A stretch of DNA of 64,000 nucleotides from a virus (lineage: Duplodnaviria > Caudoviricetes), in the IMG/VR virus record IMGVR_UViG_3300048502_000185, positions 26,988-90,987 of that record; one strand, written 5' to 3'. How positions within the stretch are numbered: the first letter of the stretch is position 1; each line of letters begins with the position of its first letter. Below the pieces are notes generated by a model. The model had not been told where the DNA came from and did no database searches. It saw only the letters and a list, made by a program, of their open reading frames with translations. This document shows, one piece after another, positions 1 to 64,000 of this stretch. Made by a program: the position numbers and the translations under genes.

Positions 1-205
1 TTGATTAGCGATATAGGCATCAATAGCATACTTCAAATCGAAGACTTGAGATTCCGTCAATTGTAAATAAACTTCATATTTTTTAGCCAAATCTAAATTA
101 TATTGCCTTGCTTTAACCTTAGGCAATGAGGGTTTCTTACTAACGACATTTTTTGATTTATTTTTCATAACCAACCTAAATTAGTAATAGTGACCGATGG
201 GAAGG

Positions 206-511
206 CTACCAATTACCGCGCAAAATATAAAGACTTCTGCCCTTATACAATCCTGACAAAACGGCTATGTGATCAACATAATCATTATCGTGAGTTAAAT
301 ATACTTTGGTCCCATGACGGAGTAAGGCGAAACCAACTTCCGCAAGACATTGCTTTTCAGACTCGCCAGTTCCCCTGATACATACAAGAAAATCTGTAAT
401 TTGACTGCCAGTGAAAGCCCGTGTGTTTTGCTCCAAAACCAATTCATCCGCACTGGCAGTGATAGTACTGCTCATAATAGCAAGGACACAACCAATTAGA
501 ATACTTTTCAT
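206..511 (-). CDS. Secreted hypothetical protein
   Basis: N-terminal signal-peptide-like MKSILIGCVLAIMSSTITASA. Confidence 0.65.
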   Translation of the reverse strand: MKSILIGCVLAIMSSTITASADELVLEQNTRAFTGSQITDFLVCIRGTGESEKQCLAEVGFALLRHGTKVYLTHDNDYVDHIAVLSGLYKGRSLYILRGNW

Positions 512-618
512 TTACCACCTACTTAATACATTTGGATAAATGTAGCTAAAAACTATTACTGATAAGGCCATCAAATCCAATAACCCAAATAAAATGGTAT
601 AAAAAATTAAAACACTTT

Positions 619-960
619 TCACTTGGAGTCTTCCCAGCATTGGGCAAACAATGTTTGATAGTCGCCAGACTTGCTAAGGTCGCTGTTTTGAATATTCTTA
701 TAGCACACCAAAGCCCTCGCTTCCATCGAATGGAGCTTCTGATAGCTCCAAGAGCCCGTGGCAGACAGCGCCTGAATAGTATCAACGCTGGCTTGCCAGA
801 AGGCACTTGCAGCCACTTCCGCCTTGTCAGTGGTACACTCGGAGCGCAAGTCTTGCGCATGCGTTTGCTCGTCAGCCATCTGCGCGTGCATGGATGGATT
901 AGCGGCACAACCAGTGCCTAACATTAGGATACCGACAAAAGATAAAGTTGTAAATTGCAT
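619..960 (-). CDS. Putative lipoprotein
   Basis: Hydrophobic leader with lipobox LGTGC. Confidence 0.7.
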   Translation of the reverse strand: MQFTTLSFVGILMLGTGCAANPSMHAQMADEQTHAQDLRSECTTDKAEVAASAFWQASVDTIQALSATGSWSYQKLHSMEARALVCYKNIQNSDLSKSGDYQTLFAQCWEDSK

Positions 961-994
961 GTATTTATTCCTTGTTATAATATATGTTTGATTG

Positions 995-1372
995 TTAATT
1001 AGTAAGAATTAGTTCCAACTTATCTACACATTGAGAGGCAATATTCTTGTAGTCCTGAGTGAATTGAATATTGCTCACCACGATGTTATCGTAGCAAACG
1101 CGAAACTTGCTCAATGTAATTTTAGGAGATAAGTCCCTTTTATTGGAAATCCAATCCCATGCAACATCTGCTGATTGCATGGTATTCCTTTCAAAGTTCC
1201 AATATGAGCGCTGGTCTTCTTCAAATTTATTTGCGGCTACTTGCTCTTGTCGCCATTCAGCATTTGTTGGAAACTTTTCAGTTTTTGGATGCGATGCAAC
1301 AGGTGCTTGTGTTGTCGCACAACCAGAAACAGCAATCAAAATACTACCCAAAGAAAATACAATTGACTTCAT
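995..1372 (-). CDS. Putative lipoprotein
   Basis: Lipobox AVSGC; C-terminal C-Y...C pattern resembles the 619..960 ORF. Confidence 0.7.
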   Translation of the reverse strand: MKSIVFSLGSILIAVSGCATTQAPVASHPKTEKFPTNAEWRQEQVAANKFEEDQRSYWNFERNTMQSADVAWDWISNKRDLSPKITLSKFRVCYDNIVVSNIQFTQDYKNIASQCVDKLELILTN

Positions 1373-1449
1373 TTTAACTTTCCAACTCCTTTATTAGCAA
1401 GACATAAACATCATTCCAATTGAGCGAATCTCAATAAGACTTTCAAAAT

Positions 1450-1728
1450 CTAAAAGTGCAACGCTTTTGCTTCAAAGCCACGCTCTTTAAGATCTTCAAA
1501 AACAGATTCTACTGACCTTTCAGAACCCCACACGCTATCTCCCAGCTCTTCAAAATCTGATGGAAGAATATGTGCAATTTGAGGAGTTTGATCATTCAGA
1601 CATTGATTCTCATCATAGAAAGTTTTTTCTACAATACAAATATACACACTGTAATCTACATCACTTTCATCCACATAAACATGAAAATAATAATCTTGTG
1701 GCTTTGCTTCAGCAATTGCATTAGACAT
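1450..1728 (-). CDS. Hypothetical acidic protein
   Basis: ORF in co-directional cluster. Confidence 0.6.
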   Translation of the reverse strand: MSNAIAEAKPQDYYFHVYVDESDVDYSVYICIVEKTFYDENQCLNDQTPQIAHILPSDFEELGDSVWGSERSVESVFEDLKERGFEAKALHF

Positions 1729-1740
1729 TATATTTTCCTT

Positions 1741-1974
1741 TCACAGACCTCTAAAATCACCATTAACAGAAGACCACTGCTTGAAAACTTCTGGTGAATG
1801 ACGTCCATTACCATTCCTAACAAGTAGGATCGAATCAATCTCTTCTGGTTCCAAACGAGATTCTTCCTTCATATAAGCAAAGACAGTTGCAAGCCTTGCG
1901 TTAAAAACAGGGCGAACAATAATAGTAGTCAAATCAGAACCCGATGGTAAACCAACAATAATTGCAGTAAACAT
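1741..1974 (-). CDS. Hypothetical protein
   Basis: ORF with AGGA RBS in co-directional cluster. Confidence 0.6.
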   Translation of the reverse strand: MFTAIIVGLPSGSDLTTIIVRPVFNARLATVFAYMKEESRLEPEEIDSILLVRNGNGRHSPEVFKQWSSVNGDFRGL

Positions 1975-2084
1975 TTTAATGTCCTAAATAAAGTGTTGAA
2001 TGATATGCTAACGATATGATTATCGAAAGCGACTGACTAAAACTAAAAGAACAAGAACGAAACAAATATAAGCGGCTATACTAA

Positions 2085-2282
2085 TCATGCTGGAGAAACA
2101 TCCTCGGCACGAAAAGCCGTGCCAATATAATTAAGTGGACGTCTACCAACTAACTTGATACAATAAGATTGAACAGTATCAAATGTTGGTGGAGACATTC
2201 GCTTGGATATGACTATGCCATAGCCAAGCGTTGTGATGACACGATCACCAGTTTGGAATATCTTTCTCATGTTAGATTCCAC
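2085..2282 (-). CDS. Small hypothetical protein, SH3/KOW-like beta fold possible
   Basis: FQTGDRVITTLGYGIV pattern. Confidence 0.5.
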   Translation of the reverse strand: MESNMRKIFQTGDRVITTLGYGIVISKRMSPPTFDTVQSYCIKLVGRRPLNYIGTAFRAEDVSPA

Positions 2283-2285
2283 GAA

Positions 2286-2987
2286 TTAGTTAATCTCTTG
2301 CACACAGGTATAGCCGGGATAGGAGGTACTTGAGACGCCACCTTCTGGAGTTGGATTGCAGGAATAACCAGCCTGGATACAAACGCCGGGGCTACCTCCA
2401 CAATACAAACCGCCAGAACAATACCCAGCTCCTTGATACTCAAAAGCAGGATCATTGCTGCAAGGTTGATCCTCAAGAATAGGAATTAGACATTCATACA
2501 TACTATTTTGATTAGAATAAACGCAGTTATATCCTTTTTGGCAGGAAGAACTTGCATCACTTGCACCAGCATCAGAAGAAACTGGCGGAATACAAACAGG
2601 TGGAGAAGTTCCCGCTTCAACATCAGTTTGCCAAACAGCAAGAACCGGAGCAGCATCGACAACAACATCGGCAACAACATCGGCAACAGCAGCATCAACA
2701 ACGTCCGTTGTATTAGCGGCGTCAAAAACATCAGAAGTCAAAGCAGCATCAGTGCTATCAGCGGCTTCAACAATATCAGAAGCTTCTGCAACCACACTCG
2801 CTTCTACGGGCGTGATTATAGTTCCTGAGTCTGGAATATCGCCAGAATCTACAGATTCTCCATTAGCGCCAGATTCTCCGTTAGTGCCATCAACGCCATT
2901 TTTTCCGTCATGGCCTTGTCCTGGGAAAAGCGAGCAACCAGATGATGCGATCATTATTGATATCAGAGTTGCATATTTAATATTCAT
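2286..2987 (-). CDS. Cys-rich lipoprotein with Asp/Ala/Ser linker (paralog of 11204 and 12997 genes)
   Basis: Leader IMIASSGC-SLFPG shared with paralogs; DAG/DAS linker; Cys-rich C-terminus. Confidence 0.8.
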   Translation of the reverse strand: MNIKYATLISIMIASSGCSLFPGQGHDGKNGVDGTNGESGANGESVDSGDIPDSGTIITPVEASVVAEASDIVEAADSTDAALTSDVFDAANTTDVVDAAVADVVADVVVDAAPVLAVWQTDVEAGTSPPVCIPPVSSDAGASDASSSCQKGYNCVYSNQNSMYECLIPILEDQPCSNDPAFEYQGAGYCSGGLYCGGSPGVCIQAGYSCNPTPEGGVSSTSYPGYTCVQEIN

Positions 2988-3187
2988 TTTGAATTTTCTT
3001 ATGATAGTTATGGGTTTAGATACAGTCCTACAATTATTGGCATTTTATTTTGGCAACGCCATAACCAAGCAGTTATTTTCACCTCTACATCTTAGAAAGA
3101 GCACGACCCGATGGGACAGAAAATATGTCGATATTCGCTTAAAATTCAGCCAATCGCTGATATATTATCAGACGGAGGAAAGTTATC

Positions 3188-3884
3188 ATGAAGAAAATTT
3201 GTAAGGTAGAAGGTTGTCAGAAAAAACATTATAGTCTGGGGTATTGTCAAAATCATTTTAGGAACTTCAAAAATAGCGGAGACCCAATTTGGCATGGATA
3301 TCCAAAATTATCTTGTAAGGTACAAGGCTGTGCAAGAAAATATAAGGGGCTTGGATATTGTGAGCCACATCTTGATAGATTCAAGAATCACGGCGACCCG
3401 CTTGCAGATCAAAGCATCAAAATTATGAACCAATTTTCAGTTTGCACAATAACAGATTGTTATAAAGAACATTATTCCTTTGGTCTTTGTCAAGCCCATT
3501 ATGAACTTCAGAAACGAAACGGTGATCCAAATATCAGACAAAAAGCAAAAAATGGAGAAGGTAGGTTGGATGCCAAAGGCTATAAACTATTTAAAAAAAA
3601 ATGGTATTACTTATAGAGAACACCGATATGTTATGGAACAGCATATTGGACGAAAATTATTACCATTAGAAAATGTTCATCACAAAAATGGCGTTCGCGA
3701 CGATAATAGAATTGAAAATTTAGAACTATGGACTAAAGTTCAGCCGTGCGGAAAACGCCCAAAAGATTTGATTGTCTATGCCAAAGAGATATTCGCCCAA
3801 TATATGAAACCAGAAGATTTGGTTTCTTATGCAAAAGCATTACTTGCTAATCATGCATATGAAGAAGACGACCATCTTTGGTAA
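3188..3884 (+). CDS. HNH endonuclease with three N-terminal Cx4C..CxxH Zn repeats, split by a frameshift in an A9 run (3593-3601)
   Basis: ORF 3188..3616 has the C-x4-C...YC-x-x-H repeats; ORF 3480..3884 has HRYVME...[19 protein letters not shown]; removing one A fuses them. Confidence 0.8.
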
Positions 3885-3997
3885 GACACTATCTTAGTGA
3901 AAATTATGTTGGTGTTTTCTATTGGAGAACCACCGAACCAAGCAGCCCTATTTTTTTGACTGCCACATCCTATGTTCAGACACACGCACCGATGGGA

Positions 3998-4603
3998 CTA
4001 TCCACCTGAGAACACTGATTTAGTCTGCTTTGCCTTGACGCCCCAACTAATCGAAGAATTGCTAACGCCCATCTTCTTCATGAACGGGCTCTTACCAGCC
4101 TTCAAAATTCGGGCAAGTGCATCTTGCCTTAAAACGACCTCTGCCATATACTCGCCCTTGATGATAATCTTGGTGGAAAGCAACACGCCAAAGTAATCAG
4201 AGGCAGACGAACCGTCCGCAAGTTGCCGATCCAAGAAGCGCATACCGTCCTGGGGCATATCAAAAGGCTTCTCAATGACAAGATTGCCATCGGCAGAATA
4301 AATTGATGCCACATAATTCTTTGGAACCTTGTTGGTTTCTTTTGCTTTGTCAGCAAGAATCTTTGCTTCTGCTTTCTTAACTTCATTTTGAATCTGGTAG
4401 GAGAGAACAGCGGCTTTGATGTCTGAAAGAGCGGGGGTGGGCAAAAGTTCGCGAGCATCAAACCGATTGACTATTGAACCAACGACACCGAACATCTCAT
4501 CATTCATGAGGAATGATCTGTGATTGTTAATAAACTCCGAGGCAGAATTTGCTGCCTTGGTTCCAGCCTTGAAAAGAAACTTTTTTACTGACATATTCGA
4601 CAT
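3998..4603 (-). CDS. Hypothetical protein
   Basis: 201-aa ORF with GGAG RBS; stop followed by TCCCATC. Confidence 0.75.
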   Translation of the reverse strand: MSNMSVKKFLFKAGTKAANSASEFINNHRSFLMNDEMFGVVGSIVNRFDARELLPTPALSDIKAAVLSYQIQNEVKKAEAKILADKAKETNKVPKNYVASIYSADGNLVIEKPFDMPQDGMRFLDRQLADGSSASDYFGVLLSTKIIIKGEYMAEVVLRQDALARILKAGKSPFMKKMGVSNSSISWGVKAKQTKSVFSGG

Positions 4604-4817
4604 TTGTGGTCTCCTAAATTGTAAGAGGTACTGCTTGACTACTGATTGGAAGTTCGAACCCGATGGGAACCTTATCGTTTATTTTTCTTGCTAATCTTTA
4701 TATTTTTTAGATTGGCTCTGGTTGACTTCAAAGCGGTTTCCAAAAATTGATCAGTCTCTTTTTTTGAGAATTCGCACATAGTAAAAAAATCAAAATTATC
4801 TAATTCAGATGTCTTTT

Positions 4818-5222
4818 TCATTTTGCCGCTCGCATCCGAAGATATTGCATGCCATTATACTCGTCTGGCTTGATATGACCATGCTTCTCCAACCACTGGA
4901 CATTCCCACAAACAATCACACAAAGATTGGCTCGGGCTCGATGAGATTGAAACTCAAGTGGTGTTGTATTTGCCCAGTCGATTACTTCCTGCATTTGCCC
5001 AAAAGCAAATTCTGGTGTCATCGGATTGCCTGGTTCATCGTAATGCTTAATCATCTCCTCAATGGCTTCGGAAAACTTATCGAGATTCATATCTTCTGGC
5101 GTAAGGCAAAGTGCGATGCCGTCAGTAGTATCGGACTTGTAGAATGCTGACATTCTAACCAAACCCGTTTGGATATTGTTGGAGTTATTTGATTTATTTG
5201 CCCTGCGTTGATGTCTGTTCAT
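4818..5222 (-). CDS. Hypothetical protein
   Basis: 134-aa ORF starting MNRHQRRA. Confidence 0.65.
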   Translation of the reverse strand: MNRHQRRANKSNNSNNIQTGLVRMSAFYKSDTTDGIALCLTPEDMNLDKFSEAIEEMIKHYDEPGNPMTPEFAFGQMQEVIDWANTTPLEFQSHRARANLCVIVCGNVQWLEKHGHIKPDEYNGMQYLRMRAAK

Positions 5223-5712
5223 TTTAGTTCTCGTTGTTTGGGCTGAGCGATGTTGCCCGAGCCATATACTTAGGATCAGTAGTCGCCACGATGGGAACTA
5301 AAAAGACTATCTCGACGAAGACAGCTTCGTATGAATCTTGCCACCAATTCGCCCAATGGCACTGGTCAATCGCATTTGTGCCAGATAAATCGATTCTCGC
5401 TGCTGACCAATCATTGCATAGCCCATTGCGAATTCAAGCGCCAATTTAGCCTGCTCCAAATCGGCTTTCAAGTCTCTAACCCGTTCGTCTGATACTTTGA
5501 GCTTATCCATTAAATTGATTCCAATTCTGCCATTGTGCAGGATTGCACAGTAGTGGTTCCCTTGTCGCATTCCGCGCATGGATTATTATCACCCAATTTA
5601 GATGGGCTATAAACGGCAAACCTTATTCCACAATTAGCACATTCCCATTTGAGGTTTCGTAGTGGCCTAACAACTTTATTTTTCAAAATATTTATTCCTT
5701 AATCCTGTTCAA

Positions 5713-6726
5713 CTACTTCTTAGTATTTATAGCCCGATGGGAAGTCTTGACATTCTTTTTCATTAGTTCATTAAACTCTTTTTCATTTTTACAACGTAAA
5801 CCATGTATCCAATATTGCTTATGGCCATTTGACATGTAAATGGCGGGCCCATTTGCTCGATGGAACTTACCATTTAGATACCAATATTCATCCCCATTAG
5901 CATACTTAATAGCCGGGCCATCTTTGCGACTATATTTGCCATGTAGATACCAAAGCTTTGTGCCATCAGGATATTCTTGGGCTGGGCCATCTACACGGTG
6001 AAGTTTGCCTTTTAACCACCATTCTTTATAGCCATTAGGCGATTCTTTAGCGGGGCCATCTACCCTATGAAGCTTACCATATAGGTGCCAAAGCCTTGTG
6101 CCATCAGAATAGTTGATAGCGGGAGCATTTTCTCGATGGAGATTTTTGTTTAGATACCAAAACTTGGCGTTAGCATATTCTTGCAATTCGCCACCATTAG
6201 GAAGCTTCTTTATTTTAACAGTATTTTTCTTCGCTGGCTTAAGACCTTCACCATTTAGGAACCACCACTTTTCACCATTAGCAAACTCAACAGCAGGTCC
6301 ATTTTCTCGATGTAATTTATCATTTAAATACCATTCTTTATCACCATTAACTCTTTCAATAGCAGGACCATCTTCTCGATGAATCTTACCATTTAGATAA
6401 TAAATGGTATCACCATGGATATATTTAAAAATCTCTTTGCCATCAGGATATTTATATAATATTCCATTAGGCAATTTACTTATTTTAACTTTTTTCATTT
6501 TCTTTTCACCAACCTTAAACATCCAAGATTTAAAATCTAGACATTCGCCATATAGCCACCATTCTTTATCGCCTTCAGCAAAGTCTATGGCAGGACCATC
6601 TTCTCTATGGAATTCACCATTTAGGTAATGAATGGTATCACCATTGGTATATTTAAAAATCTCTATGCCATCAGGATATTTATATAATTTTCCATAAGGG
6701 AAATTACTTATTTTAACTTTTTTCAT
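5713..6726 (-). CDS. HREDGPA-repeat protein, long multi-unit member lacking the LKAFW tag
   Basis: Many HRE(D/N)GPA..NG.K.W repeats; three internal KK(V/I)KI.KLPNG starts suggest fused units. Confidence 0.85.
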   Translation of the reverse strand: MKKVKISNFPYGKLYKYPDGIEIFKYTNGDTIHYLNGEFHREDGPAIDFAEGDKEWWLYGECLDFKSWMFKVGEKKMKKVKISKLPNGILYKYPDGKEIFKYIHGDTIYYLNGKIHREDGPAIERVNGDKEWYLNDKLHRENGPAVEFANGEKWWFLNGEGLKPAKKNTVKIKKLPNGGELQEYANAKFWYLNKNLHRENAPAINYSDGTRLWHLYGKLHRVDGPAKESPNGYKEWWLKGKLHRVDGPAQEYPDGTKLWYLHGKYSRKDGPAIKYANGDEYWYLNGKFHRANGPAIYMSNGHKQYWIHGLRCKNEKEFNELMKKNVKTSHRAINTKK

Positions 6727-6733
6727 TTTCTTT

Positions 6734-6952
6734 TCACCAAAATGCTTTCAATCTCATTAGTCGCTCAAATTCTTCTTGAGTTTTACAAGATAATTTAACT
6801 CCATATAAATGCCATTCTACAAGACCATTAAATATGACAGCCGGGCCATCGTCTCTATGACGTGCACCATTTAGATACCAGAGTTCATCGCCATTAGTGT
6901 ATTTATGCCTGTTGCCACCATTAGGTAATGGAATTATTCTTAATATAGCCAT
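6734..6952 (-). CDS. HREDGPA-repeat family protein
   Basis: Repeat plus TQEEFERLMRLKAFW tag; start trimmed to MAILRII. Confidence 0.85.
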   Translation of the reverse strand: MAILRIIPLPNGGNRHKYTNGDELWYLNGARHRDDGPAVIFNGLVEWHLYGVKLSCKTQEEFERLMRLKAFW

Positions 6953-6954
6953 AT

Positions 6955-7311
6955 TTACCAGAATACTTTCAACTTCAATAGTCTTTCGAATTGTTCTTGA
7001 GTTGTGCAAGACAATTCCTTGCCGGATAGAAACCAGCCTTTATCACCATTAAAAGATTCAAATGCCGGACCATCTATGCGATGCATATTACCATTTAAAA
7101 ACCAAACTTTGGTTCCATTACTCATGGACATGGCTGGTCCACCTATTCTATGGTTTTTGCCATTTAGATACCAACACTCACCACCACCACCACTATACTT
7201 TATAGCAGGGCCATCCTCTCGGTGATATTCACCATTTTTATTAAAATATGATTTATCACCAGAATCATTCTGATGCAATTTACCGCCATTAGATAATTTA
7301 ATTCTCTTCAT
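6955..7311 (-). CDS. HREDGPA-repeat family protein
   Basis: Repeats plus RLLKLKVFW tag. Confidence 0.85.
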   Translation of the reverse strand: MKRIKLSNGGKLHQNDSGDKSYFNKNGEYHREDGPAIKYSGGGGECWYLNGKNHRIGGPAMSMSNGTKVWFLNGNMHRIDGPAFESFNGDKGWFLSGKELSCTTQEQFERLLKLKVFW

Positions 7312-7316
7312 TTTTT

Positions 7317-7607
7317 CTACCAAAACACCTTCACCTTCATTAATCTTTTAAATTCTTTTTGGGTGGTGCAAGGTATTTGCACACCATGCAGATACCAACG
7401 TTTATGTCCATCCCAACGGATTACAGCAGGACCGTCTTCTCGATGTAATTTATCATTTAGATACCAAGCTTTGGAACCAGTAGAAAGTTCCAAAGCGGGG
7501 CCATTCTCTCGATGTAATTTACCATTTAGAAGCCAATGTTTCTCACCATTAGGATATTTGTGTAACTCGCCGCCATTAGATAGTTTAGTTATTTTTTCCA
7601 TTTTCAT
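7317..7607 (-). CDS. HREDGPA-repeat family protein
   Basis: Repeats plus RLMKVKVFW tag. Confidence 0.85.
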   Translation of the reverse strand: MKMEKITKLSNGGELHKYPNGEKHWLLNGKLHRENGPALELSTGSKAWYLNDKLHREDGPAVIRWDGHKRWYLHGVQIPCTTQKEFKRLMKVKVFW

Positions 7608-7642
7608 TTTACTCACTCCGTGGAATCTTCGAAACGAAGATT

Positions 7643-7927
7643 CTACCAAAACCCTTTCAATCTCATGAGCCTTTCAAATTCTTCTTGAGAATTACAATCC
7701 AATCGCTCATCATTTAAATACCATTCACCTTCACCATTACCATAATCAATGGCAGGCCCGTCTTTTCTATGACGCTTGCCGTTTATATACCATTCTTTAA
7801 CACCACGAACACGATCCAAAGCGGGGCCATCTTCTCTGTGGCGAAGTCCATCAAAATAATAAAATTTGTTTCCATTAGATACTTCGTGCAAAACTCCACC
7901 ATTAGGCAGTTCCGTTACTTTTAACAT
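7643..7927 (-). CDS. HREDGPA-repeat family protein
   Basis: Repeats plus RLMRLKGFW tag. Confidence 0.85.
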   Translation of the reverse strand: MLKVTELPNGGVLHEVSNGNKFYYFDGLRHREDGPALDRVRGVKEWYINGKRHRKDGPAIDYGNGEGEWYLNDERLDCNSQEEFERLMRLKGFW

Positions 7928-7987
7928 TTTTCCTCAGCATAGATAACGAATTATTATCCATGATCGGGGAAACAAAATGGACTCTCA

Positions 7988-8410
7988 TTACCAAAATGCT
8001 TTTAGCAGCATTAGTCTTTCAAATTCTTCTTGAGTTTTACAAGGTATTCGTTCGCCATTTAGATACCAAGATTTTTTACCATTATCCCACTCAATAGCAG
8101 GGCCATCTTCTCGATGAAGTTTGTCATTTAGATACCATTCTTTATCGCCAGTAGCCCATACCAAGGCTGGTCCATATTTTCGGTGAAGTTTGCCTTCTAT
8201 ACGCCATTCTTTATAACCGCTGGTAAAGACTACGGCGGGGCCATCTTCTCTATGAAGCTTACCATCTATATACCAATATGTGGAATTGCCACTGTGAATA
8301 GCGGGGCCATCTTTTCTATGATATTTGTTATTTAGATAATAATATTTAGAGCCATCATTATATTCCCATAGTTTTCCGCCATTTGGTAAATCAGTTATTT
8401 TACAATCCAT
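7988..8410 (-). CDS. HREDGPA-repeat family protein
   Basis: Four repeats plus RLMLLKAFW tag. Confidence 0.85.
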   Translation of the reverse strand: MDCKITDLPNGGKLWEYNDGSKYYYLNNKYHRKDGPAIHSGNSTYWYIDGKLHREDGPAVVFTSGYKEWRIEGKLHRKYGPALVWATGDKEWYLNDKLHREDGPAIEWDNGKKSWYLNGERIPCKTQEEFERLMLLKAFW

Positions 8411-8441
8411 TTTTCCCCTATAGTGATTGCAAAATCACAAT

Positions 8442-8723
8442 CTACCAAAATGCTTTCAATCTCATTAGTCGCTCAAATTGTTCTTGAGTTTTACAAGGTA
8501 TAAGTTTGCCATTTATAAGCCATTCTTTTTGACCGCTACCCCATTCTATTGCTGGGCCATCTTCTCGATGAAGATTGTCATTTAGAAACCAAAATTTGTC
8601 ACCATTAGCAAACTCAATAGCCGGGCCATCTGTTCGATGAAGAAAGCCATTTAAAAACCAACTTTTGTCGCCACTATCATATTCATATAATTTGCCGCCA
8701 TTATATAATCTAGTTATTTTCAT
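8442..8723 (-). CDS. HREDGPA-repeat family protein
   Basis: Repeats plus RLMRLKAFW tag. Confidence 0.85.
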   Translation of the reverse strand: MKITRLYNGGKLYEYDSGDKSWFLNGFLHRTDGPAIEFANGDKFWFLNDNLHREDGPAIEWGSGQKEWLINGKLIPCKTQEQFERLMRLKAFW

Positions 8724-8767
8724 TTGTTTTACTTTACCCACTCCGTGGAATCTTCGAAACGAAGATT

Positions 8768-9055
8768 CTACCAAAACACTTTCAGTTTCATAAGTCTTTC
8801 AAATTGCTCTTGGTTTTTGCAATATAATTGCACACCATCTACATACCAATATTTATTACCATTGAGACAATCGATAGCAGGGCCATCTGTTCGATGGAGA
8901 TGGCCATTGATATACCAATAGCGAGTGCCATTTATTAGCTCAACGGCGCAACCATCTTCTCGATGATAATTATGATGCAAATAATAATACTTCTCACCAT
9001 CAGAATATTCATGCAGTTCGCCACCATTTGGCAACTGGGTTATCGTTCTATCCAT
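8768..9055 (-). CDS. HREDGPA-repeat family protein
   Basis: Repeats plus RLMKLKVFW tag. Confidence 0.85.
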   Translation of the reverse strand: MDRTITQLPNGGELHEYSDGEKYYYLHHNYHREDGCAVELINGTRYWYINGHLHRTDGPAIDCLNGNKYWYVDGVQLYCKNQEQFERLMKLKVFW

Positions 9056-9268
9056 TTACCAAAATGCTTTCAACTTCAATAGTCTTTCGAATTGAACTTG
9101 GGTTGTGCAAGGTACGCAAATACCATTTAGCCACCATTCTTTAGAGTCATCACTACGATCAACAGCCGGGCCATCTTCTCTATGGAATCCCTTATTCCGA
9201 AAATAATATTTATCACCAGAAGAATACTCGTGCATCCAGCAGTCATGAGGTAATTTAATTATTTTCAT
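9056..9268 (-). CDS. HREDGPA-repeat family protein
   Basis: One repeat plus RLLKLKAFW tag. Confidence 0.85.
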   Translation of the reverse strand: MKIIKLPHDCWMHEYSSGDKYYFRNKGFHREDGPAVDRSDDSKEWWLNGICVPCTTQVQFERLLKLKAFW

Positions 9269-9310
9269 TTTATACTTTATCCACTCCGTGGAATCTTCGA
9301 AACGAAGATT

Positions 9311-9523
9311 CTACCAAAATGCTTTCAATCTCATTAGTCTTTCGAATTGATCTTGAGTTGTGCAAGGTATTCGAATACCATTTAGCCACCATTCGTTAGT
9401 GCCATCAGGATTTTCAACAGCTGGACCATCATCTCTATGATATGATAAACTACGAAAATAATATTTATAACCAGGAGGATACTCATTCATCCAGCAACCA
9501 TGAGGTAATTTAGTTATTTTCAT
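9311..9523 (-). CDS. HREDGPA-repeat family protein
   Basis: One repeat plus RLMRLKAFW tag; close to the 9056 gene. Confidence 0.85.
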   Translation of the reverse strand: MKITKLPHGCWMNEYPPGYKYYFRSLSYHRDDGPAVENPDGTNEWWLNGIRIPCTTQDQFERLMRLKAFW

Positions 9524-9804
9524 TTTATACTTTTTTATACTTGCGCTTCCACCAATCTTCAATGGCTATAAACAAACAAGTGTCATTGCCAAGTCCAGCC
9601 AAAGCGTCAATGCAAAAAACAAAGACAATTATATCAAAGCCCATCAAACCTGGATACATACTAAAAAAACTAATAAAATCTTTCATTTATCACTCCCGAA
9701 TAGTTCAATTAAGGCATCTATAGCCAGAATAAAAACCAACAATATCATTGCTACAAGAGTGGTAATCATAAGATACTTCATAGGACACCTAATATAATAC
9801 TAGA

Positions 9805-10152
9805 CTATTCAGCAACTCCCAAAAGAATGCCTTGCTCTTTCCATTTGTTGGAAACAACAAACGGTTTCTCATCTTCTTCAATTGGAGGATCTTCAATAAC
9901 CTCGGTCAGAAAGAAAACTCGTTCGAGATCATTGAGATCTTCAAGAAACGATTCTTCAAAAGAATCAAGGACTTCTTCTTGATTCTGCTCATCATCCTGA
10001 AGTTCAAGATACAATACGGCTTTTTGATCGTGCAAACACTTGGACAATTCAAGAGTTAGTTCTGGTCTTTTTTCTTGAAGAGCCATCCAAAGGAACGTGT
10101 CAATCTCATATTGATGAGATGAACCAAAGTCTGTTTCTGTACGGGGTTTCAT
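9805..10152 (-). CDS. Acidic hypothetical protein (paralog of 32145 gene)
   Basis: Shared L.DLERVFFLT(E/D). Confidence 0.7.
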   Translation of the reverse strand: MKPRTETDFGSSHQYEIDTFLWMALQEKRPELTLELSKCLHDQKAVLYLELQDDEQNQEEVLDSFEESFLEDLNDLERVFFLTEVIEDPPIEEDEKPFVVSNKWKEQGILLGVAE

Positions 10153-10631
10153 GTAAATAAAATTACCTTTCGTGAGTGCTGGTTATATTTAAGTTAAGCA
10201 TCGGTGCCCGATGGGTCAAGAGGTCAATCTTACTTTCGCTTGGTTCGTTCATGCGGCAGAGCTAACTCAGGATTAGCAGTAATCGCAATTAGTTCGCACG
10301 CATTCCAAAGCAACCAATCAGATAGTTCAAGAAAAGTAACGATGGACATATTCATCGGAAACTTACCTGCTTGATGCTGGATCAAGCACGAATATTTAAT
10401 TGGAAACAACGGGTCATCGACGGCAGCATTTGCTGCCGCGATATCATGATGAAACACAAAATCAACCAGAGTGTTTAGTCTGGTTGGGCAATCTTGGTAA
10501 TTCGGGAACATTGTTTTGGTGCGTGATAGCATTTTCGATCCTGTCGGTGATAATTTTGGTTTCTGCGAGGCTCTTTACTATTTTCAATCTACGAGACGAT
10601 GGGAAGTTTGATTGTTTCAACATTGCCAATT

Positions 10632-11195
10632 TTACCTGGATTGCACTTGGCAAAGAATCTCGGGATGACCAGGCGGGTGAGTCATGTAGCTCGGATCAAA
10701 GTGCTTGCTCATAATTGGAGATATCTCAGCAACATTATCTTGGAGATATTTTATGAATTGTTTCTCAAGCAACTTTGCATCAATTTGACTTGGAGAATAA
10801 TAAAAGACCTTGCAATATATCTCCATGTCAGCGATGACACAATTGGGCTGAAGTCCCAAACGAACTTGTTCGGGGCTTCTATCGCATGTAATATCAAATG
10901 ACATTACGGAACGATAACCTGATGGGCCAGCATCATTATAGCCGACTGGCACGCTATGAGGCTTGATTAAGAAACCTTTGCCAACAATTACTGGGATGTC
11001 AATGTCATCATAGATATGAAGTGATATCATTCCAGTTGTCCAAACTATAGGTGGAGTAGTTTGGACATGTTCGATTGGGGCGATGACAACATTTGTTGGC
11101 GTTGTGTGTGCGATGCTTTTGCTTGGAGTCACGCTCGCACAGTTGAGCGCGAGCGCAGACAAAGCGATCCCAAAGAGATTAATTGTTTTGTTCAT
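10632..11195 (-). CDS. Putative lipoprotein
   Basis: Leader ending ALALNC. Confidence 0.65.
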   Translation of the reverse strand: MNKTINLFGIALSALALNCASVTPSKSIAHTTPTNVVIAPIEHVQTTPPIVWTTGMISLHIYDDIDIPVIVGKGFLIKPHSVPVGYNDAGPSGYRSVMSFDITCDRSPEQVRLGLQPNCVIADMEIYCKVFYYSPSQIDAKLLEKQFIKYLQDNVAEISPIMSKHFDPSYMTHPPGHPEILCQVQSR

Positions 11196-11203
11196 TGTTC
11201 CTT

Positions 11204-12385
11204 TCAAAAAGCTTGACAAGTTCCGGGACATCCAGTCTGGTTATTTTCTACGTTTAGTGGACAACCAGCATCACCATGATTACATACATCAGATAGAATC
11301 CCAAAGCCTTGAATAGTTTGTGCACAATCATTATCTACTAAACAACTTGCTCCAACTGGAAGTGGAGTGATACACGTTGAAGTTCCGGTAGTAGCCCCTC
11401 CGGCTATATTATATATAGCAATACCAAAACAGATCAAACCAGGAGCACATTCAGCAATTTGGCTGGTGGTACTAAGCGGCGTATTACAAATACCTCCCAA
11501 TCCAGGACGTGGTTGACATGTAGCGGTGATAAAAGAACCTGGTGCTGTCGCCAGGCATTGTAGCCCACTTCCACAAGATTCAAGTAGTCCAGCGCTATAT
11601 GGCCTACTCCCATTACAATCGAACGGAACATCACATGTATTGCATATCGATCCTACCAGTCCATCAGTTTGATACTGCTGACATGTAAATGGACCGTTGC
11701 TTTCGCCAGGGCTAATAGATATTACTAAACCAGATTCAGTTAAACACTGTTGGCCACTTCCACAAACAGTAATAAGGTTTGCTGGAACCTGCGAACAATT
11801 AGTAGAACTATCTGGACAACAAAAGGAACCTAATGTAGTATTAGTTGTTGATGCTTCCGTTCCAGCATCAGGAATAGTTTGTGCAAAAATAACTGTGGAA
11901 GTTTCTGGTGAATTCAAATCTGCCATTCCAGAATCTGCAACGGGCGTTGACGCTTCTGGCAAAACTGCCCCAGCATCAGGCGTAGGATCAACCGTACCAG
12001 CATCAGGATCAGCGGGAGGATCGGCGTTAGGAGCCAAGGCAACAGACACTCCGGCGTCCTCAAGATTGACAGTAACTACGACGGTCACCACGACAACAGT
12101 TGGTAGTCCGCCATCAGTAGATTCTGACATTGCGGTTTGCGTAGCGGTAGACGCTGCCACAGCCGTGTTCGCAACAAATGCGGATGAAGTTGTGGATGTG
12201 TTCGTGCCAGTATCAGTTCCAGTATTAGATCCAGTAGAATCTACTTGGACGATTGCCGAAGAAGTTGATCCAGAGTCGTTAGGACTATTAGGATCGTTAG
12301 GTTCATTAGCCGAACCAGGGAAGAGCGTACAAGAGGAAGACGCAATCATAATTGATAACAGTGTTGCGGAATATTGAATTTTCAT
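11204..12385 (-). CDS. Cys-rich Ser/Thr/Asp-linker lipoprotein, copy 1
   Basis: Lipobox IASSSC; first ~150 aa near-identical to the 12997 gene; different Cys-rich C-terminus. Confidence 0.85.
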   Translation of the reverse strand: MKIQYSATLLSIMIASSSCTLFPGSANEPNDPNSPNDSGSTSSAIVQVDSTGSNTGTDTGTNTSTTSSAFVANTAVAASTATQTAMSESTDGGLPTVVVVTVVVTVNLEDAGVSVALAPNADPPADPDAGTVDPTPDAGAVLPEASTPVADSGMADLNSPETSTVIFAQTIPDAGTEASTTNTTLGSFCCPDSSTNCSQVPANLITVCGSGQQCLTESGLVISISPGESNGPFTCQQYQTDGLVGSICNTCDVPFDCNGSRPYSAGLLESCGSGLQCLATAPGSFITATCQPRPGLGGICNTPLSTTSQIAECAPGLICFGIAIYNIAGGATTGTSTCITPLPVGASCLVDNDCAQTIQGFGILSDVCNHGDAGCPLNVENNQTGCPGTCQAF

Positions 12386-12496
12386 AGATTTTTTTACCAA
12401 CTTTCGTTATAGGTTTATGCTCCCTCGGCAACTTGCTGCTGATGGGAGCGTTTTTTTTCGTCTCATACAGGCGACACGGCATGTGCCCCGATGGGA

Positions 12497-12661
12497 TTAC
12501 AGGATGTTAGTCTTGGCAAACTCACCAAAATATTTTTCAGCCGCTTTGTTATATGCTTCGGCTGCCTCAATTTCTGATGCAAAATACCCTAAATGTATTA
12601 GTTTCTTCTTTACAGTAATACGAGCTTTCCATTTTTTTGCCCAACTCACAACGTCCTTCAA
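12497..12661 (-). CDS. Stand-alone AP2 DNA-binding domain or remnant of an HNH-AP2 endonuclease (absent from ORF track)
   Basis: Manual translation LKDVVSWAKKWKARITVKKKLIHLGYFASEIEAAEAYNKAAEKYFGEFAKTNIL*; in-frame TGA just upstream. Confidence 0.75.
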   Translation of the reverse strand: MKDVVSWAKKWKARITVKKKLIHLGYFASEIEAAEAYNKAAEKYFGEFAKTNIL

Positions 12662-13000
12662 CTCGTCGAAGCCTCAATAAAGAGAATTGATGATTTAGCA
12701 CTGTCGGAAAAGCAGCATTCAACAGAATTAAGAGTAGCAGAGAGCCATCGCCTAAATGCTATTATTGAAAATACAAAAGAACAAACGCTATCACAAGCCG
12801 CTATACTAGCCACTCAACTCCAAAGTAATACTGATTCTATTAGACTCCAAATCAATAATCTATCTGAACGACTTTCAATTGTTGAGAAAAATAACAATGA
12901 AAATGCTGGATCTCGTAATAAATCGCAACTAAACATAGGTTATATAATTGCAGCAATAACAATCTTCGTTGCTATTATTGGCTATTTTCTTCATCATTAA
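12662..13000 (+). pseudogene. 5'-truncated coiled-coil protein with C-terminal TM helix
   Basis: Open frame LVEASIKRIDDL...IGYIIAAITIFVAIIGYFLHH* with no ATG/GTG/TTG after the upstream TAG at 12599. Confidence 0.55.
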
Positions 13001-13986
13001 AACTGACAAACAGGTGTTCCGCCATCCAAAGACGAGCATGACAATGGACCAGCGCTTGATGCACAATCCTGATATACCTGACAGGGTTCTCCTTTGGCTC
13101 TTGGAACAATGCAAGTGGAACTTGGGCTACCTAATAGTATAGGAAACTCCTTCGTATCACAGTCTGTATTGCTTGTGCAAGGCATACCAAAACAAGTTAG
13201 TCCGACATCGCAAAATGGGTTGCCGGCACCGCTGCAAACTCCTCCTAATTCTACCGGTGCTTCACAAACACTCGGACCGCCTACGAGAACGCAGGTTAGT
13301 CCAGCTTGACAAACACCACTTGATTGTTTTGATACAGGAAAATTACAATCAAGTGGTTGTGTTCCAATACCACAACAATACCCACCTAATCCAACTGGTG
13401 GTAATATAGGAATAATTGTGGATGCTTCTGAAACGCTTGGAGGATCAGCATCTGGCGAGGCATCTGGCGATCCTGCATCGGGAATGGTATCAGCGAAAAT
13501 GATTGTAGAAGTTTCTGACGAGTTAGAACCAGAATCTGCAACAGGCGTAGATGCTTCTGGCAAAACCGCTCCAGTATCAGGCGTAGGATCAGCCATACCA
13601 GCATCAGGATCGGCAGGAGGATCGGCGTTAGGAGCCAAGGCAACAGACACTCCAGCGTCCTCAAGATTGACAGTAACGACGACGGTCACCACGACAACAG
13701 TGGGTAGTCCGCCATCAGTAGATTCTGACATTGCGGTTTGCGTAGCGGTAGACGTTGCCACAGACGTGTTCGCAACAAATGCGGAAGTAGCTGTAGATGT
13801 GTTCGTGCCAGTATCAGTTCCAGTATTAGATCCAGTAGAATCTACTTGGACGATTGCCGAAGAAGTTGATCCAGAGTCGTTAGGACTATTAGGATCGTTA
13901 GGTTCATTAGCCGAACCAGGGAAGAGCGTACAAGAGGAAGACGCAATCATAATTGATAACAGTGTTGCGGAATATTGAATTTTCAT
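12997..13986 (-). CDS. Cys-rich Ser/Thr/Asp-linker lipoprotein, copy 2
   Basis: As copy 1, with a different Cys-rich C-terminal domain. Confidence 0.85.
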   Translation of the reverse strand: MKIQYSATLLSIMIASSSCTLFPGSANEPNDPNSPNDSGSTSSAIVQVDSTGSNTGTDTGTNTSTATSAFVANTSVATSTATQTAMSESTDGGLPTVVVVTVVVTVNLEDAGVSVALAPNADPPADPDAGMADPTPDTGAVLPEASTPVADSGSNSSETSTIIFADTIPDAGSPDASPDADPPSVSEASTIIPILPPVGLGGYCCGIGTQPLDCNFPVSKQSSGVCQAGLTCVLVGGPSVCEAPVELGGVCSGAGNPFCDVGLTCFGMPCTSNTDCDTKEFPILLGSPSSTCIVPRAKGEPCQVYQDCASSAGPLSCSSLDGGTPVCQF

Positions 13987-14025
13987 TTAATGGATAGCCT
14001 GCTTTCTTTTTTGTTAGGTTAATTG

Positions 14026-14346
14026 TCAGTCTGCAAAATCATCACGATCCTCGTCCCATTCACGGGCATACTCATCATCGAGATCGTCATCATCGTCAAG
14101 ATAATCCATTACTTTTTCACGGACGCTTGCAACTTCCGATTCCGTTAGTTCATCGCCGAACACTTGCCCATTACATTTTACGCTCAAAATCTCAATGCTG
14201 CCAGGATCAGCCTCATAACAGTTTTCAGGCAAACCATGCGTGCGTGCAGGACTTCCAGGGGAAACTGCACACAATACATCAAGCGTGCAATGATAATACG
14301 AAGGAGTCTCTCGTTCAATACCAATATGAACTGTAATTTTTTTCAT
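14026..14346 (-). CDS. Hypothetical protein with acidic tail
   Basis: ORF; D/E-rich C-terminus. Confidence 0.7.
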   Translation of the reverse strand: MKKITVHIGIERETPSYYHCTLDVLCAVSPGSPARTHGLPENCYEADPGSIEILSVKCNGQVFGDELTESEVASVREKVMDYLDDDDDLDDEYAREWDEDRDDFAD

Positions 14347-14557
14347 TGAAGTTTCAACTTCTTTCTTTTTGATTATCGAGAGTCTTGCTGTAGCTTCGGC
14401 TCGAAACCCCGATGGGTAATCGGCTCATCTCCAAAAATATAAATCAAAGTTTTTGCAATCGGCATAATTGTATAAATCACCAAAAGCATTGGCAACTTGT
14501 AATCATAGTTTTCACGGGTGAACAATTTTCTAATTGACATAACATCATTCCTTTATT

Positions 14558-14848
14558 TTACACGTGCACTGCTAACAACCGCGGAGACATCTGAACACGA
14601 TAATACCCATGGTCTTCGTCGGTAATAAAACATCGCTGCCTGCCATTCTTGAAAAACCAAGGAACGATCTTGTTTCTGATGTCCCAGACCGAGTAATGTC
14701 GAATTGCCGTCAAACTACCAAAAACCATTTTTAATTCTACTGCACCAGTAAGAATCCAATCCTTGGATGGAACCATTTTAATCGAAGGACGACCAATCTG
14801 GTTGGCATCATTAACAAAATAAGTTTCATTAACAAGAGAAATTTGCAT
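14558..14848 (-). CDS. Hypothetical protein
   Basis: ORF with AAGG RBS. Confidence 0.6.
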   Translation of the reverse strand: MQISLVNETYFVNDANQIGRPSIKMVPSKDWILTGAVELKMVFGSLTAIRHYSVWDIRNKIVPWFFKNGRQRCFITDEDHGYYRVQMSPRLLAVHV

Positions 14849-14931
14849 TATAATATCCTTGAACTTTCCTTGAAACGTTGCTAGGAAGAATCTTCCCGCA
14901 TCATTACTATTGGCTTGAAGCCCGATGGGAA

Positions 14932-15939
14932 TCAGGCAGCCTTTTCTTCTTTACCAAAATACTTGCACACTTCTTCTGCCGTGGTATATGCAACTTGAAA
15001 CCGTTCAAGATAACGAAAGCCATCCCGAATCAATGCGTCGCCCTTGCCAAGCAAGTTTTCGGCGCCAGTGGCATCCAAGACAACTTTGGAATCAATGTGA
15101 CTCGCAACCCGACAAGCAATGCGAGCAGGAAAGTTTGCCTTTATCGTGCCATTGATAATGTTCGTGCTTGGTCGCTGAGTAGTGAGAATAATATGAATTC
15201 GAGCAGCACGACACTTCTGAGCAAGTCTACAGATTAGAGTCATAAACTCGTTATCCTTGTCCTGCATAATTAGATCGGCAAACTCATCAATGATGACAAC
15301 GATGTGTTTCATCTCAGAAACTGGCTTGCCAACACGAATCAAATCATAGCGTGATTCCATCGCTTGCAATAGATTCTTGAGCAATTGAATTGTATTAGCA
15401 TACGTATAGCAAACTGGAATGTTGCAGGTTGCTTCATACTTCGCGAATTCAATCTGCTTGGGATCTGCCAAGTATAACTCCACATCGTTATACTGAAACA
15501 AGTTGGCGATGATAGTATGCAACAAGGTGCTCTTGCCCGAACCAGTTGTGCCGGCAATAATCATATGGGGATTCTTGGTAAGATCCATCCACATCTTTTG
15601 ACCATCAACTGTTTGACCGAGCAAACAATTAATTGCGCCATTGGGAATATCTTTGTTAGACATGTAATTAAAGAAACTAAGTTCGCTTGTTCTTGGGCCA
15701 GCAAATTCCAATCTAACTAAGCCTTCATTGTGCATGACCTTGACGGAAGGCTTGCAGGGGCTTTTGAGAGCCAAAGAGATCTCGTCGAGATACTTCTTGA
15801 TCGTATTGACCTTGGTGCTGGAATGCAGCTTCAGATCATAGAAAAAATAGTTATCGACCTGTTCAAAATTAACGCACTCTGCTTTGATGCCGAATGAGTT
15901 CAGGATAGAATCGAAGTTGGTTTGGTTATCAGTGTTCAT
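14932..15939 (-). CDS. FtsK/SpoIIIE-family ATPase (motor core only)
   Basis: PHMIIAGTTGSGKS Walker A; IVVIIDEFADL Walker B; RAARIHIILTTQRPS; IKANFPARIA; GAENLLGKGDAL. Confidence 0.92.
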   Translation of the reverse strand: MNTDNQTNFDSILNSFGIKAECVNFEQVDNYFFYDLKLHSSTKVNTIKKYLDEISLALKSPCKPSVKVMHNEGLVRLEFAGPRTSELSFFNYMSNKDIPNGAINCLLGQTVDGQKMWMDLTKNPHMIIAGTTGSGKSTLLHTIIANLFQYNDVELYLADPKQIEFAKYEATCNIPVCYTYANTIQLLKNLLQAMESRYDLIRVGKPVSEMKHIVVIIDEFADLIMQDKDNEFMTLICRLAQKCRAARIHIILTTQRPSTNIINGTIKANFPARIACRVASHIDSKVVLDATGAENLLGKGDALIRDGFRYLERFQVAYTTAEEVCKYFGKEEKAA

Positions 15940-15977
15940 AATAATATGATCCTATGAGGGCCCGATGGGAAACCCTA

Positions 15978-16331
15978 TCAATTGAAATTAATTATACCAT
16001 ACTCGTCGTGATCGATCGTGTAATAAATCTTCTTAACCTTCTTGCTAATCAAAACTTTGAGACAAGATTTGCAAGGTCGTGCCATTCCAAATTTGCCGTC
16101 AATCAGTCTAATTCTGGCAACATATATAATCGCCCCATAATCAATCTTGGAAGCAACGCGATATTCTGCGTGAACTTGACGGTCAGGTTCTTGAGTAGGA
16201 GAATTGAGCGAACGGACCATTACTCCATCTTTCCTGATGGCCACGGCTCCCAACATGAAGCTCCTTCCGTCTTGGCGCGAGGTTGCCGTTTTTCCAGCAA
16301 TCTCAAGAAAATTGAAAATCTTATTGTTCAT
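15978..16331 (-). CDS. Zn-dependent deaminase (cytidine/dCMP-deaminase fold)
   Basis: HAE ... ARPCKSC motifs. Confidence 0.8.
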   Translation of the reverse strand: MNNKIFNFLEIAGKTATSRQDGRSFMLGAVAIRKDGVMVRSLNSPTQEPDRQVHAEYRVASKIDYGAIIYVARIRLIDGKFGMARPCKSCLKVLISKKVKKIYYTIDHDEYGIINFN

Positions 16332-16469
16332 GACAACTACTTTGAAAGAAGCGCTGATGGGAACCGTGATAGTAATAGATTAGTTTCCAAGTCCAGGGAA
16401 TCAAACCCGGCTTTGACCTGCAACAACACCAGTTATCTTACTTGGAAACTAAATCGTTTTGATTTTTAG

Positions 16470-17057
16470 TTAGGCGGTAAATGGCGCCTCAACTTCAAGA
16501 TCAGTTGGCTGAACCAAATAGCCAATCAATGACCAATTTGCTTTATCATCATAACTCGTGCTATCAATAAGAAAATAACGTCTGGCTTTATCGACAATTG
16601 AATGACCACCTTTAGCAGCAGTAATTCCAACTTTGCCAGCAGGCACTTGATGGTGCCAATCACCAACAGCACTAACAGCAATCCAATCATTGATATGCTT
16701 CAAAGTATCAGCACGATATCTAAGAACATGGCTCTCATCAAGAGAAACTTTTCGCCCAGTAATCAAAGTATATTCATCGGGATACTGATCCTTTGCTATC
16801 GCAATGATAGACTCAATACTTACATCATTTTTGGAACTGATAAAGAACTTTGGGAATGTGAATGCAACGATGACCCATTCACAATCTTCCTCATACCAGC
16901 CGGAATCTTTTCGCCAAGACTGATGAATCAAAACATTCTTAGTTTTGGAAACATGAAAACCGCCATGCCCTGGCGTCGTATATCTCATGATGCCGGGTGC
17001 GAGTTTGGTGCTTGAATCTGATTTGCCCCAAGGGGTTTGCGTAGACATTGTCATCAT
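16470..17057 (-). CDS. Conserved hypothetical protein (TPWG/HGG/YEEDC, DUF7007-like)
   Basis: QTPWG...TPGHGGF...GWYEEDCEW. Confidence 0.6.
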   Translation of the reverse strand: MMTMSTQTPWGKSDSSTKLAPGIMRYTTPGHGGFHVSKTKNVLIHQSWRKDSGWYEEDCEWVIVAFTFPKFFISSKNDVSIESIIAIAKDQYPDEYTLITGRKVSLDESHVLRYRADTLKHINDWIAVSAVGDWHHQVPAGKVGITAAKGGHSIVDKARRYFLIDSTSYDDKANWSLIGYLVQPTDLEVEAPFTA

Positions 17058-17127
17058 TCGACTTTCTTATTGAAACGGTTTTAGTTCGTACACAAGAGAT
17101 TTATGTCTGTGCCGATGGGAACTTTAT

Positions 17128-17955
17128 TTACAAATTTGCTAATCGTTTGGTTGTTATATTGATTGCCTCTTGACTTTCGTCTATTAGAATATAACCACGA
17201 TTGTGTTTTATTGCGGCAGCACCAGTTGTTCCGCTACCACAAAAGAAGTCTAAAATAGTGTCATTTTCATTAGAATGAATCTTCACAAGTCTTTCTAATA
17301 TTTGAATTGGTTTCTGTGTAGAATAACCAGTTCGCTCTTTACCATTTGTAGGAACTATTGTTTGCCACCAAACTGATGTTGGAGTCTTACCTCGTGCGGC
17401 TTTTTCTTTTCCAACTAAGCCTGGCGCCATATAAGGGAGTCTATCCATGGCATCATAATTAAATATATACTTTTTTGGGTCCATAACATACCACAATATG
17501 TTATCATGTTTAGCGGGCCACTTCTTTTTAGAACGAGCCCCAAAATCATAAGACCAAATAATCTCGTTCATAAAATGATCTCTACCGAGAAGGGCGTCTA
17601 AAGCCACCTTAATATAGTGAACCTCTCTATAATCTAAATGAACAAACAAACTTCCATTATCAGTCAAACAATGAATACTTGCTTCAATGCGAGACATTAG
17701 AAAGTTTTGGTAATCATCAAATGAATCATTGTAGCTTGACGAACTAATTTTTGTAGTGTTATATTGTTTACCACCAAAGCCAATTCGATCGCCCTCTTCA
17801 CCAGAATTAACTGCAACAGTTTTGATTCGATCCCTTTTCATTTGTTTACCTGAATTAAAAGGTGGATCAATATAGATCATTGTAGATATTTTATCAGGCA
17901 ACTTTGCCAATTCTTTTAGATTATCACCAAGCATAATTTGTTTTGTTAATGTCAT
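17128..17955 (-). CDS. DNA methyltransferase, N6-A/N4-C, beta class
   Basis: IYIDPPFN (motif IV) precedes ILDFFCGSGTT (motif I). Confidence 0.92.
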   Translation of the reverse strand: MTLTKQIMLGDNLKELAKLPDKISTMIYIDPPFNSGKQMKRDRIKTVAVNSGEEGDRIGFGGKQYNTTKISSSSYNDSFDDYQNFLMSRIEASIHCLTDNGSLFVHLDYREVHYIKVALDALLGRDHFMNEIIWSYDFGARSKKKWPAKHDNILWYVMDPKKYIFNYDAMDRLPYMAPGLVGKEKAARGKTPTSVWWQTIVPTNGKERTGYSTQKPIQILERLVKIHSNENDTILDFFCGSGTTGAAAIKHNRGYILIDESQEAINITTKRLANL

Positions 17956-18022
17956 TAAGATTTTCTCCTATATTGTATTAATATATACTAAATCAATAAT
18001 ACTTATCTTATTGATCTACAAA

Positions 18023-18643
18023 CTACATACATATTAATGCCTGATCAAATGTCAAAAAATAATTCTTTATGAATTCATTCTGAATATAAGCAAGTTTTAT
18101 ATTATCTTGACGAATTTTATCCATCCATATTTTCAGATTAATAAACTTTTGATCTTCCAAAGAAGCCTTATCACATTCGGACAAAATATTATCAGGATCA
18201 ATTTTATAGTTTTGATAACCTTCCAAAGATTTTAAAGAAAATGATGCAGATATAAACTGACTTGGACAGTGCTGTCCGTTTCTATCAATAAGATGACGCA
18301 CAATTATATTGCCTGGAATTACATATATATCTCCAGATGACATATTTACTACTACAATTGGTACATATTCCCAAGCACGAACCTGATTAATAGAAAATGA
18401 AGTATTTTCTCCACCAATTTTCTTTACTTCACAACAGTTTCCATTTGGCGTTTTTAGATCTCCTGGCTCTTTATGAGCCGATTTACTAAATCCATATTTA
18501 ACAATTAGATCTTTTTCTATTTGCTCGCCATCTCTTTTTATGGAGAGACTGGTTTCTTTTTCACTTGAATCTGATTTGCCACAAGATATATCCGTAAACA
18601 TTTGAATCAATCGACTTTCTTTATGAAACATTTTAGGTTGCAC
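18023..18643 (-). CDS. Putative PD-(D/E)xK restriction endonuclease
   Basis: E...PGDL...EVK pattern; directly upstream of the MTase; both genes AT-rich. Confidence 0.5.
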   Translation of the reverse strand: MQPKMFHKESRLIQMFTDISCGKSDSSEKETSLSIKRDGEQIEKDLIVKYGFSKSAHKEPGDLKTPNGNCCEVKKIGGENTSFSINQVRAWEYVPIVVVNMSSGDIYVIPGNIIVRHLIDRNGQHCPSQFISASFSLKSLEGYQNYKIDPDNILSECDKASLEDQKFINLKIWMDKIRQDNIKLAYIQNEFIKNYFLTFDQALICM

Positions 18644-19013
18644 CTAAGGTTTCACCTTAGCAGCCGATGGGAACTTTATCCCTCAAAAAGTAGATTCAAG
18701 AGCTGAACCACAACATGTGTCTACTAAGTTTAGTAATTTAGTATAAACAAGCGTCTTATGCTTTTGAATCTACTTTTTGAAAGACAAAATCATATGATAA
18801 GAAAAAAATAATCCCCAAAGTTTTAATCCAAACTGTTTTTCTTGGGGACTATTATCAAATAAATATCTTCGCACACCGACGAAAGAGGCGCGAAAAACTC
18901 GCTATTCATTTGACGAATGAACGAAAAAGATTGTTTGATTGGGCCACGATTGACTATTCGATCAAACAATCTCTTTCGAGTCACAATGCTAAGCTAAGAT
19001 AAGTCCTGAAAGA

Positions 19014-19370
19014 TTACTCGGCAACGACGTCAGCAAGGCGTGTAACACCACCATTACGACCCTTGGTAACCGTGAAAAGACCGCCAGCAACTTGGGCGCC
19101 GACATAAGCCTTGACGCGCTCTTCCATCTTCGCCCAATCAGTGGGCTGAATGTCATGAAGACGCGCAACTGCAAGACTCGCCAGTGTTGGCGTAGTAATC
19201 GTTGTTCCCTTGTACTGGTCAAAAACCGACTCAACAGCCGCGCCAACGACGTCGAGGTCATTCGCAAACGACGTATTGAAGTGAGTGATTGCGTCGCCCA
19301 CATTCTTGAGAGTCGCCTTCACGCTAATCGTTCCATCAGTAGCCAAACACAACGCATCCATTAATATCAA
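19014..19370 (-). CDS. Hypothetical protein, possibly winged-helix (paralog of 27402 gene)
   Basis: Shared V..VF.QYKG..I...LA...VK.YV...KGR.GG. Confidence 0.7.
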   Translation of the reverse strand: MILMDALCLATDGTISVKATLKNVGDAITHFNTSFANDLDVVGAAVESVFDQYKGTTITTPTLASLAVARLHDIQPTDWAKMEERVKAYVGAQVAGGLFTVTKGRNGGVTRLADVVAE

Positions 19371-19495
19371 ACATAATAATTACCTTTTTTCTTTTCTTCG
19401 ATGCACACCTATTAGGGTTGTGCGTTTTTTTGTTTTCGAGGGCGCCGTTATTGGAACCCTACATCTTTAGTTCGGGCTAAGTGCCCGATGGGATT

Positions 19496-19966
19496 TTAGT
19501 CAAGAAGCTCATCCGTTGAATATCCATCAACGCTCAGAATATCGGAGACAGTCTCTCCAGTTTCCTCGCCCCACTGCGAACGGTCAGCAAGCAACTGCCC
19601 GCTCATGTTATAGTCAGCCCCGCATCCGCACGTGTTCGTGAAGCCACTAAGTTCGACCTTTGTTCCACACACATCGCACAAGCCGACCGCTGGCTCGTGC
19701 TGACTATAATTATGAGTTTCGACTCCCTTGAAGAGAATCTTCTTGCGCACAATCATTAGACTTTCAGAATCTATTGACTCGATAAAACCTTCCAGGCAAG
19801 AATTAAAATTCTTGCGCCCTGCAAGTGCCAAAGTGCTTGGTTCAACGCGACCATCTTCATCGCATTCAAAAGCAAATCCAGCACCTGTAATGGCACTGTC
19901 TTCAAATTCGAAAGTAGATAGGTAAGAAACTGAATAACTATGAGTACGTGCTTTAATGATTTGCAT
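19496..19966 (-). CDS. Hypothetical Zn-ribbon protein
   Basis: CDVCG...TNTCGCGADYN. Confidence 0.7.
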   Translation of the reverse strand: MQIIKARTHSYSVSYLSTFEFEDSAITGAGFAFECDEDGRVEPSTLALAGRKNFNSCLEGFIESIDSESLMIVRKKILFKGVETHNYSQHEPAVGLCDVCGTKVELSGFTNTCGCGADYNMSGQLLADRSQWGEETGETVSDILSVDGYSTDELLD

Positions 19967-20068
19967 TTTTTCTTCTTTAAATGTCAGATGTTTTATCAGA
20001 ATTAAGGGAACAAGAATATTCTTGTTCACGAGCGTGCCAAGCAAAATACAACGTTTGTAACTGTAATT

Positions 20069-20542
20069 TTAGTAAGTAAATCCAAGGGCTTCAATGTCTT
20101 TTTGAAACTCTGACATTAGACCAGGCAAACGCTCTTCCAATGCTTTGCGATCAGCCAGTTGTTCCAACGTAGCATCGGGCCACACAGCCGACATTCTCGC
20201 ATGTTCAAGATTGCCCTGTTCTGCCCAATACATAGTATTGTCAAAATAATGCATTGGACCATCAGTAGATGTAAGATGCCACTTGATATAGTTCCTTAGT
20301 TCTGGGAAATGTTTGATGACCAAGTCATGTTGACATCCACATGAACCAAGATATTTTTTATCATTCGTTTTTGCATGAATCCTAAATGGATCACCATTGG
20401 CTCTGTTACGATCATAATGATGAGCAGTGATAGCAAATGTATTATGCCCATTCTTGCATTCATCGTTATAGCGCACGTGAACAATCAAGATGCTGCCATC
20501 GTCCAAGTCCTTGCGATATTCTTTGACACCTAAAGTATTCAT
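20069..20542 (-). CDS. Conserved phage hypothetical protein
   Basis: DECKNGHNTF...CGCQH...FPEL...KWHL...GPMHY. Confidence 0.7.
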   Translation of the reverse strand: MNTLGVKEYRKDLDDGSILIVHVRYNDECKNGHNTFAITAHHYDRNRANGDPFRIHAKTNDKKYLGSCGCQHDLVIKHFPELRNYIKWHLTSTDGPMHYFDNTMYWAEQGNLEHARMSAVWPDATLEQLADRKALEERLPGLMSEFQKDIEALGFTY

Positions 20543-20546
20543 TTTT

Positions 20547-20981
20547 TTATTCCCAAACGATTGTATGATTTTGGACAGTGCCAATCTTGGCGCCAGAAAC
20601 TTGTGCGCGCAATAGGCTAATATATACATCAACAGAAACAGAATCGAAACTTGAAAGCCCGACCAAATTCATCACTGTCAAATGTTCGTAAGTCCCACGA
20701 AAACCTGGCAGCATTCTAATTAGCGTTTCCTGATCCTTGAACGTCCTCACGGTTCCTGATGGGAGGGTAGGAGAACATAGTGGACCCGAAAAAACGAACT
20801 TGCTAAACTCTTTATAATTGGCATCGTTGCAATCATAAATTGCCGTACCGTCTTCGGCTTCCAGCAAATAATGCTCAAGAGTGCCGCCGCTGGAACTACC
20901 AGTGATATCAGAGCCGTTAGTGGATTGAGCGTGCCATCCGTTTTGGCCTCGACCTATCAAAACCGTCTTCATTGAATACAT
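20547..20981 (-). CDS. Hypothetical protein
   Basis: 144-aa ORF. Confidence 0.65.
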   Translation of the reverse strand: MYSMKTVLIGRGQNGWHAQSTNGSDITGSSSGGTLEHYLLEAEDGTAIYDCNDANYKEFSKFVFSGPLCSPTLPSGTVRTFKDQETLIRMLPGFRGTYEHLTVMNLVGLSSFDSVSVDVYISLLRAQVSGAKIGTVQNHTIVWE

Positions 20982-21361
20982 TTTACTAATCCTTTATATG
21001 TTTTTTATTTGCAACGAAACTAAAATTTGGTGTTTTTATCTATATGAGAAGGTGTTCCACCGAACCTGATTTGTTATGTTTTTTATAGTCTATCATAAAA
21101 GACTTTGATTCCGACTTTGCTTTCGCTGAGGTTTAGACTAATTGTCTGAACCGTTGTCGGTCTCACACTATACGCATCAGGTCAAAGACCCGATGGGAAA
21201 ATTATTTTTTTATCACGAAAACACGACTTCAAAAGAAGTCAATGCAATCCAACAAAACGAACAAAGACAAACTGCACATTCAAATGTAATCATGATATTT
21301 TTCAACACTTGTTAGGAGTGCTGCTCAACTATTGATTGAGGTTCGTACACGATGGGAATAT

Positions 21362-21643
21362 TTACCAGAATGCTTTCAATCTCATCAATCTTTCAAATTC
21401 TTCTTGAGTTTTGCAAGGTATTTGCTTATCATTTAGATACCAAGATTTATTACCATTAGCCCATTCAATAGCAGGACCATCTTCTCGGTGCCACTTACCA
21501 TTTACCCACCATTGTTTATGTCCATCAGGATATTCTATAGCCGGACCATCTGTTCGATGAAGATGGCCATTTAAATGCCAACATTTAACACCATCAATTT
21601 CGCGTAATGTTCCATCATTAGGTAATTTAGTTATTTTATACAT
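21362..21643 (-). CDS. HREDGPA-repeat family protein
   Basis: Repeats plus RLMRLKAFW tag. Confidence 0.88.
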   Translation of the reverse strand: MYKITKLPNDGTLREIDGVKCWHLNGHLHRTDGPAIEYPDGHKQWWVNGKWHREDGPAIEWANGNKSWYLNDKQIPCKTQEEFERLMRLKAFW

Positions 21644-21664
21644 TTTATATTAGTCCTTCGGACT

Positions 21665-22096
21665 TCACCAAAACACTCTCAAACTCATTAACCGTTCAAA
21701 TTCTTCCTGAGTGGTGCAATCTATTCGTACATCATTTAGATACCAAAACTTATTACCATTAATATCTTCTAAAGCGGGGCCATCTTCCCTGTGAAGCTTA
21801 TCATGAATATAATATTCTTTATCACCATTAATATATTCAACGGCAGGACCATCTTCTCGATGGAACTGACCATTTAGAATCCAATATTTGACATCATTAG
21901 TATATTCAATAGCAGGTCCATCTTCTCTATGTAACTTGCCTTTTATATACCATTCTTTATCGCCGTTATAGCGTTCTATTGCTGGACCGTCTTCTCGATG
22001 AAGTAAATTATTTAAACGATAAATCTTGGTTCCATCTGACAATTCACACAATTCACCACCATTAGGCAATTTAATTTTTTTAACTATGCCGTTCAT
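21665..22096 (-). CDS. HREDGPA-repeat family protein
   Basis: Four repeats plus RLMSLRVFW tag. Confidence 0.88.
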   Translation of the reverse strand: MNGIVKKIKLPNGGELCELSDGTKIYRLNNLLHREDGPAIERYNGDKEWYIKGKLHREDGPAIEYTNDVKYWILNGQFHREDGPAVEYINGDKEYYIHDKLHREDGPALEDINGNKFWYLNDVRIDCTTQEEFERLMSLRVFW

Positions 22097-22098
22097 AA

Positions 22099-22569
22099 TT
22101 ACCGCTTCAACGAAAGATTACAACCCGTCGCAACTGCATTAATGCAAACAAGATAGCCCAAACAAATCCAAGCAAGTGGATGGAGACAATCAGGCAGCGG
22201 CGAAACCATGACGCCTTCAATCAGCAAAACCCAGCCCAAGGCCTTCAGAGATGAATTGAAAGCAGCCTTGCACCAAGAATATACCGTAGGTGCCGAGAAG
22301 CACAAAGCCCCAATCACAAAGTAAGTTGGAACTTGTTCCAACAGATTTGCGTTCATATCAAGTGCATTATGGGCAACCAAAAATGCAGCTGTCGGCACAA
22401 CGCCACCGAGCAAAATACCGATTGTGGTAGCACTCAAATACTTGCGAGAGAATGCCATGCGCGTCTGTGCGACAACGCTTTTTGGAGATTGAATATTAAC
22501 CCGTCTTGCGACTCGAATACGTTTAGTTGACTCAGGTGCCGAATCGAGAAACTTATGTGCTGTGTTCAT
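22099..22569 (-). CDS. Multi-pass membrane protein
   Basis: About four hydrophobic segments. Confidence 0.7.
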   Translation of the reverse strand: MNTAHKFLDSAPESTKRIRVARRVNIQSPKSVVAQTRMAFSRKYLSATTIGILLGGVVPTAAFLVAHNALDMNANLLEQVPTYFVIGALCFSAPTVYSWCKAAFNSSLKALGWVLLIEGVMVSPLPDCLHPLAWICLGYLVCINAVATGCNLSLKR

Positions 22570-23411
22570 GGTGAATTACCTCTAACTATATTTAGATAAA
22601 ATGCCTCGATGGGAGTTTTGGCAACTTCACGTGCGAAGTTATGAGTGTCCCATGCACTTCGCGGATATATCTTTGAGAACTCATAAGAATATGATTGCTT
22701 CCGGGCGCTTGCTCGCAACTCTTCAATCGAAAGATATTCACGATTCAAACGAAGTTTTTCCAAACTTGCCCTAACAATCTTTCCAGACAACAATTTGAAT
22801 TGAACCGTAGTATTCTGTCGATTCGGCTTGTTATAGCCGTTAGCATAGAATTGCCCGAAAGACTTCCAATCAACAACTGATCCAAAAGTGCCAGCAGCAA
22901 GTTTCTCGTAAACCAACTTACCATTGGCATCTTTTAGTTTGCCGGTGATATGCAGTCCAGTTCCCTTGCAAGAAAAACATTCTCGCTTGTCAGCAGCATT
23001 CTTTGGATTGACCCAATTGCCAGAACCAGAACACTTGATGCAAGGTTCGCTAGTGGTCAACTGATATCGGCAATCTGCCGTAAGTCGAACCGACAGACCT
23101 TCGTGCAAGTTTTCAACATCAGGAGAATCAACTAATAGTTTATCAGCAGCAACCATGCGATTGAAAATATATTCTTCCAACCAAACGCGGGCTGATTCGA
23201 CAACTTCTCGAGTCGGCATCAAACAGACTTCATCATCAATGTCAACTGAAGAGACATTATTATTCCAGCCGATCATTGTCGGTGCAGCAAATCGCGTTGT
23301 GCCATACGTATGAGACTTCACCTCTTTGGTGGAATCATCATAATACGTGCACATAAAATCAGAATCGTTGTAGCCGTTAATCTCCCAGTCAGTTAGCAGA
23401 TACTTTGTCAT
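22566..23411 (-). CDS. Hypothetical protein with DnaJ-type Zn finger
   Basis: CIKCSGSG...CFSCKGTG. Confidence 0.75.
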   Translation of the reverse strand: MTKYLLTDWEINGYNDSDFMCTYYDDSTKEVKSHTYGTTRFAAPTMIGWNNNVSSVDIDDEVCLMPTREVVESARVWLEEYIFNRMVAADKLLVDSPDVENLHEGLSVRLTADCRYQLTTSEPCIKCSGSGNWVNPKNAADKRECFSCKGTGLHITGKLKDANGKLVYEKLAAGTFGSVVDWKSFGQFYANGYNKPNRQNTTVQFKLLSGKIVRASLEKLRLNREYLSIEELRASARKQSYSYEFSKIYPRSAWDTHNFAREVAKTPIEAFYLNIVRGNSP

Positions 23412-23463
23412 TTTAATTCTCCGTTATACTTATGTACTTGTCATGCCACCGATGGGAATCGGA

Positions 23464-23745
23464 TCACCAAAATGCTTTCAGTTTCATAAGTCGTTCAAAT
23501 TCTTCTTGAGTTTTGCAAGGCACATGCTTGTCATTTATATACCAATATTTATCACCATTAACACCTTCAGACGCTGGACCATCTTCTCGATGAAGTTTAC
23601 CATTTAGATACCACCATTTACTGCCATCATCATTTTCAACAGCAGGACCATCTTCTCGGTGAAGATTACCATTTAAATACCATTCTTTATTGCCATCAGA
23701 ATCCTCTTGCAATTCGCCACCATTGGGTAGTTTAGTTATTTTCAT
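23464..23745 (-). CDS. HREDGPA-repeat family protein
   Basis: Repeats plus RLMKLKAFW tag. Confidence 0.88.
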   Translation of the reverse strand: MKITKLPNGGELQEDSDGNKEWYLNGNLHREDGPAVENDDGSKWWYLNGKLHREDGPASEGVNGDKYWYINDKHVPCKTQEEFERLMKLKAFW

Positions 23746-23749
23746 ATTT

Positions 23750-23965
23750 TCACCAGAATGCTTTCAATCTCATTAGTCTTTCAAATTGCTTTTGAGTTGT
23801 GCAAGGTAAACGTTCACCATTTACCCACCATTCTTTACTGCCATCATCATTTTCAACAGCAGGACCATCTTCTCTATGATAAATATCATATAGAAACCAA
23901 CATTTGTTGCCATTAGCATATTCTACTAATCGACCACCATTAGGCAATTTAATTAATCTTTTCAT
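23750..23965 (-). CDS. HREDGPA-repeat family protein
   Basis: One repeat plus RLMRLKAFW tag. Confidence 0.85.
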   Translation of the reverse strand: MKRLIKLPNGGRLVEYANGNKCWFLYDIYHREDGPAVENDDGSKEWWVNGERLPCTTQKQFERLMRLKAFW

Positions 23966-24027
23966 TTTATGCTTTTCATATTGAAAATGCCGCCAAATGC
24001 TTTCACATTGGCGGCACATTCTTTATT

Positions 24028-24441
24028 TTAGTAAGCAATTCCAAGTCGGCGACATTCCGAAAATGTCAGCGTTTTAGTTCCTTCAGGCGCGGTCACAACC
24101 GGAGCAACTGGCGCGACAGTCTTCTTTGCTTGTCGAGCCGCAAGAAGCTTTGCAGTGATATCAGCAAGAGCGTCAGGCTCCTCTTCTTCGTCCTCAGAAT
24201 CATTCTCGTCCTCTTCGTCAGAGTCATCATCCGAATCTTCGGAATCGTCCTCTTCATTCGCTTCCTCAGAAGCATCCAAATCAGCCTCAAAGGATCCTTC
24301 AACAGTTTCAGATTCACTAGGCACATCCTCAAAACCTTCACCAGCGGCGGAAACAAGCTCAACCGCTTCCTCAAGCGAATCAGCTTCAACATTAAAAGTT
24401 CCAGTCTGCTCCCAGAAACACACAACTTTAAAAATAGCCAT
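24028..24441 (-). CDS. Highly acidic hypothetical protein
   Basis: Long D/E tract. Confidence 0.75.
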   Translation of the reverse strand: MAIFKVVCFWEQTGTFNVEADSLEEAVELVSAAGEGFEDVPSESETVEGSFEADLDASEEANEEDDSEDSDDDSDEEDENDSEDEEEEPDALADITAKLLAARQAKKTVAPVAPVVTAPEGTKTLTFSECRRLGIAY

Positions 24442-24697
24442 TTTGATTACCTTATACCTTTTTAGTTTTTTACGATTCCTACAACTATAAATTGAACTTC
24501 AAACTCGATGGGACTTTGCTCACTTATTGAGATGTTTCGTACTACCAGAACCCATGGTCGCACCCAAATGCAAACTCGTGCCATGTTGATGGCCTGCACT
24601 AAATGCAACGCCATTCATTTGAGCTTGCGAACGTGTATTTACCTTCTTAAGGTTATCGTTCAACTTATACATTGCTTGAGTAGAATCTTTCATTCTT

Positions 24698-25237
24698 TCA
24701 ATCAATCTTCACAATGGCTGCACTGGTGGCATGCTCTTGTGCTTTTACTCGGCTCGCACTTAGCTGCTCGGCGATTCCCGCAACGAAACCAGTACAATAC
24801 GAGGCAATAAAAACCCGCCCCATACCTTTAGCTTCCAATTGAGACAGGCGCGAACATTCGGCAGACAACCAAGTAAACATAAACCTGGTCAAGCCAATAT
24901 CAGAACGTTTGCCCACGAGCTTATATCGCGAAACTTTTCTTCCACCAGAATAACTCGTATCATTCCAATGAGCGCAACCATAGTGGTGAGCGAGCACGCG
25001 CACAAGCATCTTTTTCCATTCGGTCACTTTGCCAGACTCATAGATATATCCGTCGTCTTCCTCGATGGGCTCGGAATGGCCTTCATCAGAAACTTCCAAA
25101 TCGGCTTCCGACAAGCGATATTCATCAATTAGTTTGTTTGCCAAACCACTGGCAGCGGCAGCTTCATGAGCATTTGACGCATCACCAGCAAGAGCAAGCA
25201 ATTTTCGAACCTTATCAATAACATTATCAATGGACAT
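24698..25237 (-). CDS. DUF2786-domain protein
   Basis: IDKVRKLLALA...NAHEAAAA...A.KLI.EY.L. Confidence 0.85.
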   Translation of the reverse strand: MSIDNVIDKVRKLLALAGDASNAHEAAAASGLANKLIDEYRLSEADLEVSDEGHSEPIEEDDGYIYESGKVTEWKKMLVRVLAHHYGCAHWNDTSYSGGRKVSRYKLVGKRSDIGLTRFMFTWLSAECSRLSQLEAKGMGRVFIASYCTGFVAGIAEQLSASRVKAQEHATSAAIVKID

Positions 25238-25297
25238 TTGAATTCTCTTTTCCTAAAACACTAATCAAAACAAACACTTGTGTGCCGATGGGAGCTT

Positions 25298-25489
25298 TCA
25301 CTCGGGTAGATAATAATCGAACCATGGTCCCAATAAAACCGTTTGGACTTGTGCAATCTTACTTAGACATGAGCGGCTTGATGTTTCGGGGCTTTGACAA
25401 AATCTCATTGCTCCCTCTTCGGAGAAGCCTTTTAGCAAAACAATTCGCGTTCCATTATAAAGGAACCTGACAATCTTATAGGTGTCCAT
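25298..25489 (-). CDS. Small hypothetical protein (paralog of 47030 gene)
   Basis: TY.I.R...C.S..TSSR.C...G.WFDYY shared. Confidence 0.7.
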   Translation of the reverse strand: MDTYKIVRFLYNGTRIVLLKGFSEEGAMRFCQSPETSSRSCLSKIAQVQTVLLGPWFDYYLPE

Positions 25490-25520
25490 GACGGAACTCG
25501 TATGTTAGTGTGTAAATGTA

Positions 25521-25763
25521 TTATTCTCTATTGATAATCGCCTGTTCACGCGTATGCCAAGAAAAATAAAACTCTTGCAGCCGCTCATGAAACTCATTGA
25601 AAAGAATCTGATCTGATTCTGAAAGTGAATCATCTCTTGATGCAGCATCGAAAGCTCGTTCAACTGCACTAATCAATGCGCTTGCAGAAGTTTCTTTTAG
25701 AAACGCTTTGCAAATATTAACCATTGCACCTTGGGTCGAGTCTATATCAATTGAAACTTTCAT
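25521..25763 (-). CDS. Hypothetical protein
   Basis: ORF downstream of the tRNA. Confidence 0.55.
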   Translation of the reverse strand: MKVSIDIDSTQGAMVNICKAFLKETSASALISAVERAFDAASRDDSLSESDQILFNEFHERLQEFYFSWHTREQAIINRE

Positions 25764-25785
25764 TGTTTTTTTTCTTTCATAGTAG

Positions 25786-25868
25786 TACCGAAGAAGGGAT
25801 TTGAACCCTTACACCCGTGAGGGTAACCGATCTTGAGCCGGTCGTGTCTGCCATTCCACCACTTCGGC
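25786..25868 (-). tRNA. trnL: tRNA-Leu(CAA)
   Basis: GCCGAAG/CTTCGGT acceptor stem; D-loop TGGAATGGCAGAC; anticodon arm ACCGG-CTCAAGA-TCGGT; long variable arm; AAGGG-TTCAAAT-CCCTT T arm; followed by CTA, not CCA. Confidence 0.93.
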
Positions 25869-27112
25869 GTATTTATTCATTTTCTAAATATATCATAGAT
25901 GATTTAGTTTCTCGACAATCTATACCAGCGTTGCAGAACGAATGCTGATATAGATAAGCAAGAATACTAAGTTAGTAGATTAGAATCTACTCTTGTCGAT
26001 GGGCGTTCTTGAGAGACTCCAAGAGAGCCGTCAATAGTTCTCGTGCCTTATGATGATTTTTGCGTTGAGCAGGATTAAAGCTGGAATACTGCCCAATCTT
26101 AGCAGCATCGGTAAGAGCGGAATTAATCCGCACAACTTCGTCAATAGTGAGCTTAATATTTTTCATGGTATTTTCTTTCTTATAGGAAGACTATAATGTC
26201 CTCATTGTATTATACTTGGCTTGTGTGCCCGATGGGATATGCCCGACTTTTCTTTCGACGCTTTGGCGCCCGAATCGGCTATCCTTTTTATTATTACCGA
26301 CTTTACTTTTGAACGCTTTTTGGTTCCGAGTCGGTTTTCTTACTACATGTAGTCCTGACTTTACTTTCGAATGAATACTCACTCCGAGTCAGCCTTTCTT
26401 ACTGATTATAGATTAAGTTGTGAACTCGATGGGAAGGCTTTAAAAGTTGGCGGCACCAATATTGCAGTCATAGCACAAACCATGCCAAGCGCAACCCATA
26501 TAAAAAACCAGCCTGATATAAGGCTGGCTTCATACACGCATACATAAGTATATAATGTGTTAATATCCGTTTCTTTCGGCTCTATCAGCGCAATCATCGC
26601 ACTGATAGCCAAGTCGCACGTCTGCGGGAGTAAGCCTGTAAGGCTTCTCACAAGTAGGACATGACAAGTTTCTTGGATTGATCTCGGTCGCTGCGCGCAA
26701 AGCCGAATGTCCGCCTGGATCGGCGAAGCCGCAATCAATTCCGAAGTCATCCTCATTGTTCGTTCGAATGATTTATTGTGATTGCTCATGCTAATATCTT
26801 GCTTTTAATATCTGATGGGAATATTCGTGCACACAAGTGTGTGATTGGGACTACTTAAAACTGCTGAATCTTCCGACCCAGCATTAATACTTACACGCAC
26901 ATGATGGGAACTTTACGAAGCTGATATTGCAAGAAGCTCTTGTTAGCTAGAGCAGGCTTCTTAACATTAAAATTATGTTATCTTTTATTAAACAAAGTCC
27001 CTAGACCCCTGTTTTATTAATACAGATATTCCAATATCAGCTTCGTAAAATTCGCATCATAACTTACTATAAATAAACCTCGCCAATTACCTGATTGGAA
27101 CTGTCGAGGCTT

Positions 27113-27304
27113 TCACTCGACTACATGCGCGGCATTATATGCCCGCTTCACTTCCGCACGCACATTTAAAAAAGCACTAACAGCCTTGTTATAACGATGA
27201 TAAAGATCTTCATCCATATCAATATAAGAACCGCTATCAACGATATCAAGAATATAAAACGGATATAATTCTTCATGATCAACAAACACTTTAATAGTCG
27301 CCAT
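27113..27304 (-). CDS. Hypothetical protein
   Basis: ORF with GGAG RBS. Confidence 0.6.
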   Translation of the reverse strand: MATIKVFVDHEELYPFYILDIVDSGSYIDMDEDLYHRYNKAVSAFLNVRAEVKRAYNAAHVVE

Positions 27305-27401
27305 AATAATTAAATCTCCTGTAAGTAGAATTACTTATATCTTCTAATGCCTCAACCCCACCAAACCTCGATGGGCTTGGCAGGGTAAGGCTTTCGTGAG
27401 A

Positions 27402-27761
27402 TTAGACCGTCGCAGGAACCGTATCGCTGATTCGTCGCGTTCCGCCGCCACGTCCCTTGGTCGAAACAAACTCCAGGGGATGATTATGAACGTATTCCTT
27501 GACGCTGGCACTCATTGCAGCGTAATCGCTCAGAGAAACCGTTCCGAGCTTCTGTGCAACATTGGCAGCAAGCGCCGCCATATTGATATTGACACCCTTG
27601 TACTGCTCGAACACCGCATGAACCGCCGTACCAATTGCTTCCGAGGCAAGCAGATGGGTAGTATTGAAAGCCGCGACCGCTTCCGAAACGCTCGTGAGCG
27701 TAGCAGCAAGAGAAACCGTACCGTCAGACTGAAGAACCACGCACGTATTGAGATCAATCAT
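27402..27761 (-). CDS. Hypothetical protein, possibly winged-helix (paralog of 19014 gene)
   Basis: See 19014. Confidence 0.7.
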   Translation of the reverse strand: MIDLNTCVVLQSDGTVSLAATLTSVSEAVAAFNTTHLLASEAIGTAVHAVFEQYKGVNINMAALAANVAQKLGTVSLSDYAAMSASVKEYVHNHPLEFVSTKGRGGGTRRISDTVPATV

Positions 27762-27875
27762 GTTATTATCCTTGAACTTTCTTGTTTTATATTGTTTGAG
27801 AGGTTTTAGTTATTGGGGAAGTTTCTTGCTTCCCCGTGATATTCGATTCTACTTGATACCCGATGGGAACTTACT

Positions 27876-28115
27876 TTAGACGTTAGACTCGTTCGGCGTG
27901 AAAATAATTGAAACAGTGTCATCGAAACGAGACAGCGACCAACTACCTACAACGACGCCATTTTCGTCCTTCATTCTATTACCGATGAAAAGCTCGCTGT
28001 CAGCCAAAGAAAATCTTCCGGTATACTGGGCAAAGTTTTTAATCTCGCGCTTAAGGTCTCCACTGTTTTGCATAACTTCGTCTGCAAAGTCGATTGTAAT
28101 ATTAAGTCGCATCAT
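27876..28115 (-). CDS. Hypothetical protein
   Basis: AAGGA RBS; post-stop TCCCATC. Confidence 0.6.
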   Translation of the reverse strand: MMRLNITIDFADEVMQNSGDLKREIKNFAQYTGRFSLADSELFIGNRMKDENGVVVGSWSLSRFDDTVSIIFTPNESNV

Positions 28116-28189
28116 GTTATTATGTCCTTGAACTTTCTTGTTTGAGATGATTGCTACGTTATTAGTTTCTATCTGTTGCCCGATGGGAC

Positions 28190-28528
28190 TTATTCTTTCT
28201 CTTCAAAGTCCTCATCGTTCGAGCCGTCATCGTCCTCGTCGAAAGCATAATCGGCGGGCCATTTGACACTCGAAAAGTAAACGATTGATCCAAGTCCCAA
28301 TGAATCCTCCGATGGGTTTAGTTCCGCAAGATCCGACAAGTCGTCAAAACATTCGTCTTGATTTCCGTCCATAATCGCTTGGGCAATAAGCACGCCAACT
28401 TTGAAAGAAGACACTCCTCGTTTAAGATTGATGCCAACACATCCACGACCATACATTCCGCGCCCACTATAGTATCGCGCTGTAAAGCCGGCGTCTTCGA
28501 TTGCCTTGATAAGTTTCATTGCGTTCAT
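28190..28528 (-). CDS. Conserved phage hypothetical protein
   Basis: RYYSGRGMYGRGCVG...DSLGLGSIVYF. Confidence 0.7.
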   Translation of the reverse strand: MNAMKLIKAIEDAGFTARYYSGRGMYGRGCVGINLKRGVSSFKVGVLIAQAIMDGNQDECFDDLSDLAELNPSEDSLGLGSIVYFSSVKWPADYAFDEDDDGSNDEDFEEKE

Positions 28529-28800
28529 TTTATTTACCTTGTTCCTTAGTTTTATACTTGTGCCTGATGGGACTTAGACAGTATACCGATGATGGCACAC
28601 TTGACAGTTATTGTGTTCAACGTTCGCACTTGTAATCATACTAGCAGGAATCAAACCGCCATGTTCTTTTCCGCCACACTTATGACAAGTGGCGCCATAG
28701 CCTTTGTTATGATAAAGCGGGTTATGCTTGAGCTTTGCCGCGACTTGTTTGAGCCAATTGCTTGTCATGTTATAATCTTTCTTTTACAGTATCTGATGGG

Positions 28801-29037
28801 TTATTCATAGCTCTCTTCGGAAGAAAAACCAGCCGAAAGAACGAGATTCGTATAAATATCGCGACCGTTCTCGGTCAACGACCGCCAACCAAAATTGCCC
28901 GATGGGCTAAAGCCGGCAAGTTCCGCACGACCCATGTAGGCGTATTCCTTAGAGGATTGACCAGCATGGTACAAAGAACCAAACAACCAATACGCAGACA
29001 AAATATCAAATCTATCAAAATACATTTTGTTATCCAA
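28801..29037 (-). CDS. Hypothetical protein (paralog of 31150 gene)
   Basis: F(D/N)RFDI..AY...LT(E/D)NGR.IY shared. Confidence 0.7.
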   Translation of the reverse strand: MDNKMYFDRFDILSAYWLFGSLYHAGQSSKEYAYMGRAELAGFSPSGNFGWRSLTENGRDIYTNLVLSAGFSSEESYE

Positions 29038-29076
29038 CTTTCTATTATTAGAAAATAAATTAAAACTTGATGGGAA

Positions 29077-29292
29077 TTAGATTCCCAATGCGAGGGCTGC
29101 CTCTTCATCGGTGAGAATCATATCAGTATCGCAGTTAATGTAAGCATGACGCCCAGAAGAAGGCTGATAGCAGTATAACAAGCGATAATTCGTACGTGTG
29201 GTGAAAGGAACCTCGGAGCCACGATTAGCGGCAACCCACGCACCTTGCGACTTCTCATAATCTTTCTTGTCAAGCAGTTCAGTAAGGGTCAT
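29077..29292 (-). CDS. Hypothetical protein (near-duplicate of 45330 gene)
   Basis: MTL.ELLDKKDYE...YCYQPS.GRHAYINC.TD shared. Confidence 0.75.
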   Translation of the reverse strand: MTLTELLDKKDYEKSQGAWVAANRGSEVPFTTRTNYRLLYCYQPSSGRHAYINCDTDMILTDEEAALALGI

Positions 29293-29470
29293 ATCAGGAA
29301 TCTCCTCTTGTTCGATGGGACTAAATGTCAGGTCCTTGTTTGCTTTCTCAAATAGATTGCCAAGTCCAGATGGGTTTCTAGAACGAACGGATATCTCGAC
29401 GTCACGAACACCGGTAAAATTTGCATTGTCATCACCTTCTACGATTAGATTAGTTAATGCCCGATGGGCA

Positions 29471-29830
29471 TTATCGTCTATGTCCGGAGAAACGATTCTC
29501 GACAACATGAGAAAGCTCTTCAGCATACGTGTCACGAAAAGCAATCTGCTTAGGCGTATAGCCCGCAAAAAATTCAGGATCGGTATCGCCAAGTCTGCGA
29601 GTAAGGAAAATCATCAAACCGTGCATCGTGACATCAGATGTCATTGTATCCCACGATGGGATGCCATAGTCCTCACCGAGAAAGAGAACGTCTGCCTTGT
29701 GGGTTAGTACATAACGAATCAGGTTATTACCCTTTGAATCAATGCGGTAAGTGTCCCACGTCGTCAAAACGAATCTTCCAGCCGAAGTATCAAAGTAACA
29801 ACTTCTCAAATAACTGCTCATTTTTTTCAA
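29471..29830 (-). CDS. Hypothetical protein
   Basis: ORF with GGAG RBS. Confidence 0.65.
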   Translation of the reverse strand: MKKMSSYLRSCYFDTSAGRFVLTTWDTYRIDSKGNNLIRYVLTHKADVLFLGEDYGIPSWDTMTSDVTMHGLMIFLTRRLGDTDPEFFAGYTPKQIAFRDTYAEELSHVVENRFSGHRR

Positions 29831-29955
29831 TCTCCTATATATAACACAAAAAGTTTACTCGATGGGTCAAGCGAATAATATTCTGTATGTCAATGTAATC
29901 TAACATCTCATACATAAGTCTTTATCACGCCTAAGAGTTCATATATCGGTTGTTA

Positions 29956-30399
29956 TCATCCAAAGATCGCGCCACGAAAGTCTGCCCCGTCCGTAATGGT
30001 GCTACCGAACGTAGCACCACGAAGATTAGCGCCACGAAAGTTTGCGCAGGTCAAGTTGGCATAAGATAAATCCGCGCCACGCAAGTCTGCGCTGCTCAAG
30101 TCAGCAAACGAAAGGTTGGCACGCTTGAGCTTGGCCCCAGTAAGGTTAGCACTTGCGAGGTTCGCATGCGACAAGTCTGCTTGCTCCAAGTTTGCGCCTG
30201 ACAAGTCTGCCAGCACAAGAATTGCATCGGTCATAACGGCACGTCTTAGGTCGGCACTTCGCAGGTCAAAATCATAAAGATTCGCATCCCGCAGATCAGC
30301 ACCAATAAGTTCGCCACGATGGGCGCATTCAAGCAGATCCTGGTCATCCGCGAAACAATCGAGCAAAGTCTGGTCATTCGTGTTTTTGATGATGGTCAT
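29956..30399 (-). CDS. Pentapeptide-repeat protein
   Basis: Tandem A(D/N)LxxA pentapeptides. Confidence 0.92.
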   Translation of the reverse strand: MTIIKNTNDQTLLDCFADDQDLLECAHRGELIGADLRDANLYDFDLRSADLRRAVMTDAILVLADLSGANLEQADLSHANLASANLTGAKLKRANLSFADLSSADLRGADLSYANLTCANFRGANLRGATFGSTITDGADFRGAIFG

Positions 30400-30732
30400 G
30401 TTAATGCTAATCTCTATTGATAAGATGGGAATCTGAAAAGTGATATTCAGCGCCAACGATATTCCATAAAGTGTTCCGATGTAGCATATGTAAGGAAGTC
30501 GTTTACCAAAGATTCTTGTAGACCAAAATCAAGACAAGCCTTAGGCGTCAGGATCTTATCCGCTGCAAAGCAAAGGCCAGTCAAGATAAACAAGGCGGAA
30601 CGAGTCGTGCCACGAAAATGAAGTCTGGTCGTATGAGTTATGGTCATTGGTTTTTCCTTCTTACAGATATTAGATTAGAATATTTATCGATGGGAATTGG
30701 TTTGGGTAGGTCTGGTCTATAACTTGCTTGAA

Positions 30733-30748
30733 TGCAATTCCTATACCA
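30733..30748 (-). promoter_or_regulatory. sigma54-type promoter
   Basis: TGGTATAGGAATTGCA (GG-N10-GC). Confidence 0.6.
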
Positions 30749-30787
30749 ACTACCCATAAAAGAAAAATTACAGTGTGGGCAAAATCG

Positions 30788-31100
30788 CCTGTACAGTAAG
30801 ATATCTAAGATTAAATATCCCATCAGAGAACTACTTAAAAAATACTGAGATCTCTTCTTCGGTCTCTTTCTCTTCTCCTCTCGGTTTGAAAAAGAAAAAA
30901 AAAACTAAAACTTAAAATATATCGGATTAATTTTCGACTCCTATACGCACGCGTGCGGCTCACCCATCCTTCCTTAGGTTTCCTTCCCAAACTTTTCGGG
31001 AGCTTCCCGCATCCAAGCTCAAGCATAACGGGCCACCTATCCTACAATCTAATTTAAACTTTGCGCGTTTCTAAAAACGGTCTGGCATAGCCAAACGACA
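30788..31100 (+). repeat. Dispersed non-coding element, copy A
   Basis: Shares AATACT(G/A)AGATCTCTTC..CTCCTCTCGGTT, CTATCCTACAATCTAATT and CATAGCC blocks with copies at 42.7-43.1 kb and (inverted) 55.6-56.0 kb. Confidence 0.75.
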
Positions 31101-31149
31101 GGAAGGTTTGTGTGAATTATATTCTTATGTCATAGCATCGACGATGGGT

Positions 31150-31338
31150 TCATCCCGCCGTTGGCGTTTCGCAAAGTTTGGCGTAGATTCTCCGACCGTT
31201 GTCGGTCAAAGTAGTATATGTAAGTCCATCACTCACATAGAACTTGGAGTTGTTTGCACACATTAGCGCACGAACTCGGTCTATGTGAGAGCCCGTAAGG
31301 TGATATGCGTCAACAATATCAAAGCGATTGAATCTCAT
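31150..31338 (-). CDS. Hypothetical protein (paralog of 28801 gene)
   Basis: See 28801. Confidence 0.7.
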   Translation of the reverse strand: MRFNRFDIVDAYHLTGSHIDRVRALMCANNSKFYVSDGLTYTTLTDNGRRIYAKLCETPTAG

Positions 31339-31353
31339 TTTTCATCTCTCCAA

Positions 31354-31599
31354 TTAAATCTTGCGATTATTCTTGCGATTTTGCCTGCGATTATGCAAAA
31401 CAATGGCATACTCTTTGGCGCTCCAAAGCGTATTGTATTTGGGGGCTAACATTGTTCTGGCTAACTCCCATGATTCGCGATAGCCTTGTGCAATGTAAGC
31501 CTTGAAGGTACTTTCGCCGTCCCATGTGTAAGCGTGGTCGCCATCCATATAGACGAGTGTCTCTTTGAAGTTTATTAGTTGTTCTAGACCTACGCTCAT
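31354..31599 (-). CDS. Hypothetical protein
   Basis: ORF in co-directional cluster. Confidence 0.6.
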   Translation of the reverse strand: MSVGLEQLINFKETLVYMDGDHAYTWDGESTFKAYIAQGYRESWELARTMLAPKYNTLWSAKEYAIVLHNRRQNRKNNRKI

Positions 31600-32144
31600 A
31601 ACTTATTACCTTTCAAGTAAGTTCGATGGGAACCTCAAGTATATCTAATCTATTAAACTTTATGTTATAAATCTACTTATATATTAGTCTACAACTTTGG
31701 AACCCAGCCAAGATCTCTTAGAAGAATATTGGCTAATTCATTCATACGATGACGAACATCCTTGTCTTCAGTTTGAGCAAACTCACTTAGTAGTAAGACT
31801 ATATCTTCAACACGAACATAGATAGTGCCGTTCGCACTAACGGTGCGTAATTTAATTACTTCATCTTTTACGATCATATGTTGGCCCTTTCAAGTAAGTT
31901 CGATGGGAATCTTTTATTGTTTATTAAAAATCTAAATCATGCCAAACATCTTTAACAAAAAAAAGCGTTCCGACATAAGTCGGAGACAATTCGGCTTTGG
32001 AAAACAACTTAACAGAATAAGTTTCCACGGTATTATAATCAGGTCCAGCCATACGCTTAAACACGATTGTCCCGCCCCCCGAAGGGAGTCATAACCCTAT
32101 CGCCAGTTTCAAACATCTTTGTTGTCATGTTAGCCTCTTGCTAT

Positions 32145-32510
32145 TTACAGCAAATTATTATTCTGATGGGAATCAATCATATCCGATATTTTCATCGAAA
32201 GCAGTTCGTCAACCTCATTGACCTCTGACACGTCATTGTCAGATGGGTAAAAGATATCCGAAGTATCATCCAAGACGCACAATGCAATCGCCTGGCGAAT
32301 CCACTTGAAAGCCCGAAAAGAATCCTCGCAAGCTTCCAGCAAACAATCATGCTCGGAAAGCTCATCCGTAAGAAAGAAGACTCGTTCGAGATCTTCCAGA
32401 CTCTGGAAGAAGCCGACGTTCTCGACTTCAATGATGGGAAAGATTGTCGTTCCAGATTCAGATTCAAGAATAGAGAAAGAAGTAAACTTGTGAAGGTTTG
32501 CAAAGCTCAT
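32145..32510 (-). CDS. Acidic hypothetical protein (paralog of 9805 gene)
   Basis: SLEDLERVFFLTDE. Confidence 0.7.
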   Translation of the reverse strand: MSFANLHKFTSFSILESESGTTIFPIIEVENVGFFQSLEDLERVFFLTDELSEHDCLLEACEDSFRAFKWIRQAIALCVLDDTSDIFYPSDNDVSEVNEVDELLSMKISDMIDSHQNNNLL

Positions 32511-32545
32511 TGTAATATCCTCTTACTATTATGAAAATAATATTA

Positions 32546-32779
32546 TTAGTCGATGGGAACATCGTTCAGGTCAAGATTATAAAGCAATTTGCCCACTCGT
32601 TCGGCACGAGTAGGATCATGTCTGACAAGCGCCGCCAACACATCATAAGCATGATTCAAAGTCCTACGCTGAACGGATGTCAGCTTGTCCTTACCAATCA
32701 AAAAAAGATCGTCAAGAACACGCTGAATATCTTGCTCAATGAATCGATCTAATGGAAGACGACGATTGTTATTGCTCAT
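32546..32779 (-). CDS. Hypothetical protein
   Basis: ORF with GGAG RBS. Confidence 0.6.
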   Translation of the reverse strand: MSNNNRRLPLDRFIEQDIQRVLDDLFLIGKDKLTSVQRRTLNHAYDVLAALVRHDPTRAERVGKLLYNLDLNDVPID

Positions 32780-33262
32780 TGTTTTTCTCCTGATTATATA
32801 AACGTTTATTGTTCCGATGGGAGGAGTGATTCCAGCAATATAAGTGCTTTATTCAATATCATGATTTGAGAATCAAATAAAGGTAGCGTATTATCCTCTA
32901 AAATAGATACAAGATCTCTAATCGAAGATTCGATCTCAGTTGATTTAGGTGTTATGATAATCGGTCTCATTATATTAGATCCTTTATTGCCAGATGGGTC
33001 TTATATATATTGTGTAATAATCTTTATTAAAGCAAACCCTTATATGGACCCGATGGGAAACATCTCGGACATTCGCGAAAAGATTCCTGATGACCTTCGT
33101 CGGAATGTTCGTTTTCTTTGCCTGCAATCTCAGCACAAGGTCCGCATAGATGACCAGTGCCACATGATGCCTCTTGCGTGGAACGCTTGCCGCAAACGCG
33201 GCAGATAACATTGGGCTGATTGCGCTTGCTAAACTTTATTTTGTTCATAACTATATAATCCT

Positions 33263-33514
33263 TTATTGCCCGATGGGCTTATCGTTAATAGCGAATGACT
33301 CAAGAAACTTTTCAGCTGCTTTATAGGCTGGCAAATCGCCTACTGGCAGCAAGCAAGCGATTTGAAACTTGTTTTCATCGAAGCGCGGGTTATCATTGCT
33401 AAAAAGCAAAATAAAGGCTTCAATAATTGAAGAGGTAATCATGCCAGTAGTACCTTCAGCACGACAGGTTTTAACAATCTCAGCAGCCTTATTGTAATCT
33501 TTCTTGGTCATCAT
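33263..33514 (-). CDS. Small hypothetical protein, family MTxKDY
   Basis: MTKKDYNKAA.IV...LFSNDNPRFD..F..AC, shared with 33560 and 41359. Confidence 0.75.
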   Translation of the reverse strand: MMTKKDYNKAAEIVKTCRAEGTTGMITSSIIEAFILLFSNDNPRFDENKFQIACLLPVGDLPAYKAAEKFLESFAINDKPIGQ

Positions 33515-33559
33515 GATGCACTTCCTTCATTAGGAATTAGAGTTTAATGCTCGATGGGT

Positions 33560-33805
33560 TTATCGCTTCTTATATGAAAGCGATGCTGCAACTTCGCGAG
33601 CAAGATTAATGTCAGTCTTAGGCATGCATGCCGCATCGAACCGAGCACAATCAAACTTCGGGTTATCGTTGCTAAACAGTTCAATAAAGCCCATTCTCAT
33701 CCAACGTGCGTCTTCCAATTGTTCGCTAGAACAAGAATTTACACAATATGCCCTAACAATCTTAGCAGCCTTATCGTAATCTTTCTTGGTCATCATGACG
33801 CACAT
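33560..33805 (-). CDS. Small hypothetical protein, family MTxKDY
   Basis: Tandem paralog of 33263. Confidence 0.75.
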   Translation of the reverse strand: MCVMMTKKDYDKAAKIVRAYCVNSCSSEQLEDARWMRMGFIELFSNDNPKFDCARFDAACMPKTDINLAREVAASLSYKKR

Positions 33806-33842
33806 CCTTCATTAGTAATTAATTTAGATTATCCGATGGGAA

Positions 33843-34418
33843 TTATTCCTTCGGACCGCAAGCAACGTCAGGAATATTCCTGAGTTCGTTATATTCGTTC
33901 ACATCACCGCACTGTATGTCCAATGTAGCGCACCCTTGATCCTTGCACATTACATTCCCAGCGCCCAAGTGCTGTAAGCCCAGTGCATGACCCAACTCAT
34001 GCCTGGTATCCTGTACATCAAAGTCGGTTCCAGATGGGACGTAAGAATTGCCCCAACCCTGATAATCGCAATAATAAGGATCCTTTGCTGCTATACTTTT
34101 ATGCCAGAAAGTAATTCCAATGGTATTGGGATTTTCCGAAATGGACTTTATGTCGGCAAGGCTCATTGGATGTATGCTGATGCAATCAATATCCTCGTCA
34201 TCGCATGCCATGTTTAGAACCGTGATATTAAAACCTACATTGGTCTTACTTGACCAATCGTCAAGAGCACCAACTACATCGGAGATATTGTCGCCAAAAG
34301 CAGGGTCAACGAACACATTGTAATTCGTGGGATAAATTCTACCCCCAGCGCACCCAATTGACAACGAACCAATGCCAGAAAGAAGCAAGCAACCCACTGT
34401 TAAACTTAATGCCTTCAT
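33843..34418 (-). CDS. Matrixin-like (metzincin) metalloprotease lipoprotein
   Basis: Lipobox LSIGC; HELGHALGLQH followed by Met-turn NVM. Confidence 0.85.
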   Translation of the reverse strand: MKALSLTVGCLLLSGIGSLSIGCAGGRIYPTNYNVFVDPAFGDNISDVVGALDDWSSKTNVGFNITVLNMACDDEDIDCISIHPMSLADIKSISENPNTIGITFWHKSIAAKDPYYCDYQGWGNSYVPSGTDFDVQDTRHELGHALGLQHLGAGNVMCKDQGCATLDIQCGDVNEYNELRNIPDVACGPKE

Positions 34419-34772
34419 TATCAAACCTCTTGATAACAATCGGCTTTTGATATTCGATGGGAAGCATGTGAGAGATTGTAGGCAAACTACCTATTCCTAC
34501 CGCATCTATTAGAGTGCGGTTAGGTTCCCTTACATCAAAACAATAGTAAGTATTATGCCCGTTATGAGCATATTGAAAGACGGCAAGATATCTCCCATTG
34601 TGGGATGTGTAGTCCAAAGTGTTAAGAATTTTTTCCCACATGTTTCCTTTCGAGAAAGTTATTGAAAGATATCCTACATGTGTCCTTACATTCCCACCAA
34701 GGAACGGTAAATGTAAGCAAACCATCACGCAGGCTTTAGTAATTCAAACTACATACCCGATGGGAACATCGG

Positions 34773-35078
34773 TTAGCCTCTAACGAAACCATGTTCCCTA
34801 AGCCCTTCTTTAGTAATGGGATTCGGCAGATCGTTAAAAAAAGTAACGAGGGCTTCTCTTACCATACTTGCGTCATCTTTGGTTACCTTCACATCATATT
34901 CCATAGAAGTATCATCGGCGCCGCCAACGTGCAATCGAAACATACATGTCTCACCGTTAGCATCAATGTATTCATACATCTTGCACTCAACGCAATTACG
35001 CGGAAAGTTAGGGCTCCAATCATCCGACGTTGGATACATGAAACGCTTGAGTAGGAGAATGTCGTTTTTCTTTTTCAT
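34773..35078 (-). CDS. Conserved phage hypothetical protein
   Basis: PTSDDWSPNF...V.GADD..M. Confidence 0.65.
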   Translation of the reverse strand: MKKKNDILLLKRFMYPTSDDWSPNFPRNCVECKMYEYIDANGETCMFRLHVGGADDTSMEYDVKVTKDDASMVREALVTFFNDLPNPITKEGLREHGFVRG

Positions 35079-35573
35079 CGCTTGGGCTTCCTGATTAACT
35101 TCCCGAACTTATAACTATACTTGACTTTTTCAGTATCAACTAAAACTGCCAATTCCTTTTGAACGGTTTCATAGGCTTCGAAAACAGCCCTCCAGCGCTT
35201 TACGGTATCGCTGTCTACATCGGCTTCCCAACCCCTCCCTTTGGACACAAGAATAAATCCAACATCATCCCCAGTAAACGGCGCGTCAATATAAATTTTC
35301 ATAATTATCTCCTTGGTTTCTAACACGATGGGAACATGCCAAGGTATACCGTCCTTGGCTTCCCCGTATTGGGGCTGCATCAAAGCAGGAAAGATGCGTG
35401 CCGATGGGAAGGTGCTTGTTGGCGCGAAAGAAGATGGCAGCAATCTTGCGTCATTGCAAAAATCAAACCAACTTCCCCAATAAAATCAAATGCTTACATT
35501 GCAGGCAAATGTAATCAAAGGATAAAAAATGGGGGACATATGTCCCCCACGTTAGGGCACGCAGTATTCAAAA

Positions 35574-36044
35574 TCATCGCACCACTTCGGGACAAGGGAT
35601 AATCGCCCTAATCAAGTCGCACATGGTTACTTTGGCGGAGAAGGAGTTGTCGTCGTAAAATTCAGCGACGACAAAGTGGGTGATGTAGTCGGCGGCATAG
35701 TGGACACCAGCGGCAAAGTGGGCGGCGTGGTCGGCGTAGTCGATGCTGTTGTCGATGCTGACCTGCTCAGTCGAAGGCTCAGCACGACACCATGCTTCTG
35801 CGGTTTCGATCGCGATAAGAGCCTCTGGTCTTGTGGCGAAAGGGATAACCGTCCTAGCGCATGCGCATGCGGCGAGAACGATATCTCGCCGACTAACGCC
35901 GGTACGTCCAGCCAACCAGAAAAGCCAAGCGGGCCTAGTGCATGCAGCGTACGCTTCGGAAAGCGTAGAATAATCCGAGGCAAACTCGATTGCCTCGTCG
36001 CAGGCTTTCAGGGATTTTAGATACTTGATATGCGTAGCAGTCAT
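35574..36044 (-). CDS. Ala-rich hypothetical protein, tandem copy 1
   Basis: ACD.AIEFA..Y..L..AYAACTRP.WLFWLAG; duplicate of the 36099 gene. Confidence 0.8.
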   Translation of the reverse strand: MTATHIKYLKSLKACDEAIEFASDYSTLSEAYAACTRPAWLFWLAGRTGVSRRDIVLAACACARTVIPFATRPEALIAIETAEAWCRAEPSTEQVSIDNSIDYADHAAHFAAGVHYAADYITHFVVAEFYDDNSFSAKVTMCDLIRAIIPCPEVVR

Positions 36045-36098
36045 TGTAATGTTCTTCCTTTATATAGTTTCTAATTGAAGACCTGATGGGTTAGCTAA

Positions 36099-36629
36099 TC
36101 ACTCAACGCACACCACTTCGGGACAAGGGATAATCGCCCTAATCAAGTCGCACATGTTCACACGGGCGTCGGCGTTGGCTGCGTCGGCGGCGTCGGCGGC
36201 GTCGACGGCGTCGGCGGCATAGGTAGCGGCGGCGGCGCGGGCGGCGTAGGCGGCGCGGGCGGCGTAGACGGCGGCAGCGCGGGCGTAGACGGCGGCAGAG
36301 GCGGCGGCAGAGGCGGCGTCGACGGCGCCGTAGGCGCGGACGCGCACTTGTTCAATCGTCGCCTCGCCACGACACCATGCTTCTGCCGTTTCGATCGCGA
36401 TGAGGGCTTCTGGTCCTGTGGCGAACGGTAAAGCAGTTCTAGCACATGCGCATGCGGCGAGAACGATGTCCTGGCGACTAACGCCGGTATGTCCCGCCAA
36501 CCAGAAAAGCCAATCTGGCCTAGTGCACGCAGCGTACGCGTCTGAAAGAGACGAATAATCCGAGGCAAACTCGATTGCAGGGTCGCAGGCGCCCAGGTAC
36601 TGAAGGTAGGTGATATGCGTAGCAGTCAT
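36099..36629 (-). CDS. Ala-rich hypothetical protein, tandem copy 2
   Basis: As copy 1, with an expanded GC-rich (AAYAARA)n tract. Confidence 0.8.
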   Translation of the reverse strand: MTATHITYLQYLGACDPAIEFASDYSSLSDAYAACTRPDWLFWLAGHTGVSRQDIVLAACACARTALPFATGPEALIAIETAEAWCRGEATIEQVRVRAYGAVDAASAAASAAVYARAAAVYAARAAYAARAAAATYAADAVDAADAADAANADARVNMCDLIRAIIPCPEVVCVE

Positions 36630-36690
36630 TGTTATTCTCTTTCTTTATATAGTTTCTAATTGAAGACCTGATGGGTTAGCTAATCACGAC

Positions 36691-36706
36691 TACAAAAGCC
36701 GTGCCA
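36691..36706 (-). promoter_or_regulatory. sigma54-like promoter (degenerate -12)
   Basis: TGGCACGGCTTTTGTA. Confidence 0.45.
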
Positions 36707-37021
36707 TTCATTCGCAATGCTCTGGTGAACGCTTCGGCATGATAAGACGTATAGAAAACTCGAACGGACTTTCCGAAAGAAACATAATAGTGGGTCATTG
36801 TCATTCTCTTTCTGATGTTAAATCTCGATGGGCTACACCACAAATATTTTTTATGGCTTCGTCTTGACGATCACGAAACGCAGCATATCCTACCTTATCA
36901 ATAATCTGATATCGAATCTCGTTATATACTCTTAAGCTAGGCTGAAGTAGCGCATCATATATTCTTTTCACTTCAGGAGTCATTGTATGTTCTTTCTTTA
37001 TATCTTAGTTTCTGATGGGAT

Positions 37022-37306
37022 TCAGCGAACCGAACACGTACCAGGCATCTTGATCCATTCTGGAATCCTATGGCCCGATCGTGCAGTAAGATTGAACTGA
37101 CAACCGCAATCGCCAGCATGGCTCACCAAGCGCGGGATAACTCGAGTCTCGAAACATGCCTCGCAAAAGTAATCAACCGTGCGCCACTTGGCGGCAATAT
37201 ATTCGCCCCACGCAAAGACGCTTGTCTTCTTGACGCCACAAGGGCAGGTCGTTTTGACAATTGGCTGAAACCATTCGTTGTGAACTCGAATCTTTGACTT
37301 GGACAT
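37022..37306 (-). CDS. Cys-rich hypothetical Zn-binding protein
   Basis: CPCG, CEAC, CGC motifs. Confidence 0.65.
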   Translation of the reverse strand: MSKSKIRVHNEWFQPIVKTTCPCGVKKTSVFAWGEYIAAKWRTVDYFCEACFETRVIPRLVSHAGDCGCQFNLTARSGHRIPEWIKMPGTCSVR

Positions 37307-37701
37307 ATTGAGCCTCTTTCCAAACTTAGCAGAGAATTAGTTTCTGATGGGACTCTAAAACGAAACTTCCTTCATCTCAAAAACTCGAACGGCATCGGCT
37401 ATAAGATTATAATATCGCACAAGCTCAGCAAGGCTATCGGAACGAAGAGCGACTTGTAATTGACTGGTAATAACCTTATGTTCGCCCGTTTCGTCATTGA
37501 CCTCGCAGTATAAGATATGTGCGAGATTCTGGATGGGGTCATGGTAGATTGTAATCGTTTTCATGTTTAGGAATCCTCGTTTATATACGATGGGAAAATT
37601 ATGCCGAGTCGCTATGATAATGGGGGACTCGTCTTTATATTGAAACAGTTAGGTTTCTGATGGGAGATTACAAGATGGCTTGGCACTTATATTGCAGTTA
37701 T

Positions 37702-37717
37702 AGCAAAAACCAAGCCA
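37702..37717 (-). promoter_or_regulatory. sigma54-type promoter
   Basis: TGGCTTGGTTTTTGCT. Confidence 0.65.
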
Positions 37718-37726
37718 GACACCAAC

Positions 37727-37763
37727 AAAAGAAAAAAGTAGGAGAGACATCTACCTCTCCTAC
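37727..37763 (-). terminator. Intrinsic terminator
   Basis: GTAGGAGAG/CTCTCCTAC stem followed by a T-tract on the minus strand. Confidence 0.65.
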
Positions 37764-37773
37764 CTTCTATGTT

Positions 37774-38259
37774 TTAGACCCAGTTATATTTAAGATAGTT
37801 AATATTATCTAAGAAAAAAGTAGGAGAGACATCTACCTCTCCTACCCAGTTATATTTAAGATAGTTAATATTATCTACGCACACAACCCTACCACTCGCA
37901 ATGGCTCTGGCTAGTAATGCTTCTACGTGATCTTTTGCGCCCTTCAGAAAGGAAAGCTCGCCAGTAGCATGATCATTACTACATTGATTGATAGCAGAGA
38001 AAATGTCCTCGTCAACAGCGATGGCAACATAGCTCCAATCTTGGGGCTCCCAATATTGGAGCTCCCAATCTTGCGACTCGATGGGCTTCTCTGGCTCTTG
38101 TGCTTTCTGGTCTCTGACCTTCTGTAGGTGGGAACACACCACATCGATGGGCTTCTCGGGTTTTTGTGCTTTCTTTACAGCCTTGAGCGATTCAGCAAAG
38201 GCAATAATCTCGTCAACGGTTCCAGTTACAGTGATATTCATTGTCTTATCGCCTTTCAT
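37774..38259 (-). CDS. Hypothetical protein with duplicated C-terminus
   Basis: DNINYLKYNWV occurs twice because of a local tandem duplication. Confidence 0.6.
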   Translation of the reverse strand: MKGDKTMNITVTGTVDEIIAFAESLKAVKKAQKPEKPIDVVCSHLQKVRDQKAQEPEKPIESQDWELQYWEPQDWSYVAIAVDEDIFSAINQCSNDHATGELSFLKGAKDHVEALLARAIASGRVVCVDNINYLKYNWVGEVDVSPTFFLDNINYLKYNWV

Positions 38260-38544
38260 ATAAGGATTATGGATGGGATTGCGGTATTATTAAAGCATCT
38301 GAAAAAAGCGCAACACAACCGCAAAGTCATCTGGACTTGTATCGCCAGTCTTCCAAGTCTTATGGCTCATCCCGATGGGAAGAACATCCAGCAATTTATA
38401 ACCATTGGGTCCGTTCAAGCGGTTAAGGATATGGATTACTGAAGTGATCCATTCATTTTCAGAATACCCAGAACTATTCTTTTCGGCTTCCATTTTATTT
38501 ATCCTATCTTCATGATTAGATTCAGTTTATTAGCCGATGGGAAC

Positions 38545-38943
38545 TTACGCCGTCAGTTGTTTCGGCATGTTGTCAGGATGAACCTGAACTGTCATACGAA
38601 AACTCCTATAGTAGTCATGGTAAACTACCGTAAGCAACGCATGAGTTATCGGAATGCCCCCAACCGCCTGGTCATTGTTCGACCCAGCATGACAGGCCCA
38701 TTCGCCCGAGCTCAAGTGCAACGGATGGGAAAAGGTCATCGTGCGCAAGTCCAAAGAATATCTTTTGCCACATTCGCCGTCATGCAAGACTGCGGGATGT
38801 ACAGCGTCGGTAAACGACACACTTTTAGGACATCGCTGGGAAGTACCAGTGTCTGCTTTGATTGTGGGCCATAGGCTCTTGAACCCCGGCAACAAGGCTT
38901 CTACGTCGGACATCTTTGAACATTTGAAAGTGTTATTGGACAT
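38545..38943 (-). CDS. Hypothetical protein
   Basis: GGGAG RBS, downstream of the sigma54 site. Confidence 0.7.
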   Translation of the reverse strand: MSNNTFKCSKMSDVEALLPGFKSLWPTIKADTGTSQRCPKSVSFTDAVHPAVLHDGECGKRYSLDLRTMTFSHPLHLSSGEWACHAGSNNDQAVGGIPITHALLTVVYHDYYRSFRMTVQVHPDNMPKQLTA

Positions 38944-39005
38944 GTATCTCCCGCCTTTATGTTTGCCGATGGGTTTTGAATTTACGGCATATAGATTGCA
39001 GACAT

Positions 39006-39021
39006 AGCAAAACCCGTGCCA
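39006..39021 (-). promoter_or_regulatory. sigma54-type promoter (full consensus)
   Basis: TGGCACGGGTTTTGCT = TGGCACG-N4-TTGCW. Confidence 0.8.
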
Positions 39022-39034
39022 ACCAACTTTAAAA

Positions 39035-39060
39035 CAAAAAGAAAGGGGTTATGCCCCCTT
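39035..39060 (-). terminator. Intrinsic terminator
   Basis: AAGGGG/CCCCTT stem plus T-tract. Confidence 0.6.
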
Positions 39061-39327
39061 CCTTTTACTTCCATAGCCAACCTGTTTCAATCCAATAAAG
39101 AATCGTTGCAACGAATTGCTCGGGGGACTTATCCGCCCAAAAGGCATCGTTTGCCATTCCCATAGGAAGCTTTTCATTTATAAGGCAATCAGCAGGAATA
39201 GTGGAACTTTCCCACTCATCAAGAACTTTATAAGAAACGCCGACATTGTTTAGTCTTTCAACGACTTCCGTCAACCAATCGTTGATTGTATAACCCAAAC
39301 CGTTCTTCATGATATTCTCCCTATATG

Positions 39328-39948
39328 TTATGCTCGATGGGAGCGCAACAATTCATTCTTGCGTTTCCATTCCGTATGAAAGAAACTTAGATTATACTTC
39401 CCAGACATACATTCGTCCATATATGCTTGTAGATATGCAAACCTAAACTCATTCGTATGAACGGTAATCTTGGCTTGCTCTTCCCATGGCAAATCAAAAT
39501 ATCCCCCTGGCAACCCTGATGGGACATTGCACCAATCGGGCATGAATTTCAAGGCTGATAATGTCTCACGCTTGTTTACATGTATGCCTAACTCGTTTTG
39601 AATCTGCCATTGCAGAGCAATAACCCGAACCTCGCGCCTGATTGGCTGAATGCTTACAGGCGCGCTAGCCATGTAACTATGTCTCCCTGGCATATATATT
39701 TGCGGCGTTGTAAATCCCCAACCGTGCTTTAGCACGCGTGCATCGTCAATCTCAACAAGATGGCTCATCTCATGAATGAGATTCGTTAGACATCGCCATG
39801 GGCCAGCTCGCATGCCCAAAAACAGAACGTTATCAAAGACTTTCATTCCTTCCACATCGGAAGAAACTTGAATCGGCGAGTCCTGAAAGAATTCTACCAA
39901 CACACGCTTGTGCTCGGGCGAATCAATCCACTTTGAATTATCAATCAT
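39328..39948 (-). CDS. Hypothetical protein with HEXXH zincin motif
   Basis: NLIHEMSHLVE. Confidence 0.65.
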   Translation of the reverse strand: MIDNSKWIDSPEHKRVLVEFFQDSPIQVSSDVEGMKVFDNVLFLGMRAGPWRCLTNLIHEMSHLVEIDDARVLKHGWGFTTPQIYMPGRHSYMASAPVSIQPIRREVRVIALQWQIQNELGIHVNKRETLSALKFMPDWCNVPSGLPGGYFDLPWEEQAKITVHTNEFRFAYLQAYMDECMSGKYNLSFFHTEWKRKNELLRSHRA

Positions 39949-39989
39949 GATTAATCTCCCCGAGCACATGTCGATGGGTTAGAAGATAT

Positions 39990-40412
39990 CTATCCAGTAA
40001 ACTTGCCACCATACTGGTGAATGGTATTCGTGGTGGCGCTTCTAATTTGAGACAACCGCAAGTATGTTGCTCGATGGGACTGACAGGTCTTGAATAGTGC
40101 GACAATGGAATGCCGGTGTAATTGAAAGTTTGGTTGGACTAACTTTTGGGAAGTCTTCCAGACGTGAGCATTGTATTCTACCACGTCAATCCCTGACAGG
40201 GGGCGAGAAAAGTTTGCAAAGTGATTAAAGATACCAAAGCGCACATCTGCTTGCAGGTGAATGTAATTAGTATACGCACCCACTTTTTCTGTTAGAAGAA
40301 TGGAAAAATATTCCACCTCATCCGTAGGCTTATCCTCAAAAGGCAGGAAAGACACGTGAATTGTGAAGGCCCCAATGTCATATGTGCCCACGTCTATATC
40401 TTCTGCTTTCAT
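39990..40412 (-). CDS. Hypothetical protein
   Basis: ORF with GGAG RBS. Confidence 0.6.
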   Translation of the reverse strand: MKAEDIDVGTYDIGAFTIHVSFLPFEDKPTDEVEYFSILLTEKVGAYTNYIHLQADVRFGIFNHFANFSRPLSGIDVVEYNAHVWKTSQKLVQPNFQLHRHSIVALFKTCQSHRATYLRLSQIRSATTNTIHQYGGKFTG

Positions 40413-40454
40413 GATAGATCTCCTATGTATATATTCTTTACAAATCCCGATGGG

Positions 40455-40652
40455 TTAGCCCTTGACAATCCGATGACCAGCGTAATAGAACCCGCTGAAG
40501 CACAACATCATGTAAGAAACTCCCCACATGGGCAACGGGCTCGGCAACGTAAAAGCCACGTTCCACACATTGTGAAAGAAGTGCGACACACCGAAGCACA
40601 TTGCAACAGCGAAAACAACGACAACGAAAAACTTCATCATGGTAATATCCAA
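40455..40652 (-). CDS. Small membrane protein
   Basis: Two hydrophobic segments. Confidence 0.55.
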   Translation of the reverse strand: MDITMMKFFVVVVFAVAMCFGVSHFFHNVWNVAFTLPSPLPMWGVSYMMLCFSGFYYAGHRIVKG

Positions 40653-40696
40653 CTTTCTTATATAGTTATGAATGAAACTGTTTTGCTGATGGGACT

Positions 40697-40972
40697 TTAA
40701 TAATCCATTCCACCAGACTCGTAATAATACGTTCGACGGTCTTCGGCTTCGTCTTGTGCTTTTCGACCTTCGTAAGCAAGATATGCCACAAGTATTGCCT
40801 TCTGCTCTTCAGACACACATGCATCCTCGTCAATCACCAGAACCACATTCTTACCTTTGCAGTCAAGGCACGTGATGTCATACATTCCCCCACGGGTGAA
40901 GTATTCCGACCGTTCATCCTCATCGAAGGATTCATTAAACTCTTCTTGTGAATAAGCATAATTGCCGGTCAC
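40697..40972 (-). CDS. Hypothetical protein with CxxCxG
   Basis: YDITCLDCKGKNVV. Confidence 0.7.
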   Translation of the reverse strand: MTGNYAYSQEEFNESFDEDERSEYFTRGGMYDITCLDCKGKNVVLVIDEDACVSEEQKAILVAYLAYEGRKAQDEAEDRRTYYYESGGMDY

Positions 40973-41165
40973 TAACTACTTTTTGCTGATGGGGACTTGC
41001 GATCCGTGGCGTGTGAAGGGGAACTAGGATGGTATTATGATAGCCGCTAGGCTATCGTCTAATCCACCTTCACACGCCAAGGTCTCTATCGCCAACTATA
41101 TTGGGGGATATCAAACTGATGGGAACTCTTGCCTGCATATACGCGTTGGTATTGATCTTGCAATT

Positions 41166-41181
41166 AGCAAAACCCATGCCA
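41166..41181 (-). promoter_or_regulatory. sigma54-type promoter
   Basis: TGGCATGGGTTTTGCT. Confidence 0.78.
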
Positions 41182-41196
41182 CCCAGTTCAAAGAAT

Positions 41197-41234
41197 AAAA
41201 AAAAGAGCCAGCCTAACATTCGGTAGGCTGGCTC
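41197..41234 (-). terminator. Intrinsic terminator
   Basis: 11-bp stem GAGCCAGCCTA/TAGGCTGGCTC plus T8. Confidence 0.8.
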
Positions 41235-41358
41235 CTTAGGGATTACCGCGAATAATCCCTAGTCGGTAAGCCGAACGAAGCATCCCGACTTCCCAAGTAA
41301 GTGCGTCCCTTACCTGGGGGTATGTATACCATGCGAAACTATGCCCCGATGGGAACCC

Positions 41359-41559
41359 TTACTTCGTTTTGGGCTTGCAAGCCCTAATAAACCGCTTCTC
41401 GTCAAAAAGAGGATTATCGCTCCTGAAAAGTACGATGTAGACATCTTGGAGCCTATCGGCGTGTAACGTCCAAAAACTGTCGCCATCATACCATGAGGGC
41501 ATTGTAGCACGATGAGTGCGGACAATCTTTGCAGCCAAGTTGTAATCTTTTCGAGTCAT
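41359..41559 (-). CDS. Small hypothetical protein, family MTxKDY
   Basis: MTRKDYNLAAKIV...LFRSDNPLFDEKRFIRAC. Confidence 0.75.
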   Translation of the reverse strand: MTRKDYNLAAKIVRTHRATMPSWYDGDSFWTLHADRLQDVYIVLFRSDNPLFDEKRFIRACKPKTK

Positions 41560-41608
41560 GGGGAACCTTCTTTCATTAGCAGTAGATTGTTTACGCGATG
41601 GGATGAGC

Positions 41609-41980
41609 CTACGGTCTCATAACGCCGTTATAGATTGCCAGTTCATCTTGAGCGCTGAAGTCTGCCAGGTGGTACGATTCATTCTCATAATCACCGGTAT
41701 AGGGATCCATGTCATCATAGCTGGTATACCAGATACCAGGGTGAAACTCGGACGAACTAGGCTCACATCCGCGAAGTTTGCGGATAACCTCTCCCACTGT
41801 AAGTGAATAACCTACTTCATCCTTCCAGCCTCGTTCGGCTGCTTCGCCGTCACGGGCGGATTCTTCAGTGATAATCTCATACGTGGTGCGAATGATACCG
41901 CTAGACATGGGGGCCTGCTTTCTATATGTAGAATCTAAACTTAGCATCCCGATGGGTTCAGGCGAAACATTCCTTGCCAA
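41609..41980 (-). CDS. Conserved phage hypothetical protein
   Basis: RTTYEIITEESARDGEAAERGW; true start probably internal (MSSGIIR). Confidence 0.65.
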   Translation of the reverse strand: MARNVSPEPIGMLSLDSTYRKQAPMSSGIIRTTYEIITEESARDGEAAERGWKDEVGYSLTVGEVIRKLRGCEPSSSEFHPGIWYTSYDDMDPYTGDYENESYHLADFSAQDELAIYNGVMRP

Positions 41981-42188
41981 GTTGTTCCGCTTGAGCTACG
42001 CTAACACAATGTGGGTTATTAGGACCGTGCCAAGCCATGAAGCATGCTCCCCTAGCAGTAGGGAATGGACCGATTACGGCACCGTAAAGATGCCCGTGTG
42101 ATTCTTCCGTGGGAGATTCAGCCGACTGGAAAACTTGCCAGTCCCCTGCTTTGCAGCCAACCCAATATCGCTTGCGACTTGCTTTCAT
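41958..42188 (-). CDS. Hypothetical protein
   Basis: YGAVIGPF.T.RGA.FMA..G.NNPHC. Confidence 0.6.
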   Translation of the reverse strand: MKASRKRYWVGCKAGDWQVFQSAESPTEESHGHLYGAVIGPFPTARGACFMAWHGPNNPHCVSVAQAEQLGKECFA

Positions 42189-42513
42189 GTTCTTACCCCT
42201 ACCTTCTATTATTGGACAATCTTTATTATCCGATGGGACTTATACCGACTTCAGATATTCCGCAAGAGCTTCCAACTTGGCTCGTGCCCTATTCTGAATC
42301 TGACGCTGGATGGGATCCATGACATACTGTCCGACAAGACATACATCGTCAAGAGCAGACTTGCTTTGCAAGAGAGCTTCGCGAACCGTAGCAGAAAGAA
42401 CCTTTTCAGCATTCATTGGGGAACCTCGATTCTAATTATAGGGACAGTTTTATTACCTGATGGGACTTGGCAAAGGGGAAGGTCACCAGTGGGTTGGTTC
42501 CAAGATTGCAATT

Positions 42514-42529
42514 AGCAAAAACTATGCCG
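42514..42529 (-). promoter_or_regulatory. sigma54-type promoter
   Basis: CGGCATAGTTTTTGCT. Confidence 0.65.
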
Positions 42530-42574
42530 CCCCAATAATTCCAAAACAATGTAGACAAAAGTGGGAAAATGGAA

Positions 42575-42670
42575 CTGTACCGAAGATAACGGAAGATAAC
42601 TGAATACACTGAATACAATGTAAGCAAAGGTAAGACAACGTAAGTAAAGGTAAGACAACGGAAGTACCGT
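42575..42670 (+). repeat. Degenerate ~10-bp tandem repeats
   Basis: cgaagataac ggaagataac tgaatacac tgaatacaat gtaagcaaag gtaagacaac gtaagtaaag gtaagacaac. Confidence 0.6.
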
Positions 42671-42719
42671 AGATTAATTAAATTAAATTCTTCCCATCCC
42701 GACACTAGTAGAGTCATTA

Positions 42720-43190
42720 GAGATCTTAATCTTAGCGTCCCGTCTCGTTCTCGGATCTCTTCTCGGTTCTTTCTCGGTCTCTTCTCGTTCTCGTCTCGGC
42801 TTGAAAAAGAAAAAAATAAGATTAAAGATGGGTCTTCTCGGTTTTCTTTCTTCTTTGGTTCTTTCTTCTTTCTTTTGCTGGACAATTGCTGACGCCCTGC
42901 CCCCACATCATCCCACATCCGAACACCCGTAGGAGTTCCTATCACACATTGGCATCCACTATCCCACATGAGCTCAACCGTAGTAAGCGGATAACTAGGC
43001 CATCTATCCTACAATCTAATTCTAAATCTCCCATGTGGGCAAACCGCGCCAACATAGCCAAGCCTCGCAGAGATTGACAAGAATATAATTACCACGTAAT
43101 AGCGGGCTCGATGGGCTTGTCTCGCCCGGAACCTCCCTGCAAAGTCTGAACCTAAGTCTTGTTTTGCCCAAATGACCATACATGACCATG
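42720..43190 (+). repeat. Dispersed non-coding element, copy B
   Basis: See copy A; also carries AATGACCATACATGACCATG at ~43170. Confidence 0.75.
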
Positions 43191-43385
43191 TGTCGATGGG
43201 TTTGGAATCTGTTTTGATAAGGTGGCTCGGATATTGCAGATACAGCAATAAGCATGCTAACCGCCTAAAAAACTAAACAATTACCAACACTTACAGGTGG
43301 GCAAGTGTATTCGGGGCAAAACTCTGGGAGAAGCACCTAGCCTCTCCCACAAGTCTTACATGCTCTTACGTGCCCTCACATGCTC

Positions 43386-44081
43386 TTACATCGATGCGAG
43401 TTCATCCTTGATGTGTGCAAGCCGCTCACTCTCGATGGCGGCAAGCTGACCCATGTAATTCGCGCTCACACCGTCGCCGACTTCCGTGAACACACTTGCT
43501 TGTCGGTTGAAGTCCAGAATTGCCTCAACTGTAAGCACTTCGCGAGCCTTGAGATCGGCAAACTTGCGCGACATGGGGGTAGGGGTTCCACCGACGAACG
43601 TTGAATACACTGGCTTGACCGAACCGACAACCGTACCGGGTTCCCCACGAACCGCCCGATGAGCTTTCATATTGGCATTCATCTCTTGGGTTCCGTGCAG
43701 TTCTGCCATATTGTAGCCGATGTAAGATGCAATCGCATTGATTCGTTCGCCGCGGGTAACCGAGCGACGCATTGCGACCAGGAAACCTTTTGCGTCAATC
43801 GTGCCAGCGGTCGGCAGAGCCACGCCCAGGGTCATCGGGCGAGCATCGCGAATCGACGTTGCTTCAGCCTTGACGACAATCGGGGCAACTTTCGTACCCT
43901 TTGGTGTTTTCGGCATCTTGGGGGCTTTCGTAACACTACGCACGACCTTGACAAGAGCCGGAGTCGTCGAACCGAGTGTGTGACATGCCGGGGTAGGCTG
44001 GTCATACGACGCGACCAGTTTCGCAATAAGCGATTCAACTTCCGTGGCAGAAACTTCGGTCGAAACATTGAGGGTATTCAT
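43386..44081 (-). CDS. Hypothetical protein
   Basis: 231-aa ORF, GC-rich codon usage, AAGAAAGAGA RBS. Confidence 0.75.
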   Translation of the reverse strand: MNTLNVSTEVSATEVESLIAKLVASYDQPTPACHTLGSTTPALVKVVRSVTKAPKMPKTPKGTKVAPIVVKAEATSIRDARPMTLGVALPTAGTIDAKGFLVAMRRSVTRGERINAIASYIGYNMAELHGTQEMNANMKAHRAVRGEPGTVVGSVKPVYSTFVGGTPTPMSRKFADLKAREVLTVEAILDFNRQASVFTEVGDGVSANYMGQLAAIESERLAHIKDELASM

Positions 44082-44150
44082 TGTGAATCTCTTTCTTGAT
44101 TGTTTCTTTTGGGGGACAATATTAGCGAATGATCTCGACCTGATGGGAGT

Positions 44151-44417
44151 TCAGTGGGTTCGCAAAAACTTTCGCGCTGCGGTAAGGTTATCGAAGGTTG
44201 TCCACATACCGGGCGGAGAGTAACTATCGTATACATGATACACACCGTGTTTCATTATAAGACTTTTGTTTCCCTTGTATTCAACGTACCCACATCGGAA
44301 CGCATACTTCGTATAGCTCTTGTCAGCATTAAAAAACTGACAGTGTCGAGGTGCGACTCCGTCGCAGCAAGAAGGACATGTATGTTTTCTGCCGCCAATG
44401 TGGCTCAATGTGATCAT
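44151..44417 (-). CDS. Hypothetical Zn-binding protein
   Basis: CPSC...FRCGY. Confidence 0.65.
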   Translation of the reverse strand: MITLSHIGGRKHTCPSCCDGVAPRHCQFFNADKSYTKYAFRCGYVEYKGNKSLIMKHGVYHVYDSYSPPGMWTTFDNLTAARKFLRTH

Positions 44418-44988
44418 GATGAATCTCTTTTCTTATGTAATTCTTGGGGACAATTATAGCGCAGTCTTATTACCTGATGGGTCAAAAAAACAGTTTGCCC
44501 ACAACAATGACAAGGGAAGCCACTAGGATTCCCCAAAACATAACCGCCCACATTGTATCTGAAAAGTCCATTGGGACAGGAAGATCACGAAACCCGATGG
44601 GATCAAAAGAGAATCTCGATTAGTAGCATCACGACCACAAGAGACGTACATGCCACACACAAGAGTCCAATTAGCCACATCTTCTCAAGATGGCCTAGTG
44701 TAAGTCCTGCACATCGCTGGCGAGTCACAACGCCTCACCAAAAAACTCGAATTCCACAAGAGAATTCCGAATGTCTCGCAGATGGGAAAGCCGCCTAGCT
44801 CGGTTGGCTTGGAAGTCGGCTAGCATGAGGGTTCGGAGCGACTCGCATCGTGAGCATACTTCGAAGGTCACAATCGGCGGGTGCAAAAGATTGATATGCA
44901 TGGTGTCTAACCTCGTGTTATTATTAGGTAATTAGTTGCTGATGGGAACTGGGTCCGGTTAGGAAGCCTTGGACCTGATATTGCAGAT

Positions 44989-45004
44989 AGCAAGAAGCAA
45001 GCCA
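44989..45004 (-). promoter_or_regulatory. sigma54-type promoter
   Basis: TGGCTTGCTTCTTGCT. Confidence 0.65.
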
Positions 45005-45084
45005 AGCCCTAACACCCTAGAATTATCCTTTGGATAATTGATGAAAACAAGAGTTTTCATCCTACAGGTAGGTTCAAGCGCTAT

Positions 45085-45111
45085 AAAAACAAGGGAGCGA
45101 ACTAGGCTCCC
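45085..45111 (-). terminator. Intrinsic terminator
   Basis: GGGAGC/GCTCCC stem plus TTGTTTTT. Confidence 0.65.
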
Positions 45112-45329
45112 CTGTAAGATTAGGTAGGTCTATCGTGCCGCAATCAGTGCCTTGACAAGCGCACACTGAGCGAGATTCTTATTGGCCATGTTCAGAGCCG
45201 ATGGGCGATCAAGCCACTCAATGTAAGACTCATTGAACCGGAGGGTAAAGTACTTCACGAAGGTCGAATTCTTTTGGCTTTTCATCTTATTACCTCAATT
45301 ATTAGATACTAAACTAAAACTGATGGGAA

Positions 45330-45566
45330 TTAGATTCCCAGTGCGAGCGTTGCCTCTTCGGCTGTAAGAATGATATCCGTCTCGCAGTTAATGTAGGCAT
45401 GACGACCAGTGGAAGGCTGATAGCAATACATCAGCTTGTAATTATTACGTGTGGTAAAAGGAACTTCGGAACCTCCGCTAGCAGGTATCCACGCACCTTG
45501 TGAGTTCTCATAATCTTTCTTGTCAAGCAATTCTGCAAGGGTCATATCGGGAATCTCCTCAATCAT
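45330..45566 (-). CDS. Hypothetical protein (near-duplicate of 29077 gene)
   Basis: See 29077. Confidence 0.75.
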   Translation of the reverse strand: MIEEIPDMTLAELLDKKDYENSQGAWIPASGGSEVPFTTRNNYKLMYCYQPSTGRHAYINCETDIILTAEEATLALGI

Positions 45567-45594
45567 ATCAAAGGATTAGAATCTCGATGGGCGA

Positions 45595-45849
45595 TCAAGA
45601 GCCCGGATACAAGACATGTTCGTAGTTACCAAGGAAAAGTTTCGCACCCTTGCTGACAATGTAGGCGGATCCAATGTTAGACCACAACACATAGTAAACC
45701 CGATGCCAGCGCTTATTCACCTGAATCATCATTGAAGAGGGCAGTTTGCTACCGTAGCCCGTGCGGGAATAATTCATTGGAGTCTTAGTTTGCTTCTTGT
45801 CGGTAACCGTGGTAGGGTCGAGATAGGTAATCATGGTTGGGAACCTCAA
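45595..45849 (-). CDS. Conserved phage hypothetical protein
   Basis: TGYGSKLPS..M......RVY...WSNIGSAYI. Confidence 0.7.
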   Translation of the reverse strand: MRFPTMITYLDPTTVTDKKQTKTPMNYSRTGYGSKLPSSMMIQVNKRWHRVYYVLWSNIGSAYIVSKGAKLFLGNYEHVLYPGS

Positions 45850-45881
45850 TTATGAGCAATATCAATTACTTGATGGGATAA

Positions 45882-46511
45882 TCAGTTGCTGACGTCATCA
45901 TTGCTGCTACAAGAATTGAACTGACAGTGCCAAGTAACCGATCCGTGCTCTTGCGGTTTATCAAAGCACGTAACTTGCATGACGGCGGAAACATTGACAA
46001 GAACCGTGCCCGACATCTGAGCAGCCCAGTTTACTGCCGAATCTCCACCAGGCTTACTTGTAAGTTCGGTGGTAATAACTACCGTTGTAGTGAATCCACC
46101 ATAGCAGGCCTTAGCTGCATCAACAGAATCACTTAGCACCGTTATTGCTGCTTTTTCTGCAACGATGGGGTCAACGGCAGACCTAATCGTTGTGCGAGAC
46201 TCGTGCCATACATGGTCGCCCTTGTGAGACAAGCACCTAACATTCAACTTCGCGAGAACATTGAAACCCTGGTCTGATTGACTAATCGTGGTAAGCTTGT
46301 ATGACGACGAAACTGCTTTACCACCTTGATGGGTTGTGCAAGCATCCGAGGCGTTCTGTTGTGCGACATCCAACGCCATGTGGGTTGCCGGATTATACTC
46401 AGCAGATATTCCAGTGCCACTGTATTCTTCGTTCCAAGTATTCGAAGCAAGAGCTGAAGTCGCACAAGTCAGGATAGCGGCAACGGCGAACACTGTCGGG
46501 ATGGCTTTCAT
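45882..46511 (-). CDS. Secreted protein, two-domain member of a family with the 49112 and 50045 genes
   Basis: Signal peptide; W..EY.G.G.S...A...A...C...V......C. Confidence 0.7.
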   Translation of the reverse strand: MKAIPTVFAVAAILTCATSALASNTWNEEYSGTGISAEYNPATHMALDVAQQNASDACTTHQGGKAVSSSYKLTTISQSDQGFNVLAKLNVRCLSHKGDHVWHESRTTIRSAVDPIVAEKAAITVLSDSVDAAKACYGGFTTTVVITTELTSKPGGDSAVNWAAQMSGTVLVNVSAVMQVTCFDKPQEHGSVTWHCQFNSCSSNDDVSN

Positions 46512-47029
46512 TGTCGGGAACCTCATGATATGATTGAGATACTTGGCTCGATGGGTTTTAGAACCGACAATGGCACTTAGTATCCTTAGGACTTGCAGGC
46601 CAGCCGCTCGCAAACCTACGCTTTTCTTCTGCCCAGTCTGCCCGAAGAGCTCTCCACATATGGAAAGTGTCATCAAAGGACACACGGTTTTCGACTGCCA
46701 TAAACCATCCCGCTATAAAAAGAGTGGGAATCTCCTCATCAGACGACGAAACCGAATCAACCGGCGGACACGTAAACTTTTCGCTGCTCATCTTGAATAC
46801 CTCAATTATGTTGGGGATGCTTGGCTCGATGGGTTTCTGTCAGCCATTGACGTCAAGGTCGGCACGCCAAGAGTTTTTATAGTCTTTGGCACGCTTGTCT
46901 TGCTTTGCTTTGAAGGTCTGGGCTTTGCCAGTGCCATTGACAATCATGGCATAGGCGACGCTGTTACGAGGGACTGGCTTCTGTTTGCGTTTCATGGTAG
47001 TTATGATAACCTTTTATTCACTGATGGGA

Positions 47030-47248
47030 TCAGGCCTTAGTATAATAATCGAACCAAGATCCAGACCGACTTGTGCGACGTTTGCTCTCATCCGAGGTAC
47101 AGAATCTGCTAGAGGTATTAATGCTGTTACAATGTAGTTGGGCAACCAGCAAAGAGACATTCCAAAAGATAGTCCTGCGACATCCCGAACGGTGAAAAAG
47201 CCTAATGATATTATAGGTTTGCATGATATCCTCGTTTATTGACGTCAA
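47030..47248 (-). CDS. Small hypothetical protein (paralog of 25298 gene)
   Basis: See 25298. Confidence 0.7.
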   Translation of the reverse strand: MTSINEDIMQTYNIIRLFHRSGCRRTIFWNVSLLVAQLHCNSINTSSRFCTSDESKRRTSRSGSWFDYYTKA

Positions 47249-47310
47249 AGTAATGCCTGATGGGAAGCAGCTTGGGTCTTATTGGTGCCTGGGACCAGAT
47301 CTTGATATAT

Positions 47311-47326
47311 TGCACAACCCATGCCA
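47311..47326 (-). promoter_or_regulatory. sigma54-type promoter
   Basis: TGGCATGGGTTGTGCA. Confidence 0.7.
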
Positions 47327-47340
47327 AGTGCAAGATATAT

Positions 47341-47366
47341 AAAAAAGAGCCCCTACTACGGGGCCC
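47341..47366 (-). terminator. Intrinsic terminator
   Basis: GCCCC-GTAGTA-GGGGC-TC-T6; identical copy at 48121. Confidence 0.75.
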
Positions 47367-47401
47367 TTATCACACATGTCCGAACCTAACCTACAAGAAG
47401 C

Positions 47402-47986
47402 TTATTCACCCACGTCTCTATCGTGTTTCGGTGACCCGAAACGGGCGGAATTGTGGGCAGAGGTAGCCACGTCAATCAAGAATTCCACACACTTCTCCTT
47501 GCTATTCTTGACATAGGAGACCTTGAGATACAAGTGATCACAATGTAAGCCTTGTTCGGTGTGACTGTCAGCCTCGACTAGCAAACTACTCGTTCCCGCA
47601 TCAAGATTCACATCGAACCCCACCGTGGCATCCTTCGGCAGAAGTGAGAGAATGTTAACAAGACGCTCACGAGGACAACCAGTAAGATACCAGAAACCAC
47701 TGGTAGGACGGAAACCTTCATCGTATCGCATGAAAGTCAGCCCAGTAAGGCTTTGCTCCCCCGTACGACGACTCGTATGTCCGTTGCTCACATAGCCCGC
47801 GATGCCTTCCAAGGTGCGCGCCTCTTTATCGGCACGGTCTTTGCGAGCACGAATCTCGAAGATAAAAGAGTCACTGTAGGATTCACGGTCCAAGGTAGGC
47901 TTCCCATGGAGACTCAGCGCATCATACCCATACTTGGCCACATCGAGCAATTGCTTCGCCGTCGTTTTACCGTGGAGATCGTTCAC
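47402..47986 (-). CDS. Hypothetical protein
   Basis: 194-aa ORF with AAGGA RBS. Confidence 0.7.
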   Translation of the reverse strand: MNDLHGKTTAKQLLDVAKYGYDALSLHGKPTLDRESYSDSFIFEIRARKDRADKEARTLEGIAGYVSNGHTSRRTGEQSLTGLTFMRYDEGFRPTSGFWYLTGCPRERLVNILSLLPKDATVGFDVNLDAGTSSLLVEADSHTEQGLHCDHLYLKVSYVKNSKEKCVEFLIDVATSAHNSARFGSPKHDRDVGE

Positions 47987-48089
47987 TTTGATATCCTTCT
48001 TTCTTGTTTTGCCGCTTATAATATAGGAAAATTATTCCTGATGGGAGCTTGGTCTGGTTCTGGTGCCTTGGGACCAGATCTTGATATAT

Positions 48090-48105
48090 TGCATAACCCA
48101 TGCCA
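48090..48105 (-). promoter_or_regulatory. sigma54-type promoter
   Basis: TGGCATGGGTTATGCA. Confidence 0.7.
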
Positions 48106-48120
48106 AGTGCAAGTCCCATA

Positions 48121-48147
48121 AAAAAGAGCCCCTACTACGGGGCCCTT
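48121..48147 (-). terminator. Intrinsic terminator
   Basis: Copy of the 47341 terminator. Confidence 0.75.
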
Positions 48148-48160
48148 ATCTTACATGTTC

Positions 48161-48373
48161 CTACTTGACCTTGACAACCTTACCGTTCACCATGGTCACG
48201 GTAGCATACCACTTGTGCGGCTCGGGATAATGTGGGCCCGAGATAAACTCTTGACCATCACGGACTGGCGCACCCATTCCGGGGGCATAGATCGTGACTT
48301 CTTTGCCAGCGGCAACGGCTTCTTTGAGGGCCTTCTTGGACTTGAAGTTGATATCGGTGTACATTGGGAACAT
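48161..48373 (-). CDS. Conserved small phage protein
   Basis: NFKSKKALKEAVAAG...GPHYPEPHKWYA. Confidence 0.75.
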   Translation of the reverse strand: MFPMYTDINFKSKKALKEAVAAGKEVTIYAPGMGAPVRDGQEFISGPHYPEPHKWYATVTMVNGKVVKVK

Positions 48374-48430
48374 CCTTTCGGGGAGGGGAACAATTATGGG
48401 GTAAAGTTAGGTCAGGATGGGAAGATTGGG

Positions 48431-48643
48431 TTAGTAGGGCAGATTAAAGTTAGGATCTTCTTGATCCCTAAAAGTGCCATCATTCCACTTATATACCTCG
48501 ACATGAAAGGATATCGTTATCTGCCCACGATAGTTTACATTGTCGTAAACGGTGCAATTCGGGTCCTTCGCAGCGAGCCAAGCCTTTTGATCGCCTAGAA
48601 ACAAGTTGTCTAATTCCTTTTGATTCTTGTATAGAATGTTCAT
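48431..48643 (-). CDS. Hypothetical protein
   Basis: GAGG RBS; post-stop TCCCATC. Confidence 0.6.
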   Translation of the reverse strand: MNILYKNQKELDNLFLGDQKAWLAAKDPNCTVYDNVNYRGQITISFHVEVYKWNDGTFRDQEDPNFNLPY

Positions 48644-49111
48644 CTTAGAACCTCAATTATGTGGGTGCATATACCTATCATAACACGCCACGTGGCACGG
48701 TCAAGTCCCCTCGTCACTTTTTTTGGCAGACTCGCCAGTTACCGACGAGAGCGAATGCGCGATCGAGGTCGACCCAGTCCGCGTTACGCAGCACGTCTCG
48801 TGACGCCTCGGGAAGGTCGGGAAGGCCTCCTCCCTCCAAGGCGGTGTGAAAAGAAGGCTTATCGAGTCTGCCCAGCGCGCGAAGTGTTCTCAGCGTCCCA
48901 AGAACCTCGCGGTCTTGAAGCACCACCTTCATCGCCCGCAGTGCAGTCAGTTCCGCCCGTCGTGTCGTCGTCGTCTTCATATAATTCAAAAAACGTAGAT
49001 TGGAAACGGGAGTTTCCAATATTATCCCGAAGGGATAATCTAGGGGTAAAAAGTATATTAGATCAGGAGTAAGTTTTTCACATACTCCTGATTACTTTTT
49101 TATCTATTATC

Positions 49112-49411
49112 CTACTTCGTGCAGGTCATCTTGGCAGCGATGACAACCGTGTAGCCGTTGTCGTCAAGTGTTACCACGTTATATCCCTGATGTAAGATAA
49201 GCTTTCCACCGTCGCACAATGTAGTCGCGGCGAATCTTTCGCCTAAGTCTTCCGTGGCCATGGCAGTTGCCTCGTCAAGGTCGGTCGAAGTTCCAGCACC
49301 AGCATAATCCTGGTGAAACACTCTGGTAGTGAAGTCTGCCGAAACCGGGGAAGACGTCCCGAGAATAGGAACCGTGGCAAGAAGGGACGAGATAATGATC
49401 AATGCTTTCAT
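49112..49411 (-). CDS. Secreted protein (family with 45882 and 50045)
   Basis: Signal peptide; F.QDY.G.G.S...A...C...C. Confidence 0.7.
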   Translation of the reverse strand: MKALIIISSLLATVPILGTSSPVSADFTTRVFHQDYAGAGTSTDLDEATAMATEDLGERFAATTLCDGGKLILHQGYNVVTLDDNGYTVVIAAKMTCTK

Positions 49412-49502
49412 TGGGATAGCCTCAATTAGGAGGTATAAAGTAAAACCTGATGGGAGTTCAAAGGGAATAAAAAGAAGCCTGTTGGCCAGAAGATTGCTGT
49501 AT

Positions 49503-49518
49503 AGCAAAGATCATGCCG
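49503..49518 (-). promoter_or_regulatory. sigma54-type promoter
   Basis: CGGCATGATCTTTGCT. Confidence 0.7.
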
Positions 49519-49532
49519 CATACAATGTACAT

Positions 49533-49559
49533 AAAAAAAAAGGCCCCAATTAAGGGGCC
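49533..49559 (-). terminator. Intrinsic terminator
   Basis: GGCCCC/GGGGCC stem plus T9. Confidence 0.75.
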
Positions 49560-49581
49560 CAGATTATTCATCCTCAGACCT

Positions 49582-49776
49582 TCACGGTCTCCAGCAAGGT
49601 GTAAGTATAAGTTGCTGGCCAATAGCCGCGTCGATCTTCTGGATATCCAGCTCGAGCTTACGCCCCACGTTCAACGGGCAGCGGTACAGGTTCGCGTCCA
49701 AGAGGGCCTGCACCTTAATCGCCCGCAGTTCAGTCAGTTGCGCCCGTCGTGCCGTCGTCATTGTCATGGTGGTCAT
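49582..49776 (-). CDS. Small hypothetical protein
   Basis: MTT..RRA.LTELRA.K start also seen within the 48714..49019 ORF. Confidence 0.55.
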   Translation of the reverse strand: MTTMTMTTARRAQLTELRAIKVQALLDANLYRCPLNVGRKLELDIQKIDAAIGQQLILTPCWRP

Positions 49777-49853
49777 ATATATTATATAAAAGTAAAACCT
49801 GATGGGAAGTTAGGGTATTGGGATAAAAAGGATGGCTTGAAAGTTGCAAAGAA

Positions 49854-49869
49854 AGCAAGAATTATACCA
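49854..49869 (-). promoter_or_regulatory. sigma54-type promoter
   Basis: TGGTATAATTCTTGCT. Confidence 0.6.
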
Positions 49870-50044
49870 AACCAAAACATTCATTAGAAACTAGATGTCA
49901 TCCAAAGAGGTTTTGAAAACCACCCAAAAAACCGCGTCCGAAAAAACCCAAGCAATATCAACGAGTTATAAAAAGCAAAACTCATTTTCGCCGTAGGCGG
50001 AATTCAGTTTTTCCAGACTAGTGTGTTGGAGGTAAGTTTTTTGA

Positions 50045-50371
50045 TTACTTTGACTCCGCAGAGACGGTGTCTGAGCAGGTCGCCTGAAACGTCATTGTAA
50101 CGGTGTAAGTTCCCTGACCCTGAGTCATTGACACGATGACCTTGTGAGATACTTCGTAGCCGTTGTGACAGGGGTGGTCACTGTCAGCACCCCTTGACAT
50201 AAGGGATTGTGCCACATTAAGCGCAGCATGAATGTTTGATTCTCTAAAGTCATCAGATGTCGCCTTGCCAATGTAGGTTTCGGTCCAGGACTTTGAGGCA
50301 AGTGCAGTGCCAGCCAACGAAAGAATGGCAAGGGCGGCAAACATTCCGAGGGTTTTTTTGGGGGAGTTCAT
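50045..50371 (-). CDS. Secreted protein (family with 45882 and 49112)
   Basis: Signal peptide ALA-SKSWTETYIG.ATS. Confidence 0.7.
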   Translation of the reverse strand: MNSPKKTLGMFAALAILSLAGTALASKSWTETYIGKATSDDFRESNIHAALNVAQSLMSRGADSDHPCHNGYEVSHKVIVSMTQGQGTYTVTMTFQATCSDTVSAESK

Positions 50372-50399
50372 AATATATGGGCATAATAAAGAATAGGAT

Positions 50400-51317
50400 G
50401 GGAAGTCAAGGTTGTTCTTTGAAAATTAATAGTAATCAAGGTGGGTATTTGTAAGTTCCGCGCGGGAAGTGTATGTTTTTTGAGAAAATTATGGGGAATT
50501 GAAAGGGTTTGGGAGAATTGGTATGGATTGTGCAAGGAATGCAAGAAGGATGCCAAGGGGAAAGAATTGAGGGAAAATTGAGGGGGGGGTTTTTTGGTGG
50601 GGTGTTTTGGCGGGATGGTTTTGGGTTGGGGAGAAGGGGGTTGATGGGAGGGCGGACGAATTGGCTCCCCAAATAGGGTAAAATGGTATTGTAATGGTAT
50701 TGGAATAGTATTGGGTAATAGAGTTGGAGTAAGATCAGGATAAGATCCTAATCATGTTTACATCAGTTTTTAAGCAATGTAGATAACCCAATAAGTAATC
50801 GTTATGGCTAATATATAATAGCAATTAGAACTACAATATTCAATAACAAATACATAAGATATTTACTATCCTATTAGACAAAAGTTAGATAATCATCATA
50901 TACCTATAAATAAAGGTAATTAATATATATTTTTTATATAATTTATATGCATAATCTAATATAAATAATTAGATATAAACGGCAAGTTATTCTACTAACA
51001 CTTTCACACAATTTTTAGTGTAAATAATAAGCGAATATAATATCATATAGAACGGATAAAACAAACCAAATATAATCACAAATAATCATAACAGGCATTT
51101 AGAACTTCAAATTACTCATTAGGGCATTATTGAATCTTCATAAAGGGCAATTAGAATAATTTTAGAGTGCGAAAGCACAAAAAACTTGATGATAAAGTCT
51201 GTTTTGGAGCAAAACTAGGATGAAAAACGGGTTTTTGATTTTAGAGCAATTTGAAAAATTAGTAAGATGATTTTTGCGGTTGAGCTAAGGAATTTGACAT
51301 ATGGTCATATATGGTCA
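50400..51317. other. Long non-coding block: G-tract segment followed by very AT-rich segment (candidate origin or domain boundary)
   Basis: No credible ORF; G-runs at 50580-50660; A/T-rich 50700-51250. Confidence 0.45.
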
Positions 51318-51557
51318 TTACCAGAATGCCCTTAATCTCATAAGTTGTTCAAATTGCTTTTGAGTAGTGCAATCTAATTGTATATCATTTATATACCAAT
51401 ATTTAATGCCATCGGCATATTCAACAGCAGGACCATCTTCTCTATGAAGAAGTCCATTTAACCACCAATGTTTACTATCCTGCATGTAGTAATATACGCC
51501 CTCATCAGAATTATATTCTTCTAATTCACCACCATTAGGAAGTTTAGTTATTTTCAT
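51318..51557 (-). CDS. HREDGPA-repeat family protein
   Basis: Repeat plus QLMRLRAFW tag. Confidence 0.88.
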   Translation of the reverse strand: MKITKLPNGGELEEYNSDEGVYYYMQDSKHWWLNGLLHREDGPAVEYADGIKYWYINDIQLDCTTQKQFEQLMRLRAFW

Positions 51558-51560
51558 ATC

Positions 51561-51776
51561 TCACCAAAATGCTTTCAGCCTCATAAGTTGTTCAAATTGC
51601 TTTTGAGTTTTGCAAAGTATCTGTTTATCATTTATATACCAAAACTTATCCCCATTAGACCACTCAATAGCAGGGCCATCTTCTCGATGAAACTTACCAT
51701 TTAATTGCCACCATTTTGTGCCATCAGGCCATTCAAGTAATATACCGCCATTAGGTAATTTGGTTATTTTTATCAT
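51561..51776 (-). CDS. HREDGPA-repeat family protein
   Basis: Repeat plus QLMRLKAFW tag. Confidence 0.88.
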   Translation of the reverse strand: MIKITKLPNGGILLEWPDGTKWWQLNGKFHREDGPAIEWSNGDKFWYINDKQILCKTQKQFEQLMRLKAFW

Positions 51777-52061
51777 TTACCAGAATCCTTTCAACTTTAT
51801 TAATCGTAGGAATTGCTTTTGAGTGGTACAAGATATTAGTTGCCCATTTAACCACCATTCTTTATCGCCACTAATATAGTCTATTGCTGGGCCATCTTCT
51901 CTATGACGATTGCCATTTAGATACCAATATTTATCGCCATTGGCGAGTTCAATTGCATGACCATCTTCACGATGATATTTGCCATTTAGATGCCAAAATT
52001 TGCTACCATTGGTATATTCATAAAATTCGCCACCATTAGATAATTGAGTTATTTTATACAT
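51777..52061 (-). CDS. HREDGPA-repeat family protein
   Basis: Repeats plus RLIKLKGFW tag. Confidence 0.85.
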   Translation of the reverse strand: MYKITQLSNGGEFYEYTNGSKFWHLNGKYHREDGHAIELANGDKYWYLNGNRHREDGPAIDYISGDKEWWLNGQLISCTTQKQFLRLIKLKGFW

Positions 52062-52072
52062 ATTATCACTCC

Positions 52073-52366
52073 TTACCAGAATCCTTTCAACTTCATTAAT
52101 CGTAGGAATTGATCTTGAGAGGTACAAGGTATGTGTATTCCATTTATCCACCATTCTTTGTTACCATTGGGGTAGTCCCTAGCAGGGCCATCTTCCCTAT
52201 GATGATGGCCATTTAACCACCATTCTTTATAACCATCAGACCATTCGCGAGCAGGGGCACCTTCACGATGAAACTTACCATTTAAATACCATTCTTTGTC
52301 ACCATTCCAATATTCATATAATCTTCCACCATTAGGAAGATCAGTTATTTTTGTTTTCTTTTTCAT
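52073..52366 (-). CDS. HREDGPA-repeat family protein
   Basis: Repeats plus RLMKLKGFW tag; three tandem AAGGAACGC copies upstream. Confidence 0.85.
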   Translation of the reverse strand: MKKKTKITDLPNGGRLYEYWNGDKEWYLNGKFHREGAPAREWSDGYKEWWLNGHHHREDGPARDYPNGNKEWWINGIHIPCTSQDQFLRLMKLKGFW

Positions 52367-52392
52367 TGCGTTCCTTGCGTTCCTTGCGTTCC

Positions 52393-52812
52393 TTACCAAA
52401 ATGTTTTCAACTTCATTAGTTGCAAGAATTGTTTTTGAGTAGTGCAAGGTATTCGTTCACCATTTAAATACCAATATTTGGTGCCATCAACAAAGTCTAT
52501 GGCAGGACCGTCTTCTCTATGGAACTGATTATTTAGATACCAAATTTTATCACCATTAGCATATTCAGGGGCAGGACCATCTTCTCTATGAGGAAGACCA
52601 TTGATATACCATCTTGTATCACCACCATGATATATGATAGCTGGGGCCCCTTTTCTATGAATCCGACCATTTAGAAACCAATATTTATCACCATTGGCGT
52701 ATTCTATGGCAGGACCGTCTTCTCTATGGAACTTACCAAACATATAATATTCTTTATGGCCACTTGGATATTCGCGTAATTCCCTATCATATGATAATAT
52801 AGTTGTTTTCAT
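52393..52812 (-). CDS. HREDGPA-repeat family protein
   Basis: Four repeats plus QLMKLKTFW tag. Confidence 0.88.
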   Translation of the reverse strand: MKTTILSYDRELREYPSGHKEYYMFGKFHREDGPAIEYANGDKYWFLNGRIHRKGAPAIIYHGGDTRWYINGLPHREDGPAPEYANGDKIWYLNNQFHREDGPAIDFVDGTKYWYLNGERIPCTTQKQFLQLMKLKTFW

Positions 52813-52819
52813 ATTAGGA

Positions 52820-53032
52820 TCACCAGAATGCCTTTAATCTCATAAGTTGTTCAAATTGCTTTTGGGTTGTGCAAGATAATCGTTCACCATTTAAATACCA
52901 AGATTTATTGCCATTAACACGTTCAATGGCAGGGCCATCTACTCGATGAAGTTGGTCATTTAGATACCACCATTTATCACCATTAATATATTGTATGATT
53001 ATACCACCATTAGGTAATTTTATTACTTTCAT
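52820..53032 (-). CDS. HREDGPA-repeat family protein
   Basis: Repeat plus QLMRLKAFW tag. Confidence 0.88.
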   Translation of the reverse strand: MKVIKLPNGGIIIQYINGDKWWYLNDQLHRVDGPAIERVNGNKSWYLNGERLSCTTQKQFEQLMRLKAFW

Positions 53033-53075
53033 TTTTGATCCTTACCCACTCCGTGGAATCTTCGAAACGAAGATT

Positions 53076-53354
53076 CTACCAAAATGCTTTCAATTTTATT
53101 AACTGTTTAAATTCTTTTTGAGATACATGTTTATCATTTAGCCACCATTCTTTGGTGCCATTAGCATTGTCAATAGCGGGCCCGTCTTCTCGATGACGCT
53201 TACCATTTAGAAGCCAATGTTTTTCACCATTAGCATATTCAATGGCAGGGCCTTCCTCGCGATGACATATACCATTTAAAACCCAAAATTTGTCACCACT
53301 ATCATATTCATATAATTTACCACCATTTGGTAATTTTAAATAAAGTTCAGCCAT
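53076..53354 (-). CDS. HREDGPA-repeat family protein
   Basis: Repeats plus QLIKLKAFW tag. Confidence 0.88.
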   Translation of the reverse strand: MAELYLKLPNGGKLYEYDSGDKFWVLNGICHREEGPAIEYANGEKHWLLNGKRHREDGPAIDNANGTKEWWLNDKHVSQKEFKQLIKLKAFW

Positions 53355-53387
53355 ATTATTATCTCCAATTAATTATTATCGTTGTTT

Positions 53388-53603
53388 TCACCAGAATGCT
53401 TTTAATCTCATAAGTTGTTCGAATTGTTTTTGTGTTGTGCAAGGTAAGAGTTCGCCATTTATACACCATTCTTTATAAGCATTAATCCATTCAACAGCAG
53501 GACCATTTTCTCTATGTAGTTTACCATTTAAGAACCACCATTTATCACCATTAGGATATTCGTGTAATTCTCCACCACTAGATAATTTACTTATTTTAAT
53601 CAT
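53388..53603 (-). CDS. HREDGPA-repeat family protein
   Basis: Repeat plus QLMRLKAFW tag. Confidence 0.88.
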   Translation of the reverse strand: MIKISKLSSGGELHEYPNGDKWWFLNGKLHRENGPAVEWINAYKEWCINGELLPCTTQKQFEQLMRLKAFW

Positions 53604-53608
53604 TTTAT

Positions 53609-53953
53609 TTACCAGAACGCTTTCAATCTCATTAGTCTTTCAAATTCTTCTTGAGTTTTACAAGATATTTGTATGCCATTCATCCACCAAGATTTAACGC
53701 TATAATATTCAGAAGCAGGACCATCTATTCGATGAGGCAAGCCATTTTTATACCAAGCTTTATATCCATTGGCAAGGTCAAGAGCCGGACCATTTTCTCT
53801 ATGTAACCTGCCTTTTATATACCATTCTTTATCGCCGTTATAGCGTTCTATTGCTGGACCGTCTTCTCGATGAAGTAAATTATTTAAACGATAATGCTTG
53901 GTGCCATCGCTAAATTTATATACTTCTGCATTATTGACTAGTTTAGTTATCAT
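53609..53953 (-). CDS. HREDGPA-repeat family protein
   Basis: Three repeats plus RLMRLKAFW tag. Confidence 0.88.
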   Translation of the reverse strand: MITKLVNNAEVYKFSDGTKHYRLNNLLHREDGPAIERYNGDKEWYIKGRLHRENGPALDLANGYKAWYKNGLPHRIDGPASEYYSVKSWWMNGIQISCKTQEEFERLMRLKAFW

Positions 53954-53954
53954 T

Positions 53955-54236
53955 TTACCAGAACGCTTTCAATCTCATTAGTCTTTCAAATTCTTCTTGA
54001 GTGGTGCAAGATAGTCCTTCACCATGTAACCACCATTCTTTATGATTGCTATAATATACAACAGCAGGACCATCTTCTCTATGAAGTTTATTATTAATAT
54101 AATATTCTTTGTCGCCATTAGCATATTCTATGGCAGGACCATCTTCTCTATGATAATTGTTATTTAGATACCATCTTTTAGTGCCATTGCTTTGTTCATA
54201 TAATTCTCCTCCATTAGGTAATTTAGTTATTTTCAT
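53955..54236 (-). CDS. HREDGPA-repeat family protein
   Basis: Repeats plus RLMRLKAFW tag. Confidence 0.88.
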   Translation of the reverse strand: MKITKLPNGGELYEQSNGTKRWYLNNNYHREDGPAIEYANGDKEYYINNKLHREDGPAVVYYSNHKEWWLHGEGLSCTTQEEFERLMRLKAFW

Positions 54237-54239
54237 ATC

Positions 54240-54515
54240 TCACCAGAATGCCCTCAATCTCATAAGTCGTTCAAATTCTTTTTGATTTGTGCAATGTATT
54301 GACCATTTCAGATACCAATATTTATCACCATGGGCATATTCAATGGCAGGGCCATCTGCCCTATGATATTTGCCATCTATACACCAATATTTATCACCAT
54401 TATTATATTCAACGGCAGGACCATCTTCTCTATGTCGTTTATCATTTAGAAAATAATATTTATCACCATTATCTTCATATAATTCACAACCATTAGGTAA
54501 TTTAGTTATTTTCAT
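54240..54515 (-). CDS. HREDGPA-repeat family protein
   Basis: Repeats plus RLMRLRAFW tag. Confidence 0.85.
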   Translation of the reverse strand: MKITKLPNGCELYEDNGDKYYFLNDKRHREDGPAVEYNNGDKYWCIDGKYHRADGPAIEYAHGDKYWYLKWSIHCTNQKEFERLMRLRAFW

Positions 54516-54548
54516 ATTTTCTACCAACGAAGAAAGCGAAACGCTTTC

Positions 54549-54827
54549 TTACCAGAATGCCTTTAATCTCATAAGTCGTTCGAATTCTTTTTGAGTTTTG
54601 CAACGTATTTGTATATTATTTAGATACCAATATTTATCGCCATTAAGAAACTCAACAGCAGGTCCGTCTTCTCTATGATAGTTGCCATTTAGATACCAAA
54701 TTTTAATACCACTTGAATACTCAACGGCAGGACCATCTTCTCTATGAAGATCTCCATTTAAATACCAACATTTAACGCCACCACTTTCGTGTAATTCTCC
54801 ACCATTAGGTAATTTAGTTGTTGTCAT
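54549..54827 (-). CDS. HREDGPA-repeat family protein
   Basis: Repeats plus RLMRLKAFW tag. Confidence 0.88.
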   Translation of the reverse strand: MTTTKLPNGGELHESGGVKCWYLNGDLHREDGPAVEYSSGIKIWYLNGNYHREDGPAVEFLNGDKYWYLNNIQIRCKTQKEFERLMRLKAFW

Positions 54828-54882
54828 TTTTTCCTTTTAGGATGTAGGCTTTGGCTCATTGATGAGAACTCTTGTTTTCATC

Positions 54883-55159
54883 CTACCAGAATGCTTTCAA
54901 TCTCATTAGTCTTTCAAATTCTTTTTGAGTAGTGCAAGGTATATGTTTACCATTTATAATACCACTCTTTATTGCCATAAATATATTCTACAGCAGGACC
55001 ATCTTCTCGATGAAGATTACCATAGAAAAGCCAACATTTGGAACCATTAGGATATTTTAATAAATACCCGCCATTTGGCAATGCAGATGTTATAATTGGG
55101 TTAAAATCGCTTTTCTTAATTTTTGCTATTTTATTGGATACTTTTTTAGTTTTTTTCAT
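54883..55159 (-). pseudogene. HREDGPA-repeat family gene with a frameshift before the tag
   Basis: One extra T in TGGTATTATAAATGG; the other frame reads HIPCTTQKEFERLMRLKAFW*. Confidence 0.7.
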
Positions 55160-55178
55160 TTTTTCTTACTTTATATAT

Positions 55179-55481
55179 TTACCAGAATACTTTCAATCTC
55201 ATAAGTTGTTCAAATTGCTTTTGAGTAGTGCAAGGTATTTGCTGACCATTTATCCACCATTCCTTATAACCACTAAGACATTCAACAGCTGGTCCATCTA
55301 TGCGATGAATTTTATGATTTATATACCACATTTTATTGCCACTAATAAACTCAATTGCGGGACCATCATCACGATGATTTTGATTATTAAGATACCAAAA
55401 CTTATCGCCATTAGAATGTTCTGCCAAAATACCACCATTAGGTAATTTTGTTATTTTGTGTTCAGATAGATAGTTAGACAT
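55179..55481 (-). CDS. HREDGPA-repeat family protein
   Basis: Repeats plus QLMRLKVFW tag. Confidence 0.88.
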   Translation of the reverse strand: MSNYLSEHKITKLPNGGILAEHSNGDKFWYLNNQNHRDDGPAIEFISGNKMWYINHKIHRIDGPAVECLSGYKEWWINGQQIPCTTQKQFEQLMRLKVFW

Positions 55482-55514
55482 TGTTATGGCTTTCTTTAGA
55501 TATTAATTTGTGAA

Positions 55515-56000
55515 ACATATGGTCATTTAGACTGCTTGGTGGTTCAGGGAACATTTGTCCAGCGAGGAACGCCTATGGAATAAATTCTATTGTGGCTGGG
55601 GTAGATTGAGCGTAGGTTTTGGAGCGCGAGGCTATGTTGGGGCGTTTTGAGATTGGCGCGAAGTTAGAATTAGATTGTGGGACAGATCGTGTGTTTGGAG
55701 CTACGGCTGAGCTTGTCAAATATTATTGGACAATTTTTGGAATTATTTTTAATTGCGGGCTGGGTCGGAGCGGGGAAAGGGGGACTATAGGGGGTTTGGG
55801 CGTACCGTCTGCATTGGGTATTATTGGTAGGTTGATCCGTAAGATATTAGAATAAATATTCGTTAAAACCGAGAGGAGATCGAGAAGAGATCTTAGTATT
55901 TTCTTAGTATCTCCAAATTATTTTAGATATCTTTAATTATATCTTATATCTCCATTATATCTTATATCTCCTATATATCTTCTATACAGGGAAACTAAAA
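55515..56000 (-). repeat. Dispersed non-coding element, copy C (inverted)
   Basis: Reverse complement contains AATACTAAGATCTCTTCTCGATCTCCTCTCGGTT, ATCTGTCCCACAATCTAATTCTAA, CAACATAGCC and AATGACCATATG. Confidence 0.75.
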
Positions 56001-56008
56001 AATTGATA

Positions 56009-56351
56009 TTACCAGAACCCTTTCAGTTTTATCAGTTGACTAAACTCTTTTATAGTAGTTATAAGTTTGCCATTTAGCCACCATTCTTTGTTGCCATTAG
56101 CACGTTCAATAGCAGGGCCATCTTCTCTATGGATATGATCATTTAGATACCAATATTTAGTGCCATCAGTAAACTCAACAGCAGGTCCATCTGTTCGATG
56201 ATATTTGCCATTTAGATACCAATATTTATCACCATTAATATATTCAACTGCAGGACCATTTTCTCGATGAAGATGACCATTTAAAAGCCAAAATTTATCG
56301 CCACTAGTATATTCACAATTCGCCACCATTAGGCAATTTAGTTATTTTCAT
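56009..56351 (-). pseudogene. HREDGPA-repeat family gene with a frameshift near the start
   Basis: MKITKLPNGGEL* then continues in another frame to QLIKLKGFW. Confidence 0.7.
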
Positions 56352-56358
56352 TTTTATC

Positions 56359-56712
56359 TCACCAGAATGCTTTCAATCTCATTAGTCGTTCAAATTCTTT
56401 TGAGTTTTGCAAAGTATTTGTATATCATTTAGATACCAATATTTATCACCATTGGCAACTTCAATAGCAGGACCATCTTCTCTATGACGATTTACCATTT
56501 ATATACCAACATTTAAGCCCACTAATAATAGTCACATAGCAGGACCATCTTCTCGATGGAATTTGCCATTTATATACCAATATTTATCACCATTAGTATA
56601 TTCAATTGCTGGACCATCTTCCCTGTGAAGTTTACCATTTAAATACCAGAGTTTATTGCCACTTTTATATTCTTCTATTTGCGCCACCATTAGGTAATTT
56701 AATTATTTTCAT
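56359..56712 (-). pseudogene. HREDGPA-repeat family gene with several single-base insertions (missed by ORF track)
   Basis: MKIIKLPNGG start, repeats and RLMRLKAFW tag recoverable across ~4 indels. Confidence 0.7.
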
Positions 56713-56733
56713 TTTATATTAGTCCTTCGGACT

Positions 56734-57087
56734 TCACAAGAACGCTTTAAGTTTTAATAGTCTTTCAAATTCCTTTTGAGTAGTGCAAGATAAAACCTGT
56801 CCATTCAACCACCATTCTTTAAAACCAGTAGTATATTCAATTGCTGGACCATCTTCCCTATGAAGATTATCATTCACATACCAAAATTTATCGCCATTTA
56901 ACCATAAGATGGCAGGACCATCTATACGATGGCGTTTGTTATTTACCCACCATTCTTTCTTACCATCAAAAGATTCAATCGCAGGTCCATCTATGCGATG
57001 AATATTGCCATCTAAAAACCAATATTTATTGCCGCTAGGATATTCATATAATTCGCCACCATTAGGTAATTTAGTTATTTTTTCCAT
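56734..57087 (-). CDS. HREDGPA-repeat family protein
   Basis: Three repeats plus RLLKLKAFL tag. Confidence 0.85.
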   Translation of the reverse strand: MEKITKLPNGGELYEYPSGNKYWFLDGNIHRIDGPAIESFDGKKEWWVNNKRHRIDGPAILWLNGDKFWYVNDNLHREDGPAIEYTTGFKEWWLNGQVLSCTTQKEFERLLKLKAFL

Positions 57088-57137
57088 TTTTCCTTTCAGT
57101 GATATTACGTGCCTCAAACTTCGAAGGTTTATCATAT

Positions 57138-57473
57138 TCACCAAAACGCCTTAAGTTTCATAAGTTGTAGAAATTGTTCTTGTGATATGTGTATATCATT
57201 TAGATACCAATATTTAGCACCATTAGTATGTTCAAAAGCAGGACCATCTTCTCTATGACGTATCCCATGTATATACCATGCTTTACGATCTGAATATTCA
57301 CCGGCTGGACCATCTTTTCGATGTAATTTGCCATTTAGATACCAATAATTATCACCATTGGCAACTTCAATAGCCGGGCCATCTTCTCGGTGAAGTTGGC
57401 CATTTAGATACCACCATTTATTACCATGAGCCTCATGCAATTCGCCACCATTAGGTAATTTTGTTATTTTCAT
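57138..57473 (-). CDS. HREDGPA-repeat family protein
   Basis: Three repeats plus QLMKLKAFW tag. Confidence 0.88.
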   Translation of the reverse strand: MKITKLPNGGELHEAHGNKWWYLNGQLHREDGPAIEVANGDNYWYLNGKLHRKDGPAGEYSDRKAWYIHGIRHREDGPAFEHTNGAKYWYLNDIHISQEQFLQLMKLKAFW

Positions 57474-57479
57474 TTGTTT

Positions 57480-57899
57480 TTACCAGAATGCTCTCAATCT
57501 CATTAGTCTTTCAAATTCTTTTTGAGTAGTGCAATCTAATTGTATATCATTTATATACCAATATTTAGTGCCATCGGCATATTCAACGGCAGGGCCATCC
57601 TCTCGATGAATTTTATCATTTAGATACCACTGTTTTTCACCATCAGCATATTCAACAGCCGGACCATCTTCTCGATGAAGTCTACCACTTAGATACCAAC
57701 ATTTTTTACCATTAGGATATTCAACAGCAGCACCATCTTCTCGATGAAGTTTACCATTTAGATACCAATAATTATCACAATAATCACCTTCAATAGCAAG
57801 ACCATCTTCACGATGTAATTTACCATTTAGAAGCCAATGTTTCTCACCATCAATAGTTTCTCGTAATTCTCCGCCATTAGGTAATTCAGTTATTTTCAT
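57480..57899 (-). CDS. HREDGPA-repeat family protein
   Basis: Four repeats plus RLMRLRAFW tag. Confidence 0.88.
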   Translation of the reverse strand: MKITELPNGGELRETIDGEKHWLLNGKLHREDGLAIEGDYCDNYWYLNGKLHREDGAAVEYPNGKKCWYLSGRLHREDGPAVEYADGEKQWYLNDKIHREDGPAVEYADGTKYWYINDIQLDCTTQKEFERLMRLRAFW

Positions 57900-57903
57900 A
57901 ATT

Positions 57904-58255
57904 TTACCAGAATGCTTTCAACTTCATAAATCTGTTCAAATTGTTTTTGGTTTTTATAACATATACCATGTATCCACCAAAATTTATCACCATTAGATAT
58001 CTCAACAGCAGGACCATCTTCTCGATGACGAAGACCATTTATATACCAATGTTTATCGCCATTAATATAATCAACAGCAGGTCCATCTTCTCGATGTAGA
58101 CAACCATTTATATACCATAATTTATCACCATTGGCACGGTCAATAGCGGGACCATCTTCTCTATGGTGTTTTCCTTTTAACCAATAGCACTTGGTGCCAT
58201 TACCATATTCTATTAATTCTACACTATTTGATAATTTGATGAAATTTGTATACAT
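57904..58255 (-). CDS. HREDGPA-repeat family protein with a frameshift inside the tag
   Basis: CAGATT-T-ATGAAGTTGAAAGCATTCTGGTAA: removing one T restores QIMKLKAFW*. Confidence 0.75.
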
Positions 58256-58279
58256 ATTTTGGCATTCTTTCTTTAAGGA

Positions 58280-58963
58280 GTGGTCATGAGTAAAATATTC
58301 TTGATTCCTTTGTTGTTTTCAATGATATGTATACTTAATTCCACAGGATGTGCAGAAACTCAATTGTATACATACCATTCGGTAGATGCTCCTTCGCATA
58401 TTGTTCATCCAACCATAATACCAATATGGATTGATTCTGGTTTTAGCAAGGACCAGGCTGAAAGTATAAAAGATGCAATCGGGGAATGGAATAAAGTATT
58501 GAATGGTCAAATGGTTCTAAAATTAGAGTCTCATATTGGAATTGGCACTGATAAGAAGTCGTATATATATCCAACTACATTTGCGAGTTATGAAGACGGT
58601 CAAGCATTGGTTGATAAAGCAACTACAAGCGATTCTGGATGGGTTATATTTGCAATAAATAGTGATAATAAAATATTGGAAAATACGCCGCCTGGAACAG
58701 TAGGATTTGTTAAAGGAATCGATGAACATTTTATAATGATTGTAGTGGATAGAATTGGAACCAGAAGTTTGAAGGATATTGTGATGCATGAGATGGGTCA
58801 TTTACTCGGTGCATTGCATGTAAACGCCCCAAGTTTGGAATATCCCGCATATGGTCCACAAGCTATGGATTGTATTGATAAAATCACAGCAGCCCAAATA
58901 TCGGTAGTTAGACGCCTAGACTTCAATAAAATGACTTACTGTTCAACGCCAATGTTTCTATAA
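58280..58963 (+). CDS. Matrixin-like metalloprotease lipoprotein
   Basis: Lipobox NSTGC; MHEMGHLLGALH; IPIWIDSGFS shared with the 60164 gene. Confidence 0.85.
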   Translation: MVMSKIFLIPLLFSMICILNSTGCAETQLYTYHSVDAPSHIVHPTIIPIWIDSGFSKDQAESIKDAIGEWNKVLNGQMVLKLESHIGIGTDKKSYIYPTTFASYEDGQALVDKATTSDSGWVIFAINSDNKILENTPPGTVGFVKGIDEHFIMIVVDRIGTRSLKDIVMHEMGHLLGALHVNAPSLEYPAYGPQAMDCIDKITAAQISVVRRLDFNKMTYCSTPMFL

Positions 58964-58977
58964 GAAAGTTTTGTTAT

Positions 58978-59796
58978 TTATATTATCTTTAGTCTTTTAT
59001 AATTGGAAATGGAACTAGTAGCAACTCCATATTCTTTCGCAATTACGGAATATAAACGAGTATCTATTTGTATAGCCTTTATTTGATCATATGTTAATTT
59101 GTAATTACCTTTTAGTTTTTTACCACCATCGTTTGGTCTTAATATAATTTTATGTCTTTTTAATATATTACAAATAGTGTTTTTACTTCCGCCGAATTTT
59201 TTACGAGTGACAGCAGTATTATTCCCTTGTAAATAATAATCTACTATTTGTAATTCAACATTCGGTTTGAATTTTTTCTTATTAGGATTTGGTCTACCTT
59301 TAGGGTTTTTTGGCCTTATTATAATTTTATGTCTTTTTAATATTTCCCTAATAGTTGATCTAGGTGTATCAAAAGCTCTTCCAACATTAGCGGTGTCGTT
59401 TCCTTGCAAATAAGAATCTACAATTTGTAATTCAATATCTGGTTTGAATTTTGTTCTACCAGACAATTTAATTATAGTTTGTGGTGAAAGTTTTCCCCTA
59501 CTTCCTCCATTCCTGATATTATAGCCATTTTTAATACTATCATATTTATCAATAAAATAGTCTTCCCAATAGTCAGCACATTCTTGGGTATTAGCAAATA
59601 TTAAGAATTGAACTTTAAAAGCAGACCATCCATATTTACAAATGGCTCTCCAAAACTTTTTACATCGTTTATATTGTATGCCATTTTTCCCTGCTCGATC
59701 TTCAATAGTTCTCCAAGTTTGACCCACATAACATTTACCGTTTATAGCATTAATATATACGTACAATATACACAAACATTCTGATCTATAGCTCAT
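58978..59796 (-). CDS. GIY-YIG homing endonuclease with two repeated C-terminal HTH-like modules
   Basis: LYVYINAINGKCYVGQT...R...E..FIDKYDSIKNGYN; FKP..ELQIVD.YLQGN repeat x2. Confidence 0.88.
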   Translation of the reverse strand: MSYRSECLCILYVYINAINGKCYVGQTWRTIEDRAGKNGIQYKRCKKFWRAICKYGWSAFKVQFLIFANTQECADYWEDYFIDKYDSIKNGYNIRNGGSRGKLSPQTIIKLSGRTKFKPDIELQIVDSYLQGNDTANVGRAFDTPRSTIREILKRHKIIIRPKNPKGRPNPNKKKFKPNVELQIVDYYLQGNNTAVTRKKFGGSKNTICNILKRHKIILRPNDGGKKLKGNYKLTYDQIKAIQIDTRLYSVIAKEYGVATSSISNYKRLKII

Positions 59797-59919
59797 GCTG
59801 AAAATATAACCATATATCAGTGGATGTCAATTGGCAATAATATTTATTTTAATTGTCCCGCGAAAAATATTTTTTTTTAAGGAAACTAATAACTTAGCAT
59901 TAAGACAAGGAATATAATA

Positions 59920-60126
59920 ATGTCAGTTACATTCATGTTATTGTTTAGTTTGTTTTGGGCTTGTGCCACTTCATATATCGCAAAGAAAAATGTTCGAAAC
60001 ACTTACTTGGCATTCTTTTTTGGATTTTGCTTTGGAGTGTTTGCATTCATAGGATATTTGATTGCCGGCAAAACACAAGATCAAAAAGACAAGGAATACA
60101 TGCGAAAAGATTATATGAATAAATGA
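59920..60126 (+). CDS. Small two-TM membrane protein
   Basis: Two hydrophobic helices; AGGA RBS. Confidence 0.65.
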   Translation: MSVTFMLLFSLFWACATSYIAKKNVRNTYLAFFFGFCFGVFAFIGYLIAGKTQDQKDKEYMRKDYMNK

Positions 60127-60163
60127 TTCACACTATTGTAATCATTATATTATATGGGATTAT

Positions 60164-60805
60164 TTGGACTACCATAATCACAGCATTAATCTGGGGGCGA
60201 CATTGAAGTATTTTCTAATGTTTATAATAATTGTCTTTCTAATGTCTTGTGCGCCGACATTGAATTATAGATATATAAATAGTCCTAATATAAAAGAAAC
60301 AAATAGCAAAGTTATTCCAATATGGATTGATACGAGATTTAGCAAAGAAGATGGAAAAAATATCAAAGAAGGATTGTCCCAATGGGAACTTGCTCTCAAC
60401 GGATATATAAAATTTAACATTGTTAGCACGAAGTTTAATATGGAAGATGCTCCATTAAAATTAGCAAATAATGGGAAGGCTTGGATATTCATAAAAATTG
60501 ATAGCAGCAATCCAATCTTGAAAACAAGTAAAGTATTTACTAATTTAACCCTGTCTTTTACGGATGATTTGGGCGGACATTATGTATATATGATTAGGGA
60601 TAGGTTTGATGATAATTGGACAAAGGGATTGGTTATGCATGAGGTAGGACATTTACTTGGGGCAGCAGATGATCATGGGAATGATTTAATGAATGCCACT
60701 TATCATTTAGAAGATACCGAATGCATTGACAAAACAACATTAACTCAGGTTGCTAATTACCAACATTTACCTATTGGTAATTTGAACTATTGCGTATATA
60801 ATTGA
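60164..60805 (+). CDS. Matrixin-like metalloprotease lipoprotein
   Basis: Lipobox FLMSC; MHEVGHLLGAADDH followed by LM. Confidence 0.85.
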   Translation: MDYHNHSINLGATLKYFLMFIIIVFLMSCAPTLNYRYINSPNIKETNSKVIPIWIDTRFSKEDGKNIKEGLSQWELALNGYIKFNIVSTKFNMEDAPLKLANNGKAWIFIKIDSSNPILKTSKVFTNLTLSFTDDLGGHYVYMIRDRFDDNWTKGLVMHEVGHLLGAADDHGNDLMNATYHLEDTECIDKTTLTQVANYQHLPIGNLNYCVYN

Positions 60806-60814
60806 ATATAAACT

Positions 60815-61141
60815 TCATATAAATGGTAGCCAACTTGATATTTTTTCGACACAATTTTGTGGTGTAATATTTGGGATATACTGGAACTGAAAAACTACTT
60901 GATGATAGTTTTTAGGAATAGATATTAAACATTTTTTATTTTCTGGATAAAATATAATTCTATAATCAATATTTTTTATATTAATATACCAAAATAATTG
61001 GTTTAAAAATGATATATCAAGGAAACAGTAATATATTGAATATGGACATATATTACATACCAACTCAACATGATCATTATAACCAGTATTACCATCAAAT
61101 GTATTTAACTTATTTTTGCAAAAATAACAATTATAAATCAT
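60815..61141 (-). CDS. Zn-ribbon family protein with TPxN C-terminal tag
   Basis: CYFC..CNIC; PNITPQNCVEKISSWLPFI; start approximate. Confidence 0.75.
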   Translation of the reverse strand: MIYNCYFCKNKLNTFDGNTGYNDHVELVCNICPYSIYYCFLDISFLNQLFWYINIKNIDYRIIFYPENKKCLISIPKNYHQVVFQFQYIPNITPQNCVEKISSWLPFI

Positions 61142-61467
61142 ATAAATGGTAGCCAGTTTGCAATTTTTTCTGTGCAATTTTCAGGAGTTATATTTGGCAA
61201 ATAATGAAAATGAAAAACTTGTTCATAATCCATCCAAGGATGGAATATTTTTTTATAAATAAAACATTCTAAATCATCTTTGGTGTAAAAAGTTATTTTT
61301 AATTCTATATTGTTAACGACAACGTCCCAGTAGATTTGACATAAAGTTGGTATCTCTGGAAACTTATAATATATTTTCAATGGACATTTATTACAAACAA
61401 AATCGCATATATCCTCATTAGTCTTATCGGATATATCCAAAACATTTTTGCAAAAATAGCAATTCAT
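61138..61467 (-). CDS. Zn-ribbon family protein with TPxN tag
   Basis: CYFC..CNKC; PNITPENCTEKIANWLPFI. Confidence 0.8.
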   Translation of the reverse strand: MNCYFCKNVLDISDKTNEDICDFVCNKCPLKIYYKFPEIPTLCQIYWDVVVNNIELKITFYTKDDLECFIYKKIFHPWMDYEQVFHFHYLPNITPENCTEKIANWLPFI

Positions 61468-61469
61468 AA

Positions 61470-61790
61470 TTATAAGAATACCAATAATTGTTTAATTTTT
61501 TCGTTTATGTTTTGCGGATTCCAGTTTTGTGGAAAATGACTTAATATAAATAGAAGTTGTGGCCAAAATTCTCCATGCAATTCATAAATCATACAGCGAT
61601 TTTCAGGAACATATATATCAACAATATATGGTTTATTATTCAGAGTAATTGTTAAAATAATATTATCCTTAACATGATAATTTACATTACAATTATTACA
61701 ATGAAGATATCCAGAATTAATTCTGGAATTAAAAGCATGGAATTGTAAGGGTGCTTGACAATATATGCAATTCATATTAGCAATAACCAA
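61470..61790 (-). CDS. Zn-ribbon family protein with TPxN tag
   Basis: CIYC..CNNC; WNPQNINEKIKQLLVFL. Confidence 0.8.
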   Translation of the reverse strand: MVIANMNCIYCQAPLQFHAFNSRINSGYLHCNNCNVNYHVKDNIILTITLNNKPYIVDIYVPENRCMIYELHGEFWPQLLFILSHFPQNWNPQNINEKIKQLLVFL

Positions 61791-62104
61791 AGAGGAAGTT
61801 TGTTTCGAATGACTTGGGGAGTTAATCCTTTTGGGATATTAATATCTACTATATGATTCCAAATTTTGCCAGTCAGCCAAATTGAAACATACTTTTCATA
61901 ATAATAAACTTCGTAATTTTTGTCATTGATATCTATATCAAAAACAATATCAACTATTCCGCTAAGTCCACGTTCAAAATATTCAATATTGCAATTATCG
62001 CATCTAATATATAACTCATTTGTTGTTTGTAGAAGTTCTTTGCAAAAATGACAAATATTACTTTTCGTGAAGCCATCTGTATTTTTCATAATAACATTAA
62101 CCAC
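61772..62104 (-). CDS. Zn-ribbon family protein with TPxN tag
   Basis: CHFC..CDNC; LTPQVIRNKLPLWLLLI. Confidence 0.8.
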   Translation of the reverse strand: MVNVIMKNTDGFTKSNICHFCKELLQTTNELYIRCDNCNIEYFERGLSGIVDIVFDIDINDKNYEVYYYEKYVSIWLTGKIWNHIVDINIPKGLTPQVIRNKLPLWLLLI

Positions 62105-62427
62105 ATTGGCAATTTTTTCAAGAAGGTAGTTGGTGTTAAGTCAGGTATATAATATAGTCTTAATATTATATGCCATTTGTCATTACGAATTCTAAATAAA
62201 TTATCTCTAACATTGAACACAGCCACGTATCCAATTCCATTATATTCAACTCGGAATCTATACCATCGCAAAAAATTACTAGGTTGATCATAGTGAAAAA
62301 CTGCCTGACAAAACTTACAATAACAATCGATGATATCATCGATTGACCCTAACATAGGGGAAACAACACAATACATGGTACGATCACAAAACTTACAATT
62401 ATATTCTGTCATGAGAATGTCATCCAT
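62086..62427 (-). CDS. Zn-ribbon family protein with TPxN tag
   Basis: CKFC..CKFC; LTPTTFLKKLPMWLMLL. Confidence 0.8.
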   Translation of the reverse strand: MDDILMTEYNCKFCDRTMYCVVSPMLGSIDDIIDCYCKFCQAVFHYDQPSNFLRWYRFRVEYNGIGYVAVFNVRDNLFRIRNDKWHIILRLYYIPDLTPTTFLKKLPMWLMLL

Positions 62428-62732
62428 AGTTTTAATTTATCATTAATATTTGTTGGTGTTAGTTCAATTTTGCAATCAATGGATAATATTTTTTTATCGG
62501 GATAAAAAGAAGTCCAAACTTCTATATGGTCAATATAATTGAGAACATCATATACCTGATCGCCTATCACAGCCGTTAAAGCACAATAATCATATTCATC
62601 ATTTTTAAAGTAAAAATAAACTAAACAATCTTTACAACCAAAGACCTCAGTATAGGCATCTGGAGGACCGTATTCCAAACAATATTTGTAGCAAAATTTG
62701 CAAGTTAATCTATTCATGAAAAGGTTAGCCAA
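62409..62732 (-). CDS. Zn-ribbon family protein with TPxN tag
   Basis: CKFC..CKDC; LTPTNINDKLKLWMTFS. Confidence 0.8.
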   Translation of the reverse strand: MANLFMNRLTCKFCYKYCLEYGPPDAYTEVFGCKDCLVYFYFKNDEYDYCALTAVIGDQVYDVLNYIDHIEVWTSFYPDKKILSIDCKIELTPTNINDKLKLWMTFS

Positions 62733-63019
62733 AGCTTAAGTTTGTCATTGACATTTTGTGGTGTTAGTTCAACTTGACAATCAATTGATAATATCGTTTG
62801 GTAAAAGGAATAGGTAGTGTAAATATCAACACGATCCATGTAATTATATATAGTATAACTTGAACCATTAATAATAGTCGAAAAAACACAATTATTATAT
62901 TTTTGATTTTTAAAATAAAACCAAACCGAACAATCATCACAACTAAAAGTATTGATATAACTTTCTTTGGAACTATATTCCTCACACAATTTTCGGCAAA
63001 ATTTGCAATTATAATTCAT
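62714..63019 (-). CDS. Zn-ribbon family protein with TPxN tag
   Basis: CKFC..CDDC; LTPQNVNDKLKLWLTFS. Confidence 0.8.
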   Translation of the reverse strand: MNYNCKFCRKLCEEYSSKESYINTFSCDDCSVWFYFKNQKYNNCVFSTIINGSSYTIYNYMDRVDIYTTYSFYQTILSIDCQVELTPQNVNDKLKLWLTFS

Positions 63020-63318
63020 GAGAATAACAAAATCATTGGTAATTTATATTTGATATTTTGTGGTGTCAAATTAATACGAAACTTTAGTTCTAATACTGAT
63101 CTCCAAATTGGGAACATCTCCCATACCCATGTATGATTATAGTAGATATATATCTTATATATTTTATCTCCTAAGATTACTTCCAAACCAATTGAATGAT
63201 TATCGTAATAAGTGGTTTTACAATGACTGCAATTCCAAGTCTCAATACATGAATTATAGAGATCTGGTTTGATTGCAGCACAAGGTATATTGCAAAACTT
63301 ACAATGGAATATATTCAT
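63016..63318 (-). CDS. Zn-ribbon family protein with TPxN tag
   Basis: CKFC..CSHC; LTPQNIKYKLPMILLFS. Confidence 0.8.
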   Translation of the reverse strand: MNIFHCKFCNIPCAAIKPDLYNSCIETWNCSHCKTTYYDNHSIGLEVILGDKIYKIYIYYNHTWVWEMFPIWRSVLELKFRINLTPQNIKYKLPMILLFS

Positions 63319-63548
63319 GAAAATAACAAAATAGTCTGAAGTTTATTTTCGATATTTTGCGGCGTCATATTTATATGAAACGGCAAATCTAATACCGTTC
63401 TCCAAATTGGGAATGTTTGCCAAATAGTCGTATGGGTTGGATAAAAATATATTTTATATTTTTTATCATTTAGTTTTACTTCCAATGTGGACATTAGAAC
63501 ACAAAATCCTTTACAATTCCAACAATTAAAATAATTCATTGAAAACAT
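63315..63548 (-). CDS. Zn-ribbon family protein, internally shortened (second CxxC missing)
   Basis: CWNC only; MTPQNIENKLQTILLFS. Confidence 0.7.
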   Translation of the reverse strand: MFSMNYFNCWNCKGFCVLMSTLEVKLNDKKYKIYFYPTHTTIWQTFPIWRTVLDLPFHINMTPQNIENKLQTILLFS

Positions 63549-63910
63549 CTCAAAATCTTTAATTTGTTATTCAACTTATCTAGGTCATTAAAATCAGGCA
63601 TAAAATTATTCCATACTTGAAAAGGTCCCATTGTTATTTGTCCTTTCGGGAATAGTTTGTGGTAAATTACAGTTTTGCCAGCCATAATACTTTGATGTTT
63701 ATCCGAATACATATAAATAGAAAAATCTGTGATAGTAAATTGCAAATATAATAGGTCCAAATCTTTAAAAGATGTAAAATAATATTGTCTAAATTCGCAT
63801 TTTTTACACGCCTCTTCTAGCCAACCAATATTATATTGAGTTCGTTTGAATGAAGTTGAACGGTTCGCAGCCTCACAAATTGGACACTTATTGTATTTAT
63901 ACAAAATCAT
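63536..63910 (-). CDS. Divergent Zn-ribbon family protein
   Basis: CPIC..CKKC; ends LNNKLKILRCFQ. Confidence 0.7.
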   Translation of the reverse strand: MILYKYNKCPICEAANRSTSFKRTQYNIGWLEEACKKCEFRQYYFTSFKDLDLLYLQFTITDFSIYMYSDKHQSIMAGKTVIYHKLFPKGQITMGPFQVWNNFMPDFNDLDKLNNKLKILRCFQ

Positions 63911-63976
63911 CAGAATACCATATATTTTACAAATCTTTCAAATTCTTCTTGAGTTTTGCAAGGCACATATTTTCCA
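63910..63976 (-). CDS. 3' end of another tagged gene (truncated by contig end)
   Basis: ...KYVPCKTQEEFERFVKYMVF*. Confidence 0.65.
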
Positions 63977-64000
63977 GTACTCTGCGTTGATACCACTGCT
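63977..64000 (-). other. Library adapter (SMART-type oligo), not biological
   Basis: Reverse complement is AGCAGTGGTATCAACGCAGAGTAC. Confidence 0.95.

Follow-up and report, generated by a model that had tools for sequence, protein, structure and literature searches.

The DNA analysed here raises the question of what is served by a short word that recurs, almost always in one orientation, through an island of small phage genes. The window, which is the whole 64,000-nt stretch under study, is part of a 91-kb contig (hereafter G000) that represents ~20% of a megaphage.

Abundance and strand bias of the word

The original prediction described a strand-polarised GATGGG motif, and the polarity proved stronger than claimed: the window contains 122 copies on the + strand and 5 on the − strand, compared with a both-strand expectation of 27.4 ± 5.6 in dinucleotide shuffles, and the ratio over the whole 91-kb contig was 130:5. 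Read on the gene strand (−), the consensus is (T)TCCCATC(G/A)(G/A)G, and CCCATC is by far the top hexamer for strand asymmetry. The copies are concentrated in an island of small co-oriented genes (positions 190-50650, − strand) with a GC content of 0.41-0.49, compared with 0.28-0.36 in the flanks; on the gene strand of this island (genome 27-78 kb), 120 copies were observed where a second-order Markov model predicts 9.7. The earlier chance estimate (6-7 copies per strand in 40 kb) was of the right order, and the density measured in the dense part was one copy per 275 bp (earlier figure, about one per 300-400 bp). The near-absence of the word beyond 50.7 kb was likewise borne out, with only 2 copies after that point; the MORN-like (HREDGPA) paralog arrays, such as the AT-rich array at 51318-58255 (− strand) with its tight or overlapping junctions, contain no copy. 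Outside the island, the word lies upstream of only 1 of 94 genes.

The word is nearly exact, as no enrichment was found for its one-mismatch variants, and it contains no inverted-repeat or stem-loop structure. Its copies also keep a minimum distance from each other. In the dense parts of G000 and of the related 433-kb phage G003, neighbouring copies are always at least 50 bp apart, although random (exponential) spacing would produce 16 and 33 gaps of <50 bp, respectively (P < 5e-5 for G000).

Position of the word relative to genes

The predicted association with stop codons was confirmed numerically: 44 of the 120 copies start 0-9 nt past the stop of an ORF of at least 50 codons, where the background predicts 5.2. 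Four consecutive junctions on the − strand within 28182-29074 illustrate this arrangement, the word (28182-28187, 28566-28571, 28795-28800 and 29069-29074) lying 0-2 nt past the stop, with 26-66 nt left to the following ATG. However, the post-stop framing of the original prediction, together with its proposal of an mRNA signal at each translation stop, was not supported, whereas its view of a gene-punctuating, strand-polarised and selected signal was. The word is absent from the 3′UTR between stop and terminator in eight of the nine terminator-followed genes examined, and the first gene after each of eight post-terminator sigma54-like sites carries the word in its 5′UTR with no stop preceding it. 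In the distant relative L010, sigma70 promoters are also located 0-10 nt past stops, indicating that stop adjacency results from tight gene packing and that the post-stop position is a by-product.

The complete unit boundary at 38968-39066 (− strand) consists of an intrinsic terminator (39066-39037), a sigma54-like site TGGCACGGGTTTTGC (39021-39007), the word (38973-38968) and, 24 nt further on, an ATG (38943). An identical order was found on the − strand at 41118-41237 (terminator, 41237-41202; sigma54-like site, 41181-41167; word, 41123-41118). Two near-identical terminators on the same strand (48147-48124 and 47368-47345, within 47259-48147) are each followed by a sigma54-like site and then by the word (48045-48040 and 47264-47259), and both 3′UTRs before them lack it. 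As had been noticed earlier, the word thus follows sigma54-like sites: it lies 32-48 nt past the −12 element at all eight post-terminator −24/−12 sites and 16 nt after a further upstream site at 36706, and the site at 30748 also carries it. Ordinary sigma70-type promoters were not enriched within the island.

A sharp lower limit of 24 nt applies to the spacing between the word and the following ATG, with distances piling up at 24-27 nt in G000, and TCCCAT-N25-ATG is the modal spacing in G000 and in the relatives G002, L007 and L008 (mode 24-25 nt from the word); in G003, the pile-up falls at the equivalent 23-27 nt between CCCATC and ATG. In the dense part, 45 of 62 genes (73% of the pre-gene slots) have a copy 18-75 nt upstream, and all 20 gaps of 45-60 nt hold one. 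On the − strand, the word before a FtsK/SpoIIIE-family ATPase gene (15964-15969) lies 24 nt upstream of the ATG, and that before a 281-aa gene (22566-23411) occupies 23449-23458, separated from the upstream stop by 7 nt and from the ATG by 39 nt.

Copies within coding frames, which had also been predicted, withstood a codon-aware null: confident coding sequences contain 30 copies, compared with 7.9 ± 2.3 after synonymous-codon shuffling. They occur in all three frames, and the ~4-fold enrichment is common to the relatives that have the word; one helicase gene alone contains 12 copies. In a 161-aa gene (37774-38259), two copies (38080-38151, − strand) are both read as Pro-Ile.

The inverted word

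In the G003 backbone, the inverted hexamer was seen once, compared with 37.0 ± 5.3 expected by synonymous shuffling and 58 by the Markov model, and the observed/expected ratios of the 29 other letter permutations were 0.7-1.6. The near-erasure of the inverted form from this genome indicates that the word is read directionally. In G000, five inverted copies were seen, compared with 14.2 expected in the island and 23 over the contig; two of them (30819-30824, in full TCCCATCAG context, and 30963-30968; span 30819-30968, + strand) lie where our own gene calls place no protein gene. No hexamer purge was found in the relatives with a long word.

These properties could also suit a polar DNA site at which a machine distinct from RNA polymerase acts, such as a strand-specific nick site or a Tus/Ter-like one-way barrier, a reading that we regard as unlikely. 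Phages T5 and tf and those of the Rembedalsseter type are known to carry motifs associated with nicks. The word is exact and confined to one strand and one genome region, lying on the coding strand both in and out of genes, and the nick motif WACTRTGAC shows the same descriptive pattern (PMC11780129). Nicks of this kind would leave 3′ ends from which co-directional replication could be primed or at which a sliding clamp could be loaded; a purge of the inverted word would be expected if an inverted site started or blocked forks head-on, and the 50-bp exclusion would fit as well. However, the 24-25-nt spacing to start codons, the 73% slot occupancy and the copy before the FtsK-like gene in an AT-rich backbone tie the word to individual genes, its density is at least 10-fold above that of known nick motifs, and no nickase or Tus-like protein was identified.

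The word in related genomes

G003 carries the bare hexamer CCCATC (246 forward and 4 reverse copies) without flanking conservation. In three other relatives the word is GCTCCCATTCACGG, one of these genomes having 60 forward and 0 reverse copies, and the words of G002, G004 and L007 are 11-14 nt long and occupy the same pre-gene slot. Forward-word enrichment is 12- to 16-fold. The relatives with a word share its confinement to a GC-rich island, and the word is limited to 10-15% of the genome. In G003, the sense word is dense only in that island and is absent from 80-220 kb, where 4.9 copies were expected. No polar word was found in the sequenced parts of G001 and G005.

Host restriction could account for part of this pattern. 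Type III and Type ISP enzymes cut only between head-to-head sites, and therefore a genome with all its CCCATC sites pointing one way would be immune to such an enzyme recognising this hexamer. Evasion would be consistent with the near-complete, specific one-orientation purge over 430 kb in G003, with the depletion in G000 and with the lack of a purge in relatives that use other words, as expected for different hosts; yet it leaves unexplained the forward enrichment, the restriction to the island, the pre-gene slot with its spacing rule and the use of words of 11-14 nt in that same slot by G002, G004 and L007. As a full explanation it is hardly likely, but such evasion could add its own pressure to that of a positive function.

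Across orthologous junctions the word was seen to switch wholesale from one relative to the next, its core TCCCAT being retained. Before the 281-aa gene, G000 has TTCCCATCGG, L004 and L007 have GCTCCCATTCACGG, L009 has a bipartite TTCGTATT...CAGTATAG pair resembling a phage-type promoter, and L010 and L011 have canonical TTGACA-N17-TATAAT-type promoters. In G003, the orthologue of the FtsK-like ATPase gene lies in the AT-rich backbone and also has TCCCATC, with exactly 25 nt from TCCCAT to the ATG. Such switching of the whole set of copies appears to point to a trans-acting reader rather than to recombination scars. One G003 copy ends 2 nt before the 5′ end of an apparent tRNA, as judged by eye, and therefore fits a start directly after the word.

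The originally proposed recombination or cassette-exchange site, which would shuffle accessory genes in the manner of T4-type PeSL cassettes or integron attC sites, is at odds with the switching, and also with the in-gene enrichment, the purge when inverted and the absence of inverted-repeat or stem-loop structure in the word. It draws on the small accessory genes without known function that the word flanks, on the G002-type genomes, whose leaders look related across different genes all the way from the word to the first codons, as if modules had been copied, and on a methylase gene pair flanked by 17-bp direct repeats that are based on the word; by a rough estimate, however, 130 copies with an 11- to 12-nt consensus are expected to yield a few 17-bp-identical pairs by chance. 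We consider recombination highly improbable.

Variation of the word among related phages would also be compatible with a stoperator-like operator, at which a phage repressor bound to the asymmetric word blocks elongating polymerase and silences the island at some stage. The gp71 protein of Cluster A mycobacteriophages acts at stoperators in this way. The single orientation relative to transcription, the short gaps by gene starts and stops and the position downstream of promoters agree with such a role, which nonetheless seems quite improbable: six base pairs, as in G003, make a short site for a specific repressor, very many molecules of which would be needed to cover 160 sites in 40 kb, inverted sites would be harmless so that their purge is unexplained, an exact 24-25-nt ATG spacing is not a stoperator property, and no repressor was identified.

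Candidate reader proteins

We searched for a reader in two essentially complete relatives, G002 (CheckV 100%) and G003 (97%). In neither did Pfam searches detect a T7-like RNA polymerase, a polymerase of the Rpb1/Rpb2 type, sigma54, an enhancer-binding protein or a NusG-like protein. The single phage sigma factor is 93% identical between long-word genomes and one wordless genome and 75% identical in the hexamer genome, with invariant recognition helices, indicating that it does not co-vary with the word.

The 335-aa product of the FtsK/SpoIIIE-family ATPase gene (14932-15939, − strand; Pfam scan) is conserved at 63-65% identity across G000, G001, G003 and G005. A Chi-like or KOPS-like word, read by host RecBCD/AddAB nuclease or by this FtsK-like translocase, would likewise be short, exact, polar and present in genes, with a G-rich complement. 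This possibility is nevertheless remote: the word is limited to 10-15% of the genome and tied to start codons, no gamma (KOPS-reading) domain appeared in the Pfam scan of the ATPase, the sequenced parts of G001 and G005 encode the ATPase but lack a polar word, and relatives have words of 11-14 nt, too long to be Chi.

Homologues of the ribosomal protein bS21 are encoded in G001, G002 and G003. In an RNA-level reading, CCCAUC in the leaders and bodies of island transcripts would be a site for a phage endoribonuclease, cleavage at which would process transcripts to monocistronic mRNAs or time their decay as with T4 RegB, or else a binding site for a translational regulator that could be linked to bS21. 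An RNA-level site in the 5′UTR is possible: the polarity matches transcripts, the exact word is transcribed downstream of sigma54-like sites, and its fixed minimal distance from the ATG places it outside the ribosome-binding region. We think it unlikely, however. It does not account for the removal of GAUGGG from every mRNA that a 430-kb genome encodes or for the 50-nt exclusion between sites; in-ORF enrichment, with 12 copies in the helicase gene, would destroy messages if these were cleaved; and G001 has bS21 but lacks the word.

A proposed directional start word

A polar DNA-level site, one of the roles suggested originally, is compatible with all the data, and our tentative preference (probability about 0.4) is a directional start or loading site on DNA, most likely a minimal promoter or initiator. 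We propose that this orientation-dependent cis-signal would load a bulky machine that then travels in the gene direction. We infer that the machine is an RNA polymerase, in the form of a phage-specific or phage-modified transcription apparatus, and that transcripts begin at or just past the word. One expression class would be served, comprising the GC-rich accessory island and a few scattered genes such as that of the FtsK-like ATPase. Each small gene would have its own copy, placed as far upstream as packing permits, directly past the previous stop, so that 24 nt or more of 5′ leader stay free for ribosome binding, and in-gene copies would supply downstream genes. Inverted copies and copies in genes of the wrong class would be harmful and selected away, and the word would drift between lineages along with its reader.

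The promoter reading is supported by the slot homology, sigma70-type promoters occupying in L010 and L011 the position of the word in G000; the 50-bp exclusion supports a bulky reader, and the missing sense words of G003 at 80-220 kb support class specificity. The start-codon geometry, the lack of a link to stops, the purge of inverted copies and the absence of sigma70-type promoter enrichment in the island also favour the start-site reading. Several points argue against a promoter. A bare hexamer without flanking conservation holds very little information, near-exactness is more typical of nuclease or translocase words, the Pfam searches of G002 and G003 yielded no matching reader, and the phage sigma factor does not co-vary with the word. 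The post-terminator units examined already own an upstream sigma54-like site, and therefore do not need the word as their only promoter.

Comparison with known systems

The nick motifs of T5, tf and Rembedalsseter-type (WACTRTGAC) phages are similarly exact, restricted to one strand, clustered in part of the genome and mostly on the coding strand, in and out of genes; however, they number ~13 per 45 kb, compared with one copy per 200-275 bp for the present word, and no link to start codons was reported for them (PMC11780129). The hyperplastic regions of T4-type phages are likewise plastic, and their small accessory genes are punctuated by a repeated regulatory element, the PeSL (promoter-early stem-loop) cassette, but the unit described here has neither a sigma70 early promoter nor a stem-loop and is a word of 6-14 nt rather than a composite cassette. 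The stoperators of Cluster A mycobacteriophages (L5 gp71 sites) share the asymmetry, single orientation, boundary gaps and sequence variation between relatives; unlike them, the present word is much shorter, ~5- to 10-fold denser and fixed in its ATG spacing, its inverted copies are purged, and it has no known repressor. In phage T7, the EcoP15I (CAGCAG) sites all point one way, which is read as Type III restriction evasion, and a hexamer thus recurs across a whole phage genome in a single orientation and is missing from the opposite one, as here; the forward word of the present phages differs in being concentrated in an island and in pre-gene slots that are shared by the 11- to 14-nt words of relatives.

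Compared with phage promoter words, the present word lacks a matching polymerase or sigma among the proteins found, is a bare hexamer in one relative, and shows in-gene selection, 50-bp exclusion, a genome-wide inverted purge and sigma54-like sites alongside. In other respects it resembles the phiKZ-type early, Lu11-type (ACTGTAAATA) and T4 late (TATAAATA, read by gp55) promoter words, which are likewise short, conserved, lineage-specific and in one orientation, have no −35/−10 pair and precede many small genes of one expression class.

A strand-polarised word in a megaphage fragment

The virus record under study (90,987 bp; ~20% complete by CheckV), of which the window takes in bases 26988-90987, carries nearly all of its genes on the - strand. 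Because its protein relatives (57-65% identity) sit on uncultured phage contigs of 210-481 kb, the contig is a fragment of a megaphage genome. No close nucleotide relatives were found in the GenBank phage collection, and the nearest relatives share only ~60% protein identity with it. No stop-codon reassignment lengthened the ORFs, and an alternative genetic code was therefore rejected. The SMART IIA primer sequence is present in inverted orientation at both contig ends (G000:C1:1-25 and 90963-90987, the latter at window positions 63976-64000; G000 denotes this contig), and what lies there is amplification adapter rather than a genome terminus. As evidence of transcript ends the adapter was discarded: GGG and oligo-T tails are missing, indicating random-primed amplification, which is uninformative on RNA ends. 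Homologues of bS21 (Pfam S21) were identified in the related megaphage records at G001:94870-95028 (L057), G002:192482-192640 (L058) and G003:76688-76846 (L059), that is, in both essentially complete relatives and one partial relative; their open frame of 112-126 aa exceeds the matched Pfam model of 55 positions.

By a wide margin, the most strand-asymmetric hexamer is CCCATC on the gene strand (-; GATGGG on +), which we call the word. The polarity claimed in the original prediction was confirmed, with 122 copies of GATGGG on the + strand of the window and 5 on the - strand, where shuffles give 27 on both strands together. The gene-strand consensus is (T)TCCCATC(G/A)(G/A)G. The island, a GC-rich region of small co-oriented genes (190-50650, -; genome 27-78 kb), holds 120 copies against 9.7 expected, including 74 in its 12 kb of non-coding DNA. 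The reported presence of copies inside coding frames withstood a codon-aware check (30 in confident CDS against 7.9 +/- 2.3 after synonymous-codon shuffling, in all three frames). One-mismatch variants showed no enrichment and were depleted on the gene strand. As predicted for the AT-rich paralog arrays, no copy was found in the MORN-like ones. These repeat protein arrays (51318-58255 and 61138-63910, -) are built of units WYLNGKLHREDGPA with a KAFW ending, and their junctions are tight or overlapping. A 275-aa N6/N4 DNA methyltransferase gene (17128-17955, -) lies in the low-density part of the island.

A hairpin reading of CCCATCGGG was rejected, as the positions flanking the word are not complementary. 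Cassette recombination, one of the roles considered for the word, was given lower weight: integron attC sites consist of imperfect inverted repeats (R''/L''-L'/R') that fold as a single-strand site after each cassette, whereas only 6-14 nt are conserved in the word, which lacks an inverted-repeat partner.

Related words in other megaphages

The complete 481-kb relative G002 carries the word as (G)CTCCCATTCAC(gG), with 60 forward and 0 reverse copies, dense at 420-452 kb. The same long word occurs in a 340-kb contig (locus L007) and in the 210-kb record G004, where the looser pattern YTCCCATYS gives 60:7 and copies are dense at 145-177 kb. In G003 (433 kb, 97% complete) the word is bare CCCATC, counted 246:4 over the whole record, with flanks unconserved except for T or A at -1. 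Its copies are dense in a GC-rich island (G003:C1:240000-325000) with a GC content of 0.38-0.52, against 0.29-0.32 in the backbone; where the island holds 41-53 copies per 10 kb, its GC content is 0.45-0.52, against 0.30 elsewhere. Island GC also exceeds that of the flanks by 10-15 points in G000 and G004. The modal spacing is exactly TCCCAT-N25-ATG in G000, G002 and two further loci from relatives (L007 and L008), and an equivalent pile-up lies 23-27 nt after CCCATC in G003, where an FtsK-like gene of the AT-rich backbone keeps the TCCCAT-N25-ATG spacing at its single copy. Also in this backbone, a forward CCCATC (G003:C1:373516) ends 2 nt before a sequence resembling, by eye, a tRNA 5' end.

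These distributions bear on readings of the word as a Chi- or KOPS-like sequence, both given lower weight. Chi is read by host RecBCD/AddAB and is over-represented, skewed replicon-wide and independent of gene starts, whereas the word is limited to a 40-80 kb island of a 433-kb genome and its spacing to the ATG is fixed. KOPS have as their reader a translocase bearing a winged-helix gamma domain, and their replicon-wide skew converges on dif; by Pfam scan, however, the FtsK-like protein has a motor domain only, and the word is island-restricted.

The word belongs to the gene that follows it

The original prediction described the word as a post-stop motif. Proximity to stops stood, since 44 of 120 copies begin 0-9 nt past a stop that ends an ORF of 50 codons or more, where 5.2 would be expected, but this location proved secondary. 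By our own gene calls, distances from the word to the next start drop off sharply below a floor of 24 nt and pile up at 24-27 nt; all 20 inter-gene gaps of 45-60 nt hold the word, as does the stretch 18-75 nt upstream of 45 of the 62 genes in the dense part. On the gene strand at 30-50 kb of the window lie about nine strong intrinsic terminators, each followed by a sigma54-like site, 32-48 nt, the word, 10-60 nt and an ATG (where a start was callable); the word-to-ATG distance is at least 24 nt in most of these units. The first gene of each post-terminator unit has the word without a preceding stop, and in 8 of 9 terminator-preceding genes no word occurs between stop and terminator. Because of these first-gene copies, the absence before terminators and the occupancy of pre-gene slots, the owner of the word is the next gene downstream, not the preceding stop. 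Tight packing alone suffices to put a per-gene promoter directly after a stop, since consensus sigma70 promoters at locus L010 of a relative also lie 0-10 nt past the previous stop. No inverted gene block exists that would show whether the word follows gene orientation, and the reverse copies of G004 are chance antisense matches within forward genes. An RNA-processing or translational site was given lower weight and, like every other rival weighed here, fails on at least one of the word's properties.

The 281-aa gene at 22566-23411 is preceded by TTCCCATCGG. Its orthologues in relatives have GCTCCCATTCACGG (L004 and L007), the pair TTCGTATT ... CAGTATAG (L009), cccTTGACA-N17-TGTATAAT (L010) or, 6 nt before the ATG, TTGACA-N17-TATTGT (L011) as upstream element. 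Judged from these sequences, the slot held by the word upstream of this gene is a predicted promoter slot. A relative further removed carries an oriented bipartite element of its own, TTTCCGTATT-N16-CAGTATAG(TGATGTGAG), across L009:4880-13100; in the four copies where an ATG is visible downstream, it lies 25-37 nt upstream of that ATG. The element looks like a phage-specific promoter.

A sigma70 promoter has -35 and -10 elements 16-18 bp apart and a start ~7 nt after the -10. Although a weak ATAAAT-like peak follows the word by 17-18 nt in ~40% of the gap copies of G000, copies 24-25 nt from the ATG leave no room for this layout, copies in G002 and G003 have no partner element, and sigma70-like sites show no enrichment. 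A reading of the word as a -35 box was rejected, given the copies 24 nt from the ATG and the missing -10 partner in G002 and G003.

Terminators and sigma54-like sites

The expectation that the word lies downstream of sigma54-like sites was borne out, the first copy in a unit lying 16-48 nt downstream of them. The post-terminator site reads TGGCAY-N5-TTGC and is conserved in G002, G003 and G004, again with the local word downstream. It is part of a larger palindromic composite, TGGCAY-N5-TTGC(A/T)-N3-5-TGCAA-N5-RTGCCA, which follows terminators, is conserved in G000, G002, G003 and G004, and reads as two facing -24/-12-like elements. In the window it was located at 39007-39021, 41167-41181, 36692-36706, 30734-30748 and 49855-49869 (all -), and in relatives at L031, L034 and G003 248-288 kb. 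A hairpin was rejected for the composite, whose N5 spacers are not complementary. Identical 24-nt terminator hairpins at 47345-47368 and 48124-48147 (-), 780 bp apart and with near-identical sigma54-like regions downstream, look like a duplicated unit boundary.

The word itself differs from a sigma54 promoter, which has GG at -24 and GC at -12 (TGGCAC-N5-TTGC): it lacks this pattern, and the sigma54-like sites are separate and upstream. In PeSL cassettes, an early sigma70 promoter is joined to a stem-loop terminator, whereas the word has neither flanking complementarity nor a sigma70 element, and the terminators are separate and followed by sigma54-like sites.

Selection for the word and against its inverse

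The ORFs of the G003 island contain 83 copies against 21 +/- 3.9 expected, evenly spread along genes, with 12 in one helicase ORF. In the dense parts the minimum gap between copies is at least 50 bp, with no closer pair, whereas exponential spacing of the same mean predicts 33 gaps below 50 bp in G003 and 16 in G000; the smallest gap in G000 is 55 bp (P < 5e-5; coefficient of variation, 0.65). A stoperator-like operator was given lower weight. Stoperators of Cluster A mycobacteriophages are asymmetric 13-14 bp sites, co-oriented with transcription, in gaps between genes; the word in G000 shares this orientation and gap position, but in G003 it is a hexamer, unlike them in length, with most copies inside genes. 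No cognate repressor candidate was identified.

The inverted word occurs once in the 343-kb G003 backbone against 58 expected (Markov model), and once in 281 kb of G003 ORFs against 37.0 +/- 5.3 (synonymous shuffling); the other 29 permutations of the hexamer letters have observed/expected ratios of 0.7-1.6 in G003. In G000 the contig has 5 inverted copies where 23 are expected, none of them outside the island, where 9 are expected. In the other relatives (G001, G002, G004 and G005) CCCATC shows no bias, and the purge of the inverted word tracks each lineage's own word. The forward word is itself missing at 80-220 kb of G003 (0 against 4.9 expected). Evasion of Type III or ISP restriction leaves a genome with an asymmetric site of 5-6 bp in a single orientation, and just such a bias is found here (246:4, and 1 against 37 +/- 5.3 in backbone ORFs, for G003; 5 against 23 for G000). 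It was nevertheless given lower weight: it covers the purge only, whereas the forward copies are 12-fold enriched in the island, occupy pre-gene slots and exclude one another, which is a positional rule.

Candidate readers of the word

Four relatives encode a small sigma factor of ~209 aa with regions 2 and 4 (L006:1327-1956, L060:1327-1956, L005:1327-1956 and L061:1336-1956). It is 93% identical among G001, G002 and G004, compared with only ~60% for other shared proteins, an unusually strong conservation. Because its recognition helices are invariant across genomes with different words or none, and so do not co-vary with the word, this factor was rejected as the reader. By Pfam, the sequenced records contain no NusG/RfaH-like factor, as an ops-like model would have, and no T7-like or Rpb1/Rpb2-like polymerase; neither sigma54 nor an enhancer-binding protein was found in G000, G002, G003 or G004.

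Discussion

Together, these features point towards a DNA signal that is autonomous, depends on its orientation, is tied to individual genes and is harmful when inverted or misplaced, and towards a reader with a footprint of ~50 bp that co-evolves with the signal. The best fit is a minimal promoter or initiator at which the start lies at the word or directly after it. On this reading, the 24-25-nt floor would represent the shortest leader that still works, copies inside genes would supply downstream genes, and inverted copies would cause antisense transcription. Against a promoter count the lack of a polymerase, sigma54, activator or NusG-like gene in the sequenced records, the failure of the one phage sigma factor to co-vary with the word, and the little information that a hexamer carries for a promoter. 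A nick, priming, clamp-loading or one-way barrier site was given lower weight; what defines nick-associated motifs is that one strand of the virion DNA is physically broken at every copy.

We tentatively propose, at a probability of about 0.3, that in this bS21-encoding megaphage clade a one-way word of 6 to 14 nt is the complete recognition signal of a previously unrecognised directional machine, which could initiate transcription in a non-canonical way or act, by nick or clamp, as an activator working with the host sigma54 polymerase. On this proposal the word is strong enough to have shaped a whole 430-kb genome, placed forward once per 200-275 bp of a single GC-rich island, genes included, and erased everywhere in inverted form. 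If the reader is indeed a new initiator or nick-based activator, this would be a new transcription mechanism; if instead a factor of known type uses the word as its promoter, the word would still give a useful annotation rule for the early or accessory regions of megaphages.

To our knowledge, essentially nothing is known of how giant phages with genomes of 400-500 kb time the expression of their small accessory genes, which number in the hundreds. In at least five uncultured megaphages, one short word marks an entire expression class while its sequence shifts between lineages, making it a computable marker for this gene class and a handle on the reader protein, as well as a rare case in which strong positive and strong negative selection act on the same hexamer. 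Neither the word in this context nor the combination of its features was found in the literature searched. That combination comprises a conserved TCCCAT core with lineage-specific extensions, limitation to a GC-rich island in which terminators and sigma54-like sites recur, and in-gene implantation with a 50-bp exclusion together with genome-wide erasure of the inverted hexamer. Per-gene promoter words of large phages, stoperators, PeSL cassettes, nick motifs and the one-way EcoP15I sites of T7 are all known systems, and each is partly alike.

What the first reader, a model, noticed from the sequence alone, without database searches (positions are those of the whole stretch)
5713..58255. Repertoire of 34 HREDGPA-repeat genes with constant-variable-constant architecture
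Seen: 10 genes at 5.7-9.5 kb, 2+2 at 21.4-24.0 kb and 20 at 51.3-58.3 kb, plus a tag-only remnant at the contig end. Each has an MKITKLPNGGEL-like start, then mostly 1-4 copies (more in the long 5713 member) of a ~22-aa HREDGPA(I/V)E..NG.K.W.(L/I)NG repeat with variable intervening residues, then C(K/T)TQ(E/K)(E/Q)F(E/L)(R/Q)LM(R/K)LKAFW-stop. The repeat loosely recalls MORN-variant/YwqK beta-hairpin repeats (inference). Hypothesis: a diversified binder or inhibitor library, e.g. decoys against host defence proteins, docked by the invariant terminal helix.
Basis: partly seen in the sequence, partly recalled or inferred. Interest (0 to 1): 0.82.

Follow-up and report, generated by a model that had tools for sequence, protein, structure and literature searches.

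The report
Phage array of MORN-like repeat genes
A very large uncultured phage spends about a sixth of this window on more than 30 small sister genes for capped MORN-like beta-hairpin repeat proteins. Sister assemblies differ in which of these genes are present, so they look like a fast-changing set of protein binders, but their targets are unknown.

Summary
The window holds 32 readable and 2 broken genes of one family, all on the minus strand, in the three places named. At least 7 more lie upstream in the same 91-kb viral record, and 3 lie beyond its end.

Each protein has three parts:
- an N-terminal cap hairpin (MKITKLPNGGEL);
- 1-4 copies (8 in one triple fusion) of a 23-residue HREDGPA unit;
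- a C-terminal helix (CxTQxxFxRLMxLKAFW).

AlphaFold2 models are confident (pLDDT 93-95). The four-repeat model hits MORN1, MORN4 and junctophilin first in the PDB. No curated family claims the proteins.

Silent sites are saturated. The scaffold and tail residues are nevertheless held fixed, while six surface positions per repeat change as fast as silent sites.

Sister assemblies from other samples are 99-100% identical in the flanks. Inside the arrays they differ by whole-gene swaps, chimeras and frameshifts.

Other phage lineages carry similar arrays with their own fixed caps. The constant-variable-constant layout therefore reads as cap-repeat-cap.

A binder repertoire is the best reading. 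Docking through the tail, and decoy action against host defence, are untested.

The scan has met this family before in at least 8 other genomes. No paper describing it was found.

The parts
5713..6726 (-). 337-aa family gene with 8 repeats. It is an in-frame fusion of three units (internal N-cap-like stretches) with a degenerate tail. It is the last gene of cluster 1.
   Evidence: a TCCCATCGG motif lies in its 3' end
6734..6952 (-). family gene, 72 aa, 1 repeat, canonical tail
6955..7311 (-). family gene, 118 aa, 3 repeats
7317..7601 (-). family gene, 94 aa, 2 repeats
7643..7927 (-). family gene, 94 aa, 2 repeats
   Evidence: a 98% identical copy follows different neighbours in L085
7988..8410 (-). 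family gene, 140 aa, 4 repeats
8442..8723 (-). family gene, 93 aa, 2 repeats
8768..9055 (-). family gene, 95 aa, 2 repeats
9056..9268 (-). family gene, 70 aa, 1 repeat
9311..9523 (-). family gene, 70 aa, 1 repeat; first gene of cluster 1
21362..21643 (-). family gene, 93 aa, 2 repeats
21665..22096 (-). family gene, 143 aa, 4 repeats. It shares a 100-nt patch (99/100 identical) with the gene at 53609.
23464..23745 (-). family gene, 93 aa, 2 repeats; the member modelled (pLDDT 95.1)
23750..23965 (-). family gene, 71 aa, 1 repeat
51318..51557 (-). family gene, 79 aa, 1 repeat; last gene of cluster 3
51561..51776 (-). family gene, 71 aa, 1 repeat
51777..52061 (-). family gene, 94 aa, 2 repeats
52073..52366 (-). 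family gene, 97 aa, 2 repeats
52393..52812 (-). family gene, 139 aa, 4 repeats
52820..53032 (-). family gene, 70 aa, 1 repeat
53076..53354 (-). family gene, 92 aa, 2 repeats; tail lacks the Cys
53388..53603 (-). family gene, 71 aa, 1 repeat. Other cassettes take its place in L083, L084 and L085.
53609..53953 (-). family gene, 114 aa, 3 repeats (= P0104). Three other assemblies stop matching the window 3 nt past its stop codon.
53955..54236 (-). family gene, 93 aa, 2 repeats; degraded in L088
54240..54515 (-). family gene, 91 aa, 2 repeats; degraded in L088
54549..54827 (-). family gene, 92 aa, 2 repeats
54883..55165 (-). family gene broken by a frameshift into two pieces; also broken in L088
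55179..55481 (-). family gene, 100 aa, 2 repeats
56009..56329 (-). family gene, 106 aa, 3 repeats. Its N-cap is split off by a frameshift just upstream. It is whole (114-117 aa) in L088, L089 and L090.
56359..56702 (-). family gene broken into three pieces. It is whole (116 aa) in L089. In L090, four other cassettes follow a recombinant two-repeat version of it.
56734..57087 (-). family gene, 117 aa, 3 repeats; tail ends in L instead of W
57138..57473 (-). family gene, 111 aa, 3 repeats
57480..57899 (-). family gene, 139 aa, 4 repeats; the second member modelled (pLDDT 93.2). The identical protein is carried by 9 other contigs; the six shown come from six samples.
57896..58255 (-). family gene, 119 aa, 3 repeats; first gene of cluster 3. 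Its tail is frameshifted here and intact in L088.
63913..64000 (-). 3' end of a further family gene with a divergent tail, cut off by the end of the record. It is whole (83 aa) in L089.
7614..7643 (-). 30-nt hairpin element just after a family gene's stop codon. There are four exact copies; the others are at 8739-8768, 9282-9311 and 53047-53076.

Best explanation
These genes encode small cytoplasmic repeat proteins of the MORN type. An N-terminal cap hairpin is followed by 1-4 copies of a 23-residue beta-hairpin unit, which together form one elongated antiparallel sheet. A C-terminal amphipathic helix closes the domain.

The turn and frame residues are H1, R2, D4, G5, P6, A7, G13, K15, W17 and N20. 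These and the two caps are held by selection. Six positions per unit (10, 11, 14, 16, 22, 23) are free to change.

The phage keeps dozens of such genes head to tail in accessory regions. The population reshuffles them by recombination between paralogues, giving whole-cassette swaps, chimeras, fusions and losses.

The most likely use is inferred, not shown: a repertoire of protein-binding modules acting on host proteins, or on proteins of competing elements, inside the infected cell. Each copy would have its own surface. MORN domains and YwqK-type immunity proteins work this way, by binding partners.

On this reading the constant tail is first of all a structural cap. Whether it also docks on a shared partner is open.
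For: Shown here:
- Fold. The AlphaFold2 models have pLDDT 95.1 (2 repeats) and 93.2 (4 repeats). They show regular hairpins and a terminal helix at residues 80-90 or 126-138.
- PDB matches. The Foldseek hits of the 4-repeat model are headed by MORN1 (E 1.2e-4 to 1.3e-3). They continue almost only with MORN proteins: radial-spoke and central-pair proteins, MORN4 and junctophilin. MORN repeats are protein-protein interaction modules (PMC7725318).
- Period and conservation. The period is 23 aa, and the conservation profile separates frame positions from variable ones.
- Selection. In 16 two-repeat paralogues, silent differences are near saturation everywhere (pS 0.5-0.64). Replacement differences are 0.07 in the frame, 0.13 in the tail and 0.52 at the variable positions. 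The constancy is therefore protein-level selection, not recent copying.
- Exchange within the genome. A 99/100-nt patch is shared by genes 32 kb apart.
- Variation between assemblies. Differences are 5-8 times denser in family genes than in flanks in the three longest comparisons (L088, L089, L090). They sit in patches.
- Cassette turnover. Neighbouring cassettes that are 100% identical flank cassettes found nowhere in this record. Breakpoints lie at gene ends, at 53606 and 56009.
- Wider distribution. The same cap-repeat-cap design, with other cap sequences, forms arrays of up to 19 genes in other large phages. Four of the ten records checked carry a T4-type capsid gene.
- Use as a general module. 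The repeat is fused to many unrelated domains in longer proteins.
Against: - No partner, expression data or phenotype is available.
- The variable positions evolve at about the silent rate (ratio 1.0 at saturation). This fits relaxed constraint as well as diversifying selection.
- Several copies are broken.
- Structural similarity to solved MORN proteins is modest (TM 0.38-0.47, VIA Z at most 6). No curated sequence model of MORN, MORN_2 or YwqK is matched.
- Contig-level rearrangements could be partly assembly chimeras in a repeated family. They could also be second copies elsewhere in the unseen 80% of the genome.
Confidence: 0.5

Rival explanations
1. Adaptor library. The invariant C-terminal helix, with its terminal F-W, binds one shared partner: a host machine such as a protease or chaperone, or a phage enzyme. 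The variable sheet recruits different targets to it. Poxvirus ankyrin-PRANC proteins do this with host ubiquitin ligase.
For: - The tail is the most constrained stretch outside the frame residues (pN 0.13, pS 0.64).
- F and W at the very end are invariant in A1, yet the last three residues are modelled with low confidence (block mean 57). Such residues are often functional rather than packed.
- Tails of the same type, (E/Q)E(F/Y)....KL..(F/L)W at the C-terminus, recur in two other diverged lineages with different N-caps (L003, L024). They also recur in database proteins with other N-termini.
Against: - Other lineages have quite different constant tails (L044, L057, and the VEIDGKKYKL and MTMEEINKALGK types). 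A universal partner is therefore unlikely.
- The tail is found on no other kind of ORF in this record.
- A capping helix after the last MORN repeat is expected for structural reasons alone.
- No candidate partner was identified.
Confidence: 0.2
2. Structural or non-binder role. The proteins are virion-associated (decoration, fibre or baseplate accessory), or they act on membranes or lipids, as was first proposed for MORN repeats.
For: - VIA-align gives middling matches to phage baseplate and spike beta structures (Z 5-6).
- Fibre-like genes (Laminin_G_3, GH16, FGE-sulfatase domains) lie upstream in the record, near the first family genes.
Against: - Z values of 5-6 are in the range of chance for small beta proteins (note).
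- Virion parts are not usually kept in 40+ divergent copies of 70-140 aa that come and go between strains.
- MORN1 did not bind membranes when tested (PMC7725318).
- No hydrophobic segment or signal peptide is evident in the sequences (read by eye, not tested with a predictor).
Confidence: 0.12
3. Mostly neutral gene-family churn. The array expands and contracts by unequal recombination because its units are similar. Most copies have no individual function.
For: - Four of 20 copies in cluster 3 carry frameshifts.
- One gene is a three-unit fusion.
- The variable positions change at the silent rate.
- Cassette content differs between strains.
Against: - Silent sites are saturated, yet 30 of 32 genes keep open frames, frame residues and both caps. 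That requires long-term purifying selection on most copies.
- Lesions present here are intact in sister strains.
- The design is kept across distant phage lineages and in about 31,700 database clusters.
Confidence: 0.1

Closest known systems
Eukaryotic MORN-repeat proteins with solved structures (MORN1 6T4D/6T68/6T69, MORN4-Myo3a 6JLE, junctophilin 7RXE; Pfam PF02493; PMC7725318)
   Same: - A repeat of about 23 residues, each a beta-hairpin.
- The repeats stack into one elongated antiparallel sheet.
- Gly-rich turns and a conserved aromatic residue.
- These proteins lead the structural hits of the 4-repeat model.
- They act as protein-protein interaction modules.
- In junctophilin a helix lies along the sheet (from my own knowledge).
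   Different: - A different sequence signature: HREDGPA...NG.K.W.LNG instead of YxGxWxxGKxHGxG.
- No PF02493 match.
- TM-scores are only 0.38-0.47.
- These are tiny stand-alone proteins with dedicated caps.
- They are encoded by phages in arrays of dozens of copies.
MORN variant / YwqK family (Pfam PF07661 MORN_2). NCBI names these 'toxin-antitoxin system YwqK family antitoxin'. B. subtilis YwqK is the immunity protein of the YwqJ toxin (from my own knowledge, not checked here).
   Same: - The Y.NGK turn motif and hairpin repeat.
- Small cytoplasmic binders that neutralise a partner protein.
- They are often multiplied in immunity loci.
   Different: - There is only one sub-threshold hit (19.1 bits against a cut-off of 29.6, in 1 of 8 proteins).
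- There is no relevant NCBIfam match.
- No toxin gene was noticed beside these arrays.
Pfam DUF6745 (PF20530), uncharacterised
   Same: It is the only curated model scored above its cut-off (37.6 and 30.5 bits in 2 of 8 proteins). Many database relatives carry it.
   Different: Only profile positions 63-101 of 206 are matched, that is, the part that contains this repeat. The rest of the DUF6745 domain is absent.
Uncharacterised relatives in cultured viruses: Celeribacter phage P12053L gp09 (I6R9J2), several Agrobacterium phage Atu_ph07 proteins, mimivirus R871, and klosneuvirus 'MORN repeat' proteins
   Same: - The same repeat by sequence (59% identity to gp09).
- The same repeat by model (BFVD E 1e-9 to 1e-5).
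- In P12053L the gene lies among small genes between thyX and the primase.
   Different: - There are one or a few copies per genome there, not about 45.
- The caps differ.
- None has been studied.
Lineage-specific expansions of small proteins in jumbo phages and of repeat proteins in large DNA viruses. Examples: about 35 zinc-ribbon copies in Bacillus phage G (PMC7824862), and poxvirus ankyrin-PRANC families (from my own knowledge).
   Same: - Dozens of paralogues of a small interaction module.
- They are clustered in accessory regions.
- The poxvirus case also combines variable repeats with a constant C-terminal docking helix.
   Different: - A different fold.
- No ubiquitin system in bacteria.
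- Docking by the tail is not shown here.

Membership tests
MORN repeat (structure-based definition; Pfam PF02493) | Tandem units of about 23 residues, each a beta-hairpin | tested here: met
   The spacing is 23 aa in 43 of 48 pairs. The models show regular strand pairs per unit at pLDDT 93-95.
MORN repeat (structure-based definition; Pfam PF02493) | Elongated antiparallel sheet superposable on solved MORN proteins | tested here: inconclusive
   The 4-repeat model's top hits are MORN1, E 1.2e-4 to 1.3e-3, prob 1.00, and nearly all further hits are MORN proteins. But TM is 0.38-0.47. The 2-repeat model gives E 0.09 or worse and VIA Z at most 6.
MORN repeat (structure-based definition; Pfam PF02493) | Sequence signature matched by the Pfam MORN model | tested here: not met
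   No PF02493 hit at E up to 1 in 8 members.
MORN_2 / YwqK family (PF07661; NCBIfam YwqK antitoxin) | Match to the curated model above its cut-off | tested here: not met
   The best score is 19.1 bits against a cut-off of 29.6, in 1 of 8 proteins. NCBIfam gave no relevant hit.
MORN_2 / YwqK family (PF07661; NCBIfam YwqK antitoxin) | Gene next to a cognate toxin gene | not tested
   The neighbours inside the arrays are other family genes. No systematic search for toxin domains was made.
DUF6745 (PF20530) | Match over the whole 206-position domain | tested here: not met
   Only positions 63-101 are matched. The score is above the cut-off in 2 of 8 proteins.
Known anti-phage defence or counter-defence proteins (PADLOC-DB) | Match to any model | tested here: not met
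   No hit at E up to 0.1 for 6 members. The library holds defence proteins, not anti-defence proteins, so this says little.
Capped repeat-protein binder design (as in ankyrin or LRR repertoires; a functional class, not a homology family) | Fixed frame and caps with variation confined to a few positions per repeat | tested here: met
   Entropy per position. pN is 0.07 in the frame, 0.13 in the tail and 0.52 at the variable positions, at equal pS.
Capped repeat-protein binder design (as in ankyrin or LRR repertoires; a functional class, not a homology family) | Demonstrated binding to targets | not testable with these tools
   The host and targets are unknown. Pull-downs or two-hybrid screens are needed.

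The most novel reading that the evidence does not exclude
The constant C-terminal helix ending in F-W is a docking signal. It plugs every family member into one shared host or phage machine. The array would then be a substrate-adaptor library, a bacterial-virus counterpart of the poxvirus ankyrin-PRANC system. Its cassettes would be swapped between strains as hosts change.
Probability: 0.15. Interest if true: 0.8.

Novelty: new variant of a known kind. Interest (0 to 1): 0.5.

Why it matters
Large phages carry many small genes of unknown use. This one family takes 14-17% of the sequence seen here. Its profile matches about 31,700 protein clusters in public data, and no paper describing it was found.

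The family shows the marks of an arms-race repertoire: a selected frame, a free surface and cassette turnover between co-occurring strains. If the copies bind host proteins, they would be a large natural source of small, stable, cap-stabilised binders and of new phage-host interaction pairs.

Two cultivable phages with relatives make the question testable: Agrobacterium phage Atu_ph07 and Celeribacter phage P12053L.

Tried and rejected
- Homodimer prediction of the 93-aa member (complex prediction): no verdict (score 0.00). This counts neither for nor against pairing through the tail.
- Sequence search of the PDB with the family profile: no hit.
- NCBIfam and PADLOC: nothing relevant.
- PHROGs: only weak hits to families of unknown function.
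- Cellular genomes: two scans of genome contigs gave nothing usable. The tool chose tail or variable-region peptides as patterns, so this does not show absence from bacteria. Relatives cannot be drawn for a virus record.
- Promoter and terminator scans of clusters 1 and 3: counts equal to shuffles, so there is no information on timing.
- Shared tail with the neighbouring zinc-ribbon family (60815-63910):
  - By eye both families end in T(T/P)Q....(K/R)L..(L/W)..F. at the C-terminus.
  - hhalign finds nothing.
  - A tail PSSM scores the zinc-ribbon ends only about 1.9 SD above other C-termini. All scores are negative, and internal segments often score as well or better. Rejected as unsupported.
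- Silent-site conservation of the gene ends, reported for this family in another genome: not seen here (pS 0.52 in the N-cap, 0.64 in the tail).
- Shared non-family genes between this record and other array-bearing loci, as a way to find a tail partner: almost none.
- Literature: searches for the motif, for DUF6745, and for MORN repeats in phages found no description. The jumbo-phage review does not mention the family.

Full report
**Where the window lies.** The window is bases 26988-90987 of a 90,987-bp IMG/VR virus record that CheckV rates about 20% complete. Genes are short, dense and almost all on the minus strand. Recognisable ones are phage-like:
- an FtsK-like ATPase, a DNA methyltransferase and a GIY-YIG homing endonuclease;
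- fibre-like lectin and glycosidase domains upstream;
- one tRNA-Leu.

A 281-aa protein at 22566-23411 has a 60% identical homologue in a 480,838-bp viral record, L081. That locus shares a few more genes with this record. This is therefore very probably a phage of several hundred kb. No T4-type or NCLDV capsid gene was found in that relative. The host is unknown.

**The observation.** ORF lists and a motif scan confirm the three groups: 10 genes at 5713-9523, 2+2 at 21362-23965 and 20 at 51318-58255.
- Thirty-two are readable.
- Two are split by frameshifts (54883-55165, 56359-56702).
- One has lost its N-cap to a frameshift (56009).
- One has a frameshifted tail (57896).
- The 337-aa first member is three units fused in frame.

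Genes abut: 14 of the 25 short gaps measured are 11 nt or less, and one pair overlaps by 4 nt. The record has at least 7 further copies upstream. The 'remnant' at the contig end is a whole gene in sister contig L089, which shows two more beyond it. The family takes 17% of the window.

**Anatomy.** The unit is 23 residues with consensus HREDGPAIEYANGDKEWYLNGKL.
- H1, R2, D4, G5, P6, A7, G13, K15, W17 and N20 are nearly fixed.
- Positions 10, 11, 14, 16, 22 and 23 have about 3 bits of entropy.

AlphaFold2 gives pLDDT 95.1 and pTM 0.82 for a 2-repeat member, and pLDDT 93.2 for a 4-repeat member. The N-terminal MKITKLPNGGEL stretch forms extra strands that continue the sheet, so it is a degenerate cap repeat. 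The tail is one helix. The last three residues (A-F-W) are the only part with low confidence. On this reading, 'constant-variable-constant' is cap-repeat-cap.

**What the fold resembles.**
- The 2-repeat model gives only weak PDB matches: MORN4 and the CPAP G-box at E 0.09 or worse, and VIA Z at most 6.
- The 4-repeat model puts MORN1 of Toxoplasma, Trypanosoma and Plasmodium first (E 1.2e-4 to 1.3e-3). Nearly all of its further hits are MORN proteins, although TM-scores are only 0.38-0.47.
- By sequence, no MORN model is matched. MORN_2 is sub-threshold in one protein. DUF6745 is matched only over its repeat-bearing part.
- NCBIfam, PADLOC and a sequence search of the PDB give nothing.
- Among viral models, the relatives are uncharacterised proteins of uncultured tailed phages, Celeribacter phage P12053L, Agrobacterium phage Atu_ph07 and several giant viruses. 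Some of these are labelled MORN.

**Size of the family.** The family profile finds 31,658 representative clusters at E 0.001 or better, and 17,788 at 1e-10. A single member finds more than 6,500 clusters of similar length, none with a name. Longer forms reach about 1,500 aa, and some are fused to assorted unrelated domains. Literature searches found no description.

**Selection.** The test used 16 two-repeat paralogues.
- Silent differences are close to saturation in every part (pS 0.47-0.64).
- Replacement differences are 0.07 in the frame, 0.13 in the tail, 0.28 in the N-cap and 0.52 at the six variable positions.

The constant parts are therefore kept by selection on the protein, not by recent copying or gene conversion. 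The variable positions change about as fast as silent sites. At this divergence, that cannot separate positive selection from lack of constraint.

**Recombination within the genome.** Some paralogue pairs share long near-identical patches against a diverged background:
- 99 of 100 nt between genes at 21665 and 53609, which are 32 kb apart;
- 119 of 131 nt between the 3' ends of the genes at 51318 and 57480.

**Variation between strains (the main new result).** Exact-protein look-ups brought in contigs of the same phage from at least six other samples.
- *Flanks.* These are 99-100% identical.
- *Density of differences.* In the long comparisons, differences are much denser in family genes than elsewhere, and they come in patches:
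  - L088: 2.17% against 0.26%, and 1.55% against 0.00%;
  - L089: 1.30% against 0.28%;
  - L090: 8.35% against 1.81%.
- *L083, L084 and L085.* All three stop matching the window 3 nt after the stop codon of gene 53609. They continue with cassettes absent from this record. L085 then runs into a 98% copy of cluster 1.
- *L083.* It also joins the upstream cluster of this record directly to part of cluster 3.
- *L090.* A recombinant two-repeat version of the broken gene at 56359-56702 is followed by four other cassettes that the window lacks.
- *L088.* Three genes that are intact here are degraded there.

Two caveats apply. Assemblers can make chimeras in repeated families. Some of these contigs could also be second copies from the unseen part of the genome. 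Against the first caveat, the junction at 53606 recurs in three samples.

**Other lineages.** Arrays of up to 19 genes per 20 kb occur in many large viral contigs. Four of the ten records checked have a T4-type capsid gene. Each lineage has its own constant N-terminus and C-terminus. Two lineages have tails of the same type as here: SQEEFEEQIKLAMFW and SEEEYWRVVKLKALW. Others have unrelated tails. About a fifth of the 120 best short database relatives, read by eye, end in this tail type, often behind a different N-terminus.

**Interpretation.**
- *Shown:* a selected frame and caps, a free surface, and cassette turnover.
- *Inferred:* the copies are intracellular binders with different targets. 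This follows from what MORN domains do and from the YwqK analogy, which rests on my own knowledge.
The tail's strong constraint and its poorly modelled invariant F-W fit that idea. The lineage-specific tails, and the absence of the tail from other ORFs here, fit a plain cap.
- *No direct evidence:* defence decoys.

**Earlier notes of this scan.** Earlier notes describe the same family in at least 8 other genomes, with similar conclusions. The same record was also noted in an overlapping window. One such report found silent-site conservation at the gene ends. That is not seen here.

Noticed in passing
60815-63910 (minus strand): A second tandem family: 10 overlapping genes of 77-124 aa. Most have two CxxC pairs (zinc-ribbon-like) and a conserved C-terminus, LTPQNI..KL..WL.F.. 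It recalls the zinc-ribbon expansion reported for Bacillus phage G (PMC7824862). The resemblance of its tail to the HREDGPA tail is not statistically supported.
   Followed up: partly
194-49807, minus strand: The motif TCCCATCRG occurs 49 times against about 1 expected, 48 of them on the gene strand. Only one copy lies in a family gene (5734, in the 3' end of the 5713 gene), and there are none at 51-64 kb. Copies sit just downstream of cluster 1 (5734) and of the two small groups (21190, 23449).
   Followed up: partly
7614-7643, 8739-8768, 9282-9311, 53047-53076 (minus strand): Four exact copies of a 30-nt element with a 9-bp stem (GAATCTTCG TTT CGAAGATTC) lie directly after family-gene stop codons, against 0 expected by chance. 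It could be an RNA processing or stability signal, or a small mobile element.
   Followed up: partly
58280-58963 and 60164-60805 (plus strand): Two paralogous genes on the opposite strand. Both have a hydrophobic N-terminus and an HExxH motif (HEMGHLLG, HEVGHLLG), so they look like secreted zinc metallopeptidases. This was read from the translation only.
   Followed up: no
58978-59796 (minus strand): A GIY-YIG homing endonuclease. In sister contigs L089 and L090 the gene at this place is shorter (249 aa) and shows no GIY-YIG hit.
   Followed up: no
22566-23411 (minus strand): A 281-aa protein between the two small family groups carries two CxxCxGxG motifs like the DnaJ zinc-finger. It has a 60% identical homologue in a 480-kb viral record, L081.
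   Followed up: partly
50000-64000: G+C drops from 0.45-0.49 (36-50 kb) to 0.28-0.36. Cluster 1 (6-10 kb) is also low, at 0.36. The arrays therefore sit in AT-rich blocks.
   Followed up: no
L083:7821-8738: In the sister contig with the alternative arrangement, the array is followed by a patatin-like phospholipase gene and other genes not present in this record.
   Followed up: no
25785-25868 (minus strand): A tRNA-Leu (anticodon CAA), the only tRNA in the window.
   Followed up: no

Follow-up and report, generated by a model that had tools for sequence, protein, structure and literature searches.

Sigma-54-type (-24/-12) promoter boxes in putative terminator-promoter cassettes of a tailed phage

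A 24-kb block in the DNA of the giant, uncultured phage described here (window 26-51 kb) holds small minus-strand genes of no family match and is cut into about 14 short operons, which appear to be read from sigma-54-type (-24/-12) promoters. The window is the whole stretch analyzed, 64,000 nucleotides (positions 26,988 to 90,987) of the Caudoviricetes record IMGVR_UViG_3300048502_000185, a contig of 90,987 bp (91 kb) that covers about 20% of the phage genome. The sequence evidence for promoters of this type is strong, and we assign a probability of roughly 0.6 to the reading that they serve the host sigma-54 RNA polymerase and are laid out as terminator-promoter cassettes, with the activator left unspecified. 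To our knowledge, sigma-54 is the only bacterial transcription system with a strict requirement for an ATP-driven activator, and the phage programmes we know of have been described as run on sigma-70-type factors or phage polymerases.

The bacterial sigma-54 (RpoN) promoter has the -24/-12 consensus YTGGCACGrNNNTTGCW, with glnAp2 and pspA as examples. An earlier note on this DNA had listed 12 such minus-strand sites, and at each of these coordinates there is a 16-17-mer of the form (Y)TGGCAY-N5-TTGCW; two are degenerate as described there (AG for GG at 43244, TTGT for TTGC at 36691), and the other ten have both GG and GC. Its count of about a dozen can be extended by three further good sites at 26487, 35470, and 50555 (each given by its 5' T, minus strand), giving 14 good copies. 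Their logo is TGGCAYGGnTTTTGCTA, or by position T(-26) G G C A T G G k T T T T G C T/A; all 14 carry GC (-13/-12) and 13/14 carry GG (-25/-24), 43259 having AG, and the N10 spacing is invariant. A mean of 11.5 of the 14 specified positions of the RpoN consensus are matched over the 14 sites, the best being 39021 with 14/14. As in RpoN promoters, GG and GC are exactly 10 nt apart, TGG is preceded by Y, GGCA is followed by YGr and TTGC by W, and the boxes stand at the starts of transcription units, co-oriented with the genes.

Comparison with shuffled DNA, proposed in the earlier note, showed the sites to be enriched. The pattern TGGCACG-N4-TTGCW was matched at no fewer than 10 of 12 positions (at least 10/12) 26 times on the minus strand, versus 5.7 +/- 2.4 in 100 dinucleotide shuffles (maximum 14), and the same scan gave 10 matches on the plus strand, a clear strand bias. 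At a threshold of at least 11/12, there were 4 matches versus 0.29 in the shuffles. Sigma-70-like matches barely exceed the shuffle level (38 versus 28.4 +/- 4.7) and coincide with no box site except 50555; otherwise, no other promoter is visible at the operon starts.

All of the features that follow were read on the minus strand. The module at 26451..26529, which lies beyond the range covered by the earlier note, has a hairpin and T-run at 26502-26529 and a dyad at 26451-26487 (left box TGGCATGGTTTGTGCTA, plus-strand inverted box CGGCACCAATATTGCA); tRNA-Leu (25785-25868) lies downstream. The dyad at 30713..30748 (left box TGGTATAGGAATTGCA, inverted box TGGTCTATAACTTGCT) is preceded by a T-rich tract in which a strong hairpin was not called, and a degenerate remnant, TTGGCATGATTTAG, without the GC box, is found at 31932..31945, 12 nt past a terminator T-run. 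At 35435..35550, absent from the earlier list, a terminator with T-run (35529-35550) precedes a dyad at 35435-35470 (TGGTTTGATTTTTGCA / TGGCAGCAATCTTGCG). The degenerate single box at 36691..36706, TGGCACGGCTTTTGTA, has neither inverted box nor terminator. Terminators and dyads are again paired at 37681..37768 (terminator 37733-37768; dyad 37681-37717, TGGCTTGGTTTTTGCT / TGGCACTTATATTGCA), at 38985..39066 (terminator 39037-39066; dyad 38985-39021, whose left box TTGGCACGGGTTTTGCT is the one matching the consensus throughout), and at 41147..41237 (terminator 41202-41237; dyad 41147-41181, TGGCATGGGTTTTGCT / TGGTATTGATCTTGCA). The terminator at 39037-39066 is also terminator-like when read on the plus strand.

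Further along, the dyad at 42495..42529 (CGGCATAGTTTTTGCT / TGGTTCCAAGATTGCA) has no terminator, and at 43223..43259 the left box is weakened (TAGCATGCTTATTGCT) and the inverted box TGGCTCGGATATTGCA is the better one. In the unit at 44970..45115, the terminator (45089-45115) is followed about 85 nt on by a dyad at 44970-45004 (TGGCTTGCTTCTTGCT / TGGACCTGATATTGCA). Two cassettes have a terminator and a single box, one at 47310..47368 (terminator 47345-47368; box TGGCATGGGTTGTGCA, without inverted box) and one at 48089..48147 (terminator 48124-48147; box TGGCATGGGTTATGCA), and they are near-identical over about 100 nt; in the former, a TTGCAC..GTGCAA repeat straddles the spacer in place of the inverted box. 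The remaining sites are a terminator (49541-49560) with a dyad at 49483-49518 (CGGCATGATCTTTGCT / TGGCCAGAAGATTGCT), together 49483..49560, and two dyads at 49833..49869 (TGGTATAATTCTTGCT / TGGCTTGAAAGTTGCA) and 50519..50555 (TGGCATCCTTCTTGCA / TGGTATGGATTGTGCA). The last of these, also absent from the earlier list, is at the edge of the block that is richer in G+C and resembles a dyad of the related phage contig G009.

A unit usually opens with the intrinsic terminator of the one before it; 9-14 nt later comes the box, then a leader, a Shine-Dalgarno sequence, and ATG. This block is where terminators are concentrated, and at nine sites they are strong and directly upstream of the box, forming nine terminator-promoter modules. 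The sites fall between minus-strand genes, the one qualification being 42529, which overlaps the 3' end of a 177-aa ORF with a coding score of about 0. Genes of the block are on the minus strand only; since the plus-strand ORFs there score as non-coding, the claim that the sites are co-oriented with the genes is upheld. We propose that in each operon the host holoenzyme with sigma-54 would read the -24/-12 box after the terminator of the previous unit. Transcription is predicted to start about 12 nt past GC, within a TGCAAT that is conserved at this position, and the predicted leaders are mostly 44-130 nt, with four longer ones (automatic call). A leader motif, TCCCATCRG (minus strand, 26433..49806), has its first copy 34-51 nt beyond the -12 GC, on the downstream side, at 13/14 good promoters, which would place it at about +22 to +39 of the transcript; the copies are at 26433, 30694, 35408, 37664, 38973, 41123, 42464, 43200, 44946, 47264, 48045, 49454, and 49806, and none follows promoter 50555.

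The TTGC..GCAA dyad described in the earlier note is real in 12 of the 14 sites, and it was under-read: its partner is a second, antisense sigma-54-like box, a full inverted GG-N10-GC element on the plus strand. The two -12 elements are separated by 5-7 nt in this contig. The left box has a higher score than the inverted box at 7 sites and a lower one at 3, with a tie at 4. With the second box placed head-on at this distance on the opposite strand, a sigma-54 holoenzyme could dock on the dyad in either direction, of which only the minus-strand direction meets genes. Hairpin formation by the dyad was considered and is ruled out (-1.6 to -4.8 kcal/mol, z-scores mostly near 0).

Three relatives with 29-57% protein identity, G007 (354 kb), G008, and G009, carry clustered boxes and dyads of the same kind together with the same TCCCATCR leader motif; a control search with the reversed pattern gave 0 matches. 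G009 repeats the grammar of box, 36-46 nt, TCCCATCG, and ATG. None of these sites was found in G001 (252 kb), whose FtsK-like protein is 65% identical, and a single near-identical metagenome copy held no informative variation within the promoters. More than 120 unrelated viral stretches hold TGGCAY-N5-TTGC-N4-9-GCAA-N5-RTGCCA. Their spacers are not complementary, and the inner spacing is 4-8 nt. In more than 100 viral contigs, both arms follow the sigma-54 consensus at positions that the search pattern left free: the base before TGG is Y in 74%, TGGCAY is followed by R in 96% (G in 62%), with another R in 74%, and TTGC by W in 96%. These dyads favour divergent gene junctions (23/53 versus a 15% baseline), as a two-way promoter would predict. 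Single boxes in arrays of other viral contigs point toward downstream genes.

The absence of a gene for an enhancer-binding protein (EBP), noted earlier for the window, holds for the entire contig, in which neither an EBP (PF00158) nor a sigma-54 domain was found; the same is true of G007, which is 79% complete, and of two complete small phages carrying the dyad (12.8 kb and 42 kb). PF00158 was likewise not found in G008, G009, or five other dyad-bearing phages, and no regulator gene was detected among 148 ORFs. No motif is shared across the sites at -230 to -30, the normal enhancer zone. Because EBP and sigma-54 domains and a shared upstream enhancer were all missing from the phage DNA available, the arrangement there does not look like that of a canonical EBP with its UAS. 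From these same absences we infer that the activator may be a factor of the host or the phage, working from solution or via the downstream box, or else may be non-canonical. The phage sites also differ from RpoN promoters in their density (about 14 per 24 kb, in a phage), in the lack of an enhancer at -80 to -150, since the terminator occupies -60 to -32, and, in most cases, in their head-on fusion to an inverted box and the conserved TGCAAT. The sigma-54-type reading of the earlier note is supported by spacing, extended consensus, position after terminators and before genes, and conservation in relatives. Its myxobacterial hint is unsupported: the contig is 28-49% G+C, and the sole lead is a methylase with best bacterial relatives in Planctomycetota and Polyangiaceae.

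Could the dyads instead be bound by a symmetric protein? The near-equal conservation of the two arms, which counts against the sigma-54 reading, would fit a different role for the 35-37-bp dyad, as the operator or docking target of a symmetric DNA-binding protein made by the phage. This dimer or tetramer would touch four GCA/TGC boxes spaced by one helical turn and control or mark cassette borders, the sigma-54 likeness being convergent or mimicry. The four boxes are about 10-11 bp apart, dyads in other phages are arrayed in phase with periods of 47 or 88 nt, and the missing EBP and enhancer would be accounted for. We consider this unlikely, however, given that both arms obey the extended sigma-54 consensus at the free positions, that the variable inner spacing is unusual for a rigid dimer site, and that functional-looking single boxes stand unpaired in gene orientation (in this contig 47326 and 48105, the arrays of L002, and the terminal repeats of L005), with neither an alternative promoter at the operon starts nor a regulator gene detected. 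A very unlikely explanation is that the boxes are promoters for a phage factor with a specificity like that of sigma-54 (a divergent sigma or a polymerase cofactor) whose gene lies in the missing ~80% of the genome, so that host sigma-54 and EBPs would be unneeded. Giant phages often have transcription factors of their own, and such a factor would also explain the lack of EBP and enhancer. Yet no sigma-54 DNA-binding or core-binding domain was found in G007 or the other relatives, the two small phages with complete genomes that share the boxes offer no room for or no sign of the factor, and the specificity equals that of cellular sigma-54 base for base.

It is also conceivable, if highly improbable, that the units function chiefly as recombination modules for the shuffling of small gene cassettes, their conservation reflecting spread by that route and not selection on each promoter. 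The near-identical pair at 47310-47368 and 48089-48147, the different order in which homologues of window genes adjoin the sigma-54-type clusters of the relatives, and the abundance of genes without family match are in its favour. That pair apart, the units share only boxes and not flanks, so they are not recent copies. A close precedent is the PeSL (promoter-early stem-loop) cassette of T4-type phages, which is an active promoter and terminator, so that shuffling is compatible with promoter function (Arbiol et al. 2010, PMC2839356). Like PeSLs, the nine modules here are small repeated promoter and stem-loop terminator units between short, presumably non-essential genes of unknown function in a plastic region; the gene order that differs between relatives may also reflect cassette shuffling. 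Unlike the sigma-70-like promoters of PeSLs, the phage boxes are of the sigma-54 type and mostly palindromic, and the strong sigma-70-like early promoter of a PeSL was not found, a sigma-70-like match being seen at the 50555 unit only.

If host sigma-54 polymerase does read these operons, some 14 transcription units with no activator or enhancer found would point either to dependence on host signalling, which would link infection to host physiology, or to a novel form of sigma-54 activation. More speculatively, and with a rather low probability, head-on sigma-54 box pairs may constitute a self-contained promoter class, present in a ~450-kb phage clade and many unrelated uncultured phages and firing without a canonical AAA+ EBP or upstream enhancer. 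Such a class would open sigma-54 closed complexes in a new way, by a novel kind of activator or with the inverted box and TCCCATCR leader taking part. The dyad would then be a compact two-way promoter; no description of sigma-54-type dyad promoters of this kind was found in the literature searched.

The sites, which presumably bind protein, also invite comparison with the dyad operators of phage repressors and the stoperators of cluster A mycobacteriophages, likewise short protein-binding sequences repeated many times between genes, and the dyad symmetry is shared with the former. They differ from repressor operators in the sigma-factor specificity of the boxes, the variable inner spacing, and the lack of an evident repressor gene. 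The likeness to stoperators belongs to the TCCCATCRG motif and not to the sigma-54-like boxes: this motif is orientation-locked and is also found ahead of nearly every other gene.

The earlier note had placed sigma-54-type (−24/−12) promoters on the minus strand, and a (Y)TGGCAY-N5-TTGCW word is present on that strand at every coordinate it listed. The two sites named there as degenerate are so, 43244 having AG for GG and 36691 having TTGT for TTGC. Further good minus-strand copies were found at 26487, 35470, and 50555, and a degenerate copy (remnant box) lies at 31932–31945 on the same strand. The logo of the 14 good copies reads T G G C A T G G k T T T T G C T/A, with GC in all 14, GG in 13, and a constant spacing of 10 nt between them. 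Enrichment over shuffled DNA was confirmed: words that agree with TGGCACG-N4-TTGCW at 10 or more of its 12 specified positions numbered 26 for the minus strand and 10 for the plus strand, against 5.7 ± 2.4 (maximum 14) in dinucleotide shuffles, and words matching at 11 or more positions numbered 4 versus 0.29.

The surroundings of the sites are highly regular. Strong intrinsic terminators cluster within the sigma-54-type block, and nine sites follow the T-run of one, by 9–14 nt or, in two of the nine, by about 55–85 nt. The predicted start, about 12 nt past the GC, falls within or directly after a conserved TGCAAT. A leader motif, TCCCATCRG, comes next at 13 of the 14 sites, the exception being 50555, and its first copy is 34–51 nt past the GC. 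The first ATG is mostly 44–130 nt beyond the predicted start. When codon usage was scored with confident minus-strand genes as the training set, most minus-strand ORFs reach 0.1–0.29 and every plus-strand ORF in the block scores ≤0.11, most of them <0.08; the block genes are therefore all co-oriented with the sites, as had been claimed. Site 42529 is overlapped by a doubtful 177-aa ORF, which has a score of 0.00. Matches of sigma-70 type exceed the shuffles only slightly (38 versus 28.4 ± 4.7) and overlap one unit only, 50555. The sites therefore stand where promoters must be, and no alternative promoter was seen at these positions. Two copies of one terminator hairpin (GGTAGGAGAGGTAGATGTCTCTCCTAC plus T-run), at 37818–37847 and 37733–37768, are separated by 80 nt without an intervening gene.

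The TTGC..GCAA dyad described in the earlier note is present, but only as part of a larger element containing a second GG-N10-GC word. This inverted box lies on the plus strand at 12 of the 14 sites, head-on to the first, so that the −12 elements are 5–7 nt apart (for example, TGGCACTTATATTGCA at 37681). The spacers are non-complementary, and the single-stranded folding of the 35–37-mers is weak (−1.6 to −4.8 kcal/mol, z-scores mostly about 0), which rules out an RNA or DNA hairpin and makes the element a predicted protein-recognition dyad. A search of Rfam gave tRNA as the sole match; tRNA-Leu(CAA) is encoded at 25785–25868 on the minus strand, about 600 nt downstream of site 26487 and in the same orientation.

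The leader motif is by no means limited to the sites. In the form T-CCCATC-R-G-G it was counted 105 times on the minus strand of the window and twice on the plus strand (e.g., 4667, 27867, 38973, and 49454), and 113 versus 2 times in the whole contig, usually directly past a stop codon and 25–45 nt ahead of the next ATG. No −10-like element follows it at a fixed phase. Possible roles are those of an RNA leader or processing site and of a DNA site resembling stoperators. A joint pattern, TTTGCTA..TCCCATCRG, gave chance matches only across viral contigs.

The first relative recognized, of 252 kb (G001), with an FtsK-like protein 65% identical, carries neither the sigma-54-like boxes nor the leader motif. 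Local tblastn of the contig proteins against all fetched loci recognized three more, the megaphage contigs G007 (353,765 bp, 79% complete), G008 (128,541 bp), and G009 (118,039 bp), which had been fetched originally only for their dyad and encode proteins 29–57% identical to those of window genes. Each of the three has a cluster of TGGCAY-N5-TTGCW words, dyads included; the words number 19, 9, and 8, versus 0 with a reversed control. TCCCATCR accompanies the clusters in identical orientation, and the leader motif of the relatives is confined to their neighborhood. The first 4.4 kb of G009 repeat the grammar of the window, a sigma-54-like dyad followed after 36–46 nt by TCCCATCGCCTAACGG and, 20–35 nt further on, by ATG, with the leader motif in this form ahead of every small gene. 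The predicted promoter-plus-leader system is therefore conserved in the clade, and it is expanded in the present contig, whose window has 14 putative promoters and 105 copies of the leader motif. Two proteins conserved beside the clusters of the relatives gave no transcription-related match; that of 225 aa resembles a zincin protease and that of 201 aa is without match. In G007, three dyads with an 88-nt period lie at 77,537–77,746.

Dyads of the form TGGCAY-N5-TTGC-N4-9-GCAA-N5-RTGCCA were also found beyond the clade, in more than 120 viral stretches among the matches listed. By our estimate this pattern arises by chance at about 2 × 10^-11 per base, a rate that falls far short of explaining them. 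In the listed viral dyads 0–2 of the 5 spacer positions pair, which is the chance expectation for non-complementary spacers, and the positions left free by the pattern follow the sigma-54 consensus in both arms: the base before TGG is Y in 74%, the two bases after TGGCAY are R in 96% (G in 62%) and R in 74%, respectively, and the base after TTGC is W in 96%. Divergent gene junctions are favored (23 of 53 versus a 15% baseline), and extra single boxes within arrays aim at downstream genes. In a complete genome of 12,810 bp with inverted terminal repeats (L005, IMGVR_UViG_3300045988_054291), too small for an AAA+ enhancer-binding protein (EBP), each terminal repeat has inward-directed tandem perfect sigma-54-consensus boxes at 63 and 121. 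A predicted promoter firing in two directions fits the divergent junctions, the gene-directed single boxes, and the L005 boxes. Four contigs of small uncultured phages (L001, L002, L003, and L007) carry in their divergent control region six-box sigma-54-consensus arrays with a 47-nt period, three of the boxes being dyads (e.g., L002:7081–7292). A blast comparison of an array with isolated phages returned nothing useful, and thymidylate synthase was the only thing that a dyad-bearing marine contig had in common with roseophages. Bacterial genomes are not a clean comparison, since their matches to the same pattern are mostly true hairpins and a long repeat element of saprophytic Leptospira; a stricter, window-like pattern gave one bacterial match in 596 Gb versus eight viral matches. 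The Leptospira repeat (L346, L378, L342, L400, and many small contigs) exceeds 100 nt and recurs every 0.9–1.7 kb, its core being a head-on TGGCAT-N5-CTTGC pair with a 4-nt gap; the repeat shows no sequence relationship to this phage.

The simplest reading is that the sites are predicted sigma-54-class promoters read by the host holoenzyme, to which we give a probability of about 0.6; they would then be terminator-promoter cassettes serving that enzyme. The arrangement is similar to that of the promoter-early stem-loop (PeSL) units of T4-type phages, terminator-promoter cassettes whose promoter is sigma-70-type (PMC2839356), whereas the units here are sigma-54-type. The inverted box is almost as good as the gene-oriented left box (mean about 10.7/14 where present versus 11.5/14; left higher at 7 sites, lower at 3, equal at 4), and the dyads might instead be recognized by a symmetric phage DNA-binding protein; the adherence of free positions to the sigma-54 consensus and the placement of the sites speak against this proposal, which seems to us rather unlikely. 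The inverted box is missing at 47326 and 48105, both in near-identical terminator-promoter-leader cassettes of about 100 nt on the minus strand (47260–47368 and 48040–48147, 780 bp apart). These two are possible substrates for cassette recombination; that the units are mainly recombinational is improbable, and such a role would be compatible with promoter function.

A phage factor with sigma-54-like specificity is as improbable as a mainly recombinational role. Of 40 Pfam families matched by 148 ORFs, the 25 listed include neither an EBP nor any sigma factor or polymerase subunit. The absence of an EBP gene, noted earlier for the window, extends to the whole 91-kb contig, in which the Sigma54_activat, Sigma54_DBD, and Sigma54_CBD domains are all lacking. 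Neither an EBP nor a sigma-54 DNA-binding domain was found in G007, G008, or G009, nor an EBP in two dyad-bearing phages rated complete. The −230 to −30 regions share no k-mer except terminator T-runs, the usual enhancer position being taken up by the end of the preceding gene and its terminator. A sigma-70 promoter, TTGGCA-N16-TGCAAT, was rejected as not conserved from site to site, and a Bacteroidota-type promoter because TAnnTTTG is absent and the contig genes use Shine-Dalgarno sites. In the literature searched, neither phage operons driven by sigma-54 promoters nor pairs of sigma-54 boxes set head-on were found described.

As to the host, a methylase (17128–17955) has its best bacterial relatives in Planctomycetota and Polyangiaceae (58–67% identity), which we do not take as hosts because the G+C of the phage is only about 40% and that of these relatives far higher. 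The FtsK-like protein and the virus-only DUF6745 family gave no host information. No isolated phage matched the block by megablast, and a search for homologues of one block protein recovered its own cluster alone. A single metagenome scan yielded one 3.1-kb copy, 99% identical, with two predicted promoters unchanged, which is not significant.

The contig is linear and, because CheckV rates the 90,987-bp IMG/VR record 20% complete, the full genome is probably about 450 kb; the window spans 26,988–90,987 of the record. Its genes are short almost throughout, lie nearly all on the minus strand, and have almost no Pfam or PHROG family matches. The sigma-54-type block is its G+C-richer part (42–49% versus 28–40% elsewhere); at the upstream edge, 50–51 kb, G+C steps sharply from about 47% to about 30–36%, and non-coding C-rich low-complexity DNA lies around 50.5–50.7 kb. 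Repeat proteins built of WYLNG..HREDGPA units form a large paralogous family at 5.7–9.5, 21–22, and 51–58 kb of the window and at 1–27 kb of the contig; DUF6745 was found in six of its ORFs, and its closest Atlas clusters are viral almost without exception. In the Pfam scan of this contig (G000), one ORF has a Cas12f1-like TNB domain (TnpB-like, E = 2e-21), and others have pentapeptide repeats, FGE-sulfatase, GH16, and Laminin_G_3.
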